The notes: a model not told the origin generated them from the sequence alone. 64,000 nucleotides of DNA from Candidatus Arsenophonus melophagi (GCA_032378655.1 JAVYJS010000006.1:13685-77684), one strand, 5' to 3'; positions 1 through 64,000 are shown, numbered from the stretch's first letter. Made by a program: numbers and translations.

Positions 1-631
1 TGAAGTGTTTCATGAACAAGCCTTAAAACAAAAGCAAGTAAAATGGTTAGCACAAGGAACTATTTATCCAGACATCATTGAGTCTGCTGCTGCTGCAACA
101 GGTACAGCGCACATCATTAAATCTCACCACAATGTTGGTGGTTTGCCAGAAGATATGAAATTGGGACTAGTAGAACCATTAAAAACATTGTTTAAAGATG
201 AGGTGCGACAAATCGGATTAGAGCTAGGACTTCCTTATGATATATTATATCGTCATCCATTTCCTGGTCCTGGTTTAGGAGTACGAGTATTGGGTGCAGT
301 GAAGAAAACTTATTGTGATCTCTTGCGTCAGGCAGATGCCATTTTTATTAAAGAATTGCATAAAGCGAATCTTTATCATAAAGTTAGTCAAGCTTTCGCT
401 GTTTTCTTGCCAGTGCAATCGGTCGCTATAATGGGAGAGAATCGCAGATATGAGTGGGTAATTGCATTGCGTGCAGTTGAAACCACTGATTTTATGACCG
501 CTAATTGGGCGCACTTGCCTTACGATTTTCTTAGCCGAGTTTCAAGTAAAATCATCAATGAAGTCGTAGGCATTTCTAGAGTAGTATATGATATTAGCGG
601 TAAACCGCCAGCGACGATTGAGTGGGAATAA
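1..631 (+). CDS. guaA: GMP synthase (glutamine-hydrolysing), C-terminal part; 5' end lies outside the window
   Basis: The ORF is open to the left edge. The C-terminus ...[16 protein letters not shown] and the HHNVGGLP and [10 protein letters not shown] motifs match enterobacterial GuaA. Confidence 0.95.
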
Positions 632-894
632 TAAAGCGTATATTGACTCATTTCTTTTTGATAAAGAAATACATTCTCAATCTCAATTTATCTTAATAGA
701 AGATATTGAAATACAGCTGATATAATTTATCCGTTGTTTGTATTATTATTAATACATTTATTATCTTTTAATCTTCCAGGAGAGATCAGGAAGGTTAAGT
801 AGAAGAATTAAGTAGAATTAAGTAGTTGGTTGCACTCCTCGCTACTGGTGGTCTGAATATTTGAATCGATTGCAATAACAAAAATCCATCAAAC

Positions 895-947
895 AATATT
901 GAAGAATATAGTCTATTGAACTACTATAGACTATATTCTTCAATATT
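895..947. repeat. Perfect inverted repeat, 21-bp arms, 11-nt spacer
   Basis: Arms are aatattgaagaatatagtcta (895-915) and tagactatattcttcaatatt (927-947). It lies 264 bp downstream of guaA. Confidence 0.93.
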
Positions 948-1573
948 AGAAGTGATTTTAATTAAAAAAAATAAAACCAAAAAAAAGAATTGGTAATACC
1001 TATATATAATTGCACTTATTCGAATTTTTATCGAAATATTGAAAATTTGCACGCAGATTGCTTATTTGCAGCTATAGTCAGTCCATTATCATTAGCGATG
1101 CTACAATTATTAGCAATATAACTATACATTCTTTGTGCAACGTTGAAATGTATTCAATGCAGTAAGAGCAAATAATACGATAAAAGTCTGGTTTATAATC
1201 ACTATTCCTAATATTCTTATAATTAAGATATAAATGCTTATTTAGTTTTAATTCCTTTCAGATCTTCTTGTGCATACATCAAGAACACTAGCGCTACAAT
1301 TTTATACAATTTTGCTATTTCTGCACATGATACATGTGTGTGTGCTTATTAAACTACTAATAAATTTATGTCGTTTCCAACATAAACAAGATGACTCATT
1401 CAATTCAATATTTTTATGATAGAATAATTGTGTATACAATTACATACTTTAGTCTACATCATTTGTAGAAATGTATTCTAGGATGAAGGCAGATTTTAGC
1501 TAAAATGATTAGCTACTAGCTAAAATATAGTAAATAAGATTCTGAAAATAATCGACTTAAAAATCGATACAAG

Positions 1574-1595
1574 AGCTTAGTCCAAGGACTAAGCT
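1574..1595 (-). terminator. Possible intrinsic terminator hairpin downstream of aroH
   Basis: agcttagtcc-aa-ggactaagct forms a 10-bp stem about 100 bp past the aroH stop. The minus-strand sequence after it is moderately T-rich (cgatttttaag). Confidence 0.3.
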
Positions 1596-1691
1596 AGAGA
1601 TGATAATACTGTATGTAGCATTTTACAAAATATTCACTGCATTTTTTTTATAGTTTATTGAATTTTAGTTTTAAATTTTTATAAAAAATAT

Positions 1692-2738
1692 TTAAAATCG
1701 ATGTTTAACCGCTTCAGCTAAAATAGATAATAATTGTTCAGTATCCCGCCAACCTAAGCAAGGATCTGTAATAGATTGACCATAAGTGAGAGCTTTACCA
1801 GAAATAACTTTCTGAGAGCCCTCTACGAGAAAACTTTCCACCATAATACCTGCAATCGTTCTGGATCCTTTTTTTAATTGTTGGGCAATATTTTTAGCAA
1901 CATCTAATTGACGTTGATAAATTTTTTGACAATTGCCATGACTAAAGTCAATTACTAATTTTTCAGGTAATCCTAATTGGCGTAATTGACTACAAGCAAG
2001 CGCAATGTCTTCCGTGCTGTAATTAGGCCGTTTTCCTCCACGCATAATAATATGGCTATAAGGATTACCTTTAGTTTGATAAATAGTCACATGGCCATTT
2101 TTATCAGGTAATAAAAATACATGACCAGAACGTGCAGAACGAATTGCATCAAGCGCAATATTAATATTGCCATCAGTGCTATTTTTAAATCCAACTGGAC
2201 AAGAAAGAGCCGACGCCATTTGACGATGAATTTGGCTTTCTGTTGTTCTAGCACCTATGGTTCCAAAGCTAATAAGATCAGCAACATATTGCCCAATGAT
2301 TATATCTAAAAATTCAGTTGCTGTTGGCAACTTGAGCTGATTAATGTTAGTAAGTAGCTTACGAGCTACTCGTAAGCCTTTGTTAACTTTACAGGAATTA
2401 TTTAAATCAGGATCAGAAATTAAACCCTTCCATCCTATAACCGTACGTGGTTTTTCAAAATAAGTGCGCATCACGATTTCAAGATAGTCTTTATACTCAA
2501 TTCGCAACTTAACCAGCATTTTTGCGTATTCCAGTGCTGCTTGAGGATCATGTACTGAACACGGTCCAATGACCGCCATCAGTCGATGATCTTTGCCAGT
2601 TAAAATTAACTCAATATTTTTTCTTGATATTGCAATGTTTTCAATAATTTCTTCAGATATAGGAAACTCATCAGCCAAAGCTTGTGGGGTAATAAGGCTA
2701 TCAATAGGATCTGTTCTTAACCCATCTGTTTTATACAT
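1692..2738 (-). CDS. aroH: 3-deoxy-7-phosphoheptulonate (DAHP) synthase, AroH-like (Trp-sensitive type)
   Basis: The motifs IVMRTYFEKPRTVIGWKGLISDPDLN, GARTTESQIHRQMASALSCPVGFKN, PDKNGHVTIYQTKGNPYSHIIMRGGKRPNY and DFSHGNCQK follow E. coli AroH more closely than AroG or AroF. Met17 (MYKTDGLRTD) aligns with the AroH N-terminus, so I prefer the start at 2738. The ORF-track start is 2786. Confidence 0.93.
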   Translation of the reverse strand: MYKTDGLRTDPIDSLITPQALADEFPISEEIIENIAISRKNIELILTGKDHRLMAVIGPCSVHDPQAALEYAKMLVKLRIEYKDYLEIVMRTYFEKPRTVIGWKGLISDPDLNNSCKVNKGLRVARKLLTNINQLKLPTATEFLDIIIGQYVADLISFGTIGARTTESQIHRQMASALSCPVGFKNSTDGNINIALDAIRSARSGHVFLLPDKNGHVTIYQTKGNPYSHIIMRGGKRPNYSTEDIALACSQLRQLGLPEKLVIDFSHGNCQKIYQRQLDVAKNIAQQLKKGSRTIAGIMVESFLVEGSQKVISGKALTYGQSITDPCLGWRDTEQLLSILAEAVKHRF

Positions 2739-2850
2739 ATTTATCTCATATATACTGCAATGTAGTAGATCTTCTTGCCCAAGCAATTAGCATGGTTACA
2801 ACTAAAATAAACCTCTTCCAAGAGTTTATAACTGAGCATTAATATAATTA

Positions 2851-2904
2851 ATATTTAGCTTAGTACATCTGTTGTTGAAACAACAGATGTACTAAGCTAA
2901 ATAT
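2851..2904. repeat. Perfect inverted repeat, 26-bp arms, 2-nt centre
   Basis: Arms are atatttagcttagtacatctgttgtt (2851-2876) and aacaacagatgtactaagctaaatat (2879-2904). It lies 113 bp upstream of the aroH start. Confidence 0.95.
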
Positions 2905-5864
2905 ATCAATGACTTTAGTGAAAAGTATTTCATTAAAGTTATTACTGAGTTGTATATAAATAATAACTCTTATTGCTTTGCTACAGAAAGCCTATAACTC
3001 CTTAGTTAATTTTATCTAAAATTGACATTATGATAAATAAAGATTTTTACAACACTTTTAAAATAGCGGTGAGTTACTCAGAGACAATTACTGTCTCTGA
3101 CAGAGTATAATAATATACGGTTTAACATATAAGATAATGGCCTATTACCAGTATCATGAAAGCTGCAAAAGGATAATTAATAACCTACATCGTAAATCAT
3201 ATCACTCAATAAAGTCTATTTTAATCAAGTCTATTTTTTTGTTTTACTGCAGCGTGAAACATAAAGTAATATCACTTGAGTATCATCCAGATTACTTAAT
3301 GATATATCATCATTATTATGTGCTAATGTATATTTAATCAGTGAAATTCTAACATCATATGGATCCTAGATTAGAAAGTCTAGGAGGTGAGATTATAGTT
3401 TAGTTTATATTTTCAGACAACTGTTTTATGGATCAGATCAATAAAAGATTGCAGGATCTAATAAAAATCGCTGATATTATCAGTCATGATTTTATTGTTA
3501 ACAGAACAATAAAGGAAAAACTAAAAACCAAAATCTGAGTTTAATAATAGATTGTATCAATTTTTATTTCTCTTGCGCATTTGCTGATTTTAATGACGAT
3601 AACGATCGTATAACAAAAATGTTTCGTTATGTAACATGAAAGTCCATTCAGTTTCTTTAAATTTTCTTGTATCGCATCGTGCTGCAAATACTGCATTAGC
3701 TTTAAGGATTAATTAAAAGTAATGATACTAATCAACTTAGTATATCAATTATTGAATGCAATTAATATTAAGAATGCGAATCAATATTATAAAGGATTGT
3801 AACCATTGCATTGAACTGATACAGGCTTTATTGCCAATAGCATCAGCAGATGCGTCCAGATGCTTTATGGGGTCTCAAATGAAATTTTGCTAAATTTCAT
3901 CACTGAAAATTTAGAGATAATATTAAGTGATCAAGATTCTATTGGGTTTTAATTAATAGAAAAGAATTTACTCTATCAGCGATAATTTTAATATGACGAG
4001 TGATTTTGTATTATTTAATTTCTAGTTAGATAAAATCTGTTAACTGAATCGTCGCCGCTTGTGGTAATTGACTTCTAATGCGTTGTTTTCTAAATATTCA
4101 ATATGGCAAATTTGCTAAGAAACGTAAAAAATTGAAGACAATCAATTTTTTAGAAATTGTTTAGATCCAATAATAATTGGATTTTGTTTCACTAAAATTG
4201 AAATCATAAATTATCAATAATATTGATCTTAATGAGAGCAGAGAGTAAAGCTACTTTTACTTCAATAAAAGTTATGCAGAAACCAAATATTTTTTTTGTA
4301 ATGAACTTTATAGCTGTTTTAAAAACATGGAGAAAACAGGGGCACTATTATGATTAGTGCAAAATATCATTTGGCTACGATAAGAGAAGATTTACATCAA
4401 TAAATTTACTGATGTTAAGTAGTGCGATGTCAAAAATCATTACAATACACAACCAATGTTGACAGAAAAATAATTTTTATTTTACGTTTAAAACTAGTAA
4501 GACACTGTTCCAGTATTATCTATTATCCAATTTTATTAAAATAAGTTCTACTTTTTATATAACTTATAAGTATGGTGCGGTTAATAATGATAACGAGAAT
4601 GGTTTTTTAGAGCAGCTTTATTTTGAATGATGAAGTCAATAATCCTTTAACAATAACAATCCATAATGGAAGGGTAATAAAATTGTAATAATCAAGCACT
4701 GATCTGCTACTGATATCGAGAGTGTGCAGGACATTAAGAATTCTAAGTAATCTGTTTATCATAGTATTTGATATAGTAATATACAGTCACCTATCAATAC
4801 TAATAAAATACGAGATCAGCGACGATTTATTTTTAGATTGGTAAACTACACAGCAGTGGATTATAGAGCACAATGTAAGTAAAAGGATAAATAGCTAATA
4901 TAAGGATACAGATATCGCATGTGTACTATATCTAGAATCCAATAATGAAAGTCATAAAAAAATTTTACTTCTTGGTAAAATTGATATACATATATTATTT
5001 AGTATGTACTCAATGATCATTTAATTATGTTTTAATATAAAGAAATCAAAAATAATTAAATTAATTAATATGCATTAAATAATCCCTATTTATATAGTTT
5101 CGTTTTTATTAAACGGTTTAATAATTTTTATTGATTGCTTACACTTTCTCTCCAAGTATATATAGGAGAGACTCTATGTGAAAAACGGTAGCACTACCGA
5201 ACAAATAAAAAGTAATAATATCAATAATAAAATTCTAACATATACCAATAAAATAATAATCATTGATCAATGCACCTAGGTTTTCTGACCAAACAGCTAT
5301 ACTATGCATAGTATCATAATCAATAAATAATTAAGTTAGATAACATATCCATACCGTGTAGTACTAAGAATATTGCACAGCTAGTAATGTGCTACTAGCA
5401 TATATTAATGTAGCTACAATAACATCTGAAGCAATGAATGCTATTAAGCATTTAGTTAAAATCGATTTTTATAGTAGGTATCAATCAAGTTGTAGTATGG
5501 TGCTATCACAATGTAAATAGCTTCATTGGAACAAGCAACATGGAAAGGCTAAAGTGATATTGCTGAGATTATAGGTCATATTAGTTATATGAGAGCTCTA
5601 TAATCATATTAATACACACGTTAAATTAAAAGTTAACAACTAAAAAGGTATTTATGAGCACGATAGCATGAAATATCTATTACTTGTAATTAAGTAATAA
5701 TGTATGTGTAGTAAAGTGCTAATATATAAAAATAAAATAAAAACATTCATGTGAATATCTAAGATCATGCTCTAAGTTGAGGAGGCGCTTATGGCGTTAA
5801 AGAAATGAATAGTTTGCGTAATTAATAGTATATAAATCCATGTAAAAGTCATATGCTAAGTCAT

Positions 5865-5894
5865 CTGGATCATTGCATTGATGCAATGATCCAG
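5865..5894. repeat. Perfect hairpin, 13-bp stem, 4-nt loop
   Basis: ctggatcattgca-ttga-tgcaatgatccag. Confidence 0.9.
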
Positions 5895-6040
5895 GTTGAT
5901 CCGAGAACCTCATAAACTTTTAGTTATTACCATGGTGTTACTTTGATATCTTTGAAAAACTTTTCAGATAGTATTGACCAACTTTTTAAGTATGATATCT
6001 GAGATTATCTATAAAATAATAAGAACCAGAGCTATAAAGA

Positions 6041-6080
6041 CTGAATTAGTGCTAATCTGATATCACTAGCACTGATTCAG
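6041..6080. repeat. Inverted repeat, 14-bp arms with one G.T mismatch, 12-nt loop
   Basis: Arms are ctgaattagtgcta and tagcactgattcag. T6047 lies opposite G6074. Confidence 0.85.
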
Positions 6081-6346
6081 TAAAAGTTATAGTTCATGTG
6101 ATATATTCTATCTTTTCGGCGATACAGTCTGAACAATAAATATTTTATGAATATGAAGCACTAATTTTTATTTTTCAATAATTTTAATCTGCAAAATAAT
6201 TTTATTTTACTGATACAGTTTACTAAATTAAAGTTATTGATAAAGGGAGAATTGAATGATAATAGTAAATGAAATAAAATTTTTAATAAAAATATTTTTA
6301 TATTAAATATCTTCTTAAGATAAAGAGTTAAAATGGTATATGCTCT

Positions 6347-6373
6347 TAATTTAAGAGCATATAATTGTTTTAA
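6347..6373. repeat. Perfect palindrome, 13+1+13 nt
   Basis: tatatgctcttaa-t-ttaagagcatata, about 83 bp upstream of sufA. Confidence 0.9.
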
Positions 6374-6455
6374 GAAATAAACTGGTTACATTGATCGTAT
6401 AAAATATAATCATATAATATATGTTAATGAACATATTCATTTAGTGGGGTCAAGA

Positions 6456-6824
6456 ATGGTAGAGCATTTTGACACTGTTTCTTTACATAAAAGAATTTGG
6501 AATGGTCTTACCATGACTGATAAGGCAGCTGCTCAAATTCGTAAATTAATGAAAAAAAATCCTGCGAGTAAAGGCTTGTCTCTTGATATTAAGCAATCAG
6601 GTTGTGCAGGATTTAGTTATGTCATTGCATTGATAGATAAACCAACCAAAGAATATTTACTGTTTGAAAATCATGGCGCTAAACTTTTTGTGCCTTTGAA
6701 GGCAATACCATTTATTGATGGTACTGAGATTGATTATGTCCGTGATGGATTTAATCAAATATTTAAATTTAACAATCCTAAAGCCCAACACGCATGTGGT
6801 TGTGGTGAAAGCTTTAATATTTAA
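6456..6824 (+). CDS. sufA: Fe-S cluster assembly scaffold / A-type carrier SufA
   Basis: GCAGF, LFVPL..IPFIDGTEIDYV and FNNPKAQHACGCGESF match E. coli SufA. The ATG at 6456 gives 122 aa, the same as E. coli. The ORF track starts at GTG 6444. Confidence 0.93.
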   Translation: MVEHFDTVSLHKRIWNGLTMTDKAAAQIRKLMKKNPASKGLSLDIKQSGCAGFSYVIALIDKPTKEYLLFENHGAKLFVPLKAIPFIDGTEIDYVRDGFNQIFKFNNPKAQHACGCGESFNI

Positions 6825-6835
6825 GTGAATGAATT

Positions 6836-8335
6836 ATGTCACATCGTAATATAGAAATTAGTAATGATATTCAAGAATGGTTAACCAAGCATCATTATAA
6901 AGAGGGGTTTTTCACTCATGTTGCAACGGATGAATTAGCTAAAGGTCTGAATGAAGAGGTTATTAAAGCGATTTCTAGCAAACGTCATGAACCTGATTGG
7001 ATGTTACAGTTTCGTTTAGAAGCTTATCAACATTGGTTGGGAATGAAAGAACCTCACTGGCTTAAAGGTTATTATCCTAATTTAAATTATCAGGAATATA
7101 GTTATTATTCCGCGCCTTCCTGTAATAACTGCGATGAACATTATCATAATGAAAATAATATACCATCAGATATAAGTAGTGCGGATAGTAATAATTATAT
7201 GACTGAAGAAGTGGAAGAAGCATTCAATAAACTTGGAGTTCCAGTACGTGAAGGAAAATCGATTGCAGTAGATGCAATTTTTGACTCGGTTTCAGTTTCA
7301 ACAACATATCGTAAAGAATTATCAAAACTTGGTATTATTTTTTGTTCTTTCAGTGCGGCAATCCAACAATATCCTAAGCTAGTAAAAAAACATATTGGTA
7401 CAGTTGTTTCTAATCGAGATAATTTTTTCGCTTCATTAAATTCTGCTGTTGCTTCTGATGGTACGTTTGTTTATATACCAAAAGGTATTCGGTGTCCGGT
7501 AGAATTGTCTACCTATTTTCGCATTAATGCAGCTAAGACAGGTCAATTTGAACGTACAATCTTGATTGCTGATGAAGGTAGTTATGTTAGTTATATTGAA
7601 GGATGCTCTGCTCCAGTACGAGATAATTATCAATTACATGCTGCTGTTGTTGAAGTGATTATCCATAAGGATGCTGAAGTAAAATATTCTACTGTACAAA
7701 ATTGGTTTTCAGGTGCCAATAGTGACAGCAGTGGTATTTTAAATTTTGTCACCAAACGTGCTTTATGTAGAGGGGAGAATGCAAAAATGTCCTGGACACA
7801 GTCTGAAACAGGTTCAGCGATTACTTGGAAATATCCCAGTATTATTTTGCAGGGGGATAATTCAATAGGAGAATTTTTCTCCATTGCGTTAACTAACAAC
7901 AATCAACAGGCTGATACCGGTACTAAAATGATTCATATTGGTAAGAATACGCATTCTACTATCATTTCAAAAGGGATTTCCGCAGGGAGTAGTCAAAATA
8001 GTTACCGTGGGTTAGTCAAAATTTTACCAACCGCAGAAAATGCCAGAAATTATACTCAATGCGATTCTATGTTAATCGGTACTAAATGTGGTGCACATAC
8101 ATTTCCTTGTATCGAAGTAAAAAATAGTAGTGCGCAGTTAGAACATGAGGCTACGACATCCAGTATCGGTAAAGATCAACTCTTTTACTGTTTACAACGT
8201 GGTATTAGTGAAGATGATGCTATTTCCATGATTGTCAATGGATTCTGTAAAGATGTATTTTCTGAATTACCATTAGAGTTTGCTGTAGAAGCACAAAAAT
8301 TGTTAGCAATTAGCTTAGAACATAGTGTGGGGTGA
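6836..8335 (+). CDS. sufB: Fe-S cluster assembly protein SufB
   Basis: 499 aa. It is collinear with E. coli SufB, including the [10 protein letters not shown] region, FERTLIIADEGS-like [23 protein letters not shown], and the C-terminal [13 protein letters not shown]. Confidence 0.96.
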
Positions 8336-8376
8336 TGATTCTTTGAAAGAATCCTAAATTATTCAAAGGCCAATAA

Positions 8377-9120
8377 ATGTTAAGTATTAAAAATTTAAAT
8401 GTCAGCATTAAAGGTAACAAAATTCTTAACGGACTAAACCTTACAGTAAAAGCGGGTGAAGTACATGCAATCATGGGGCCTAATGGATCAGGTAAGAGTA
8501 CATTATCAGTAACATTAGCAGGAAATAAAGAATATCAAATAGAGCAGGGTGAAATTTTATTCAAAAATAAAAATTTGCTTGCATTATCACCAGAAGAACG
8601 TGCAGGAGAAGGTATATTTTTAGCTTTTCAGTATCCAGTTGAGATCCCAGGAGTCAGTAATCAATTTTTCTTACACACGTCTGTTAATGCAGTCCGGGCA
8701 TATCGTCAGCAGCCATCACTCGATAGATTTGATTTTCAGGATTTTATTGACAATAAAATTGAATTGCTCGATATGCCGAAAGATCTACTGACTCGTTCAG
8801 TTAATGTCGGATTTTCTGGAGGAGAAAAAAAACGCAATGATATTTTGCAAATGGCAGCATTAGAACCTGAATTATGTATTTTAGATGAAACAGATTCGGG
8901 TCTTGATATTGATGCCCTAAAAATAGTTGCTCATGGCGTAAACTATCTGCGTACTGCTACAAGGGCTTTTATTATCGTTACACACTATCAGCGTATTTTA
9001 GATTATGTAATACCTGATTTTGTTCATGTCCTACATCATGGAAAAATTATTCAATCAGGTGATGTTACATTAGCTAAAAAACTGGAGGTAGAAGGCTATG
9101 TCTGGCTCACTGATCAATAG
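8377..9120 (+). CDS. sufC: Fe-S cluster assembly ATPase SufC
   Basis: It has Walker A GPNGSGKST, the ABC signature FSGGEKKR and Walker B ILDETDSGLD. At 247 aa it is positioned between sufB and sufD. Confidence 0.96.
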   Translation: MLSIKNLNVSIKGNKILNGLNLTVKAGEVHAIMGPNGSGKSTLSVTLAGNKEYQIEQGEILFKNKNLLALSPEERAGEGIFLAFQYPVEIPGVSNQFFLHTSVNAVRAYRQQPSLDRFDFQDFIDNKIELLDMPKDLLTRSVNVGFSGGEKKRNDILQMAALEPELCILDETDSGLDIDALKIVAHGVNYLRTATRAFIIVTHYQRILDYVIPDFVHVLHHGKIIQSGDVTLAKKLEVEGYVWLTDQ

Positions 9121-10417
9121 TGAAAGAACAGAACCACAACGTCAAGCTACTACGTTAAATCAAAATGCTCAAAAATGTTTCACTGAACTTTTTTATTCCA
9201 GTGAACGAGCTAATGAAAAACAAGCTCAGACTTATTGGTCTGAGGTAGAAAAAATCGGGTTTTCTCCTCTTTTCCATAAAGATTGGCATTTTTCCCCTCT
9301 AGGAAAAATACTGAATGTGCATTATCAATTAAATAATGCTATTGTTCCTGCAATCACTGCTGAGCAGTTAAAACAGCTGGCTATTGGCATCAATAGCTGG
9401 AAAATTGTTTTTTTTAATGGACGTCTTATGCCTACACTAAGCAGTGATCACTTTGGTCCTTATAAAATCCAAATGATGGACTCGCTAGCTCAGCTTCCGG
9501 AGCCTATCATCAATGATGAAATATTTCTCTATTTAACTGAAAGTTTAGCTGCTCAACCCTTATTAATTAAACTAGCCGCTAATCATCAGGTAGAAAGCCC
9601 ACTGTATATCTTAAATATTACTTCTGGAGCAGAACGTAGTGAATGTGTTAACATGAGTTACTATCGCTATCATGTAGATATTGGAGTTAATTGCCAATCA
9701 CACATTATAGAACATTTTATTTCGATGGATGATACACCGCATCTAACAGGTAGCCGGTTAACTGCAAATATCGGTAATAATAGCCATTTTAATCATATTA
9801 AACTCAGCGCTGAAAATAACCTCAGTAACCATTTTGCTTATAATGATATATTATCAGGCTATAATACACAAATAAAAAGTAGTTGTATTTTTATAGGTTC
9901 AGCATTACTTTGCCACAATACCAGTGTAAAATTAAATGGGTCATGCAGCAATTTAACACTAAATAGTTTATCGATACCACACGATAGTGAAATTGTCGAT
10001 AATAGAACGTATATTGAGCATAATCATCCATATTGTGGAAGTCGTCAATTACATAAAACGATCGCACTAGATGAAAGTAAAGCCATTTTTACTGGCATGG
10101 TCAAAGTTTTACCAGTATCGGTTAAAACCGATAGTAAAATAACACATAACAGTTTGTTATTAGGCAAATATGCAGAAACTCATACTAAACCGCAATTAGA
10201 GATTTATGCTGACGATGTTAAGTGTAGTCATGGTGCTACAGTAGGTTTTATAAATGATGAGCAACTATTTTATTTATGTTCACGGGGTATTCCTATAGAT
10301 AATGCAAAACATATGATCATCATAGCTTTTGCAGTTGAAATCATCAAGGCCATTGATGATGAAGTTGTAAGCAATAAGATAATGAATATTATTCAGCAGC
10401 GCCTGACAGGAACTTAA
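9098..10417 (+). CDS. sufD: Fe-S cluster assembly protein SufD
   Basis: The C-terminal block [32 protein letters not shown] is typical of SufD. It overlaps the sufC end by 23 nt. Confidence 0.93.
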
Positions 10418-10418
10418 T

Positions 10419-11675
10419 ATGGCATTTTCCATAGCATCAATTCGCAATGATTTTCCAATTCTGTCAGAAAAAATTAATGATAGACAGTTAGTTTATTTAG
10501 ATAGTGCCGCTAGTGCACAAAAACCAATACAAGTGATTGAAAAAGAAAGACAGTTTCTTCTGCATCACTATGCAGCGGTACATAGAGGAATCCATCACTT
10601 AAGCAATAATGCTACTACTACAATAGAAAATATTCGCCAACAAGTCGCTGACTTTATCCATGCTGCTAATGCAGAAGAAATTATTTTTGTTAAAGGAACC
10701 ACTGAAGGGATCAATTTAATTGCCAATAGTTATGGACGCTGTTTTATCCAATCAGGCGATAATATTATTATTAGCCAAATGGAACATCACTCCAACATCG
10801 TGCCTTGGCATCTACTTGCTAGGCAAATTGGTTTTAATATTCGTGTATTACCTATTGATCATAATGGAAAACTAATGTTTGATCGATTAGATATGCTAAT
10901 CGATAGCCGCACTCGATTACTGGCTTTTACACATATGTCCAATGTATTAGGAACTGTTAATCCAGCAAAAACAGTTATTTCCTATGCGCGTCAATGCGCA
11001 GCACAAAAAGCAGCTAAATTACATATTTTGCTTGATGGCGCCCAAAGTATTATGCATCAAATGCTTGATGTGCAAGATTTAGATTGTGATTTTTATGTTT
11101 TTTCTGGCCATAAATTATATGGCCCTACTGGTATTGGTGTTTTATATGGAAAAAAGAAATTATTAAATGAGTTACCTCCTTGGGAAGGAGGTGGAGGCAT
11201 GATTAATCAAGTCAGTATGACATTATCGGCAACATCAAAAATAAATATTAGCTATACAGAAGTTCCTTGGCGATTTGAAGCAGGAACACCAAATATTGTT
11301 GGTATTATTGGTTTAGGTGAGGCATTACGTTATATTAATAACATTGGTTATGAACAAATATCTGCTCATGAAACTTCATTAATTCAATATGCTATACATC
11401 GTTTAAGTACGATAAATTCCTTATGCCTTTACGGTCCAGATACACGAAAAGGGGTTATTGCTTTTAATTTAGGTGATCATCATGCTTATGATGTTGGCAG
11501 TTTTTTGAATAATTATGCTATTGCTATACGCACAGGTCACCATTGTGCATTACCATTGATGGATTTTTATCAAGTACCAGCAATGTGTCGAGCGTCCATA
11601 GCTATTTACAATACTAAAGAAGAGATTGATATTTTGGTTGAAAAATTACAACATATTGAAAAATTACTTGGTTAA
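10419..11675 (+). CDS. sufS: Cysteine desulfurase SufS (PLP-dependent)
   Basis: The motifs are [29 protein letters not shown] (PLP lysine), RFEAGTPN and the active-site RTGHHCA. Confidence 0.96.
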
Positions 11676-11703
11676 TCTGTTTTAAATTACACAAAAAGGT
11701 GAA

Positions 11704-12144
11704 ATGATGTCATCATTACCTGATGAAGATAAATTATTGAAAAATTTTGCACGTCTTCAAAACTGGGAAGAACGATATCTATATTTAATTGAATTAGGAG
11801 AAAAATTATCACCATTAAGTGATCAAGAAAAACAAACACAAAATCAAGTTTCTGGTTGTCAAAGCCAGGTTTGGCTTTTTATGGAGCTAGAAAGTGATAA
11901 ACGTATTAGGATCTCTGGTGATAGCGATGCAGCTATTGTGAAAGGATTAATTGCATTATTAATGATAATTTTTAGAAATAAAACTGGACAAGAAATACTC
12001 ACTACAGATAGTAGAACTTTTTTTCAAAAGTTATCATTAGAACAACATTTAACGCCATCAAGAACTCAAGGATTGCATGCTATGATTAGAACAATTCATC
12101 ACCGAGCTTATAAATTAACGAATGAAGCAATTCTCTGCAAATAG
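11704..12144 (+). CDS. sufE: Cysteine desulfuration (sulfur acceptor) protein SufE
   Basis: NWEERYLYLIELG, VSGCQSQVW (active Cys), GDSDAAIVKGLIA and QHLTPSRTQGL match E. coli SufE. Confidence 0.94.
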   Translation: MMSSLPDEDKLLKNFARLQNWEERYLYLIELGEKLSPLSDQEKQTQNQVSGCQSQVWLFMELESDKRIRISGDSDAAIVKGLIALLMIIFRNKTGQEILTTDSRTFFQKLSLEQHLTPSRTQGLHAMIRTIHHRAYKLTNEAILCK

Positions 12145-12183
12145 TAATTCAGTACTTACATTGATATAATGTTTGATAAACAA

Positions 12184-12210
12184 ATTCCTCTTCTTGATCA
12201 GAAGAGGAAT
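12184..12210. repeat. Perfect hairpin, 11-bp stem, 5-nt loop; possible terminator at the suf operon end
   Basis: attcctcttct-tgatc-agaagaggaat, 40 bp after the sufE stop. The T-rich tract (tttgttt) is on the minus-strand side, not the plus side. Confidence 0.85.
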
Positions 12211-12658
12211 AAATAAGAAGAAGAAGAGTAAATGTGTCGTATTATCAGATCTACATTGCTAGTGTTCATTTTGATATTGAGTTATGGGTGAGTTCTAGCT
12301 GCTTTCATTGCATATTTATGGGTATGTAAGCATCTTTTACTTTAATCCAAATACAGTGCGTGACTTATGAATTAAGAAGTCACTCATTTTCTAAATGAGT
12401 TTCTGAAAGCTCTAGTATCAAAATTCATCTAAAATAAGTCTTAAGAATTCTAAATATCCTATTTGATATGGATAATATATAGGAATATTTTATTTTAAAA
12501 AGTGAATTTATCATTACTTAGATACTGATGATAGTATGATTAGTATAAAAATAGTTATATGCAATCAATAAAAATGTATATGGAGGAGTACTTCATGCAT
12601 TGCCCCAATTTTTAATTGAATACGATCTAATTATTTAGATAATCTACGCATATTGTTA

Positions 12659-12682
12659 TGTGCATGTTAATTAACATGCACA
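12659..12682. repeat. Perfect 24-nt palindrome
   Basis: tgtgcatgttaattaacatgcaca is its own reverse complement. Confidence 0.93.
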
Positions 12683-12684
12683 AC

Positions 12685-12704
12685 TTCACCTTAATTAAGG
12701 TGAA
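12685..12704. repeat. Perfect 20-nt palindrome, 2 nt after the previous one
   Basis: ttcaccttaattaaggtgaa. Confidence 0.93.
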
Positions 12705-12841
12705 CAACAGTACACAACCTTTCATATCATTTTATCATTAATCGGTTATATCATGTTATGGTTGGAATATTGTAGGCCTAACTGTTAACAATAGTTATTG
12801 TTGAACAACTTGCTAAGTAAAGCAAGTATCCAAATTAAGCC

Positions 12842-12872
12842 AGTGCAGTGTTGCAGTGCAATGTTGGAGTGC
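12842..12872. repeat. Short tandem repeat, 13-nt unit, about 2.4 copies, 2 mismatches
   Basis: agtgcagtgttgc / agtgcaatgttgg / agtgc. Confidence 0.8.
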
Positions 12873-12894
12873 TTATTCGATTAATCACCTTTAG

Positions 12895-12929
12895 ATTTAT
12901 TTACGCTAAATAAGTTAGCGTAAATAAAT
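12895..12929. repeat. Perfect hairpin, 15-bp stem, 5-nt loop
   Basis: atttatttacgctaa-ataag-ttagcgtaaataaat. Confidence 0.93.
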
Positions 12930-12953
12930 ATTGTACTATTCCTGCGAGCATTC

Positions 12954-13009
12954 TGAATGCAATGCATTAGTCTTATTTCTAAATAAATAAGACTAATGCA
13001 TTGCATTCA
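12954..13009. repeat. Perfect hairpin, 25-bp stem, 6-nt loop
   Basis: Arms are tgaatgcaatgcattagtcttattt (12954-12978) and aaataagactaatgcattgcattca (12985-13009). Confidence 0.95.
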
Positions 13010-13025
13010 AACATTGTATGAAATG

Positions 13026-13053
13026 TATAGTGTTCTTGTGAAAGAACACTATA
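13026..13053 (-). terminator. Hairpin overlapping the pykF stop codon; candidate pykF terminator
   Basis: tatagtgttctt-gtga-aagaacactata forms a 12-bp perfect stem. The pykF stop (cta at 13049-13051) lies in the right arm. No strong U-tract follows. Confidence 0.4.
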
Positions 13054-14461
13054 AAATATGAACAGACAAAGTATTTGTCGTACCACTGGGTACCAATGCA
13101 CCTGAAACCATAATTAAGATGTCACCTTTTTCAGCAATATTGTTTTCTAAAGTCACTTGTTTACTAATACGATAGAAATTATCTGTAGAGTCAATTTCTG
13201 TAACTAAGTGTGGAATAACACCTTTCACTAACAATAATTGGCGAGCAGTTTCTTCATTGGTTGTTAATGCAAGGATCGGGGCTTTTGGAAAATATTTACG
13301 TACTGATTTTGCTGACTTACCTCCATAAGTTGCTACAATAATCAATGGAGAGTGTAATTTTTCAGCCATTTCAACTGCACCACGGCAAACCGCTTCAGTA
13401 ATACGTAATTTTTGATTGGTTATGCTATCATGAATGCGACTTGGCATAACCTGATCAGTGCGCGCACAAATAGTAGCCATAATTTTGACGGCTTCGATCG
13501 GATATTTTCCTTTTGCGCTTTCTCCAGATAGCATAACTGCATCTGTGCCATCTAAGATTGCATTGGCTACATCACCAGCTTCTGCACGTGTTGGACGAGG
13601 GTTTTTAATCATTGAATCCAACATTTGGGTAGCAGTAATAACTATTTTACGAGCAGAAACACATTTTTCAATCATCATTTTTTGGGCAAAAATAACTTCT
13701 TCAACAGGGATTTCTACACCAAGATCACCGCGTGCTACCATGATTCCATCAGAGGCTTCTAAAATTTCATCAAAATTGTTTAACCCTTCTTGATTTTCAA
13801 TTTTAGATATAATTTGAATATTTTTACCGCCGTGCTTGGCTAGTTGATCACGTATTTCTTCTACATCAGTGCTTTTACGAATAAAAGAGGCAGCAATAAA
13901 ATCAATGCCTTGATGACAACCAAAAATAAGATCTTGTTTATCTTTTTCTGCAAGTGCTGGCAAACTAATGGATACACCAGGCAAATTAATACTCTTATTT
14001 TCACCTAAATCGCCATTATTGAGTACTTTACAAAAGATATCACTAGCTGTAATCGATAAAACTTCCATACCGATTAATCCATCATCAACTAGAATTGTAT
14101 TCCCTGGATGCAGATCACCCGGTAAACCAGAGTAGGTTATAGCGACACGATCTTTATTGCCAATTACTGAGATATCAGTAGTAAAAGTAAAATTTTGTCC
14201 AGCAATTAATGCTACATCCTTGCTTTCAGCAAGCCGCATTGTTCGGATCTCTGGACCTTTGGTATCTAATAATATAGCGGCTTGCTGTTTGTGTTGACTG
14301 CAAACAGCACGAAGATTTTTAATGCGATAACTATGTTCTTTATGATCACCATGAGAAAAATTTAATCTCATAACATTCATTCCAGCACTTAGCAATTGTG
14401 ATAGCTTCTCTTTAGATTCCGTTTTTGGACCGATAGTACAAACAATTTTAGTTTTTTTCAT
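13049..14461 (-). CDS. pykF: Pyruvate kinase I
   Basis: 470 aa, the same length as E. coli PykF. It is near-identical in blocks: [75 protein letters not shown] and [12 protein letters not shown]. Confidence 0.97.
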
Positions 14462-14655
14462 GAAAAAATTAATCTATAGCAGAATATTATGCATTAATGA
14501 CGGTATTATATTAACTTTTATTTCGATTCAAGTAATGATACGCTGTAATAAATAGTCCAATTTACTAGCATTTTAAAAATGAAGCAAGCAAAATTAAGTA
14601 TAAATATCATACTTGATTGTGATAATTGATAAAATTAGTTCTTGATTTACTAAGA

Positions 14656-14682
14656 TTGTTATTAATGATACATTAATAACAA
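14656..14682. repeat. Perfect hairpin, 12-bp stem, 3-nt loop
   Basis: ttgttattaatg-ata-cattaataacaa. Confidence 0.88.
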
Positions 14683-14732
14683 CTATGCGTCATTAATATC
14701 ACGCTTTTCTATAAACAGAAAAGTAATATACT

Positions 14733-14760
14733 TATATATTACTAATATTAGTAATATATA
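14733..14760. repeat. Perfect 28-nt palindrome
   Basis: tatatattactaat|attagtaatatata, 272 bp upstream of the pykF start. Confidence 0.92.
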
Positions 14761-14964
14761 CTAATAAGTAACGATCTTTGTAAATTTTATTGGAAATGAC
14801 AAAATTAGACTTTAAGGATTCATTTCAGCATAGTAAAGTACTATGTCAAGTATGATTTTATGTTTTCAAAATGTCTGTATAATCGCCTGTACAGGTAATA
14901 TCACCGTATCAATCTTATCGAAGGTAAGATTGACGGCAACTGATCATACAATGATTTTTAGAGC

Positions 14965-15007
14965 ATACCATTATTTTTTTAAAATCATTAAAATAAAATA
15001 ATGGTAT
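14965..15007. repeat. Perfect inverted repeat, 13-bp arms, 17-nt loop
   Basis: Arms are ataccattatttt and aaaataatggtat. Confidence 0.85.
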
Positions 15008-15320
15008 TACACACTGGCTGCCATATACTCGACTAAAGAAATTATTACCATAATCGCAATACATTGAACTATGATTAGTATAGTGGATAGGCTTAATGTA
15101 TAAATAGCGAGTATCTCATGTAACTTTAGATCTATTAAGTAATTTTACAATGATTAGTCAGCATATAAAACAATGAGCACATAATAAATTCCTCAGTGAA
15201 TGCAGACGATAAACTTTTGAAGTTTATCTCAGTAAAACTGGTTTATTCAATGTTAAAATCATGGGGTAGTTTATAAAGACTCAACAAAAAATTTTTTATA
15301 ATTTTAAAGATAATAATTTA

Positions 15321-15899
15321 TTATAATAAATTCTGTTCGACGAATTTCCAGTTAACAAGCCCCCAAAAATTTTTTAAATATTCTGCTCGAACATTACGAT
15401 AATCAATATAGTATGCATGCTCCCACATATCTACAGTCAGCAATGGCTTATCATCACCGTTAATTGGCGTTTCTGCATTTGATGTATTAATAATAGAAAG
15501 TTGTTCAGTTGGCTGCTTTACCAACCATGTCCAGCCTGAACCAAAACTTTTACTTGCTGTATCAGTAAACTGCTTCTTGAATGTTTCAAAACTCTGAAAA
15601 TATTTATTAATTTCCTTAGCTATTTTACCTGTTGGCTCACCGCCAGAATTAGGTGCTAGACAATTCCAATAAAAGGTATGATTCCATACTTGAGCAGCAT
15701 TGTTAAAAATCAATCCTTGCGTCGTTTTTATAATTTCTTCTAATGTTTTTTCTTCAAAGTTAGTATCTTTAATTAGATTATTCAGATTATTAACATAAGC
15801 ACTATGATGTTTACCATAGTGGTACTCTAGTGTTTCTTCAGAAAGAAACGGCTCTAAAGCATTTTTAGCATAAGGTAACAATGGTAATTGGAAAGACAT
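15321..15899 (-). CDS. sodB: Superoxide dismutase [Fe]
   Basis: MSFQLPLLPYAKNALEP, EYHYGKHH, FNNAAQVWNHTFYWNCLAPN.GGEPTG and DMWEHAYYIDYRN track E. coli SodB closely. 192 aa. Confidence 0.96.
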   Translation of the reverse strand: MSFQLPLLPYAKNALEPFLSEETLEYHYGKHHSAYVNNLNNLIKDTNFEEKTLEEIIKTTQGLIFNNAAQVWNHTFYWNCLAPNSGGEPTGKIAKEINKYFQSFETFKKQFTDTASKSFGSGWTWLVKQPTEQLSIINTSNAETPINGDDKPLLTVDMWEHAYYIDYRNVRAEYLKNFWGLVNWKFVEQNLL

Positions 15900-16144
15900 T
15901 GCACAGACTCCTTGTTAATTTGCGTTATGCAAGCTGTTTAATAAACAAAATATAACCGTATTGTAATTAACCTTTTCCTATAGATCACTTACTAGTTATA
16001 ATGAACTCATTTTATAAAATGATATTCATACATACTAATGATAGCAGGAAAAGATTGTCAAGTATTGATATAAAATGGTATTTTCCAAATGTTAAATACG
16101 TGTAGTGCAAAATACTAAATTTACTTTCATGTAAGGAAGGAACA

Positions 16145-16498
16145 ATGACGACAATAGAAAAAATTGAACATCAGATAAACAAAAATCCTATTTTGTTGTA
16201 TATGAAAGGCTCCCCTAAATTTCCAAGTTGTGGTTTTTCAGCTCAGGCAGTTCAAGCTCTTTCTGCTTGTGGTGAACGTTTTGCTTATGTAGATATTTTA
16301 AAAAATCCAGATATTCGCAGCGAGTTACCTAAATATGCAAACTGGCCAACATTTCCTCAATTATGGATTGATGGCGAACTCATTGGAGGTTGTGATATTA
16401 TTATGGAAATATATCGGAATGGTGAATTGCAGAAATTAGTCGCTACAATTGCCGATAAATATCGTTCTTCAGAGCAGAAGAACAAGAATAATGAATAA
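16145..16498 (+). CDS. grxD: Monothiol glutaredoxin Grx4
   Basis: The CGFS active site occurs in LYMKGSPKFPSCGFSAQAVQAL. ANWPTFPQLWIDGELIGGCDI is also present. 117 aa. Confidence 0.96.
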   Translation: MTTIEKIEHQINKNPILLYMKGSPKFPSCGFSAQAVQALSACGERFAYVDILKNPDIRSELPKYANWPTFPQLWIDGELIGGCDIIMEIYRNGELQKLVATIADKYRSSEQKNKNNE

Positions 16499-16550
16499 TA
16501 TCCATAAAATAATTATCAGGAAGTAAATTATATATTAGCACTGTCTGAGA

Positions 16551-17195
16551 TTATTGATTAGTTTTTAAAGGCCATCCGCCTAGTTTTTTCCATTTATTAA
16601 CAATCTTACAAAATAATAATGCTGTTCTTTCAGTATCATAAAGAGCGCCATGTGCCTGTTTGCCGTCAAATGGGATTCCTGCTGTATAACAAGCTTTAGC
16701 TAAAATTGTTTGTCCAAAAACTAGTCCACTGAGTGCTGCAGTATCAAAAGTAGTAAAAGGATGAAACGGATTATGTTTTAGATGTGCTCGTTTGGCAGCG
16801 GCCATTATAAAACTATGATCAAAATTGGCATTGTGAGCAACCATAATTGCCCGATTGCAATTATTATTTTTCATACCTCTTCTAATTAGTTGAAAGATGG
16901 TAAGTAAGGCACTATATTCATCAATAGTCTTACGTAAAGGATTACTTAGATCAATACCAGTAAAAGCAAGAGCAGTTGTTTCTATATTTGCACCGGAAAA
17001 AGGCGTGATATGGAAATTATGTTTTGCATCAATCTCTAACCAACCTTCTTGATCCATTTTTAATGTTATCGTCGCTATTTCTAATAGCGCATCTTGCTGT
17101 GCATTAAATCCACCGGTTTCTACATCTATCACAACAGGATAGTAACCTCGAAAACGCTTTGCCAACGTATTAGCATCATTTTTTTTATTAGACAT
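16551..17195 (-). CDS. rnt: Ribonuclease T
   Basis: The DEDDh exonuclease motifs are [27 protein letters not shown] and [14 protein letters not shown]. 214 aa versus 215 in E. coli. Confidence 0.95.
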
Positions 17196-17300
17196 TTATT
17201 TAAGTTGTTTACTTAGTAAAAGATATGAAGATTTTACGTTAAATTTTAGATAAAATGCATTGCATTGGCTGCAATATAGAAAAGGTGTAGATATTTTTAA

Positions 17301-17355
17301 ATTAAAACTAAAAACTCTTCTATCTCAAGAAGATAGAAGAGTTTTTAGTTTTAAT
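17301..17355. repeat. Perfect hairpin, 25-bp stem, 5-nt loop
   Basis: Arms are attaaaactaaaaactcttctatct (17301-17325) and agatagaagagtttttagttttaat (17331-17355). It lies 106 bp upstream of the rnt start. Confidence 0.95.
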
Positions 17356-17741
17356 GCTGTCTATTATATAGAATATAGATCTTTTACGTGCAATTTTCAT
17401 TGCAAGAAACTTCTAATAAAGGTTGCAAACCTAACTGCATTATTGAATGCCTGAATATACTATTAAATGTATCTACAATACTTTTAACTTTAGTTAAAGT
17501 ACCTAAAAGGCGTTTTCATTGCGTTATATTTAACAAAATATTATGAGTTCATGATACAATACATATTTTAGAATTTTAATTCTGTATAAAATTTATACTG
17601 TCATCGTAAAAGTAAAGTAAACACTAAAGAAAACACTTAAAATAGTATGAAGTAGGTACTAATAAGCTGTTTATATGTTAAACAGCATCTGTCTATAACA
17701 CAAATAAATAAAATGTTCACTTTACTATTATTTTCTTTCAG

Positions 17742-17777
17742 ACAATTTATGGTTAATTAATATTAACCATAAATTGT
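17742..17777. repeat. Perfect hairpin, 16-bp stem, 4-nt loop
   Basis: acaatttatggttaat-taat-attaaccataaattgt. Confidence 0.93.
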
Positions 17778-17975
17778 GTGTGTTTTAATGTTTAGTATTA
17801 TTGAGTAATAATCTCTTTATATTAACTGTATAAGTTTTTATTTATTTAACTTTATTGCTTATATCAATAGTATTGTACCGTACAATTGCCATGATATTCT
17901 AAATTTAGAAAACATCTTTTAAAAAAATCACTCATTATTCATTAGCTTTATTTACACTCAGTCATTGTGTAACTT

Positions 17976-18019
17976 GATTATTTTATATTTCATATTTATA
18001 TATGAAATATAAAATAATC
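17976..18019. repeat. Perfect hairpin, 20-bp stem, 4-nt loop
   Basis: gattattttatatttcatat-ttat-atatgaaatataaaataatc. Confidence 0.93.
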
Positions 18020-18997
18020 TATAAAATTTAACTTAATAAATACTTGTAATAAAATTTTATAAATAAGTGAATGTACTAACAATATAATATAAATTTATAT
18101 GTATCACTGCTTACTAAGCAAGTATATATTAGTACATGGAAATGGATTTATATTTATGGGTTATTACTTATAATATCATAAGTAACGTTCTGATCTTTCG
18201 TACCTCAATCATGTCTAATTGACATTACCTAAAACAAATTTAGTAACATAAAATAGTATACTTATTATATAGGTTAATGATTTTAGTTAAAAAAACAAAA
18301 TAGGCTTCATTATGCATGACACCTAATGAGTTAGGTGAACTGAATATTATGAATAAAAGGATTACTATAATCCTAATAAATAGTATTTGTAAATACTTTA
18401 ATACCGTAGCTGCTAATGATTTAAATTTATCTGATATTGACTATTGGAGTTATATTAACGAGGAGAAGTCGTAACATTATGTCTGTTGCTCCTAATAGAT
18501 GCATATACTTAACTATGACAGTTACATGTTTTTCAATATGAAAAAATTATTTATATCCAACCTAATTTCCAACTAAAACATTTTGATTTGTTGAGTAGTA
18601 CTAAACATGGTATCAGTAATGTACGCTTAAATTGTAGCTATAATTTTAAGAAAATTTTCTTCTTACTCATAAAATATATCATCCAATAATTAACTAAGAA
18701 TTGTGTTGATCTAATGCGCTAATTAACTGTAATATACGATTGTACTTTGTATGTATTTATCTTGTTTAGTAGTATAAACTTGCTCAAAATAGACTGCCTG
18801 TATTTATACAGGCAGTTAAATCTACCATGGTAACAATACCACCAAAATCTACTTTAAATGAAGATTGCTTTTCAAAGCTCATACACAATATAAAAAAATA
18901 ATTCTGAATATACATGAAATCGTCATTGATTTTTATCATGATCACTGAATATTTGAAGTAATAGCAACATTCATTTAATTTTTAAAAATCTAATATA

Positions 18998-19051
18998 GAG
19001 TACAATCATACTAATATGAGCTTTTAAGCTCATATTAGTATGATTGTACTC
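18998..19051. repeat. Perfect inverted repeat, 26-bp arms, 2-nt centre
   Basis: Arms are gagtacaatcatactaatatgagctt and aagctcatattagtatgattgtactc. Confidence 0.95.
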
Positions 19052-19410
19052 GGCTAAATAAAATAAAAAAAATATGATAGTTATGATGGTAAGTATATTG
19101 GATGACTAAAGTAATAATTATTGGAAAATCCTGATAACCAGGCATCACCTAGATGTGATGTTAGATACAAGCTTAATGGAAGTAATATTTTTATTTAAAA
19201 TTGATAAATTTAATCTAACAAAATATGGTTTTTTATTTTTCTCTCTTAGAGCTTAAGAAATAAAAGTTAGCTCATGATTATTTTAATTAAATTTGATACC
19301 TATGTTTTATAGTCAGTTACTGATTATCCCTTGCATATTAAGTAAAAAGTGATGATCAAAAATACTACTTATATGCTACTAAAATTAAGAATCTATTGAA
19401 TAGTAACTAT

Positions 19411-19428
19411 TATTCTCTATAGAGAATA
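19411..19428. repeat. Perfect 18-nt palindrome
   Basis: tattctcta|tagagaata. Confidence 0.85.
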
Positions 19429-19755
19429 CCTTCTTCGATTTTATTGAAGACCTATTTGGTATCAGCTGAGTACCTAAATAACTTGTTCTATGAAATTAGA
19501 CAATAAAAATAGAATTTTGCATTAATTAAATATCATTATAGTAGGATATGTTGAGCATAAAAATATGACATATACTAAATGGTGTTGCTGTACGAAAATT
19601 ATTGTGATGATATCAGTATGATATAAGTTAATGAGTCTATGAAACTTAACGCTATCTGTACCTATAGTGTAAGTAGCCAGTACTTAAGAAGTACTGTATT
19701 AAAATTATCGCAACAAGACATAAAGGAGATGTAAGTACAATTAACGATCCATTAA

Positions 19756-19802
19756 AATCATTGATCCACCTCTACTCTACGAGTAGAGGTGGATCAATGA
19801 TT
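19756..19802. repeat. Perfect hairpin, 22-bp stem, 3-nt loop, relatively GC-rich
   Basis: aatcattgatccacctctactc-tac-gagtagaggtggatcaatgatt. Confidence 0.95.
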
Positions 19803-20049
19803 AACTTCTAGTGAAAGCCTAGAGTAACTATTTTATGAAAAATTCACGCAAATAGTTATGACAAACTCTTCTTAAGAAGATATTAATAAAACTTATAGTA
19901 AGATTAACAGAAATATAGCTTACATAATGATAATGTAAAATTTTTACTATATACGGATCAGCTTGTGTACTTTATCAGAATGTTTAGCTCATTGAGCTTC
20001 TATACTAGCTCCAGTAAGTAAACGGTATTATATCAAGATAGAGGTAAAA

Positions 20050-20703
20050 ATGGCAGAAAAAATGCAAATAGATGTTAATAATTTAAGACGAGAATATATA
20101 TATGGTGGTTTGAGGAAAAAAAATTTAACTAATGAGCCATTGGCTTTATTTGAACATTGGTTAAAGCAGGCTTATGAAGCAAAATTAGTCGATCCAACTG
20201 CTATGTGTCTTGCGACAGTAGATAAAAAAGGACAACCCTATCAAAGAATTGTATTACTCAAACAGTATAATAAAGATGGGCTCGTATTTTATACGAATTT
20301 ATCGAGTCGTAAGGCACAACATATTACCTTTAACAATCAGGTCAGTTTGCTATTTCTATGGAATCAACTAGATCGACAGGTTTGTTTTTTAGGCACAGCG
20401 GAAAAACTTTCTTCACTTGAGGTAATAAAATATTTTTATAGTCGTCCAAAAGATAGTCAAATTGCAGCATTGGCTTCACGACAATCTGAAAAAATTTCTA
20501 CTAGAAGTCTATTAGAAAATAACTTTTTTGCATTAAAACAAAAGTTTAAAAATTATAACATTCCTTTACCTACTTTCTGGGGAGGTTATCGTGTCAAATT
20601 TTATAGTGTTGAATTTTGGCAAGGTGGTACGCAACGGCTACATGATCGTTTTTTATATCAATGGCAATATGATCATTGGCAAATTGATCGCTTAGCGCCT
20701 TAA
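20050..20703 (+). CDS. pdxH: Pyridoxamine/pyridoxine 5'-phosphate oxidase
   Basis: 217 aa. It has [28 protein letters not shown], the C-terminal EFWQGG..RLHDRF.Y motif and ends ...RLAP. Confidence 0.95.
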
Positions 20704-20819
20704 ATAAAAAAATAGTTTTTCACTGGGATTGAATGTGCTGATAGTTTTATTCTATGGACGCCCATTTGTATAAGATTTCATCTATAAAATTGATTCAATA
20801 ATCATTGATGGAGTTATAT

Positions 20820-22094
20820 ATGGTTAGCAAGAACCTAATTAAACAATTGCAAGAGCGAGAGTTAATTTTTCATCTAACGGATGAAAAAACATTAATAGAA
20901 AAACTATCCAAGGGATCAATAACACTCTATTGTGGATTTGATCCAACTTCTGATAGCCTACACTTAGGGCATTTAGTTCTTTTACTATGTTTAAAGCGCT
21001 TTCAGAAAGCAGGGCATCAATCGCTAGCTTTATTAGGCGGAGCAACAGGTTTAATTGGGGATCCAAGCTTTCAAGCTAATGAACGTAAATTAAATACAAA
21101 TGAAGTAGTACAAAAATGGACTGAAAAAATTCGTAAACAGATTGCATTATTTCTAGATTTTGATTGTGGTAAAAATAGCGTAAAAATTATTAATAATTAT
21201 GAGTGGTTTAAAAAAATGGATGTTCTAACCTTTTTGCGTGATATTGGCAAGCATTTTTCTGTTAATCAAATGATAAATAAAGCAGCGGTTAAACAGCGCC
21301 TTAAACGTGATGATACTGGCATCTCTTTTACTGAATTTTCTTATAATTTATTGCAATCTTATGATTTTGCTAACCTTTGCCATCAATATAATGTTGAATT
21401 ACAAATAGGAGGCTCTGATCAATGGGGAAATATTACTGCAGGTATTGATCTCACTCGTCGTTTATATCAAAAAAAAGTTTTTGGCTTAACGGTACCACTA
21501 ATTACTAAATCTGATGGTACTAAATTTGGTAAGACAGAATCTGGGACAGTTTGGTTAGATCCACACAAAACAAGTCCATATAAATTTTATCAATTCTGGG
21601 TGAATACGGCTGATGTGGATGTTTATCGTTTTCTCAAATTTTTTACCTTTATGTCGGTTAAAAAAATTAAAGCTTTACAAGAAGAAGACAAACGTAGTGA
21701 TCAAGCACCCCGTGCACAGTATATTTTAGCGGAAAAGGTCACTAAGTTAGTGCATGGTGATCAGGGATTGCATGCTGCTAAACGGATTACAGAAAGCCTA
21801 TTTTCTGATAAAATTGCGGCATTGACCGCAGCAGATTTTGCTCAGTTAGCACAAGATGGTATGCCAATGATTAAATTAAATATTGGTGCAGATTTACAGC
21901 AGGCTTTAGTTGAAACAAAATTAGTTCCTTCACGAGGTCAGGCAAGAACACTGATCTGTTCACAAGCGATAGCAATTAATGGCAAGAAATGTATTAAGCC
22001 TGAATATATCTTTAGTGATAACGATCGCCTATTTGGTAGCTATTCTTTAATCAAACGTGGTAAAAAAAATTACTATTTAGTTCATTGGCAATGA
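20820..22094 (+). CDS. tyrS: Tyrosine--tRNA ligase
   Basis: [16 protein letters not shown] aligns with E. coli [16 protein letters not shown]. The HIGH motif is in [16 protein letters not shown] and the KMSKS-type motif is KFGKTESG. It is 424 aa from the ATG at 20820. The ORF-track start 20805 is probably too long. Confidence 0.96.
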
Positions 22095-22165
22095 TAAATC
22101 TATCTAGTATAATTACTATAATGTAATAGTATTATCCCTTTAAAGGGAGTTATTTCAAGTTTTTC

Positions 22166-22199
22166 TAAAACACTATCTATGATCATAGATAGTGTTTTA
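22166..22199 (+). terminator. Intrinsic terminator of tyrS (34-nt perfect palindrome followed by a T-run)
   Basis: taaaacactatctatga|tcatagatagtgtttta is followed by tttttc, 72 bp after the tyrS stop. The A-run/T-run symmetry would also allow bidirectional termination. Confidence 0.6.
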
Positions 22200-22522
22200 T
22201 TTTTCTAGAATCCGAAATTTCAAAAATTTTGTTGCAAGGACGTCAGATTATATTTCTTCTTTGTAAAGAAGCAATATAATCTTGGATATTATGAGGTAAT
22301 AACCTTAATATATCCTTAATATATTCTAGGAATAATAGTAACCATCGATTACTAATATTGAGTAAGTATGAATAGAAAAAGAGATCGATTCTAAAATCAG
22401 CATAATAGCAAGCGATGAATTAAACGTCATGTTTTACTAAAAAGTAAATATTACACATCAATGTAAAGTGCTGTCATTTTAATTCATTTTATTATCAAAA
22501 AATTCCAATTCAAATTAATAGG

Positions 22523-22574
22523 ATCCTTCCTCTACACATAAACCTAAGATTAGGTTTATGTGTAGAGGAAGGAT
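22523..22574. repeat. Perfect inverted repeat, 25-bp arms, 2-nt centre
   Basis: Arms are atccttcctctacacataaacctaa and ttaggtttatgtgtagaggaaggat. There is no flanking T-run. Confidence 0.95.
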
Positions 22575-22812
22575 GATGGTAAAATGATAGATTGTCCAAG
22601 ATTAAGTATCAACCTATAGTGATAGCAATAGCACAGTATTCACTGTAGATAAATATATGCTTAAAAAATTTTCTATAAACTAGATATAGTGATAATGAAT
22701 TTTATCACTATTGTTCAGTAATTGTCTTTGTATTACTGAATATTTTGTTATGGTTAATAACCTAATCTCCAGAACATATTTATTAAGATTTTATTATAAA
22801 TGGTAGTAGTAG

Positions 22813-22868
22813 AACCATTAATTACCCTATCACTTACTTTACAGTAAGTGATAGGGTAATTAATGGTT
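22813..22868. repeat. Perfect hairpin, 26-bp stem, 4-nt loop
   Basis: aaccattaattaccctatcacttact-ttac-agtaagtgatagggtaattaatggtt. Confidence 0.95.
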
Positions 22869-23202
22869 ATTTCAATAACAAATAACATTTTTGTACTTTT
22901 AAAGTATAAATAATATATACTTCATTACTGAATGACTGAGGTAATAGAAAGAAAATTCTTTTTGATTTCTTTGATCTATACAAAGATGTGATAAATTATA
23001 ACACCTCTGTACATAGAGGTCGAAATGATATGCAAGATCGCATTGTTTCATGCGCAATGATATCATTGAAGTGATATAATTTCTTTCTTTATTGAAAGAA
23101 GCGAAAAGTTAATCTATACAAGTAAAAAAATAAGTAATTTTTATAAAAACAATTTTGTAATTTATCCTTTTTTTGCAAAAAATCTTACACTTAGTTATTT
23201 AA

Positions 23203-23243
23203 AACTCCATAAGACTTATATAAAATATAAGTCTTATGGAGTT
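23203..23243. repeat. Perfect hairpin, 19-bp stem, 3-nt loop
   Basis: aactccataagacttatat-aaa-atataagtcttatggagtt. Confidence 0.93.
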
Positions 23244-23483
23244 AATGTCTTATATGATATAAGATATATAATATATGGTTTTTAATAAAACGTCGTTTTA
23301 AGAAGTTTTATTTCTATGATGCCTCTGAATCTATGCAGAGATAATCTGATTATTGTATACTGAGTGCGATAACAAATAAAAGACTTATTCTGAGCTTATT
23401 GTAGAATAAGAATTTTCTTGTTGATGTATAAAAGTAATCACCTCCTCTTGATAAGAGGAATTTTTCAGGGTTCTGCATTTCAA

Positions 23484-23515
23484 TAAAATAGCTTGATCAT
23501 GATCAAGCTATTTTA
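23484..23515. repeat. Perfect 32-nt palindrome
   Basis: taaaatagcttgatca|tgatcaagctatttta. Confidence 0.93.
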
Positions 23516-23753
23516 ATAATTAACTTGCGCTTTTTTTAAAGTATAATAACTTATTTTCCAGTAGCTAACATATGCTAATAACTTTCTGCAGGTAGCGTCA
23601 ATAAGACTAAAATGGCAGTCGGGTTATCATGCCATTCTTAATATATGGATGTTTATCTGTAATTTACTCAACAAGTAAATAAATTTACTTTATCATTATT
23701 TTGTTTAAAATTAGTGTTAATAAAACTAATGTTAAACAAAATAGAAAAAGAAA

Positions 23754-24788
23754 ATGCAAGATAATGCAGGCAGCCAAACATTAATACCAGATAAAAAACT
23801 CACTATATCTACAGGTTATTACGATTACCATCGTTTTAGTGTAGCACCGATGTTGCATCGGACCGATCGCCATTGTCGATATTTTCATAGGTTATTAACT
23901 AATAAAGCATTACTTTATACTGAAATGATTACAACTGGTGCACTCATGTATGGTAAATGCAATTACCTGAATTCGAGTAAAGAGGAGAACCCTATTGCTC
24001 TGCAGTTGGGCGGTAATGAGCCTAAAGCCTTAGGAAAATGTGCAAAAATAGCTCAAAAAAATGGCTATAATGAGGTTAATTTGAATATTGGTTGTCCTTT
24101 GGATCAAGGACAAAATAACCAATTTGGCGCTTCTTTAATGCGTAAAAGCTTACTCGTAGCCAATTGTATAAAAGCCATGCAGGATTCCGCAACGATTCCA
24201 ATAACAGTTAAAACACGAATTGGTGTTGATAATGATGATAGTTACATGTTTTTAACCGATTTTATTGATAAAATCGTGCAAAATAGTCAATGCCGTTTGT
24301 TTATTATTCATGCACGCAAAGCTTGGCTATCCGGTTTAAGTCCAAAACAAAATCGAGAAATACCACCGTTAGACTATTTACGAGTCTATCAATTAAAAAA
24401 GGATTTTCCTCAGCTAATCATTGTGATTAATGGCGGGATTAAAAGCATTTGTGAGGCTAAACAACATTTAAGTCATATTGATGGTGTCATGATGGGTAGA
24501 GAAGCCTACAAGAATCCAGCATTATTAGCTCACGTTGATTTTGAATTCTTTAATCAAAGAAGACTCACTCTTAACCCGATTGATGCAGTAAAAGCAATGT
24601 ATCCTTACATTGAACGTGAGTTGAAAAATGGAACTTATTTAGACCATATTACTCGTCACATGTTGGGCATATTTCAATCTATGCCTGGTTCTCGAGCATG
24701 GCGTCGTTATTTAAGTGAACATGCCTATGAACAAGGCGCCGATTTGACTGTTGTTAAGCAGGCACTGAAGTTTATTACTAATAAATAA
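23754..24788 (+). CDS. dusA: tRNA-dihydrouridine(20/20a) synthase
   Basis: RFSVAPMLHRTDRHCRYF, NLNIGCP (catalytic Cys motif), IIHARKAWLSGLSPKQNREIPPLDY and MYPYIERELKNGTYL.HITRHMLG match E. coli DusA. Confidence 0.95.
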   Translation: MQDNAGSQTLIPDKKLTISTGYYDYHRFSVAPMLHRTDRHCRYFHRLLTNKALLYTEMITTGALMYGKCNYLNSSKEENPIALQLGGNEPKALGKCAKIAQKNGYNEVNLNIGCPLDQGQNNQFGASLMRKSLLVANCIKAMQDSATIPITVKTRIGVDNDDSYMFLTDFIDKIVQNSQCRLFIIHARKAWLSGLSPKQNREIPPLDYLRVYQLKKDFPQLIIVINGGIKSICEAKQHLSHIDGVMMGREAYKNPALLAHVDFEFFNQRRLTLNPIDAVKAMYPYIERELKNGTYLDHITRHMLGIFQSMPGSRAWRRYLSEHAYEQGADLTVVKQALKFITNK

Positions 24789-25204
24789 AGATTGATTCGG
24801 ATTGGTTTTATTTAGGCCAAACTTGGATATAAATGAATAAATATTGATCTTAGTTTCATTAAGCGAAAACTAAGATACGATTAAAATTATTTAAATATAG
24901 AACATATGAATAACGAAAGCTTCTGTAATATTTAATTTTTCTTTTGAATCCTATCTCTCAGGATGAACCAATTTTAAAAAAATTATTTTCCGTTAATGGT
25001 ATAACAAGATTAATTGCTGAAATTAACTAATGCATTATTGGTATAATCTCATACTAAGAAGTATGTCAAATGTTAATTAACAGATCGCTTGAAACTCATC
25101 ACTCAAAATCAGTTTTACTGTAAACATAATGAATCAATGTATTGATCTATAAAGAACTTTTTTAACAATTAAAGTCCTTAATGAAAGGAGCTTATTTATG
25201 AAAT

Positions 25205-25234
25205 ATAAAACTATTCATTAATGAATAGTTTTAT
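25205..25234. repeat. Perfect 30-nt palindrome immediately upstream of dnaB
   Basis: ataaaactattcatt|aatgaatagttttat ends 6 nt before the ATG at 25241. Confidence 0.93.
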
Positions 25235-25240
25235 GGATTA

Positions 25241-26668
25241 ATGGGTAAAGAAAGTCATATGGCGAAAAAATATTCTACAAAAAGCATGTTTATGAGTCAT
25301 AAAGATCCTCAAATAGATGGACTTAAAATTCCGCCTCATTCTTTAGAAGCAGAGCAATCTGTACTTGGAGGATTGATGTTGGATAACGAGCGTTGGGATT
25401 ATGTCTCAGAACGTATAACCAATGCAGACTTTTTCAGTCAGCCACATCGTACTATTTTTGCTGAGATGCAACGTCTTATTGAGCAGCGAAGACCAATTGA
25501 TCTAATTACTTTATCTGAATCACTAGATCAGAAAAGGGAACTAGATAACGTCGGAGGCTTTGCTTATTTAGCAGAGTTAGCTAAAAATACTCCGAGTGCT
25601 GCCAATATTAACGCCTATGCAGATATTGTGCGTGAACGTGCTATAGTCCGTGATATGATTACAGTAGCAAATGAAATTGCTGATGCTGGTTATTATCCTA
25701 AAGGTCGCACTAGCGCAGAATTATTAGATTTAGCTGAGTCACGCGTTTTTCAAATAGCAGAAACTCGCGCCAGCAAGTATAATGGTCCGAAAGGGATTGA
25801 CGAGATCTTATCGGAAACTATAGAAAAAATCGAACAACTCTATCAAAAGCCGCATGATGGTGTGACAGGCATATCGACTGGTTTTCAGGATCTAGATAGA
25901 AAAACTTCAGGATTACAAAATTCTGACCTGATTATTATAGCGGCTCGCCCTTCAATGGGCAAAACTACTTTTGCAATGAATTTATGTGAACATGCAGCAA
26001 TGACAGAAGAAAAACCGGTATTAGTTTTTAGTTTAGAAATGCCTGCTAATCAAATCATGATGCGTATGTTAGCCTCTCTATCTAGAGTGGATCAGACGCG
26101 TATTCGTACTGGTCAATTAGATGATGAAGATTGGGCTCGTATTGCAAGTACCATGGGATTGTTGATGAAAAAGCGCAATATGTACATTGATGATTCTACC
26201 GGATTAACACCAACAGAAGTACGTTCACGTGCTAGACGTGTTTACCGTGAACATGGTGGTTTAAGTTTAATAATGATTGATTATCTTCAACTTATGCGAG
26301 TTCCTGATATATCTGAGAGTCGTACACTTGAGATTGCGGAAATCTCTCGTTCTCTGAAGTCATTAGCAAAAGAGTTACAAATGCCGGTGATTGCATTATC
26401 ACAGCTTAATCGCAGCTTGGAACAAAGAGCAGATAAAAAACCAGTTAATTCAGATTTACGAGAATCAGGTTCCATTGAACAAGATGCTGATTTAATTATG
26501 TTTATTTATCGAGATGAAGTGTATAACGATAATTCAGATTTTAAAGGAGTAGCAGAAATTATTATTGGTAAGCAGCGTAATGGCCCAATAGGAACAGTAC
26601 GTCTGACTTTTAATGGGCAATGGTCTCGTTTTGATAACTATGCCGAATCAATCTACCAGGATAAATAA
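25241..26668 (+). CDS. dnaB: Replicative DNA helicase DnaB
   Basis: It has long near-identical blocks with E. coli DnaB: [23 protein letters not shown], the Walker [25 protein letters not shown], and [42 protein letters not shown]. An alternative start is the ATG at 25259. Confidence 0.97.
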
Positions 26669-26706
26669 TATATTTATGTATTTACATATTTATAATGGAG
26701 AGCAAG

Positions 26707-27792
26707 ATGGAAACGGCAACCGCTGTCATTCAGCGTCGTGCTCTGCGCTATAATTTACAACGAGTTCGAGAAATTGTGATTAATAGCCGAATAATAGCTG
26801 TTGTTAAGGCTAATGCCTATGGGCATGGTTTATTAGAAACAGCAAGAACAGTTAAAGATATAACTGATAGTTTTTGTGTTGCTCGGATTAGTGAAGCAAT
26901 AACATTACGTGAAAATGGTATTGATAATCCCATTTTATTATTAGAAGGTTTTTTTGATCAGTCTGAATTACCTTTAGTCACTAGATATTCGCTTGACGTA
27001 GTTATACAAGGTACTGAACAACTTGAAATATTAGAGCAGATTAAATTAGAAAAACCGATAAAAGTTTGGATGAAGATTGATACCGGCATGCATCGGTTGG
27101 GATTTAGACCTGAAGAATCAGAAATATCTTATTCGCGTTTGATTGCATGCAAAAATATCCAAAAGCCAATCAATATCATGAGCCATTTTAGTTGCGCTAA
27201 TGAACCAGAGCTACAGGAAGTTACCAATCAACAATTGGCTTGTTTCAATGCTTTCATCAAAGACAAGCCTGGTGAAAAATCTATTGCTTCATCTGCCGGT
27301 ATTCTATTATGGGCAGCATCCTATTTTGATTGTGTGCGACCAGGAATTATGATGTATGGTGCTTCGCCACAAGAAGGTAAGCAAGGTAAGGATTTTGGTC
27401 TTTTAGCAGCAATGACTCTGAAATCTAATTTAATTGCTATTCGTCAACATAAAGCTAGAGAACCGGTTGGTTATGGAGGAGTTTGGGTTAGTGAGCAGGA
27501 TACTAGTCTTGGTGTAGTCGCAATTGGTTATGGGGATGGTTATCCTCGTAATGCTCCGTCAGGTACACCGGTAGTAATCAATGGAAGAAAAGTACCAATT
27601 GTTGGCAGAGTTTCTATGGATATGATCTCAGTAGATTTAAAAATTAAAAACAAAGATAAGGTTGGCGACGAAGTAATTATATGGGGAGATTTATTGCCTG
27701 TTGAAGAAGTAGCAGCGCATATTGGAGTTAGTAATTATGAATTACTGACAACACTCACTTCGAGAGTGGCAATGAAGTACATAGATGAATAA
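26707..27792 (+). CDS. alr: Alanine racemase (biosynthetic)
   Basis: [22 protein letters not shown] aligns with E. coli [22 protein letters not shown]. The PLP-lysine motif is [11 protein letters not shown]. It is 361 aa from 26707. The ORF track starts at 26695. Confidence 0.95.
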
Positions 27793-28077
27793 ATTTATCG
27801 TAGATTATGTAATAATAACACTCTGTACGGAGAGTGACAGAAAACTGTGAGTATTTTCCGTTTTAGTTTTTCAAAATGTAAATACTTTGTCGGTGCTCTT
27901 GCTCTTGCTAAGAGCAAGATAGATCACTCTTGTTTTGATCGTTTAAAACCTCTCTTAGAGATAGGCCATTAATAACAGTGACAAAAATTACACTAGTGCT
28001 TACTATCTGAGGCTCATAGTATTTGTAGCAGTTGCTGTGCTATCCATTTTATCTAGAAAATGATAAAATGCAGCTTT

Positions 28078-28135
28078 CAGTTAAATTAAAATCAATTCCT
28101 GATTGCACAATCAGGAATTGATTTTAATTTAACTG
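28078..28135. repeat. Perfect hairpin, 27-bp stem, 4-nt loop, between convergent alr and uvrA
   Basis: Arms are cagttaaattaaaatcaattcctgatt (28078-28104) and aatcaggaattgattttaatttaactg (28109-28135), with a gcac loop. Confidence 0.95.
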
Positions 28136-29071
28136 TCATATCAACCAATAATCAATGAGTTGATCAACTACTTATTCAAGTAGTTATTTGAAGAAATAAG
28201 AAGTATAATAATTAATGCAGTGACCTGATCATCCTCTTCAGGACTTCATAGAAAATTACAAATTTTAGAATAACAGTAGTTTTATTTATTGCTCAATCCT
28301 AGCAGGATTTAGTTGCTATGGTTTTCATTTTAGAAAAGTAGATTTACCTTTAATAATTTTATTAAAAATACTGAATTAACAACGAGCATTATGCTAATAT
28401 AAGCATAAACATAATAGAATAATCTATTCATGATTACTAATCAATGGATGCATTAGTTATTAATATATGATACTTCAATGAAGTAATCAATATTGCTAAG
28501 TGTAATCTCGTTATGTATACAATGTTAATTCTTTTCTTTAGAAACCATGATGTCATAGTTATGATGCATCCAAAATTACTGCAATTGATATAATGATAAC
28601 ATTTAGTTTACTGAAATAATTTTATGAATCATGAAGTTTTTATTCTAACCTAGATAAAAAACTCTGTAATTTTAGTTTGTTAATTTTTGTTCTACTGTTT
28701 TTGCATAAAAATGTGATGCTATCAATTAGAATAGATACTGCGATTCCACTGCAATAAAATCATGTTACCAAGGTATGATTTAATTGGAAGAGATAAGGCG
28801 TTTTAGTGACCTTAAATAGGAAGATGTAGAGTGATTAAAACTGTATGCAGTTAAATCATAAAAACAGCAATGATATTAGAACATTTTCTTAATTTTTTAG
28901 TAACTTTACATGATTTGTATCATCGTTGTATTGTTGTTATTTATTGCTATTTCATATTTTAATGGTGTTGTCTAAAAAACGATTAGCTATAGATACCAAT
29001 TATTTAAGTAATGTTTTCAATCTACTAAAACCACATGCCTTGCAATTTTAAAAGGAAAGGTAAATAGGTTA

Positions 29072-31906
29072 CTAGTAACCATACTGTAATATCGGTTTCA
29101 AAAATTGACCAGTATATGATGTCTTACATTTTACTATCTGCTCTGGAGTACCAGAAAATAAGATCTCACCACCACTACTACCACCTTCTGGTCCGAGATC
29201 AACAATCCAGTCGGCTGTTTTGATTACGTCTAAATTGTGTTCAATAATCACAATAGTATTACCCTGATTACGAAGTTGATGTAATACATGCAATAGTTGT
29301 TGAATATCAAAAAAATGTAAGCCATTGGTTGGTTCGTCTAAAATATAAAGCGTTTTTCCAGTTCCACGTTTAGAAAGTTCTCGAGATAATTTAATTCTTT
29401 GTGCTTCACCACCGGATAAAGTACTTGCTGGTTGACCTAAATGAATATAAGACAGTCCGACGTCAATTAATGTTTGCAATTTTCGCGTTAATACAGGAAC
29501 AACGGAAAAATATTCATGAGCTTCCTCAATAGTCATTTCTAATACTTCGTGAATATTTTTGGTTTTATATTTAACCTCTAAGGTTTCACGATTATAGCGT
29601 TTACCATTACAGTGATCACAGGATACATAAACATCAGGTAGAAAATGCATCGCAACTTTGATCACACCATCTCCTTTGCAAGCTTCGCAACGACCTCCTT
29701 TTACATTAAAACTGAACCTACCAGGGGTATAACCACGCGCTCGAGATTCAGGAACACCAGCAAATAATTCCCTTACTGGAGTCAATACTCCAGTATAGGT
29801 AGCTGGATTAGATCTAGGAGTACGACCTATCGGCTTTTGATTAATATTAATTACTTTATCTAAGAATTGTAATCCTTCAATATCTTTATAAGGGGCAGGA
29901 TCTACATGGGTAGATTTATTTAATTGTCTCTGAACAATAGGAAATAAAGTATCATTGATCAAAGTGGATTTACCTGATCCAGAAACTCCGGTAATACAGG
30001 TAAATAAACCAATAGGTAGTTCTAATGTGATATTTTTTAAATTATTACCTTTCGCACCAATTAACTTAATGATTCTTTCTGCATTGCAAGATATTCGTTT
30101 AGGTGGAATAATAATTTTACGTTCACCACTAAGATATTTTCCGGTTAAAGAGTCTGGATTGCTAATAATATCGTCTATGCTCCCTTGAGCAACGATATGT
30201 CCACCATGTATTCCTGGTCCAGGACCAACATCAATAATATGATCTGCAGTGCGGATCGCATCTTCATCATGTTCAACAACAATAACAGTATTACCTAAAT
30301 TCCGTAATTGCAGCAAAGTTTGCAATAACCTAGCATTATCTCGTTGATGTAAGCCAATGGAAGGTTCGTCCAATACATACATGACACCTACTAAACCAGC
30401 ACCAATTTGACTTGCCAACCGAATACGTTGTGCTTCACCACCGGATAAAGTGTCAGCGGAACGAGAAAGAGTAAGGTAATTTAATCCTACGTTAACTAAA
30501 AATTTTAGTCGATCATTAATTTCTTTTAAAATTTTTTCTGCAATTTGTCCACGTTGCCCACTAAATTGCAAGGTTTGTAAAAATGCCATCACATTGTCAA
30601 TACTCAAATCAGAAATTTCAGATAGAGTGGCGTTTTTAATAAACACACAATGGGCTTCTTTTCGTAATCGGGTTCCATGACAGTCCATGCATGGTCGATT
30701 ATTGATATATTTTGCTAGTTCCTCACGCACTGCTTTTGATTCAGTTTCTTTATAACGTTTTTCCATATGATGGATTATGCCCTCAAATGGGCGCTGCCTG
30801 ATAATAATATCACCATGATCGTTTTGATATTTAAAGTCAATTATTTCTTCTCCAGAACCATATAAGATAACTTGCTTGATTGTTGGATCTAACGAACTAA
30901 AGATTGCATTAACATCAAAGTGATAATGTTTAGCTAATGACTGTAGCATCTGAAAATAATCAAAGTGGCGTTGATCCCAACCATATATTGCCCCAGCAGC
31001 CAAAGAAATTGTTTCGTTTTTAATTATATGATCTGGATCAAAAAATTGTTGTACTCCTAGTCCATCACAAGAGCTACAAGCCCCTGCGGGATTATTGAAG
31101 GAAAAAAGGCGCGGTTCTAATTCACTCATACTGTAATCACATACTGGACAGGAAAGAGTAGCGGAAAAAATAAGTTTGTTTTCTTGGCTATCATCTATAT
31201 CAGTAATCACTGCAATGCCTCCTGATAGATTAAGTGTAGCTTCAAAGGATTCAGCCAGTCGTTGCATGAGTTCAGTATGAACTTTGAAACGATCAACAAC
31301 TACTTCAATAGTATGCTTTTTATATAGTTCTAATTTAGGTGGATTAGATAGATCGTAAACTTTGCCATCAATACGAGCGCGCAGATAACCTTGTTTTGCC
31401 AAATTATCTAATAGTTTAATATGTTCACCTTTACGCTCTTTAAGTATCGGCGCCAATAACATTAATCGCTTTCCTTGCTTCAAGGCCATGATGTTATCAA
31501 CCATCTGACTAACTGTCTGTGCAATTAACGATATATTGTGATTAGGACAACGCGGCTCACCAACACGTGCAAATAATAGACGAAAATAATCGTAGATTTC
31601 TGTGATTGTTCCTACTGTTGAACGTGGGTTGTATGAGGTGGTTTTTTGATCAATAGAAATAGCTGGCGATAGTCCCGAAATATGATCAACATCCGGTTTT
31701 TCCATTAATGATAAAAACTGCCGAGCATAGGTAGATAGTGATTCAACATATCGTCGTTGACCTTCTGCGTAAAGAGTATCAAATGCCAGTGATGATTTTC
31801 CTGAGCCAGACAATCCAGTAATAACAATCAAATTATTCCGAGGAATAATTAGATGGATATTTTTTAAATTATGGGTTCGTGCTCCTTTGACTTCAATTTT
31901 ATTCAT
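29072..31906 (-). CDS. uvrA: Excinuclease ABC subunit A
   Basis: [17 protein letters not shown] aligns with E. coli [17 protein letters not shown]. It has two ABC modules (GLSGSGKSS and GVSGSGKST; two LSGGEAQRI signatures) and zinc-finger cysteines. The start at Met4 gives about 944 aa. Confidence 0.97.
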
Positions 31907-32084
31907 ATATTGCATCCTGAATAAGGATTCCGGTAAAAATAAATAAAAAAATAAATAAATGTTTAAATTATATTCCTGACAGCATAAATATTACAGTATA
32001 GGCTTCTATATTCAATAGCATGTTCATATGCTAAGCTAGTAAAGGACATACATTAGGTTAATAATAAAACATCAGGAGTATCAA

Positions 32085-32624
32085 ATGGCCAACAGAGGCG
32101 TTAACAAAGTCATACTTATCGGTAACCTTGGACAAGATCCTGAAATTCGCTATATGCCAAATGGCGGTGCAGTTGCCAATTTTACATTGGCAACCTCTGA
32201 AAGTTGGCGTGATAAGCAAAGTGGCGAAATGCGTGAAAAAACAGAGTGGCACCGTATTGTAATTTTTGGAAAACTAGCGGAAGTAGCGAGTGAATATTTA
32301 AATAAAGGCTCGCAAGTTTATATTGAAGGTTCTCTACAAAACCGTAAATGGCAAGATCAAAATGGCCAAGATCGCTACTTTACTGAAGTGGTAGTGAATA
32401 TTAGTGGTACCATGCAAATGCTCGGCGTTCGTAGTAGCTCACAAGAGGCCATATCACGCAATAATTCTGTTACTGTTGGGGGGCAACTACAGAAATCGGA
32501 ACAGTTAAAAACAAGTCAGCAGTTTACTGGTAGCAGTTCATCCAAAATTACACATGCAGGAAAAAATACTCCATTGACTCCGACTGAGCCACCATTAGAT
32601 TTTGACGATGATATTCCATTTTAA
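32085..32624 (+). CDS. ssb: Single-stranded DNA-binding protein
   Basis: The OB-fold N-terminus is [41 protein letters not shown] and the acidic tip is DFDDDIPF. It is divergent from uvrA, as in E. coli. Confidence 0.97.
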
Positions 32625-33730
32625 CTGATATGAACTGCTTCAGGTTTTAATTTTGCTTTGTCATTTTAATGTTACAGATAACCAAATTGTCTAGATAAAA
32701 TTCTAGGAATTATTCTGATTTCTGTAGACTGTTGTCCTTAATTAAGGGTGTACTTGGCATTATTCGTAAATCAATTTTTTAGTTTTTTCTAGTATCGTTT
32801 AAGAACGATTTTGGTTCTAGATATACGGGATTAACTATGAATAAACGTTACTTCAGTGCAAGTGATATAGGTTTTTAATTACAATGTTTTGATTTTTGTA
32901 CGTTTAAAAAGAAAAAATTGATGCACGTTAACATTAGTAATCCAAAGATCATAACTGGATCTTTGGTTTATATTATCATTTTACGCAATCTCACCGTATG
33001 GTAGATTGCGATAGGCCTTGGTGCGCTCGTTTCTAGCGATCAGTGAAGAGTTAGGTGAATGCTCAATAAATAGATTCTTTGGCTATTTGCATAGCCAATA
33101 CGGATAAAAGTAAATGGTAAGATTTATTTTTTATCCGTAACCTAAACAAGACAGATAAAATATCAAAGCCATTTGATATAGCATAATGCGTTGATATGCA
33201 AAACTGAATAAGAGAAAAATATAAGTTTTGCTCGAGCTAACTAAAATACAACTGATATTATACTATACTTTAATCATTTTTAAAATGATGTGTTTCATAA
33301 GGTATGATATACTTATAGTGATCTTTAAAATTTAGTCCTTAAGATCTCAAATAGTCTTGTAAGCTTTATAAGGTCAAGCTGTTTAATATGCCAGATTGCT
33401 TTTTAGATTATATGTTAGTCTTGCTTATGCTGCAAAAAATCAGATAACACAAAGTGTGCTACGTTATTTCACTTTTTTTGTAAAGAAAGTTATATCCTAT
33501 GCATGAGTAAGTTAAAAAAATAAAGATTAAATACCAAGAAAAGGAGCATAAAGGTTTATATCTATAAAATTAGAGCATACATATTCAGTATTTAATATGT
33601 AATTTAAAACTGCATATTAATAATAAAGCCAATCAAAAACATAATGCGGTTTTGAATAAACCTAACGTGAAGGTATTTAACTTAATGAAGTTAGATTACT
33701 CTTAACTCAAAAATCTAAAATAATAGTTTG

Positions 33731-33765
33731 GATCTATTTCTCTCTTGACATGAGAGAAATAGATC
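33731..33765. repeat. Perfect hairpin, 14-bp stem, 7-nt loop
   Basis: gatctatttctctc-ttgacat-gagagaaatagatc. Confidence 0.9.
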
Positions 33766-34305
33766 TTAAAATGCAGATCAATTGAGAATAACCAATAAAT
33801 CACTATAAGCACCAAAGAGCGCAATGTAAAATTACAGTTTTTACTTAATTTTGATATACTAATCACAATTAAGTATTTACTAGAGTCTGATTAAAGGCTT
33901 TCTTTGGAGTTTTGAACTAAGTACGCTTAGGATAATTAAGATCTTTTAGAAGTTTTCACTTCATACAAGAAGTACAAGTAAAAATGTATTTTATAGTCAT
34001 AAATCCCATACCTAAAACAGGTCATAAATTATAAAGAAGTGTTTAAGTTTCGATTGTAAAAATCATTTTATGTTTAAAAACATAAGTTTAGAGTTCTTTT
34101 TTAACCTACTAATATAGTATATAGGGTATATTATTTTTTAAAAAGTATTCTTCATGAATACAGGTAACTTATGACTTATTAATGTTTAATTTTATGACTT
34201 TTTATGTTAGTTTAACTAGATTCCATATGTATACATAAAGCCAATATGTTCAGTTAATATTTTCTATATTGTTTTATGTACTCAAAAGCTAGAAGGTTTT
34301 TAACC

Positions 34306-34340
34306 ATGCTCTAATTCTTCATTATGCTCTAATTCTTCAT
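34306..34340. repeat. Perfect tandem duplication, 17-nt copies, 18-nt period
   Basis: atgctctaattcttcat-t-atgctctaattcttcat. Confidence 0.92.
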
Positions 34341-34585
34341 GTTATAGGATATTGAAAATATATTTAAAACATTTATATCAATTTCTGATATTTCAGAACT
34401 GTATCATTGATTTTATTTTTTTATTTTTATAATTGGAATGGCGAATGATTTTTATTTGCCTTGCATATTATTTTGCTTTTATTTTATATAAAATAAATTA
34501 AAAGCATTTGATTTTTTATTAAATAATAAAAGAGTTTCATATTGTTATGATAATACATATATCATTATGTACATTTGATCATCTT

Positions 34586-34626
34586 TAATCAAATAATAAA
34601 TTGATATTGAATTTATTATTTGATTA
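34586..34626. repeat. Perfect hairpin, 17-bp stem, 7-nt loop
   Basis: taatcaaataataaatt-gatattg-aatttattatttgatta. Confidence 0.92.
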
Positions 34627-34754
34627 GCGTTATGGTATTGTTCATACTATTATTGATAGTTGAGGCAATGCATGCATACTCAAATGAACTAGACGTTACT
34701 TGAATTACTTGTGATGTTACTACTCCCTAAATAACACTTAATCTTTTATATAAG

Positions 34755-34792
34755 ATCACATGCTCTTCTATTTTATCAGAAGAACATGTGAT
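34755..34792. repeat. Inverted repeat, 15-bp arms with a single C/A mismatch, 8-nt loop
   Basis: Arms are atcacatgCtcttct and agaagaAcatgtgat. Confidence 0.85.
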
Positions 34793-34858
34793 TAAACCAT
34801 CTCTATCTTTGGCTACAGGTTTTTTAACCTGTATAGGAAAATCTCGTAAATAACGACC

Positions 34859-34883
34859 ATCCTCTCTCTTAAAGAGAGAGGAT
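34859..34883. repeat. Perfect palindrome, 12+1+12 nt
   Basis: atcctctctctt-a-aagagagaggat. Confidence 0.9.
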
Positions 34884-35475
34884 TAAAGTAAAACCTGATA
34901 TAGCACTAATTCTCTTGAAACCGTATTGTTGATAACAAAAAATTGCTGATTACATTGGTCAATACATTTCAATACACTTTCGGATAAACAATCCGTTCAA
35001 TAAAAAGTCTTTTAAAGAACAATTAATACCTATAGGTACTTAACAACAATTAATGAAAGATTGCTAGTCATTTATAATACTCACTGATCCATGATAAGCA
35101 AATAGTCAATAATATCTATGAAGTCTATGAGGATAATAAAATGAAATTAAAGTAATAACTCATTTTATATATTAGTAATAGCAATAGACAATCAATGGAT
35201 TTCTAATAATCCCATCTTTGATGATAAAGTGTAGTACAGAATAAGCATTATAGAAAAACTGATTATCTTTATAGACTGTTTTCGCTGAAAATACTATTCA
35301 ATTTCAATTTTAAAAAAGTATAAATATGATATACTTTACAATAAAACATTGTATAACATAAAGTAAAATAGTGCAGAAATCATAAACATCATCAGGCTTT
35401 CAATTATCAAGATTGACTGTAATTATTGTTTCGTGTATTATTAGAATAATGAATTGCAGCAACCAATTGACCAAC

Positions 35476-35495
35476 ATTAGTTGATATCAACTAAT
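35476..35495. repeat. Perfect 20-nt palindrome
   Basis: attagttgat|atcaactaat. Confidence 0.9.
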
Positions 35496-36344
35496 ACCTA
35501 CCTTTTTATTATTGTTTAGTTATAAAACAAAAATATTAAACAATAATTGTTATCTTTGCTTAAAAAGCAGCACATAAGAGCTAATGGTAAATAATGTAAC
35601 GGAACAATAAAATTGTAAAATGTTCTTATATATTGCAAGATATATGGTTTACAATCATAATGATTATGGAACGAGATTAGTTCGCTCAGATAATTTTACC
35701 GTTATCAAAAGCGTGAGAACTGATTGTTAATACCAGAATAGTTTTACATACAATAACAATTGTGTTCATTAATAATGTTAATGTTTACAACATTGCTTGA
35801 AACACTTAAATATTTAATGACATGATGAAGACGTTATGAGATAAAATAGTTACTTTATGATCACTATATCTACAAACAATATATCATTTTAATTCATATA
35901 TTTGATGCGCTATATTTCTCGCTTCTATCTAGGATAGATATCAATAAATAATGATATATCTTGAAATATTTGAGATCTCCTAATATTCGCGATCATCCGA
36001 GATAAAATTTTAAAAAATTTTCGGATCACTACCAATAGATTATTACTAATGATTAATAGGTTAGATTTCCTATTTACACTATATCACAAGATGAGATATT
36101 GTAAATCTGAGTTGAACAATATTGTTAACTCATTTAAGACTTTTTAGTGTTAAAAACATTTATGGAAAATCAATCCACTATTACTATGCAATGATAGTAT
36201 TTATAATATTTTAGCACCTCATTACTGCTAGCGATATTCTTTTATCTTTCTTACTAAAACATAATGTTATCATGAATAATGTAATTTGGATTTACTGACC
36301 AATAACTATTAGTGTTGGTATTTCACAAACTACATGAACAATCT

Positions 36345-36420
36345 GTATCCTTGTATTTTAAAGGTAGGCAAAGAGCCTACCGCTTGATTGCAAGCGCCTT
36401 TTACCTTTGGAAAAGGATAC
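36345..36420. other. Locally GC-enriched 76-nt segment with three consecutive short hairpins and complementary ends; function unknown
   Basis: The hairpins are ggtaggc-aaaga-gcctacc (36363-36381), gcttg-attg-caagc (36382-36395) and cctttt-acctttgg-aaaagg (36397-36416). The ends gtatcctt and aaggatac are complementary. The surrounding desert is much more AT-rich. Confidence 0.3.
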
Positions 36421-37081
36421 ATATTTATATTGATTGCTATGAGAATATACTTCGTTGCATTAATGCTCAGTATGATGAATTAATTTGATCATGTAATAGA
36501 AAATGCTAACTGCTCTTTAGGCTGATTGTACAGTTGATCAACTGTATTCTCTAATTGGTCGAATCTGAATTCGACTTAAAAAATAAAACTACCTCCTAAT
36601 ATTTATAAGGATCATAGCTAATACTATTATTGTTTAGTTTCGATACTCAACTAAACTGCTTTTAATTTTCTGCCATTAAAGCTCTGCGTGAAGATATCCT
36701 ATTATTAATTGTTTAATGTAGATATGATAGTTGTGTTATAATCAATTACTTTTATCAAGTTTATTTTTCTTTAGTGTATGATAACTTTAATGATTGAGCC
36801 TGTAAATACTGATGTTTTATTAGAAGCAGTAATACCTTAACTGATATAAGTTCTGCTTGCTTTTCAAGATTTATTATCTTACTCCGTAAGATTATTACTA
36901 ATATTATTAGTAGTCACTTATGTGATTACAAACTTTATCAATTAAGTATTGTTGTTATTCGGATCGCAACCATGTGAATTATCTTGATAATTATAAGTAC
37001 TTCACTGAATAAATGCATATATGTTCATATTATATGACTCATTAAAATAAAAACATTAAAATTCATTTAATTAAGGATAAA

Positions 37082-38731
37082 ATGGAAATTTTTTTTACTA
37101 TTCTTATTTTAATTTTAGTTGTTTCAGTATCAGGTGTCATTACGAAAGTAATTCCATTTCGTATACCTCTACCAATCATACAGATTGCGATAGGTGCTTT
37201 ATTAGCCTGGCCTCAATTTGGTTTACATATTGATTTTGATCCAGAGCTTTTTCTGGTTCTATTGATTCCACCTCTATTATTTGTTGATGGTTGGAAAACG
37301 CCAACACGTGAATTCTTTCAAAATGGACGTGAAATTTTCACCTTAGTGTTTGGTTTAGTTTTAGTGACAGTAGTTGGAATAGGCTATGTGATTTATTGGT
37401 TGTTACCGAATATTCCGCTCATTGCTGCTTTTGCTTTGGCAGCGGTTCTTTCGCCTACTGATGTGGTAGCACTCTCCTCTATTGTTGGTAGAGATCGTAT
37501 ACCAAAACGGATAATGAATGTCTTAGAAGGTGAAGCATTGATGAATGATGCTTCCGGCTTGGTAGCATTAAAATTTGCTGTTTCTATTGCTATGGGAACT
37601 ATGATTTTTAGTGTATATGGTATCGCTTTTGAATTTTTTAAAGTTGCTATAGGTGGTTTATTAATTGGTATTGCGGTCACATGGACCTATAGCAAATCAC
37701 TGCGCATGATGAGTCGATGGAGTGGCAATGATCCAGCAACACAAATGATTTTGATGTTACTCCTACCTTTTGCTGCATATCTTATTGCAGAGCATATGGG
37801 GTTTTCCGGTATTTTATCTGCTGTTGCTTCTGGCATGACAATTAGCAAAGCTGGTGTTATTCGTAATGCGCCTTTGGCGATGCGGTTACGATCAGATAAT
37901 GTTTGGTCGATGTTAGAGTTTGTTTTTAATGGCTTAGTTTTTATCATGCTAGGTTTACAATTACCAGGTATATGGGAAACTTCTGTTATTCAAGCTGAAC
38001 TTGATCCAAGTGTTGAAACTTGGATGTTATTTATTGCTGTTTTCATTATTTATATTGCTTTATTATTACTAAGATTTATTTGGTTATGGTTAATGGAGCG
38101 TTTTAGTCAGCTGTTATTAAAAGCGCAGCCGTTACAATTTGCATCTTATACTTATCGTGAATTATGGTTAGCTTCTTTTGCTGGAATACGTGGTGCGATT
38201 ACCTTAGCTGGTGTCCTTTCCATACCATTATTTCTTACAGATGGTACACCTTTTCCAGCACGTTATCAGTTAGTTTTTATTGCAACTGGAGTAATCATGA
38301 TATCAATTTTTATTGGTGTTCTTGCTTTGCCACTTTTGCTATCCACTTTTAAAGTTGGTGATAAACTTTCAGATATTCATGAAATAAGAATGGCAAAATC
38401 TGCAATGGCAGAAGTAGCGATTGTAAGTATAAATAAAATGGAAGAACGTCTTTCGTCTGATGTTCAAGAAGCATTGGATCCCGAAGTTATTAATGAGGTT
38501 GCTTCCCGTGTTACGAGCTATCTTCGTCGTAGAACTGTGGGTCAAGATGAGATGGAGCATAATTTACTAATAGAAGAGTTAGAACGTCGTTTTCGCTTAA
38601 CTGCATTACGAGCTGAGCGAGCAGAATTATACCACTTGAGAGCAAAAAAAGAGATCAGTAATGAAACTATGCGAACACTATTATTAGATCTTGATTTGAT
38701 GGAAGCTTTATTGACTGATAAAGAACATTAA
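37082..38731 (+). CDS. yjcE: Na+/H+ (cation:proton) exchanger, CPA1 family, YjcE
   Basis: 549 aa, the same length as E. coli YjcE. The N-terminus is near-identical (MEIFFTILI..., IQIAIGALLAWP.FGLH..FDPELFLVL.IPPLLF.DGWKTPTREF), as is the C-terminus (ERRFRL.ALR.ERAELYHLRA..EISNET). It occupies the same position after ssb. Confidence 0.93.
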   Translation: MEIFFTILILILVVSVSGVITKVIPFRIPLPIIQIAIGALLAWPQFGLHIDFDPELFLVLLIPPLLFVDGWKTPTREFFQNGREIFTLVFGLVLVTVVGIGYVIYWLLPNIPLIAAFALAAVLSPTDVVALSSIVGRDRIPKRIMNVLEGEALMNDASGLVALKFAVSIAMGTMIFSVYGIAFEFFKVAIGGLLIGIAVTWTYSKSLRMMSRWSGNDPATQMILMLLLPFAAYLIAEHMGFSGILSAVASGMTISKAGVIRNAPLAMRLRSDNVWSMLEFVFNGLVFIMLGLQLPGIWETSVIQAELDPSVETWMLFIAVFIIYIALLLLRFIWLWLMERFSQLLLKAQPLQFASYTYRELWLASFAGIRGAITLAGVLSIPLFLTDGTPFPARYQLVFIATGVIMISIFIGVLALPLLLSTFKVGDKLSDIHEIRMAKSAMAEVAIVSINKMEERLSSDVQEALDPEVINEVASRVTSYLRRRTVGQDEMEHNLLIEELERRFRLTALRAERAELYHLRAKKEISNETMRTLLLDLDLMEALLTDKEH

Positions 38732-39198
38732 TGCATGCCATAAAATAAACGGAATTACTAATTATTATAACGCTACTATGTCAAGCGTCTTTTGTTTACT
38801 CTCTAAGTAAACTGTTTTATCTCTTGGATTAAGCTATTTATATTCAAGTTAGTGTACTATTTTAAGTCATATGGTGATTATATCTCTTTCTTTTTAACAA
38901 AGAATCACGATCTTAGTGTAGTCTTTATTTTTGTTGCCTGTAGTCGTTATTTGTAACTATTAAAGATCAATAGATAAAGCAGTATGTAGGATGCGATATT
39001 TATATAGTGTAATGTTAGGTTGCTACTTGTTAGCTACTAACATTAGCTGTATATAGTTACAGTAATCCTTAAAAGGATTAGTTTATGTGTAGTTTGCAAA
39101 AATTTTCTTCGCAATTGCATCAATTGGCTATACAAGAATGATAAGATTTATCTATTACTACAATAGTAATCTCTGCATTGTTTTATATCGATCCCTTT

Positions 39199-39234
39199 AT
39201 AGGATATTATTCGATTGCATGAATAATATCCTAT
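39199..39234. repeat. Perfect hairpin, 14-bp stem, 8-nt loop
   Basis: ataggatattattc-gattgcat-gaataatatcctat. The right arm overlaps the following tandem duplication. Confidence 0.9.
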
Positions 39235-39276
39235 ATAAATAAATTACCGGATAATATCCTATATAAATAAATTACC
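39223..39276. repeat. Perfect tandem duplication, 26-nt copies, 28-nt period
   Basis: ataatatcctatataaataaattacc-gg-ataatatcctatataaataaattacc. Confidence 0.93.
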
Positions 39277-39698
39277 TATGACTAAAATACAGTAAGAGTA
39301 TTGTAATTTTATTGGAGATTAGTGCTTTTAATATTAACTATTATTTTATGTGGAACTATTGCATCTAAAGGTAGATATGACTTGTCTTCTTCAATGAAGA
39401 AGCATAAATACCAGATCTTCAAAACTTGCTTAGCTATTTAAGGACTACATTATTATTATAATCTCTCTTAGTACATAGAGAGGTTGCTATCGATCGACTG
39501 CATAGTAGTGATATCGAGTACTAAAATATTAGCCTCAAAGGCTAATACTAGCAGTAGCACTGTTGATATTAGCAATAAGCTCTTTGCAGGATATAAAACT
39601 TCGCTATGGAATTAACAAATTAAGATTGCACTAGTGTATGCATCTATTGCACTCTTTCTGCCATTTAGAAAGAAAATCTATACCTACACTTAAGCTAA

Positions 39699-39716
39699 TC
39701 TACTTAGCTAAGTAGA
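39699..39716. repeat. Perfect 18-nt palindrome
   Basis: tctacttag|ctaagtaga. Confidence 0.85.
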
Positions 39717-40201
39717 GATGTTGTTTGCGCAAAATATTGAATTAATTTTCTAAAATATTATTTTATTCTATAATATAGAATTACATTATCACTTCATTCT
39801 ATTAAGAATGCGATAATTCCACTCAGTTCTGGATATGTTAAATTTCTCAGTGATGCCACACATAACAACTTCTGTATTTTAATACAGCTGAAAATATTGT
39901 ATTTTAATTACATTTCATTTTATAAAATATGAGTAGGATATTGTATCCATGATCACTTCCTTACAGTTTAAAACTAGTAAAACAATTTTTTCTTTTAACG
40001 CTTATCTGCAGTAAGGTAAGAGATGATCAATATTTCTTTCTGCTAAACGATCAATCAATGTTAATTAATTGATAATAGTATAGAATAAAAGAACTGACAT
40101 TTATCATTTTATCAGTGATACGTAAGTATCATTATTTTTATCTGAAAATATTCAAAAAAATTAACTATAATAGGAACAATGCATTGACTGTATCTGAGAT
40201 T

Positions 40202-40714
40202 ATGAATGTTATTACCGAATTTTCCAGTGACCATCAAATATTAGCTATTATTATTGTTTTTCTATTAGCGTTTGGAGAATCTTTAGCTTTTATATCTCTA
40301 TTGCTACCAGCAACAGTAATTTTACTTGGTTTAGGTGCATTGATTGGTAATAATCAAGTTGCTTTTTTACTAATATGGTTTTCTACTACCATTGGTGCTT
40401 TTTTAGGTGATTGGTTATCTTATTGGATCGGTTTTCATTATAAGCAAAGTGTACGCTATATGTGGCCAATATCTCGTCGTCCTGCAGTGCTTGAGCAGGG
40501 TCATCGTTTCTTTGAGCGATGGGGAGTATGGAGTGTTTTTATTGGTCGTTTTTTTGGTCCATTAAGAGCAATCATTCCTTTAGTAGCAGGTATTTGTGCT
40601 ATGCCTAAACATTATTTTCAACTCGCTAATTTAGTTTCTTCCATACTGTGGGCATTTGCTATTTTAGCTTCAGGAGCATTTGGTTTATCTTGGCTTGCTA
40701 AGTTAGTGGAGTAG
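40202..40714 (+). CDS. DedA / SNARE-associated family inner-membrane protein (YabI-like)
   Basis: The DedA signature is FGESLAFISLLLPATVILLGLGALIG...GDWLSYWIGF...IGRFFGPLRAIIPLVAGI. It has about 4 hydrophobic segments. The ATG at 40202 (MNVITEF) is preferred. The ORF-track GTG at 40115 adds a lysine/asparagine-rich extension typical of AT-rich read-in. Confidence 0.8.
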   Translation: MNVITEFSSDHQILAIIIVFLLAFGESLAFISLLLPATVILLGLGALIGNNQVAFLLIWFSTTIGAFLGDWLSYWIGFHYKQSVRYMWPISRRPAVLEQGHRFFERWGVWSVFIGRFFGPLRAIIPLVAGICAMPKHYFQLANLVSSILWAFAILASGAFGLSWLAKLVE

Positions 40715-40851
40715 CAAGTTTATTAAAACTGTACTCCAATAGTATTGGATTAATGAAAATCAAAATATATTATAAACATTTATATAGTAGAACACTCAAT
40801 GAGTGTAGAGAATATTAGTTTTAGAATAAAGACTATTTAGAGGAAATTCCG

Positions 40852-42180
40852 GTGGATATTCAATTATTATGTGCAATTATTGGATTTCTTACTGGCATAC
40901 TTTTTGGTGGTGTTTTAATCTGGATCGTAGTTGCACAAAAAGTGAATAAAAAAGAATCTGAATTACGAAGCCTATATACTATACAGGCTAGCTATGAGGA
41001 AAAAATTACTCATCTTGAATATTGGAAAGGTGAGTGCGAGCGTCGCGATCAAGAATTAAAGTTACAAATGGAAGTTAATCGTAATCAAGAAGTCGAATTA
41101 TGTGAAGTTATGACACGACTTGAAGAGACACGACTTGTTTTTGAAGAGAAACAGCGGCTATTACTTAATAGTGAACAACGATTAAATGTTCAATTTGAAA
41201 ATTTAGCCAACCGTATTTTTGAACAAAATGAACGACGTGCTTCTGAGCAGCAGCGTCAGAGTTTAATTGCATTATTAATGCCTTTTCGTGAACAGTTAGA
41301 TGGCTTTCGGCGGCAAGTGCATGACAGTTTTAGTCAGGAAGCACTTGAGCGTCATACTCTAGCACATGAAATTCGTCAGCTTCAGCAGTTAAATGCAGAG
41401 ATGGCAAAAGAAACTATTAAGCTGACTAAAGCGTTAAAAGGAGATAATAAAATTCAGGGTAATTGGGGTGAGGCAATTCTTTCACGCATCTTAGAGGCCT
41501 CGGGTCTGAGAGAAGGGCATGAATTTGAGAGTCAAGTCAGTATCAACACCTCCGATAGTCGTTATCAACCGGATGTCATTATCCGGTTACCACAAGGTAA
41601 AGATGTTGTAATCGATGCTAAAATGTCACTAACAGCTTATGAGAATTATTTCAATAGCGAAGATGAAGAACACAAAGTTACGGCATTGCGGGGACATATT
41701 AATTCTGTTCGGAATCATATAAAAGAACTTGGGCGCAAAGATTATCAGCAATTAAATGGATTAAGATCATTAGATTATGTATTAATGTTTATTCCACTTG
41801 AGCCGGCTTATTTAATTGCTTTACGTGAAGCTCCTGAGCTTATTGATGAGGGATTAAAAAATAACATTTTACTCGTCTGCCCTTCAACCTTGTTGGTAGC
41901 AGTGCGTACTATTAATAATTTATGGCGTTATGAACACCAAAGTCAAAATGCGCAAGTCATTGCTGAGTGTGCTTCTAAAATGTATGATAAAATGCGATTA
42001 TTTGTCGATGACATACAAATTTTAGGTCAGAGTTTAAACAAAGCGCAGCTTAATTATCAATCAGCAGTAAAAAAATTAACCGAAGGAAAAGGTAATTTAA
42101 TAAGTCAAGCAGAAAATTTAAAAGAATTAGGGATAGAAGTAAAACGTCCAATTAATACTGAATTTAATAAACATAAATAA
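40852..42180 (+). CDS. rmuC: DNA recombination protein RmuC
   Basis: SEQRLNVQFENLANRIFEQ, REQLDGFRRQV, ALKGDNKIQGNWGE, QPDVIIRLPQGKDVVIDAKMSL and NLWRYEHQSQNAQ match E. coli RmuC. It has a GTG start and lies upstream of ubiE, as in E. coli. Confidence 0.94.
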   Translation: MDIQLLCAIIGFLTGILFGGVLIWIVVAQKVNKKESELRSLYTIQASYEEKITHLEYWKGECERRDQELKLQMEVNRNQEVELCEVMTRLEETRLVFEEKQRLLLNSEQRLNVQFENLANRIFEQNERRASEQQRQSLIALLMPFREQLDGFRRQVHDSFSQEALERHTLAHEIRQLQQLNAEMAKETIKLTKALKGDNKIQGNWGEAILSRILEASGLREGHEFESQVSINTSDSRYQPDVIIRLPQGKDVVIDAKMSLTAYENYFNSEDEEHKVTALRGHINSVRNHIKELGRKDYQQLNGLRSLDYVLMFIPLEPAYLIALREAPELIDEGLKNNILLVCPSTLLVAVRTINNLWRYEHQSQNAQVIAECASKMYDKMRLFVDDIQILGQSLNKAQLNYQSAVKKLTEGKGNLISQAENLKELGIEVKRPINTEFNKHK

Positions 42181-42281
42181 GTATCAAAATTATAATTAAC
42201 AAAATCAGTAAAGTATGAATAAGAACTTAAGATACACAAAAAAATACTTGCAATTCTTGTAATAATTACGTGAACATAATT

Positions 42282-43037
42282 ATGGTAGATCCAATTAAAG
42301 AAACCACCGATTTCGGCTTTCGCAAAGTAGCCAAAGATGAGAAAGCGAGTTTAGTTGCTGCTGTTTTTCATTCAGTGTCTACACAATATGATTGTATGAA
42401 TGATCTTATGTCATTAGGGATCCATCGCATTTGGAAACATTTTACGATAAAAGCTAGTTGCGCGCGCCGTGGGCAATATATTTTAGATCTAGCTGGTGGC
42501 ACTGGAGACTTAACAGCTAAATTTGCTAAAATAGTTGGTGAAAAAGGTAAGGTTTTTCTCACTGATATTAATGATTCTATGTTGAAAATTGGGAGAGACA
42601 AGCTCCGAAATCTAGGGATCGTTGGAAATATTATTTATATTCAAGCGAATGCCGAAGAATTGCCTTTTCCTGATAACTACTTCGATTGCATTAGCATTTC
42701 TTTTGGTCTTCGAAATATCACTAATAAAAATCAAGCACTTAAATCAATATTTAGGGTATTAAAACCTGGAGGCCGTCTATTAGTATTAGAGTTCTCTAAA
42801 CCTATTTTATCGGTATTGACTAAATTGTATAATGCTTATTCTTTTCATATTTTGCCACTGATAGGAAAAATAATTATCAATGATGCTGATAGTTATCGTT
42901 ATCTAGCTGAATCTATTCATTTGCATCCGGATCAGAACACATTAAAAGCAATGATAGAGTTAAGCGGTTTTGAACAGGTCTCATATACTAATATGACTGG
43001 TGGAATTGTTGCCCTACACAGAGGATTTAAATTTTAA
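42282..43037 (+). CDS. ubiE: Ubiquinone/menaquinone biosynthesis C-methyltransferase UbiE
   Basis: [22 protein letters not shown] aligns with E. coli [22 protein letters not shown]. The SAM motif is [10 protein letters not shown], and ISFGLRN and [15 protein letters not shown] are present. The ORF track starts 12 nt earlier at a GTG. Confidence 0.95.
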
Positions 43038-43038
43038 A

Positions 43039-43698
43039 ATGGTTTTCTCGTCAATGAAAAAGAATGCAAAAGTATCTGTATTATACTCTGCAGTAACTTA
43101 TCTTTTACAGAATATGTTAAATAAGTTTTTTTATCAGGAACTGGCTCTGAAATCAATTAGAGCAAGGCTAATTGGTCAGGTACTGGCAATTGATTTAAAA
43201 GAATTTTCAAAGCCATTCATATTCATTTTCTCTGCTGAAAAAGTAAATGTTATAAATAAGTGTTCTAAATCGGTAGATTGCAGAATAAAAACTGCATTAG
43301 TAACGCTAACGCAACTTCACAATACACAACAACTTTCTACGTTTATCAATGATGGAAGGATTGTTATTAAAGGCAATATACACATTGCACAGAATTTCTT
43401 AGCAATGTTTGAAGCTACGCAATGGGACCTTGCTCATTATTTTGCTCCTTATGTCGGTGACATTCTTGCCGAAGGAATGAGTCGTTTTATTAAACATTTA
43501 TTAACTAGAATAAATGGGTTATTAAATCAACAAAAAAATTATTTTAAGGATGTTTTAGTGGAACAATTGCGAATTTTGCCTCATAAATTAGAAGTGTTGA
43601 GTTTTTTTGATAAGGTTGAAAACGTTGCGGTAGCAATTAAAAAACTGGAACAGCGTTTGACTAAATGGGAGGAAAAATATGAGTCCGGGAGATATTAA
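43039..43698 (+). CDS. ubiJ: Ubiquinone biosynthesis accessory factor UbiJ (YigP, SCP2 domain)
   Basis: It lies between ubiE and ubiB. It has weak but collinear similarity to E. coli UbiJ ([13 protein letters not shown]..., [24 protein letters not shown], and [12 protein letters not shown] versus LAPYTGDIAAEG). The start is uncertain. The ATG at 43039 follows the ubiE stop. Confidence 0.8.
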
Positions 43699-45316
43699 AC
43701 GGCTCTATTTTATCATTCGAGTATTTCTAAAATATGGTTTAGATGAACTCATTCCACAAAGTAAATTTACTGTACCATTAAAAGTTGTGCGCCATTGTTT
43801 ATTTTGGCTATCAAATAAACATAAAGATAAATCTATTGGTGCGCGTTTACGTTTAGCTTTAGAAACTTTAGGCCCAGTTTGGGTGAAATGTGGGCAGATG
43901 CTATCTACTCGTCGCGATCTTATTCCAACTATAATTTCTGATCAGTTAGCATTATTACAAGATAATGTTGCTAGCTTTGATGGTCGCTTGGCTCGTCAAC
44001 ATATTGAACAGTCATTAGGCGGTTCTCTTGAAACGTGGTTTGATGATTTTGATGAGGTACCTTTAGCTTCAGCTTCCATTGCCCAAGTACATACGGCAAA
44101 ATTAAAAAAAAACAATCAACAAATAGTCATTAAAATTATTCGTCCAAATATACTGCCTATTATTCAAGCTGATATAGGTTTAATGTATAGGATAGCTAAT
44201 TGGATTCCACATTTACCAGGCGGACAACGTTTACGTCCGCGTGAAGTAGTTAGAGAGTATGAAAAAACATTAATTGATGAATTAAATTTGTTGCGAGAAG
44301 CAGCAAATGCGATTCAATTAAGACGCAATTTCAAAAATAGTTCCATGCTTTATATTCCTAAAGTCTATTCCGATTACTGTCGGGAGAACATAATGGTTAT
44401 GGAGCGTATTTATGGTATTCCTGTTTCTGATGTTGATGCGTTAAAGCAACAGGGCATTAATATGAAGTTATTAGCTGAGCGCGGAGTAAAAGTTTTTTTT
44501 ACTCAAGTATTTCGTGATAGCTTTTTTCATGCTGATATGCATCCTGGTAATATTTTTATTAGTCGAGAGCATCCTGACAATCCACAATATATTGGTATTG
44601 ATTGTGGCATTGTTGGCTCCTTAAATAAGGAGGATAAACGTTATTTAGCAGAAAATTTTATCGCTTTTTTTAATCGTGATTACCGTAAGGTAGCTGAATT
44701 ACATATTGATTCAGGTTGGGTTCCAGCAGATACTAATGTGGAAGATTTTGAATTTGCTATTCGAACAGTCTGTGAGCCAATTTTTGAAAAGCCAATAGCA
44801 AAAATTTATTTTAGTCATGTTTTATTCAATTTATTTAATACTGCACGTCGTTTTAATATGGAGGTCCAGCCTCAATTAGTGTTATTGCAAAAAACCTTGC
44901 TTTATATTGAAGGGTTAGGAAAACAGCTTTATCTGCAACTTGATTTGTGGAAAACAGCTAAACCTTTTCTTGAAGATTGGTTGCATCGGCAAATAGGATT
45001 ATCAGCAATGATTACTGCCTTTAAAGAGCGAGCACCATATTGGGCAGAAAAAATTCCAGAAATTCCTGATCTTATTTATGGAGCGCTCAAACAACATCAA
45101 TATCTAAAAGATAGTATTTATAAATTCACTATCCAACTACAAGGTCAGCAAATAAAGCATAGACAAAGTCAGTATTTATTAGGAATTGGAGCAACTTGCT
45201 TGTTCTGTGGTACTTCATTACAGATTTTTGAGTCGACAATTTCTGCAATTATTTTTATCTTTTTCGGTATAATTTTTTTATATATGGGATGGTATCGAAT
45301 AAGTAAAATGAAATAA
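43679..45316 (+). CDS. ubiB: Ubiquinone biosynthesis regulatory protein kinase UbiB (ABC1/ADCK family)
   Basis: 545 aa versus 546 in E. coli. Matching blocks are [41 protein letters not shown] and the C-terminal hydrophobic segments. It overlaps ubiJ by 20 nt. Confidence 0.95.
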
Positions 45317-45910
45317 AGTTTTTCTTTAATGCATAGTTAAACTTTGTTTAAAGTACACAGTACCTAAGATCTCAATACTCGGTTAGGATGTGGGATGACT
45401 TATGTATGATTAAGATACATAGTTATCATCTAATTACATAAGGGTGTGGATCAATATAAAAAAATTTTTGATAACCATATTTATGGACATACCTATTATT
45501 TTTTTAGATAGAAAGTGACTTGTTGCTTTAATTTTGGATAATTCAAAAATTATGTTCGTTTAGCTTAAACTTTGGTAGAGTTACGAAAAACTTCAAAAAC
45601 GATAAGTGATAATTTTACTTCAATCGTAAAATTGAAGATAGTAACGAAGTAGAAAAATAGAATAGTACTACTGGCTTTTAACTGAAAGATATTACTGAAA
45701 TGATCATAAATCATCACAATAAAATCATATACAAGAACCAGTTAAAAATAAAAAACAAGAGTCAATAAATACTATCCTTGGTAAAGTGTTCGTGAACTAA
45801 TATTAATGAGTTATAATTCATGACTTAGTGCTATGAGCACTAAGCAATTGCCAATTGCTGTCGAACACTTTCCAGTTATGAAAGTGCATTGTCGTGAATT
45901 AACTGACTAA

Positions 45911-45941
45911 CATATATTCTTTACAAAGTAAAGAATATATG
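45911..45941. repeat. Perfect hairpin, 14-bp stem, 3-nt loop
   Basis: catatattctttac-aaa-gtaaagaatatatg. Confidence 0.9.
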
Positions 45942-47065
45942 AATTTCAAAAAAAAACGTTAAGGCAATTCAAAGAAAACGTAAATACAAAACGTTTTTAC
46001 CAGAACTCAAGCAATTAATAGAGGAATTTTCAAAACGAAAGGTATGTTGCAGTGCGTCTATGATGCAAGATAGATGATAAGTAAGCGATGAACAGTTTAT
46101 AGTCTATTATTATAGTCTATGAAAAGATAGACAGAAACATTACGAAATTAACAATTGTTTTAACATGGCAGGTCCGAAGATCCTTTGAAAAATAAAACCA
46201 TTCAATTTTATGCGAAGCATAGTAAAATTCTTTATTTTGCAGTGCAGACTTATACCTATTTTGTCATTTTTCTTTAGTATTTTTTTTTATAAAAAGCCAA
46301 TAGCAAGTATTAATTGCCTTCAATACAGTTAGTAGCAGCAACTTTATTATGGCTGTACCTTTTGTGAAATTTTTAAATTCTTCTTTGTTTTTCTTTATCA
46401 GAAAAAGTTGCTACAACTCAATATGCCTTAAATAAGGAAGTGTTCTTAGTACTGATATTGTTACTCTTTTAATCATAAAAATATGTTTTCTCAGAAACTA
46501 TTTTATGGTATGAATTTATCAATTATTTGAATTTTACATTTTATTAGCATAGTACTATATGCTCCCAATGGATCTAAAATCCGTGAATGTGAATAAAATT
46601 GAAAGATTCTATCGTTAAAACAGAATACATTATTTCTGCATCATTAAATGTCTTCTTCAAGAAGAGAAGAATCAGTTAATGCAATAAGTTCATGTTTTTA
46701 GCTGATATACACTCATCAATAATATTATTTCATAATATAAGATGAGAAGATAAGAATCTTGGATAAAATCGAATAAAATCATAACATTATCGTTTTATTC
46801 CTTAGGGAACTGATCTATCTCTTAAAGATACTTTAAAAATATTTTGACCTGCTTCTTAGCAGCACTGCGTTTACCGTGTACCACTTTGCTGAGCTTTTAT
46901 ATATATTCGATTGCATGCTATCTCTTATTTTTTTAATCTCTCTCCTTAACATTGAGGAAAGTATAGTTAAGAAGATATCAATTTTATTGATGAGCAATAA
47001 GTAACATTACATGTTACTATGATATCAAATTTTAACTTTTATACACTTCCACTTGCAGTATTTAA

Positions 47066-47120
47066 GCTCGATAATTTATCGAGCATCCTTACCTTATAAT
47101 GGACAATATAAGGTAAGGAT
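47066..47120. repeat. Two abutting perfect hairpins (9-bp stem, then 14-bp stem)
   Basis: gctcgataa-t-ttatcgagc (47066-47084) is directly followed by atccttaccttata-atggacaa-tataaggtaaggat (47085-47120). Confidence 0.9.
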
Positions 47121-47228
47121 AAATGGATATTTTTAAAAAAAAGCTGACTCATCAGTCGTTCTCAATAATTAAATTTGCTACAATGCGATCATAAAAATGT
47201 TTTTATACCCAAAAATCAGGAAAGCAAT

Positions 47229-47270
47229 ATTTATTATTATAACTGCTTTTCAGCAGTTATAATAATAAAT
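47229..47270. repeat. Perfect hairpin, 19-bp stem, 4-nt loop
   Basis: atttattattataactgct-tttc-agcagttataataataaat. Confidence 0.93.
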
Positions 47271-47847
47271 GTATATCAGAGTTTATTCAAGAATTAGGTA
47301 TGAAAGTATTTTAAATGGCTTATAGTTGGAAAGTCTGTCACAACAATTGCGACAGCACTATATATTCTATATAGCCTTTAATCAGTTAATTGAATCAAGG
47401 CTTATATGAGCATAATCTGATTGTAGATAGACTACATATATCTACAATATTATTTTTGAAGATGACATTCCAATGATATCCTTTTGTCCATTACAAAAGG
47501 CAGCACTACTTATTATAAGTGCAACCCATAGGAAGATCGATATGAGAGTATTGCTGAGTTTTACGTTATTAATTTTTTTTATAACATTGTTATTGGTTAG
47601 AGATTAGAGAGGAAAATGAAGCCATTGAAGTAGAAAATAAAATAAAAGATTTAAAATTGTTTAGTGAAACTATTTTCTATAAAAAATGTACTATCAAAAA
47701 TTTTTAAGACAGTAGATTCTTTATCATTGAACTTAAGCTTTACTGTTCAATTTCAAGACTTCTAATTTTCAGAGAATAGAACTGCTCTAAGCAAGATTTA
47801 GAGCTGCCATGTATCATTAAGTCTAAACATGCACAAGTAGAAAATAT

Positions 47848-49323
47848 ATGATGAAATATCATGATCTTAAAGATTTCATATCCTTTTTAGAACAAAAAGG
47901 AGAACTAAAAAGAATTAGTCATGAAGTTGACCCTTATTTAGAAATAACAGAAATAGCGGATAGAACTCTACGAGCGGGCGGACCGGCGCTACTTTTTGAA
48001 AACCCAAAGGGTTTTACAATGCCAATTCTCTGCAATTTATTTGGTACTCTTGAGCGTGTTGCGATGGGAATGGGGCAAGATAATGTTAAAGTCTTACATG
48101 AAATAGGAAAATTATTAGCATTCCTTAATGAGCCAGATCCACCAACAGGATTTACTGATTTAATTGCAAAGCTACCAAAATTTAAGCATATCCTTAATAT
48201 GCCAACTAAAAGGTTAAAATCATCTAAATGCCAAGAAAAGATTTGGCAAGGTGAAGATGTTAATCTCTTTCAAATTCCTATAATGCACTGTTGGCCAGAA
48301 GATGTCGCGCCGTTAATTACCTGGGGATTAACTGTTACTCAAGGACCTTGTAATGCTCGACAAAATTTAGGCATTTACCGACAGCAGCTTTTAACTAAAA
48401 ATAAGCTAATTATGCGTTGGCTACCTCAACGAGGTGGAGCTTATGATTTTCAGGAATGGTGTAATCAAGATCCCACGAGCCATTTTCCACTTGCAGTAGC
48501 TTTAGGCGCTGATCCTGCGACACTTCTAGCTGCGGTGATGCCTATTCCAAATACTCTTTCTGAATATGCATTTGCTGGATTGTTGCGCGGAAATCGTTCA
48601 GAAGTAGTCAAATGTATTTCTAATGATCTTGAAGTTCCAGCAGGAGCAGAAATAATTTTAGAAGGTTATATTGATCCTACAGAATTAGCTATTGAAGGAC
48701 CTTGCGGAGATCATACCGGTTATTATAATGCAGTAGATAAATTTCCAGTGTTTACTGTTACCCATATAACGCAACGTAATGATGCTATTTATCATTCTAC
48801 CTATACTGGCCGCCCTCCTGATGAACCTGCTATTTTAAGTGCTGCGTTAAATGAAGTATTAGTCCCTATTTTACAAAAAAAATTTCCAGAAATTATTGAT
48901 TTTTATTTGCCGCCTGAAGGATGTTCTTACCGACTTGTTGTTGCGACGATCAAGAAACAATATGCTGGACATGCAAAGCGCATTATGATGGGAATTTGGT
49001 CTTATTTACGACAATTTATGTATACAAAATTCATCATCATCTGCGATGATGACATTAATGCTCGTGACTGGAATGATGTTATTTGGGCAATAACAACGAG
49101 AATGGATCCTGTAAGAGATACCATGATCATAGAAAATACTCCAATAGATTATCTTGATTTTGCTGCGCCAATTTCAGGTTTAGGTTCAAAAATGGGGCTT
49201 GATGCAACTAATAAATGGTCAGGCGAAACACAAAGAGAATGGGGTCGTCCAATAGTTATGACTGAAAAAATTAAAACTAGAATAAATAAAATTTGGAATG
49301 AATTAGATATTTTAAAATCATGA
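47848..49323 (+). CDS. ubiD: 4-hydroxy-3-polyprenylbenzoate decarboxylase UbiD
   Basis: It has long identities with E. coli UbiD: [58 protein letters not shown] and [15 protein letters not shown]. Confidence 0.96.
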
Positions 49324-49335
49324 GAGAGGATGTGC

Positions 49336-50037
49336 ATGACGACATTAAGTTGCAAGATAGTGTCTGTTGAAACTATCACAAATACGGTCTATCGTGTTCA
49401 CTTATTACCGAATGGTACCTTTTCTTTTCGTGCTGGACAATATTTGATTGTCATCATAAATGAATCTAATAAGCACCCATTTTCTTTAGCATCCACTCCT
49501 TCAGAAAAAAAGCTCATTGAGCTCCATATTGGAGTATCAGAGTTTAATATTTATGCTAGGACTGTAATGGAACATATTCTTGCGCAAGATAGTATTAATA
49601 TTGATATCCCTCATGGTAAAGCTTGGTTTCGAAAAGGCAGCACAAAACCAATAATTCTTATTGCAGGTGGAACTGGATTTTCTTATACGCGTGCAATTTT
49701 ATATGCTGCATTGGAAGAAAATCCTGACAGAGATATTACCCTATATTGGGGAGGAAGAAAGCTTAAGCACTTATATGATTTAAGTGCTTTGCAATTTCTT
49801 GCAAAGCAATATCGAAATATAAAAATTATTCCTGTAGTTGAACAACCTGGAGCAAATTGGCAAGGAAAGACAGGTACAGTGTTAAGTGCAGTATTAGATG
49901 ACTTTAATTCTCTTAGTAAGTATGAAATATACATTGCTGGACGGTTTGAAATGGCACATATTGCCAGGGAATACTTTTGTAATGAAAAAGGGATGAGTCC
50001 TGAGAATCTTTATGGCGATGCATTCGATTTTATATAA
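49336..50037 (+). CDS. fre: NAD(P)H-flavin reductase
   Basis: MTTLSCKIVSVETITNTVYRV aligns with E. coli MTTLSCKVTSVEAITDTVYRV. FSFRAGQYL, IAGGTGFSY and the C-terminal GDAFDFI are present. The start at Met3 of the track ORF gives 233 aa. Confidence 0.95.
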   Translation: MTTLSCKIVSVETITNTVYRVHLLPNGTFSFRAGQYLIVIINESNKHPFSLASTPSEKKLIELHIGVSEFNIYARTVMEHILAQDSINIDIPHGKAWFRKGSTKPIILIAGGTGFSYTRAILYAALEENPDRDITLYWGGRKLKHLYDLSALQFLAKQYRNIKIIPVVEQPGANWQGKTGTVLSAVLDDFNSLSKYEIYIAGRFEMAHIAREYFCNEKGMSPENLYGDAFDFI

Positions 50038-50554
50038 AAATCACAGAATAAAGTCTGATACTATGTTCTCAATTATCTGATCGAGATTGATGAGCTTTAA
50101 AAGACCAGACAATACTTAGAAACTGAAACGTAGTCAAGCTTGATTATAGTAACTAAAACTTTAGATATACTACGTTTAAAGTAGTCTGAAGTAGCTTTAT
50201 AGAGATAAAGTATTACTATCCAATTATTATTAATTTAATGGACAATATTTAAATCGTGATGAAACTCACTGTTCAAACGAAATCTTTCCAAGATAATGGA
50301 TAATATCCTACAATTACAATAGGTAATTGTAAACCTTATACTTGTCTCATACTTATAATGAGGTTTTTATAGATTACTTCATTATTATGAAGTGTAGTAG
50401 CAGTTTAAGTTTTTAATAGGTCATAACCTAGCCAATATCAATATTTTGTGAGTTTTTGACCAAATAAGTTATACAATGATTATTGTAATACCTGCTTCTT
50501 TCCTACTATGAAATATTGGATAGGAAGAGGATAAGAACTGTATAGGTAAACATT

Positions 50555-50932
50555 TTGAAAAAACAAAAACCTATTAATCTTCAATTAAAAAAAATTTACT
50601 TTCCTATTACTGCAGTTGCTTCAATTTTACATCGCATTTCTGGTGTTATTGCCTTCTTTACGGTTGGTATTTTATTATGGCTATTGGAATTATCGCTTTC
50701 GTCATTGGAAGGCTTTCAATACACGATCAAAATCATGCATAGTTTTTTTATAAAACTCATTATGTGGAGTATATTGACAGTATTGATATATCATATGTGT
50801 AGTGGTATACGTCATATGCTAATGGATTTTGGTTTTATTGAGGAAACTTTTTATGTTGGACGTATTTCTGCTATAGTTGCATTTATAATTTCTGCTATTT
50901 TATCGACTTTAGCGGGGTTGTTTTTATGGTAG
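50555..50932 (+). CDS. sdhC: Succinate dehydrogenase cytochrome b556 subunit
   Basis: KKQKPINLQLKKIYFPITAVASILHRISGV matches E. coli KKQRPVNLDLQTIRFPITAIASILHRVSGV. The only in-frame start is TTG at 50555. Confidence 0.9.
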   Translation: MKKQKPINLQLKKIYFPITAVASILHRISGVIAFFTVGILLWLLELSLSSLEGFQYTIKIMHSFFIKLIMWSILTVLIYHMCSGIRHMLMDFGFIEETFYVGRISAIVAFIISAILSTLAGLFLW

Positions 50933-51270
50933 TGAACGCATCAGCATTAGGTCGTACTGGTATTCAAGATTGGCTATTACTTCGTGCGTCTGCCATTATT
51001 ATTCTCCTCTATACATTTTATATCATAAGTTTTGTTTTAATGACCGAAATCAATTATAATATTTGGCGGACATTTTTTCATTTTTCAATAACTAAAATTT
51101 TTACACTTTTAACCCTTATTTCCGTATTGATACATGCCTGGGTAGGGTTATGGCAGATATCAACTGATTATATTAAGTCAATTACATTGCGATTAGTATT
51201 ACAATTTTTTTTTATTGTAATACTAATGATTTATTTAATTTATGGAACAATAGTGGTGTTGGGAGTGTAA
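50926..51270 (+). CDS. sdhD: Succinate dehydrogenase hydrophobic membrane anchor subunit
   Basis: MVVNASALGRTGIQDW aligns with E. coli MVSNASALGRNGVHDF. 114 aa. It overlaps sdhC by 7 nt. Confidence 0.93.
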   Translation: MVVNASALGRTGIQDWLLLRASAIIILLYTFYIISFVLMTEINYNIWRTFFHFSITKIFTLLTLISVLIHAWVGLWQISTDYIKSITLRLVLQFFFIVILMIYLIYGTIVVLGV

Positions 51271-53034
51271 ATGAAATTACCAATAAGAGAATTTGACGCA
51301 GTTGTGATTGGTGCTGGTGGTGCTGGTATGCGAGCAGCATTGCAAATTTCGCAATTGGGTTTATCATGTGCATTAATCTCTAAAGTGTTCCCGACTCGCT
51401 CTCATACTGTCTCTGCTCAAGGCGGGATCACTGTTGCGTTAGGAAATACTCATGAAGATGAGTGGCAATGGCATATGTATGATACTGTCAAAGGCTCTGA
51501 TTATATAGGAGATCAGCATGCGATTGAATATATGTGCAAAAATGGTCCTGAGGCTGTACTAGAACTTGAACATATGGGATTGCCATTTTCGCGTTTAGAT
51601 GATGGTCGTATTTATCAACGTCCATTTGGTGGGCAATCTAAAAATTTTGGTGATGAGCAAGCAGCTCGAACTGCAGCAGCTGCAGATAGAACTGGGCATG
51701 CCTTATTGCATACTTTATATCAACAGAATTTAAAAAACCATACCACCATTTTTCCAGAATGGTATTCACTAGATTTAGTAAAAAATCAGGATGGTAACGT
51801 AGTCGGCTGTACTGCATTATGCATAGAATCCGGTGAAGCTGTTTACTTTAAAGCTAAAGCTACTATTCTGGCAACCGGTGGTGCCGGTAGAATTTATCAA
51901 TCAACTACTAATGCATATATTAGTACTGGTGATGGAATAGGTATGGCCGTTAGAGCAGGTGTACCGTTGCAGGATATGGAAATGTGGCAGTTTCATCCCA
52001 CTGGAATTGCTGGAGTAGGTATATTGGTTACAGAGGGATGTCGTGGAGAAGGTGGCTATTTACTTAATAAATATGGCGAGCGCTTCATGGAACGTTATGC
52101 TCCAAATACAAAAGATTTAGCTGGTCGTGATGTGGTTTCGCGTTCAATCATGATAGAAATCCGTGAAGGTAGAGGATGTGATGGTCCATGTGGTCAGCAT
52201 GTTCAATTAAAACTAGATCATTTAGGTAAAAAAGTATTGCAATCACGATTGCCAGGTATTCTGGAGTTGTCTAAGACTTTTGCTCACGTTGATCCTGTTA
52301 AAGAGCCAATACCTGTTGTTCCAACTTGCCATTATATGATGGGCGGAGTACCGACAAAAATCACTGGTCAAGCATTGACAATAAATAAAAAAGGTGAAGA
52401 TGTTGTGATTCCAGGATTATTTGCTGTTGGTGAAATTGCTTGCGTTTCTGTGCACGGAGCAAACCGTTTAGGGGGTAATTCATTACTAGATTTAGTAGTT
52501 TTTGGGCGCGCTGTTGGATTACATTTGAAAGCCTCTTTACTGGAACAAGGCTCAATGCGTGATGCTAATGCATCGGATATTGATGCGGCATTAACTCGTT
52601 TAAATCGAACTAATATGCGTAGTGGTGAAGATCCAGTCGCAATACGTAAAACATTACAAAATTGTATGCAACATCATTTTTCCGTGTTTCGTACAGGAGA
52701 TTCTATGGCTAAAGGTTTAGAAGAATTAAAAATTCTTCGTGAACGCTTAAAAAATGTTACTTTAAGTGATACTTCGCAAGCATTTAATACTCAACGTATT
52801 GAATGCTTAGAGCTAGATAATTTAGTAGAAACTGCATTTGCAACTGCAAATGCAGCTAACTTTCGAAAAGAAAGTCGTGGCGCACATAGTCGTTTTGACT
52901 ACCCTAATCGTGATGACACCAATTGGTTATGTCATACATTATATTTACCGAAGTCTAATACTATGACTTGTCGAGCAATCAATATGAAACCTGAATTACG
53001 TGAACCATTCCAACCTAAAATACGTAATTATTAG
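51271..53034 (+). CDS. sdhA: Succinate dehydrogenase flavoprotein subunit
   Basis: The FAD fold is [28 protein letters not shown] (covalent FAD His), FHPTGI and [19 protein letters not shown] are present. 587 aa. Confidence 0.97.
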
Positions 53035-53070
53035 CGTACAACACTAATAATTTTGTGGAGCAAGTAAATT

Positions 53071-53787
53071 ATGAAAATTGCATTTTCCATTTATCGTTAC
53101 AATCCAGATGTTGATAATTTGCCACGTATGCAAGACTACAGTTTGGATATCGATGAAGGACGTGACATGATGTTATTGGACGTATTAATTCAATTAAAAG
53201 AAAAAGATCCAACGTTAACATTTCGTTATTCCTGTCGTGAAGGTGTTTGTGGCTCTGATGGATTAAATATGAATGGTAAAAATGGTTTATCCTGTGTTAC
53301 ACCATTATCAAAATTGTTGCGCAAGGACAGAAAAATTATAATTCGACCTTTACCAGGTTTACCGGTAATACGAGATTTAGTTGTTGATATAGCTCAATTT
53401 TATACTCAATATGAAAAAATTAGGCCTTATCTAATTAATAACGGTAAGCACTTACCGGTTCGTGAATATTTACAAACTCCAGAACAGCGAGAAAAATTAG
53501 ATGGTTTATATGAATGTATTCTATGTGCTTGCTGTTCAACTGCATGCCCATCATTTTGGTGGAATCCTAATAAATTTATTGGACCTGCTGGTTTATTAGC
53601 TGCTTATCGTTTTTTAATGGATAGTCGTGATACTGAAACTGAGACAAGATTAGACAATTTAAATGATGCATTTAGTGTATTTCGCTGTCATAGCATTATG
53701 AACTGTGTCAGTGTTTGTCCAAAAGGTTTAAATCCAACTAAAGCTATTGGAAATATTAAATCAATGCTATTGAAGCATAGTGCTTAG
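53071..53787 (+). CDS. sdhB: Succinate dehydrogenase iron-sulfur subunit
   Basis: The three Fe-S cysteine clusters are CREGVCGSDGLNMNG, CILCACCSTACPS and CHSIMNCVSVCPKGL. 238 aa. Confidence 0.97.
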   Translation: MKIAFSIYRYNPDVDNLPRMQDYSLDIDEGRDMMLLDVLIQLKEKDPTLTFRYSCREGVCGSDGLNMNGKNGLSCVTPLSKLLRKDRKIIIRPLPGLPVIRDLVVDIAQFYTQYEKIRPYLINNGKHLPVREYLQTPEQREKLDGLYECILCACCSTACPSFWWNPNKFIGPAGLLAAYRFLMDSRDTETETRLDNLNDAFSVFRCHSIMNCVSVCPKGLNPTKAIGNIKSMLLKHSA

Positions 53788-53957
53788 TATAAGTAAGATG
53801 TCCAAGAATACTTCTATTATTGGAAAGAAACTAGACATAAGTTATTTTTAAATTGTTACTGTATATTCTTATAAAGTAAGAAAAAGATTTATTGAATCCG
53901 TCTATAAATAAACGGTACTTTGAATTACGATAAACACTATCGGCTTAAGGGATTATA

Positions 53958-56768
53958 ATGCGCAACAGAGTAATGAAGGACTGGTTAGATTCCAGTTTTC
54001 TAACTGGAGGCAATCAGTCTTATATTGAACAACTTTATGAAGACTACTTAACTGATCCTCATTCCATTAATGCAGAATGGCGAGATATTTTTGAGAAGCT
54101 GGTAGGCACAAACATAAATAATAAAAGCTCACATATTCCAATACGTAAATATTTTCGTTCATTAGCGAAAAGCTTTACAAATCGTCAAATTTTATTTAGT
54201 GATCCGTTATTAGATGTAAAGCAAGTTAAAGTTTTTCAATTAATAAACGCATTTCGTTTTAGAGGGCATCAAAACGCAAATCTTGACCCATTAGAGTTAT
54301 GGAAACAAGAAATAGTACCTGATTTAAGTCCTGCATTTCATGATTTAACAAATGATGATTTTGAAAAAATCTTTAATGTTGGTTCTTTTTCTATTGCTCG
54401 GGAAACAATGACATTAAGCGCACTGTACAGGGAATTAAAGCGTATTTATTGTAATTCCATTGGCGCAGAGTATATGCATATTACCAATATAGAAGAGCAG
54501 CGTTGGATCCAAAATCGCTTAGAACTACCAACATCAATTAGTGAACAATTTAGCAAACAAGAAAAAATTTGTTTTTTATCAGAATTAACTGCTGCTGAGG
54601 GATTTGAGCGCTATTTGGCGACAAAATTTCCTGGCTCCAAACGTTTTTCTCTTGAAGGTGGCGATGCACTCATTCCAATGCTAAAGGATTTGATTCGGTA
54701 TTCAAGTCAACAGGATACTCGGGAAATTGTGTTAGGAATGGCACACCGTGGACGATTAAATGTTTTAGTTAACGTGTTAGGGAAGAAACCAAAAGATCTG
54801 TTTGATGAGTTTGACGATAAGTATCAAGATACTTTAGGAAGCGGTGATGTTAAATATCACCAAGGCTTTTCTTCTGATTTTAAAACGAAAGATGCCTTAG
54901 TCCATTTATCTTTAGCCTTTAATCCATCACATTTAGAAATAGTGAGTCCAGTAGTAATCGGCTCGGTTCGCGCTCGTCGTGACCGTTTAGATAAAGGAAG
55001 TAGTAATACTATACTACCCATTACTATCCATGGTGATGCAGCGGTAATTGGACAAGGGGTCGTTCAAGAAATGCTGAATATGTCTCAGGCTCGAGGCTAT
55101 GAGGTTGGTGGTACAATACGGATTGTGGTTAATAACCAGATAGGCTTTACTACATCTAATCTACAAGATGCACGTTCAACACAATATTGCACAGATATCA
55201 TGAAAATGCTGCAATCGCCAATTTTTCATGTAAATTCCGATGATCTAGAGGCAGTTGTTTTTATTACTAGATTAGCATTAGATTTTCGCAATATGTTTAA
55301 GCGTGATGTCATTATTGATTTAGTTTGTTATCGTCGACATGGCCATAATGAAGCTGATGAGCCCAGTGCTACTCAGCCAATTATGTATCAAAAAATTAAA
55401 AGCCATGCTACGTCTCGTAAACTTTACGCCAATAAATTGATAGCTGAAAAGATAGTTACTAACGATGAAGTAACTAAAATAGTTAATCTTTATCGCGATA
55501 AATTAGATCTCGGTGATTGTGTCGTTGATGAATGGCGTCCAATGGACGATAGCAATTTTCTCTGGAAACCTTATGTAAGTCATAAATGGAGTGATGATTA
55601 TCCTTCTAAAATGCAAAAGCAAAGGCTACAAGATTTAGCTAAAAGGTTGAATACTATTCCTGCGGAGATTGTCATGCATCCTCGAGTAGAAAAAATTTAC
55701 AGTGATCGCCAGGCAATGGCGAACGGTAACAAACTACTTGATTGGGGAGCGGCAGAAACTTTATCGTATGCAACATTAATTAATGACGGGATACAAGTGC
55801 GTCTATCTGGTGAAGACGCTAGTCGAGGTACGTTTTTTCATCGACACGCGGTAATTTATAATCAAACTGATGGTTCAGTGTATATCCCGTTGGCTAATAT
55901 ACGAGAAAAGCAAGGAATATTTAACGTTTGGGATTCTGTTTTGTCTGAAGAAGCAGTACTTGCTTTTGAATATGGTTATGCTTCTACAGAGCCGAAGGTC
56001 TTAACTATTTGGGAAGCCCAATTTGGTGATTTTGCTAATGTAGCTCAGGTGGTTATTGATCAGTTTATTAGTTCTGGCGAGCAAAAATGGGGGCGCATGT
56101 GTGGATTAGTAATGCTATTACCTCATGGTTATGAGGGACAAGGTCCAGAGCACTCCTCTGCCCGTTTAGAACGTTATTTACAATTATGCGCGGAACAAAA
56201 TATGCAAGTTTGTGTTCCATCTACTCCAGCTCAGGTGTACCATATGCTCCGTCGCCAGATACTTTGTAATATGCGACGTCCATTGATTGTTATGTCACCA
56301 AAGTCATTACTGCGTCATCCTCTTGCAGTTTCTACCTTAGAAGATCTCGTTTCTGGTGAATTCCAGAAAGTTATTAGTGAGGTTGATCCAATTCATGCCA
56401 CACAAGTCAAACGTGTAATTTTATGTTCAGGCAAAATTTATTATGAGCTACTTAAACAACGTCGTGAAAACAAACAAAAGAATCTTGCTATTATTCGTAT
56501 TGAACAGTTATATCCATTTCCTAATAAAGATTTAGAAACAGCAATCAAGCCTTATGCGCATGTTCGTGATTTTGTCTGGTGTCAAGAGGAACCCTTTAAT
56601 CAGGGTGCATGGTATTATAGTCAGAATAAAATCCGTGAAGTAATTCAAAAAGCTTCACTAAGTTATTCTGGACGCCCTGCATCTGCTTCACCTGCTGTAG
56701 GCTATGCATCTATGCATCAAAAGCAGCAAAAAGAATTAGTTGATAATGCATTACAAGTACATACATGA
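53958..56768 (+). CDS. sucA: 2-oxoglutarate dehydrogenase E1 component
   Basis: 936 aa, collinear with E. coli SucA. Matching blocks are AEYMHIT, GMAHRGRLNVLVN, VCYRRHGHNEADEPSATQP, and EAQFGDFANVAQVVIDQFISSGEQKWGRMCGLVMLLPHGYEGQGPEHSSARLERYLQLCAEQNMQVCVPSTPAQ. Confidence 0.97.
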   Translation: MRNRVMKDWLDSSFLTGGNQSYIEQLYEDYLTDPHSINAEWRDIFEKLVGTNINNKSSHIPIRKYFRSLAKSFTNRQILFSDPLLDVKQVKVFQLINAFRFRGHQNANLDPLELWKQEIVPDLSPAFHDLTNDDFEKIFNVGSFSIARETMTLSALYRELKRIYCNSIGAEYMHITNIEEQRWIQNRLELPTSISEQFSKQEKICFLSELTAAEGFERYLATKFPGSKRFSLEGGDALIPMLKDLIRYSSQQDTREIVLGMAHRGRLNVLVNVLGKKPKDLFDEFDDKYQDTLGSGDVKYHQGFSSDFKTKDALVHLSLAFNPSHLEIVSPVVIGSVRARRDRLDKGSSNTILPITIHGDAAVIGQGVVQEMLNMSQARGYEVGGTIRIVVNNQIGFTTSNLQDARSTQYCTDIMKMLQSPIFHVNSDDLEAVVFITRLALDFRNMFKRDVIIDLVCYRRHGHNEADEPSATQPIMYQKIKSHATSRKLYANKLIAEKIVTNDEVTKIVNLYRDKLDLGDCVVDEWRPMDDSNFLWKPYVSHKWSDDYPSKMQKQRLQDLAKRLNTIPAEIVMHPRVEKIYSDRQAMANGNKLLDWGAAETLSYATLINDGIQVRLSGEDASRGTFFHRHAVIYNQTDGSVYIPLANIREKQGIFNVWDSVLSEEAVLAFEYGYASTEPKVLTIWEAQFGDFANVAQVVIDQFISSGEQKWGRMCGLVMLLPHGYEGQGPEHSSARLERYLQLCAEQNMQVCVPSTPAQVYHMLRRQILCNMRRPLIVMSPKSLLRHPLAVSTLEDLVSGEFQKVISEVDPIHATQVKRVILCSGKIYYELLKQRRENKQKNLAIIRIEQLYPFPNKDLETAIKPYAHVRDFVWCQEEPFNQGAWYYSQNKIREVIQKASLSYSGRPASASPAVGYASMHQKQQKELVDNALQVHT

Positions 56769-56780
56769 TAAGGATAGAAA

Positions 56781-58028
56781 ATGAGTAGCAGAGACATTCT
56801 TGTGCCTGATCTTCCTGAATCAATTGCCGATGCTACAGTGGCAACTTGGAATAAGAAACTAGGGGATCCAGTAGAGCGCGATGAAATATTAGTGGAAATT
56901 GAAACGGATAAAGTAGTACTTGAAGTACCAGCAGAAGATTCAGGTATTTTGGAATTCATTGCAGAAAAAGAGGGAGCAACTGTTTTATCTAAACAACTAT
57001 TAGGTCGCATAAAACTAAGTGATAGTAAGAGCATTTCAGATGTAATCAAAGAAAAGGCTGAAATCAAAGAGAGTCCAGAAGACTTGGTATCAATGAAACA
57101 TCAAATTGCTAGTTTGGAATCAGGGAATCAAAATGTACTAACACCGGCGGTCCGTCGTTTAATTATAGAACATGATTTAAATCCAGAAGATATCAAAGGT
57201 AGTGGTATAAGGGGTCGTATAGCGCGTGATGATGTTGAGACATACATTAAAAATCAATCAACAGAGAGCAAAAGTATAACCATTAAGCAAAAAAATGATG
57301 TACCTACATTATCATCGATAACTTCTTATCGCAATGAGAAACGCATACCAATGACGCGTTTACGTAAACGTATTGCAGAACGCTTATTAGCAGCGAAAAA
57401 TAATACCGCTATGTTGACCACTTTTAATGAAGTTAATATGAAGGCCATTTTTGATTTACGTAAACAGTATGGTGAAAATTTTGAAAAACGCCATAGTGTT
57501 CGCCTGGGATTCATGTCTTTCTTTATAAAAGCAGTTATTGAAGCCTTAAAGCGTTATCCTGAAGTAAAGGCATCGATAGATGGTGAAGATGTGCTATATC
57601 ATAGTTATTTTGATATTAGTATTGCTGTCTCAACGCAAAGAGGTTTAGTAACTCCAGTATTACGTGATGCCGATACGCTTAGTATGTCAGAAATTGAAAA
57701 ACGCATTAAAGAGTTATCAGTTAAAGGGCGTGATGGGAAATTAACAGTTCAAGAATTAACTGGTGGAAACTTTACCATTACTAATGGAGGTGTTTTTGGT
57801 TCTTTAATGTCAACTCCAATTATTAATCCACCACAAAGTGCAATTTTAGGTATGCATGCTATTAAAGACAGGCCAATGGCAATTGATGGTAAGATCGTAA
57901 TCTTACCAATGATGTATTTAGCACTTTCCTATGATCACCGTTTAATTGATGGACGTGAGTCTGTTAACTTTTTGGTGGCTATAAAGGACCTTTTGGAAGA
58001 TCCAAATCGTTTACTTTTAAACGTTTAA
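56781..58028 (+). CDS. sucB: Dihydrolipoyllysine-residue succinyltransferase (E2o)
   Basis: It has the lipoyl domain ([12 protein letters not shown]), a peripheral subunit-binding domain ([11 protein letters not shown]) and the catalytic motif [10 protein letters not shown]. Confidence 0.96.
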
Positions 58029-58162
58029 AGCACTAAATTAAAGTGGAGTTATGTACTTATGCTACAGCGTAAAGCTTGTTTTAATTTTTTTATTGACAAA
58101 TCATTTTAAATGTTTAAAAAATATTTTACGTCTCAGTTAGGCTAAATTATGGATATAGCATC

Positions 58163-59335
58163 ATGAACTTACACGAATATCAAGCAAAGCAGCTGCTTGC
58201 ACAGTATGGTTTATCAGTGCCTATAGCTTATGTTTGTAAAACAGTAGAAGAGGCTGAACATGCTACAGAAAAATTAGGTCATGGTCCTTGGATAGTAAAA
58301 TGTCAGATACATGCTGGCGGTCGAGGCAAAGCAGGTGGAGTAAAAGTTGTTAATAATCGGAAGGAAATCCAGCTATTTGCTGAAAAATGGCTAGGAAAAC
58401 GCTTAATAACTTATCAAACTAATACAAAAGGACAGCTTGTTAATCACATTTTAGTAGAAGCAGCAACTGATATTGATAAAGAACTTTATTTGGGGGCGGT
58501 AGTAGATCGTACCGTTCATCGCATTATTTTTATAGCATCTACTAATGGTGGTATTGAAATTGAAAAAGTAGCAGAAAAAAATCCAGAATTAATTCATAAA
58601 GTTACTATTGATCCATTAACTGGCCCTATGCCTTATCAAGGTCGTGAACTTGCTTTTAAGTGCGGCTTGAATGAAACTCAAGTTGAGCAGTTTAGCAAAA
58701 TGTTTATTGGATTAGCTAAAATTTTTATTGAGCGTGATATGGCGTTAATTGAAATTAATCCTCTAGCCATAACTAAGCAAGGTAACTTAATTTGTTTAGA
58801 CAGCAAACTTAGCGTTGATAGTAATGCACTATATCGCCAAATAGAATTACAGAAGTTACATGATCCTTCTCAGGAAGATCAACGTGAAGCACACGCAGCA
58901 GAATGGAAATTAAACTATGTTGCATTAGATGGTAACATAGGCTGTATGGTTAATGGTGCTGGGTTAGCCATGGCAACTATGGACATTATTAAGTTACATG
59001 GTGGTGCTCCAGCTAATTTTCTTGATGTTGGTGGTGGAGCTACACGAGAACAAGTAACAGAGGCTTTTAAAATTATTTTATCTGATAAAAATGTTAGGGC
59101 TATTTTAGTTAATATTTTTGGTGGCATTGTTCGCTGTGATTTAATTGCTGATGGTATCATTAGCGCAGTTAAAAAAAGTGGAGTAAAAGTACCAGTGATT
59201 GTGCGTCTTGAAGGTAATAATGCGACGTTAGGAACAAAAAAGTTAGCGAATAGTGGTCTAAATATCATAACGGCAACATACTTGCCAGATGCGGTAGAAA
59301 AAGTAGTAGCAGTAGCAAAGGCAGAGGCAAAATAA
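58163..59335 (+). CDS. sucC: Succinate--CoA ligase [ADP-forming] beta subunit
   Basis: The motifs are [57 protein letters not shown] and [10 protein letters not shown]. Confidence 0.97.
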
Positions 59336-59338
59336 GCA

Positions 59339-60223
59339 ATGTCAATTTTAATTGATAAAAATACTAAAGTTATTTGTCAAGGTTTTACAGGTAGTCAAGG
59401 CACTTTTCACTCAGAACAAGCAATTGCTTATGGAACAAAAATGGTAGGCGGTGTAACGCCAGGTAAGGGCGGCACACAACACTTAGGATTACCAGTTTTT
59501 AATACGGTACGAGAAGCAGTATTAAAAACTGGCGCTACTGTATCGGTAATCTATGTGCCTGCGAGATTCTGTAAAGATTCTATCATTGAAGCAATAAATG
59601 GTGGCATCAAACTAATTATTACAATCACAGAAGGAATTCCTACATTAGATATGATAACAGTAAAAGCAAAGCTAGATGAAACTAATGTAAGAATGATAGG
59701 GCCAAACTGTCCAGGTATTATTACTCCAAGTGAATGTAAAATTGGTATTCAACCAGGTCATATCCACAAACCGGGGAAAATCGGTGTTGTATCGCGCTCT
59801 GGAACATTAACTTATGAAGCAGTTAAGCAGATCACAGATGTAGGTTTAGGGCAATCGACTTGTGTTGGTATTGGTGGCGATTCTATTCCTGGATCAAATT
59901 TTGTTGATATCTTGAAATTGTTTCAAGAAGATCAACAAACTGAAGCTATCGTTATGATAGGTGAAATTGGTGGAGCAGCGGAAGAAGAAGCAGCAATTTA
60001 TATTAAAAAACATATCACAAAACCAATTATTGCTTATATTGCTGGTGTGACAGCACCAAAAGGTAAGCGTATGGGACATGCTGGAGCCCTCATTGCAGGA
60101 GGGCAAGGTGCAGTAGATAAAAAATTGATTGCTTTGGAAGAGGCAGGAGTAAAAACCGTTCATAGCTTATCTTTGATTGGAGAAGCAGTACAAGTAATAC
60201 AGAAATTAGTAATTCGTAATTAG
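59339..60223 (+). CDS. sucD: Succinate--CoA ligase [ADP-forming] alpha subunit
   Basis: The motifs are [38 protein letters not shown] and the active-site His in MGHAGA. Confidence 0.97.
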
Positions 60224-60357
60224 TAATTACGTGATTCAGGTAATAATTACAAGCTGCTATCTATAGTTATTGTAACTTATCTAATTTATTATTTAACTTC
60301 AATAATATCTTGTATTCACGTTATGTTGTAATCCTTGATATTACTTATCTTCTCAGA

Positions 60358-60400
60358 AAAGCTCTCTCAAAGAGCAGAAACAGCTCTTTGAGAGAGCTTT
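60358..60400 (+). terminator. Candidate terminator of the sdh-suc operon (18-bp perfect stem, 7-nt loop)
   Basis: aaagctctctcaaagagc-agaaaca-gctctttgagagagcttt lies 135 nt after the sucD stop. The A-run/T-run is built into the stem base, and gactttt follows. Confidence 0.45.
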
Positions 60401-60547
60401 GACTTTTAAAACCATTACCTTGAGTTTCATCTGTGCTGACTGTTTAAGCACTGTACTGACTATGTATTTCGTTCAATAATAGAGGATTTCTTCTATACTT
60501 ATTATGTACGGTAAATTTTTATCGTTCTTTTAAGAAAGAACAGTATT

Positions 60548-60586
60548 GAATCTCTAGTATTCAAGTACCTTGAATACTAGAGATTC
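60548..60586. repeat. Perfect hairpin, 18-bp stem, 3-nt loop
   Basis: gaatctctagtattcaag-tac-cttgaatactagagattc, 139 bp upstream of the asd start. Confidence 0.93.
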
Positions 60587-60724
60587 TTTAATCAAAGAAT
60601 CTTTAAGTTTATAAAAATAAATAGTTTGCATACATAGCAGAAATCTTTTTAATTTGAGATCATTGCTTATAAGTTAATAAGCAACTTGACTGAAGTGTTA
60701 AAATGCATATTGGATATAACAAAA

Positions 60725-61840
60725 ATGAAAAATATTGGATTTATTGGGTGGCGCGGCATGGTTGGTTCGGTACTAATGCAACGTATGCATGAAGAGGGTG
60801 ATTTTGATAATATTAATGCTATTTTTTTTACCCCATCACAATATGGTGAGGTGGCGCCAAACTATGGACAACAGCAAAGAATATTGCAAAATGCTTTTGA
60901 TTTAGATGCTCTCAAGGAATTAGAGGTAATCATTAGTTGTCATGGAGGTCTATATACTAATCAAGTTTATCCTAAACTACGTGCTATTGGTTGGTCAGGT
61001 TATTGGATAGATGCGGCATCTTCGTTACGTATGAAGCCAGAGAGTATTATTATACTGGATCCTGTTAATCGCCAACATATTGATAATGGTTTAAATAAAG
61101 GAATTAAAACCTTTGTTGGTGGAAATTGTACTGTTAGTTTAATGTTAATGGCATTAGCTGGTTTATTTTGTGAAAACTTGATTGAGTGGATTTCAGTAGT
61201 AACGTATCAGGCAGCTTCTGGTGCAGGATCGCGTAATATGCGTGAATTATTACTGCAAATGGATGAGTTACACTCACAAGTTGCTGATGAATTGCAAAAT
61301 CCTTCAGCGGCGATTTTATCGATCGAGAAAAAAGTGACTGATTTTACTCTGAGCGGAAAAATGAATACAGCAGTCATTGGCGCGCCATTAGCTGGCAGTT
61401 TGATTCCATGGATAGATAAGCAGCTAGCTAACGGTCAAAGCCGTGAGGAATGGAAAGGTCAGGCTGAAACTAACAAAATATTGAATAATATTAGCAATAT
61501 TATTCCTATAGATGGTTTATGTGTTCGTATTGGTGCATTACGATGTCATAGCCAAGCATTTACTATAAAATTAAAAAAAAATATTTCTATTGTGGATGTT
61601 GAGCAAATTATAGATTCCCATAATGAATGGGTTCGTGTTATTCCGAATGAACGTGAATTAACTATTCACGAGTTAACTCCTGCGGCAGTGACTGGAACTT
61701 TAAATATTCCGATTGGTCGTTTACGTAAATTAAATATGGGGCCAAAGTATTTATCTGCTTTTACGGTAGGTGATCAGCTATTATGGGGAGCAGCAGAGCC
61801 GCTACGTCGGATGTTAAAAATCCTAGAAAAAGCTATCTAA
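60725..61840 (+). CDS. asd: Aspartate-semialdehyde dehydrogenase
   Basis: [21 protein letters not shown] aligns with E. coli [21 protein letters not shown]. The active-site Cys is in [30 protein letters not shown] and [15 protein letters not shown] are present. The track ORF begins at an upstream TTG (60686). Confidence 0.96.
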
Positions 61841-61857
61841 AAAAATAGTATCAAGAA

Positions 61858-64000
<2,143 letters not shown>

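Follow-up and report, generated by a model that had tools for sequence, protein, structure and literature searches.

Perfect, sequence-unique hairpin palindromes abound in the spacers of a Candidatus Arsenophonus melophagi contig and are probably products of fold-back template switching

The window analysed here is a 64,000-nucleotide stretch of the genome of Candidatus Arsenophonus melophagi. Its host genome is that of an obligate insect symbiont of the Arsenophonus clade, with a PykF 87% identical to that of the Aleurodicus floccissimus symbiont. GC content is 32% overall, coding DNA makes up 63.5% of the window and the spacers are about 74% AT (26.5% GC). The window carries intact uvrA, ssb (whose DDDIPF tail is preserved), rnt, rmuC and dnaB genes. 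An earlier note on this DNA described the surroundings of its hairpins as decaying pseudogene sequence, but the spacers contain almost no recognisable remnants of pseudogenes. Perfect short tandem duplications are also present, at 34306 and 39223.

An exhaustive scan of positions 895-60586 for perfect stems of at least 12 bp with loops of at most 12 nt returned 32 hairpins, whose stems span 12-28 bp and whose loops span 0-9 nt. They are given below with the members that have mismatches (imperfect-stem search) and one hairpin shared with a relative (alignment); entries that mention ARAF (L001), L086 or L088 also draw on alignment to these relatives. Stems and arms are in bp, loops in nt, and no strand is assigned unless stated.

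895-947: perfect, stem 22, loop 9; non-coding, 264 nt after guaA
2851-2904: perfect, stem 26, loop 2; DNA dG -24.5, z -13.6
5865-5894: perfect, stem 14, loop 2
6040-6081: one mismatch, arm 15, loop 12
6337-6363: perfect, stem 13, loop 1; missing at the ARAF ortholog (outgroup keeps 5/13 pairs)
12659-12682: perfect 24-nt palindrome, stem 12
12895-12929: perfect, stem 15, loop 5
12954-13009: perfect, stem 25, loop 6
13026-13053: perfect, stem 12, loop 4; covers the pykF stop codon
14656-14682: perfect, stem 12, loop 3; missing in ARAF
14733-14760: perfect 28-nt palindrome, stem 14; missing in ARAF
14965-15007: one mismatch, arm 16
17301-17355: perfect, stem 25, loop 5; ARAF DNA homology ends just before it
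17742-17777: perfect, stem 16, loop 4; weak quasi-palindrome in ARAF (dG -15.5 vs -3.5)
17976-18019: perfect, stem 20, loop 4
18793-18816, minus strand: 10-bp GC-richer terminator-like hairpin common to ARAF; perfect only in the window
18998-19051: perfect, stem 26, loop 2; missing in ARAF, left arm better conserved
19756-19802: perfect, stem 22, loop 3
22166-22199: perfect 34-nt palindrome, stem 17; 72 nt after tyrS, followed by TTTTT
22245-22282: one mismatch, arm 18, loop 2
22523-22574: perfect, stem 25, loop 2
22813-22868: perfect, stem 26, loop 4
23203-23243: perfect, stem 19, loop 3
23484-23515: perfect 32-nt palindrome, stem 16; no hairpin in L086
23697-23743: two mismatches, arm 23, loop 1; missing in L086
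25205-25234: perfect 30-nt palindrome, stem 15; 7 nt before the dnaB start; missing in L086 and L088
28078-28135: perfect, stem 28, loop 2; the longest
33731-33765: perfect, stem 14, loop 7
33842-33875: one mismatch, arm 14
34474-34506: one mismatch, arm 14
34586-34626: perfect, stem 17, loop 7
34755-34792: one mismatch, arm 15
34859-34883: perfect, stem 12, loop 1
39198-39235: perfect, stem 15, loop 8; right arm doubles as part of a perfect 28-nt tandem duplication (39223-39276)
45911-45941: perfect, stem 14, loop 3
47085-47120: perfect, stem 14, loop 8
47229-47270: perfect, stem 19, loop 4
51192-51227: perfect, stem 14, T8 loop; in the intact sdhD CDS, the only coding member
60358-60400: perfect, stem 18, loop 7, 44% GC; 135 nt after sucD
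60548-60586: perfect, stem 18, loop 3

The excess over chance is very large, as the earlier note had held. Forty dinucleotide-preserving shuffles in 500-nt blocks gave a mean of 0.225 hairpins at stems of at least 12 bp (maximum 2) against the 32 observed, and about 0.05 at stems of at least 14 bp against 27, bearing out its count of more than 25 such stems where far fewer than one was expected. Its total of more than 35 perfect stems of at least 12 bp was too high, being reached only under looser settings (36 with stems of at least 11 bp or when loops as long as 60 nt are allowed; 48 with stems of at least 10 bp), although all eight long members that it named (2851, 12954, 17301, 18998, 22166, 22523, 22813 and 28078) were found where it placed them, the last with a stem of 28 bp rather than 27.

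When coding and non-coding DNA were shuffled separately and hairpins assigned by midpoint, 31 non-coding hairpins stood against 0.17 expected (177-fold) and one coding hairpin against 0.07, so that the excess withstands the shuffled-spacer and CDS controls. Thirty of the 32 are wholly non-coding and one runs across the pykF stop, as claimed; the exception to an all-intergenic set lies within sdhD. Non-coding stem lengths are bimodal, declining through 38, 19, 8 and 3 stems of 8, 9, 10 and 11 bp and then forming a flat class of 31 over 12-28 bp, which points to a distinct one-step generator. Stems of 8-11 bp are enriched only 3-8 fold, equally in coding DNA, and that excess may be ordinary.

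As a population the hairpins carry a clear signature. Perfect members outnumber non-coding members with one or two mismatches by 32 to about 7, the latter more numerous than the two single-mismatch cases first reported. Only about 8 of 690 pairs (1.2%) are mismatched, while alignable spacer DNA is 67-72% identical to the closest relative; the few mismatches in imperfect hairpins show no bias to G-U-compatible changes. Stem edges are sharp, with complementarity in the 10 nt beyond at 27.8% against a background of 30.2%, and loops measure 0-4 nt in 22 of the 32 perfect hairpins. Nearby direct repeats of at least 12 nt number 5 against 32 inverted ones, which argues for a process specific to fold-back.

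The perfect hairpins are also lineage-specific. Eight sites could be aligned to ARAF or L086; at none of them does the outgroup have the perfect hairpin, and 35-60% of its pairs remain there. One arm is usually better conserved than the other: in L086, the palindrome at 23484 retains 12/16 of its right arm and 9/16 of its left, and in ARAF the 18793 hairpin retains 9/10 of its left arm and 7/10 of its right. The sites at 17742 and 18793 hold a weaker quasi-palindrome in the outgroup, and the window alone has the perfect form. One arm may have been copied from the other, judging from noisy AT-rich alignments in which the nearest relative is 87% identical in PykF. The alignment at 18998 differed between two comparisons.

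Syntenic 21-kb loci in 80 relatives contain 0-4 hairpins, their stems reaching at most 19 bp, against 18 in the window's span, 7 of them with stems of 20-26 bp. The hairpin excess recurs in another reduced Arsenophonus lineage: L083 (MAG GCA_046530765.1) has 13 perfect hairpins against 0.55 expected, plus 2 with one mismatch, of which 14/15 are non-coding and one lies over a gene end, and a separate Logan assembly (L084) has the same palindromes. A third lineage probably shares it, since the closed genome of the Ceratovacuna japonica symbiont (L081, AP026064) carries 6 stems of at least 16 bp against 0.1 expected. Meanwhile, six other Arsenophonus lineages lack the excess; desert-rich loci of about 31-34% GC (L086-L089) have 0-1 hairpins, and the excess is absent from the Ornithomya symbionts (L010, L085) and largely so from A. 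lipoptenae (L082). These last lineages are AT-rich and repair-poor, which indicates that general repair loss is not sufficient.

The hairpins are probably DNA-level mutational products, palindromes both created and homogenised in neutral DNA by fold-back template switching. The population signature and its restriction to certain lineages are observed; the polymerase-level mechanism, the division between creation and correction, and the cause are inferred. A nascent 3' end would quit its template during replication or gap filling, and would fold back or switch to the opposite strand at an inverted microhomology of a few bases, which is plentiful in spacers of 74% AT. It would copy 12-28 nt as reverse complement and return to the template, one event thereby writing a perfect inverted repeat whose loop is minimal and whose ends are sharp, as in quasipalindrome or template-switch mutagenesis (the Ripley/Lovett model and the Loytynoja four-point model). 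Later rounds of this reaction would re-copy arm from arm, keeping palindromes perfect by concerted evolution until they are deleted. Selection would purge such multi-nucleotide events from coding DNA, and the extensive neutral spacers of the eroding genome would accumulate about 1.3 per kb. At least one further obligate Arsenophonus lineage shares the raised rate of the window's lineage, presumably through loss of functions that abort or punish fold-back, such as ExoI, ExoVII, RecJ or SbcCD. The earlier note's suggestion of an active process in which template switching makes palindromes or renders them perfect fits every test run. Counting against it are the intact uvrA, ssb, rnt, rmuC and dnaB and the other AT-rich, repair-poor lineages that lack the excess.

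Snap-back templated synthesis in the repair of double-strand breaks or gaps, away from the replication fork, is an unlikely alternative but the strongest of them. A resected 3' end would fold back and be extended by Pol I, and rejoining would leave an inverted duplication at the junction, much as templated insertions by Pol-theta arise in eukaryotes. Palindromes that are sharp, perfect and short-looped are expected under this model too; the 25205 hairpin coincides with about 290 nt present in L086 but absent from the window, and the perfect short tandem duplications count in its favour. However, at most alignable sites (6337, 17742, 18793, 18998 and 23484) the hairpin replaces sequence of similar length between collinear flanks with no large deletion, and the model alone leaves continued perfection unexplained. 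Snap-back repair and template switching at the fork are inseparable with the present data.

A little less likely again is that the hairpins are selected AT-rich bidirectional terminators, insulators or RNA-stability structures, offsetting weak termination in an AT-rich, regulator-poor genome. Folding energies make every stem very stable, a lenient scan calls about 7 of 17 hairpins in 12-32 kb terminator-like, and positions are plausible at 22166 (tyrS +72, with a T-run), 60358 (sucD +135, 44% GC) and 12954/13026 (the pykF end). Yet arm GC (25.4%) is close to that of spacers, leaving no sign of stability selection. Convergent, divergent and tandem spacers alike have densities of 1.2-1.8 per kb, hairpin count follows spacer length (rho 0.83) with Poisson-like placement, and 4 of 32 hairpins (12.5%) are found in the 150 nt downstream of a gene 3' end against a background of 12.6%, so that neither gene 3' ends nor convergent spacers are preferred beyond background. 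Many members sit deep in gene-free DNA or a short way upstream of starts (aroH -65, dnaB -7), loops of 0-2 nt make poor RNA loops, and the sharp edges come without wobble-type variation. Furthermore, orthologous sites lack the hairpins, whereas the genuine-looking 10-bp hairpin at 18793 is common to ARAF, and relatives with similar gene deserts are without them. Intrinsic (Rho-independent) terminators are likewise intergenic stem-loops, and a T-run follows a few window members, but they have GC-rich stems of 5-12 bp, loops of 3-8 nt, a U-tract and a position at gene 3' ends; the window hairpins depart from them in GC content, placement and loop size. As a class the hairpins are not terminators, and the idea of selected strong terminators or insulators finds no support at the population level, given background GC, random placement, mostly 0-4 nt loops, chance-level edges and lack of conservation. 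One or two, at 22166 and 60358, may act as terminators, and these together with 12954/13026 could be the few functional members.

An assembly, amplification or polishing artefact, such as phi29 (MDA) fold-back chimeras in a low-coverage consensus, is very unlikely. Whole-genome amplification is common before symbiont sequencing and makes inverted chimeras, the source is an 87-kb draft contig and no independent assembly of the genome was found. Artefacts would not avoid coding DNA, however, and just 1/32 hairpins is coding; both flanks continue collinearly, and the signature returns in genomes from other projects (L083, L084 and AP026064).

Arms are unique, with a longest match elsewhere in the window of 9-14 nt, and neither a flank motif around the hairpins nor a transposase or RAYT among the window ORFs was found; flanking direct repeats anchored at hairpins are absent apart from one 6-nt case, TTTTTC on both sides of 22166. 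The earlier note was therefore right that no two hairpins share sequence, that the window has no transposase or RAYT-like gene and that this is no REP/BIME/MITE family, and its exclusion of target-site-like direct repeats needs only the 22166 exception. Copies or footprints of a cryptic mobile palindromic element (REP/MITE/RPE-like) are the least credible reading, for although the hairpins are palindromic, intergenic and numerous like REP/BIME, MITE, Rickettsia palindromic and Correia elements, and 22166 has its flanking repeat, those families are multi-copy and transposase-spread, and perfect, hence young, copies should still look alike, whereas each window hairpin has its own sequence.

Fold-back template switching has clear precedents, and the window is best regarded as a known mutation process taken to an unusual natural extreme, in which the scale rather than the mechanism is new. 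Quasipalindrome template-switch mutagenesis, reportedly described by Ripley in 1982 and in E. coli by the Lovett laboratory, likewise turns imperfect into perfect inverted repeats by copying arm from arm, at the DNA level and indifferent to strand. Its hotspots lie at single reporter sites with stems of about 10-20 bp, whereas the window suggests a genome-wide load in which each kb of spacer has about 1.3 perfect palindromes, with stems to 28 bp, and many of these appear to have formed de novo. ExoI and ExoVII restrain such template switching, and ExoI is reported to abort it. Obligate Arsenophonus have ablated DNA-repair systems.

Proteobacterial non-coding DNA contains more perfect short inverted repeats than expected, an excess that rises as arms lengthen (observed/expected about 150 for arms of at least 13 in E. 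coli) and for which template-switch correction was likewise invoked (Lavi et al. 2018, PMC5941160, which cites Ladoukakis & Eyre-Walker 2008 as earlier work on the same excess). Yet E. coli and the 80 relatives sampled have 0-4 per 21 kb with maximum stems of 12-19 bp, REPs and terminators included, whereas the 18 in the window's span are all unique, AT-rich and unconserved in relatives. Short template-switch mutations can create hairpins (Loytynoja & Goldman 2017, PMC5453318), an entire perfect stem arising in one event (Monttinen & Loytynoja 2022, PMC8794818), and they explain clustered and compensatory-looking changes; they are known as rare events from rRNA and primate ancestral reconstructions, whereas the window holds a large standing load. 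The literature search found no description of a bacterial lineage with so elevated a load, nor of hairpins of such density and stem length in an endosymbiont; the supposition that the feature was undescribed holds to that extent, inverted-repeat excess and template-switch hairpins being already published.

Hairpins occur in chloroplast spacers. Nematomorpha mitochondrial genes carry perfect inverted repeats of up to 284 bp inside coding sequences (PMC6649704). In both systems, as in the window, a small, AT-rich, repair-poor genome carries numerous perfect inverted repeats, each with its own sequence, but compared with the Nematomorpha repeats the window hairpins avoid coding DNA and are no longer than 28 bp.

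An exhaustive scan detected 32 perfect hairpins in the window, whose stems measure 12-28 bp and whose loops span 0-9 nt, and perfect palindrome accounts for about 5% of all its spacer DNA; the long hairpins were also recovered by an independent repeat finder. The null model consisted of 40 block-wise dinucleotide shuffles of the whole window, with coding and non-coding DNA also shuffled separately. The excess of hairpins put forward in the earlier note on this DNA is confirmed, both over shuffled controls and over coding DNA.

Perfect hairpins in the window, observed and in shuffled controls
Stem at least 12 bp, whole window: 32 observed; 0.225 in shuffles (maximum 2)
Stem at least 16 bp, whole window: 20 observed; 0 in shuffles
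Stem at least 12 bp, non-coding DNA shuffled separately: 31 observed; 0.17 expected
Stem at least 12 bp, coding DNA shuffled separately: 1 observed; 0.07 expected

The earlier figure of more than 35 hairpins holds at an 11-bp threshold or with longer loops, but not for stems of at least 12 bp, and the longest stem measures 28 bp rather than the 27 bp first given. All hairpins had been placed in intergenic DNA, which is correct for nearly all of them; the one exception lies inside an intact sdhD gene. This sole coding hairpin (51192-51227) has a 14-bp perfect stem and a T8 loop, and falls in the 3' part of sdhD, in the region translated ...LRLVLQFFFIVILMIY... Shorter perfect stems, of 8-11 bp, are 2.5-6.7 fold over dinucleotide shuffles in coding regions also, similar to non-coding DNA, a pattern that could come from ordinary codon-structure bias or from short-tract template switching in genes. 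Folded as single-stranded DNA, the eight longest hairpins have energies between -22.8 and -26.2 kcal/mol (z-scores from -11 to -14). These eight (within 2851-28135) cluster in energy even though their stems range over 22-28 bp and their G+C content over 20-41%, and the longest arm in the window is 28 nt; there may be a stability ceiling beyond which palindromes are lost.

The population carries a distinct mutational signature. Non-coding stem lengths are bimodal, with counts of 38, 19, 8 and 3 across 8-11 bp followed by a flat class of 31 hairpins at 12-28 bp. Perfection is the rule: the 32 perfect hairpins compare with about seven non-coding members carrying 1-2 mismatches (more than the two originally noticed), there are approximately 8 mismatched pairs in 690, and the seven stems of 25-28 bp contain none at all. 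Alignable spacer DNA is only 67-72% identical between the window and ARAF, the Arsenophonus endosymbiont of Aleurodicus floccissimus, which is the closest relative. Pairing is complete (100%) within the stems but drops to 27.8% over the next ten positions, compared with a background of 30.2%, and since the stem ends are this sharp the hairpins are not what is left of longer palindromes in decay. Only 5 close direct repeats of at least 12 nt were found in the window versus 32 inverted ones, and general slippage is rejected as the cause because close direct repeats are rare. Finally, coding DNA is nearly free of hairpins, as it should be if a single event overwrites 12-28 nt and selection removes such events from genes. 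Bimodality, perfection, sharp ends, inverted-only specificity and avoidance of coding DNA point to a one-step generator acting at the level of DNA. Young direct duplications do exist in the window and are far rarer than inverted ones; two perfect two-copy tandem duplications in spacers, each 100% identical, lie at 39223-39276 (28-nt unit) and 34306-34340 (18-nt unit), and the former takes in one arm, the right, of hairpin 39198-39235, giving three copies of this arm.

The best-supported source of the hairpins is fold-back or cross-fork template switching, presumably as an event at the level of the polymerase. A nascent 3' end would re-anneal at a few bases of inverted microhomology, copy the tract in reverse complement and then return; one such event would write a perfect short-loop palindrome, and the same reaction could later homogenise the arms. 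Template-switch (quasipalindrome) products are perfect, discrete templated tracts with abrupt ends and are specific to inverted rather than direct repeats, and the window hairpins resemble them in both respects. A repair-associated snap-back variant of the reaction is a less likely source. Experiments in phage T4, E. coli and yeast have established the template-switch mechanism. Published work invokes it both for the broad over-representation and conservation of perfect inverted repeats in the non-coding DNA of proteobacteria (PMC5941160) and for the origin of hairpins (PMC8794818, PMC5453318). The cause of the raised rate, like the relative weight of recent, quickly turned-over creation and continuing correction, is something that we infer rather than observe.

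Comparison with related genomes demonstrates that the population signature is lineage-specific. Across 80 relatives, the 21-kb region surrounding pykF holds 0-4 perfect hairpins, the longest stem in each being 12-19 bp, whereas the same span of the window has 18, eleven of them with stems of at least 16 bp.

Hairpins in selected relatives of the window
ARAF (L001): no excess
Ornithomya symbionts, 23-24% G+C (L010, L085): no excess
Three lineages rich in large gene-free stretches ("deserts"), 31-34% G+C (L086, L087, L088/L089): 0-1 hairpins each
A. lipoptenae (L082): weak excess, 5 versus 0.6
MAG GCA_046530765.1 (L083): 13 versus 0.55 expected, seven with stems of at least 16 bp; 13 perfect plus 2 with one mismatch
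Ceratovacuna japonica symbiont (AP026064; L081): 6 stems of at least 16 bp versus 0.1 expected; less clear-cut because of spacers made purely of A/T

Neither AT-richness nor gene deserts suffice as the cause, because L010, L085 and L086-L089 have one or both without an excess. In the MAG, 14 of the 15 hairpins are non-coding and the remaining one overlaps a gene end. In a star-like PykF tree, each hairpin-bearing lineage has a long branch of its own, and alignment of spacer DNA between the window and L081-L085 and L010 gave nothing usable; given the separate branches and the spacers that do not align, the hairpins arose separately in each lineage. An artefact is unlikely, since the hairpins avoid coding DNA and the same signature recurs in genomes from other projects. 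Furthermore, a separate Logan assembly (SRR30220720; L084) of the same organism as the MAG carries the same palindromes. The first base of one contig of this assembly (1-26) falls precisely at the midpoint of a 34-nt palindrome (L083:6669-6702). Palindromes of this kind seem to interrupt de Bruijn-graph assembly, a possible reason for the persistent fragmentation of these symbiont genomes.

Alignable hairpin sites came from ARAF and the desert-rich lineage L086 only, and eight sites were examined. A perfect hairpin is present in none of the relatives' copies (0/8), 35-60% of pairs are kept and flank identity is 60-76%. Arm conservation at the eight sites is usually asymmetric, with one arm clearly better kept.

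Conservation of the two arms at orthologous sites
18793: left arm 9/10, right arm 7/10
23484: left arm 9/16, right arm 12/16
25205: left arm 12/15, right arm 10/15
18998: left arm 20/26, right arm 15/26

At 17742, ARAF has a weak quasi-palindrome with outer pairs in common (DNA dG -3.5 kcal/mol, compared with -15.5 kcal/mol in the window). The orthologous sites appear to match the prediction that one arm was copied from the other, a match that is suggestive only, given how remote the outgroups are and how unstable alignments of AT-rich DNA can be.

The first of the two readings offered in the earlier note, that the hairpins are terminators maintained by selection, fails on GC content, placement and density by spacer type, all of which are at background. 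Intrinsic terminators have stems that are G+C-richer than their surroundings, whereas arm GC here is at spacer level (25.4% against 26.5% for the non-coding background) and exceeds 40% only in hairpins 60358, 5865, 19756 and 34859. Terminators also follow closely on the 3' end of a gene and share its orientation, a preference that the window hairpins do not have: 4/32 follow a 3' end by no more than 150 nt, equal to the background share of non-coding DNA (12.6%), and there are 1.8, 1.2 and 1.3 hairpins per kb in convergent, divergent and tandem spacers respectively. Instead, hairpin number follows spacer length (rho 0.83) with Poisson-like dispersion. Terminator loops are 3-8 nt with a U-tract after the stem, while loops here are 0-4 nt in 22/32 hairpins and 0-2 nt in 12/32; approximately 7 of the 17 hairpins in 12-32 kb do satisfy a lenient T-tail rule, T-rich tails being common in 74% AT DNA. 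When the whole window was scanned for Rfam families and tRNAs, none coincided with a hairpin. As a class, the hairpins are not terminators or other selected RNA structures. An individual case, 18793-18816 (- strand), is a 10-bp, G+C-richer hairpin with a T-rich tail whose position is conserved in ARAF, where 6/10 pairs form, and is likely to be a genuine old terminator "perfected" in the window lineage. By contrast, ARAF does not share the 26-bp hairpin found at 18998-19051, at a distance of 180 nt.

A repeat family is rejected as the identity of the hairpins by their unique arms and the absence of target-site duplications and flank motifs. REP, BIME and MITE families comprise many copies with a common consensus and have target-site duplications or conserved terminal motifs; in the window every hairpin sequence is different and, bar one case, both marks are lacking. 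The longest match elsewhere in the window is 9-14 nt for any arm, a repeat search of the window found no shared family, anchored flank repeats are 0-2 nt at 31/32 hairpins with no flank motif, and no transposase or RAYT was found among the ORFs of the 64 kb, all in agreement with the original assessment. Searching metagenome data with the exact hairpin sequences gave 0 matches. The only target-site-duplication-like case is the 34-nt palindrome 22166 after tyrS (22154-22211), which has a 6-nt flanking direct repeat, TTTTTC, that may be chance in T-rich DNA.

The window is 32.4% G+C, with genes covering 63.5% of the sequence and the gene-free spacer remainder at 26% G+C; both its G+C content and its coding density agree with those published for Ca. 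Arsenophonus melophagi (32.2% G+C, 725 genes in 1.155 Mb). Its genes (guaA, aroH, sufABCDSE, pykF, sodB, grxD, rnt, pdxH, tyrS, dusA, dnaB, alr, uvrA, ssb, a Na+/H+ antiporter gene, rmuC, ubiEJB, ubiD, fre, sdhCDAB, sucABCD, asd and gyrB) form an ordinary enterobacterial housekeeping set. The best PykF match is ARAF at 87% identity, followed by other Arsenophonus symbionts at 77-83%, and the Alr comparison agrees; an exact look-up of the window PykF gave no record, and the searches turned up no closer strain. On these matches the window, which lies on an 87-kb draft contig, comes from an obligate insect symbiont of the Arsenophonus clade. RmuC is linked to limiting inversions at short inverted repeats. 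The window rmuC (40852-42180) is an intact ORF of 442 aa against a 475-position profile, and scores 626 against 810 bits, under the NCBIfam cut-off. Also intact are uvrA, rnt, dnaB and SSB with its ExoI-recruiting tail, and loss of the SSB tail as a route to lost ExoI recruitment is rejected because the DDDIPF tail is intact. Repair systems are reported to be ablated in obligate Arsenophonus, and ExoI is reported to abort template switching; loss of ExoI, ExoVII or SbcCD, as proposed in the earlier note, is a reasonable candidate for the cause of the raised rate.

It is possible, at somewhat less than even confidence, that some obligate Arsenophonus lineages independently entered a "palindrome-writing" regime, in which loss of one safeguard (ExoI, ExoVII, RecJ or SbcCD) led to heritable, strongly raised fold-back template switching, and neutral DNA was continually overwritten with perfect hairpins. 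Their stability would be capped near -26 kcal/mol (28 bp), and conversion of one arm by the other would preserve their perfection. The lineages concerned would be those of the window, of GCA_046530765.1 and, probably, of the Ceratovacuna japonica symbiont. If true, such a regime would be a previously unrecognised mutational signature of genome decay and would provide a natural hypermutator for studying template switching and the de novo birth of hairpins (sRNAs or terminators). The genome would then show unrestrained, unselected template-switch mutagenesis at population scale, a specific DNA-repair loss could be tied to a visible genomic signature, and the model in which template switching creates and maintains hairpins would be testable with hundreds of events per genome. 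The process would also be a ready source of de novo stem-loops, co-optable as terminators, sRNAs or RNase III sites. In the annotation of symbiont genomes the palindromes raise the number of predicted terminators, and they may be misread as mobile repeats or regulatory elements. In the literature on Arsenophonus and other endosymbionts, no description was found of a lineage with approximately 5% of its spacer as unique perfect palindrome and stems of up to 28 bp, nor of such a load absent from closest relatives and recurring in another symbiont lineage. The suggestion that this genome feature had not been described is therefore valid for its scale, but the process and a milder genome-wide consequence are known. 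Although its mechanism is of no categorically new type, the finding is genuine and striking, and this natural template-switch "hypermutator" is a useful one.

Gene order in the window is unlike that of E. coli: tyrS adjoins dusA-dnaB-alr-uvrA-ssb (22095-23753), and asd is convergent with gyrB (61841-61857). In an Ornithomya symbiont hemB sits between dusA and tyrS; in the window this interval is a 1.66-kb spacer holding 5 perfect and 2 imperfect hairpins, with no detectable hemB remnant. Similarly, 32625-37081 is a stretch of 4.4 kb without an ORF of at least 60 aa, holds 3 perfect and 3 one-mismatch hairpins and has no detectable pseudogene remnant. A tblastn search of the masked window spacers with all ORFs of at least 70 aa from 85 related loci gave 2 weak hits only (E < 1e-4); judged by sequence comparison, the spacers are eroded beyond recognition. 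In ARAF, sufB, sufC and sufD match the window proteins only as consecutive ORF fragments (reverse-complement coordinates 2740-4220 and 4214-5011), which suggests that its suf operon is frameshifted or pseudogenised, whereas that of the window is intact.
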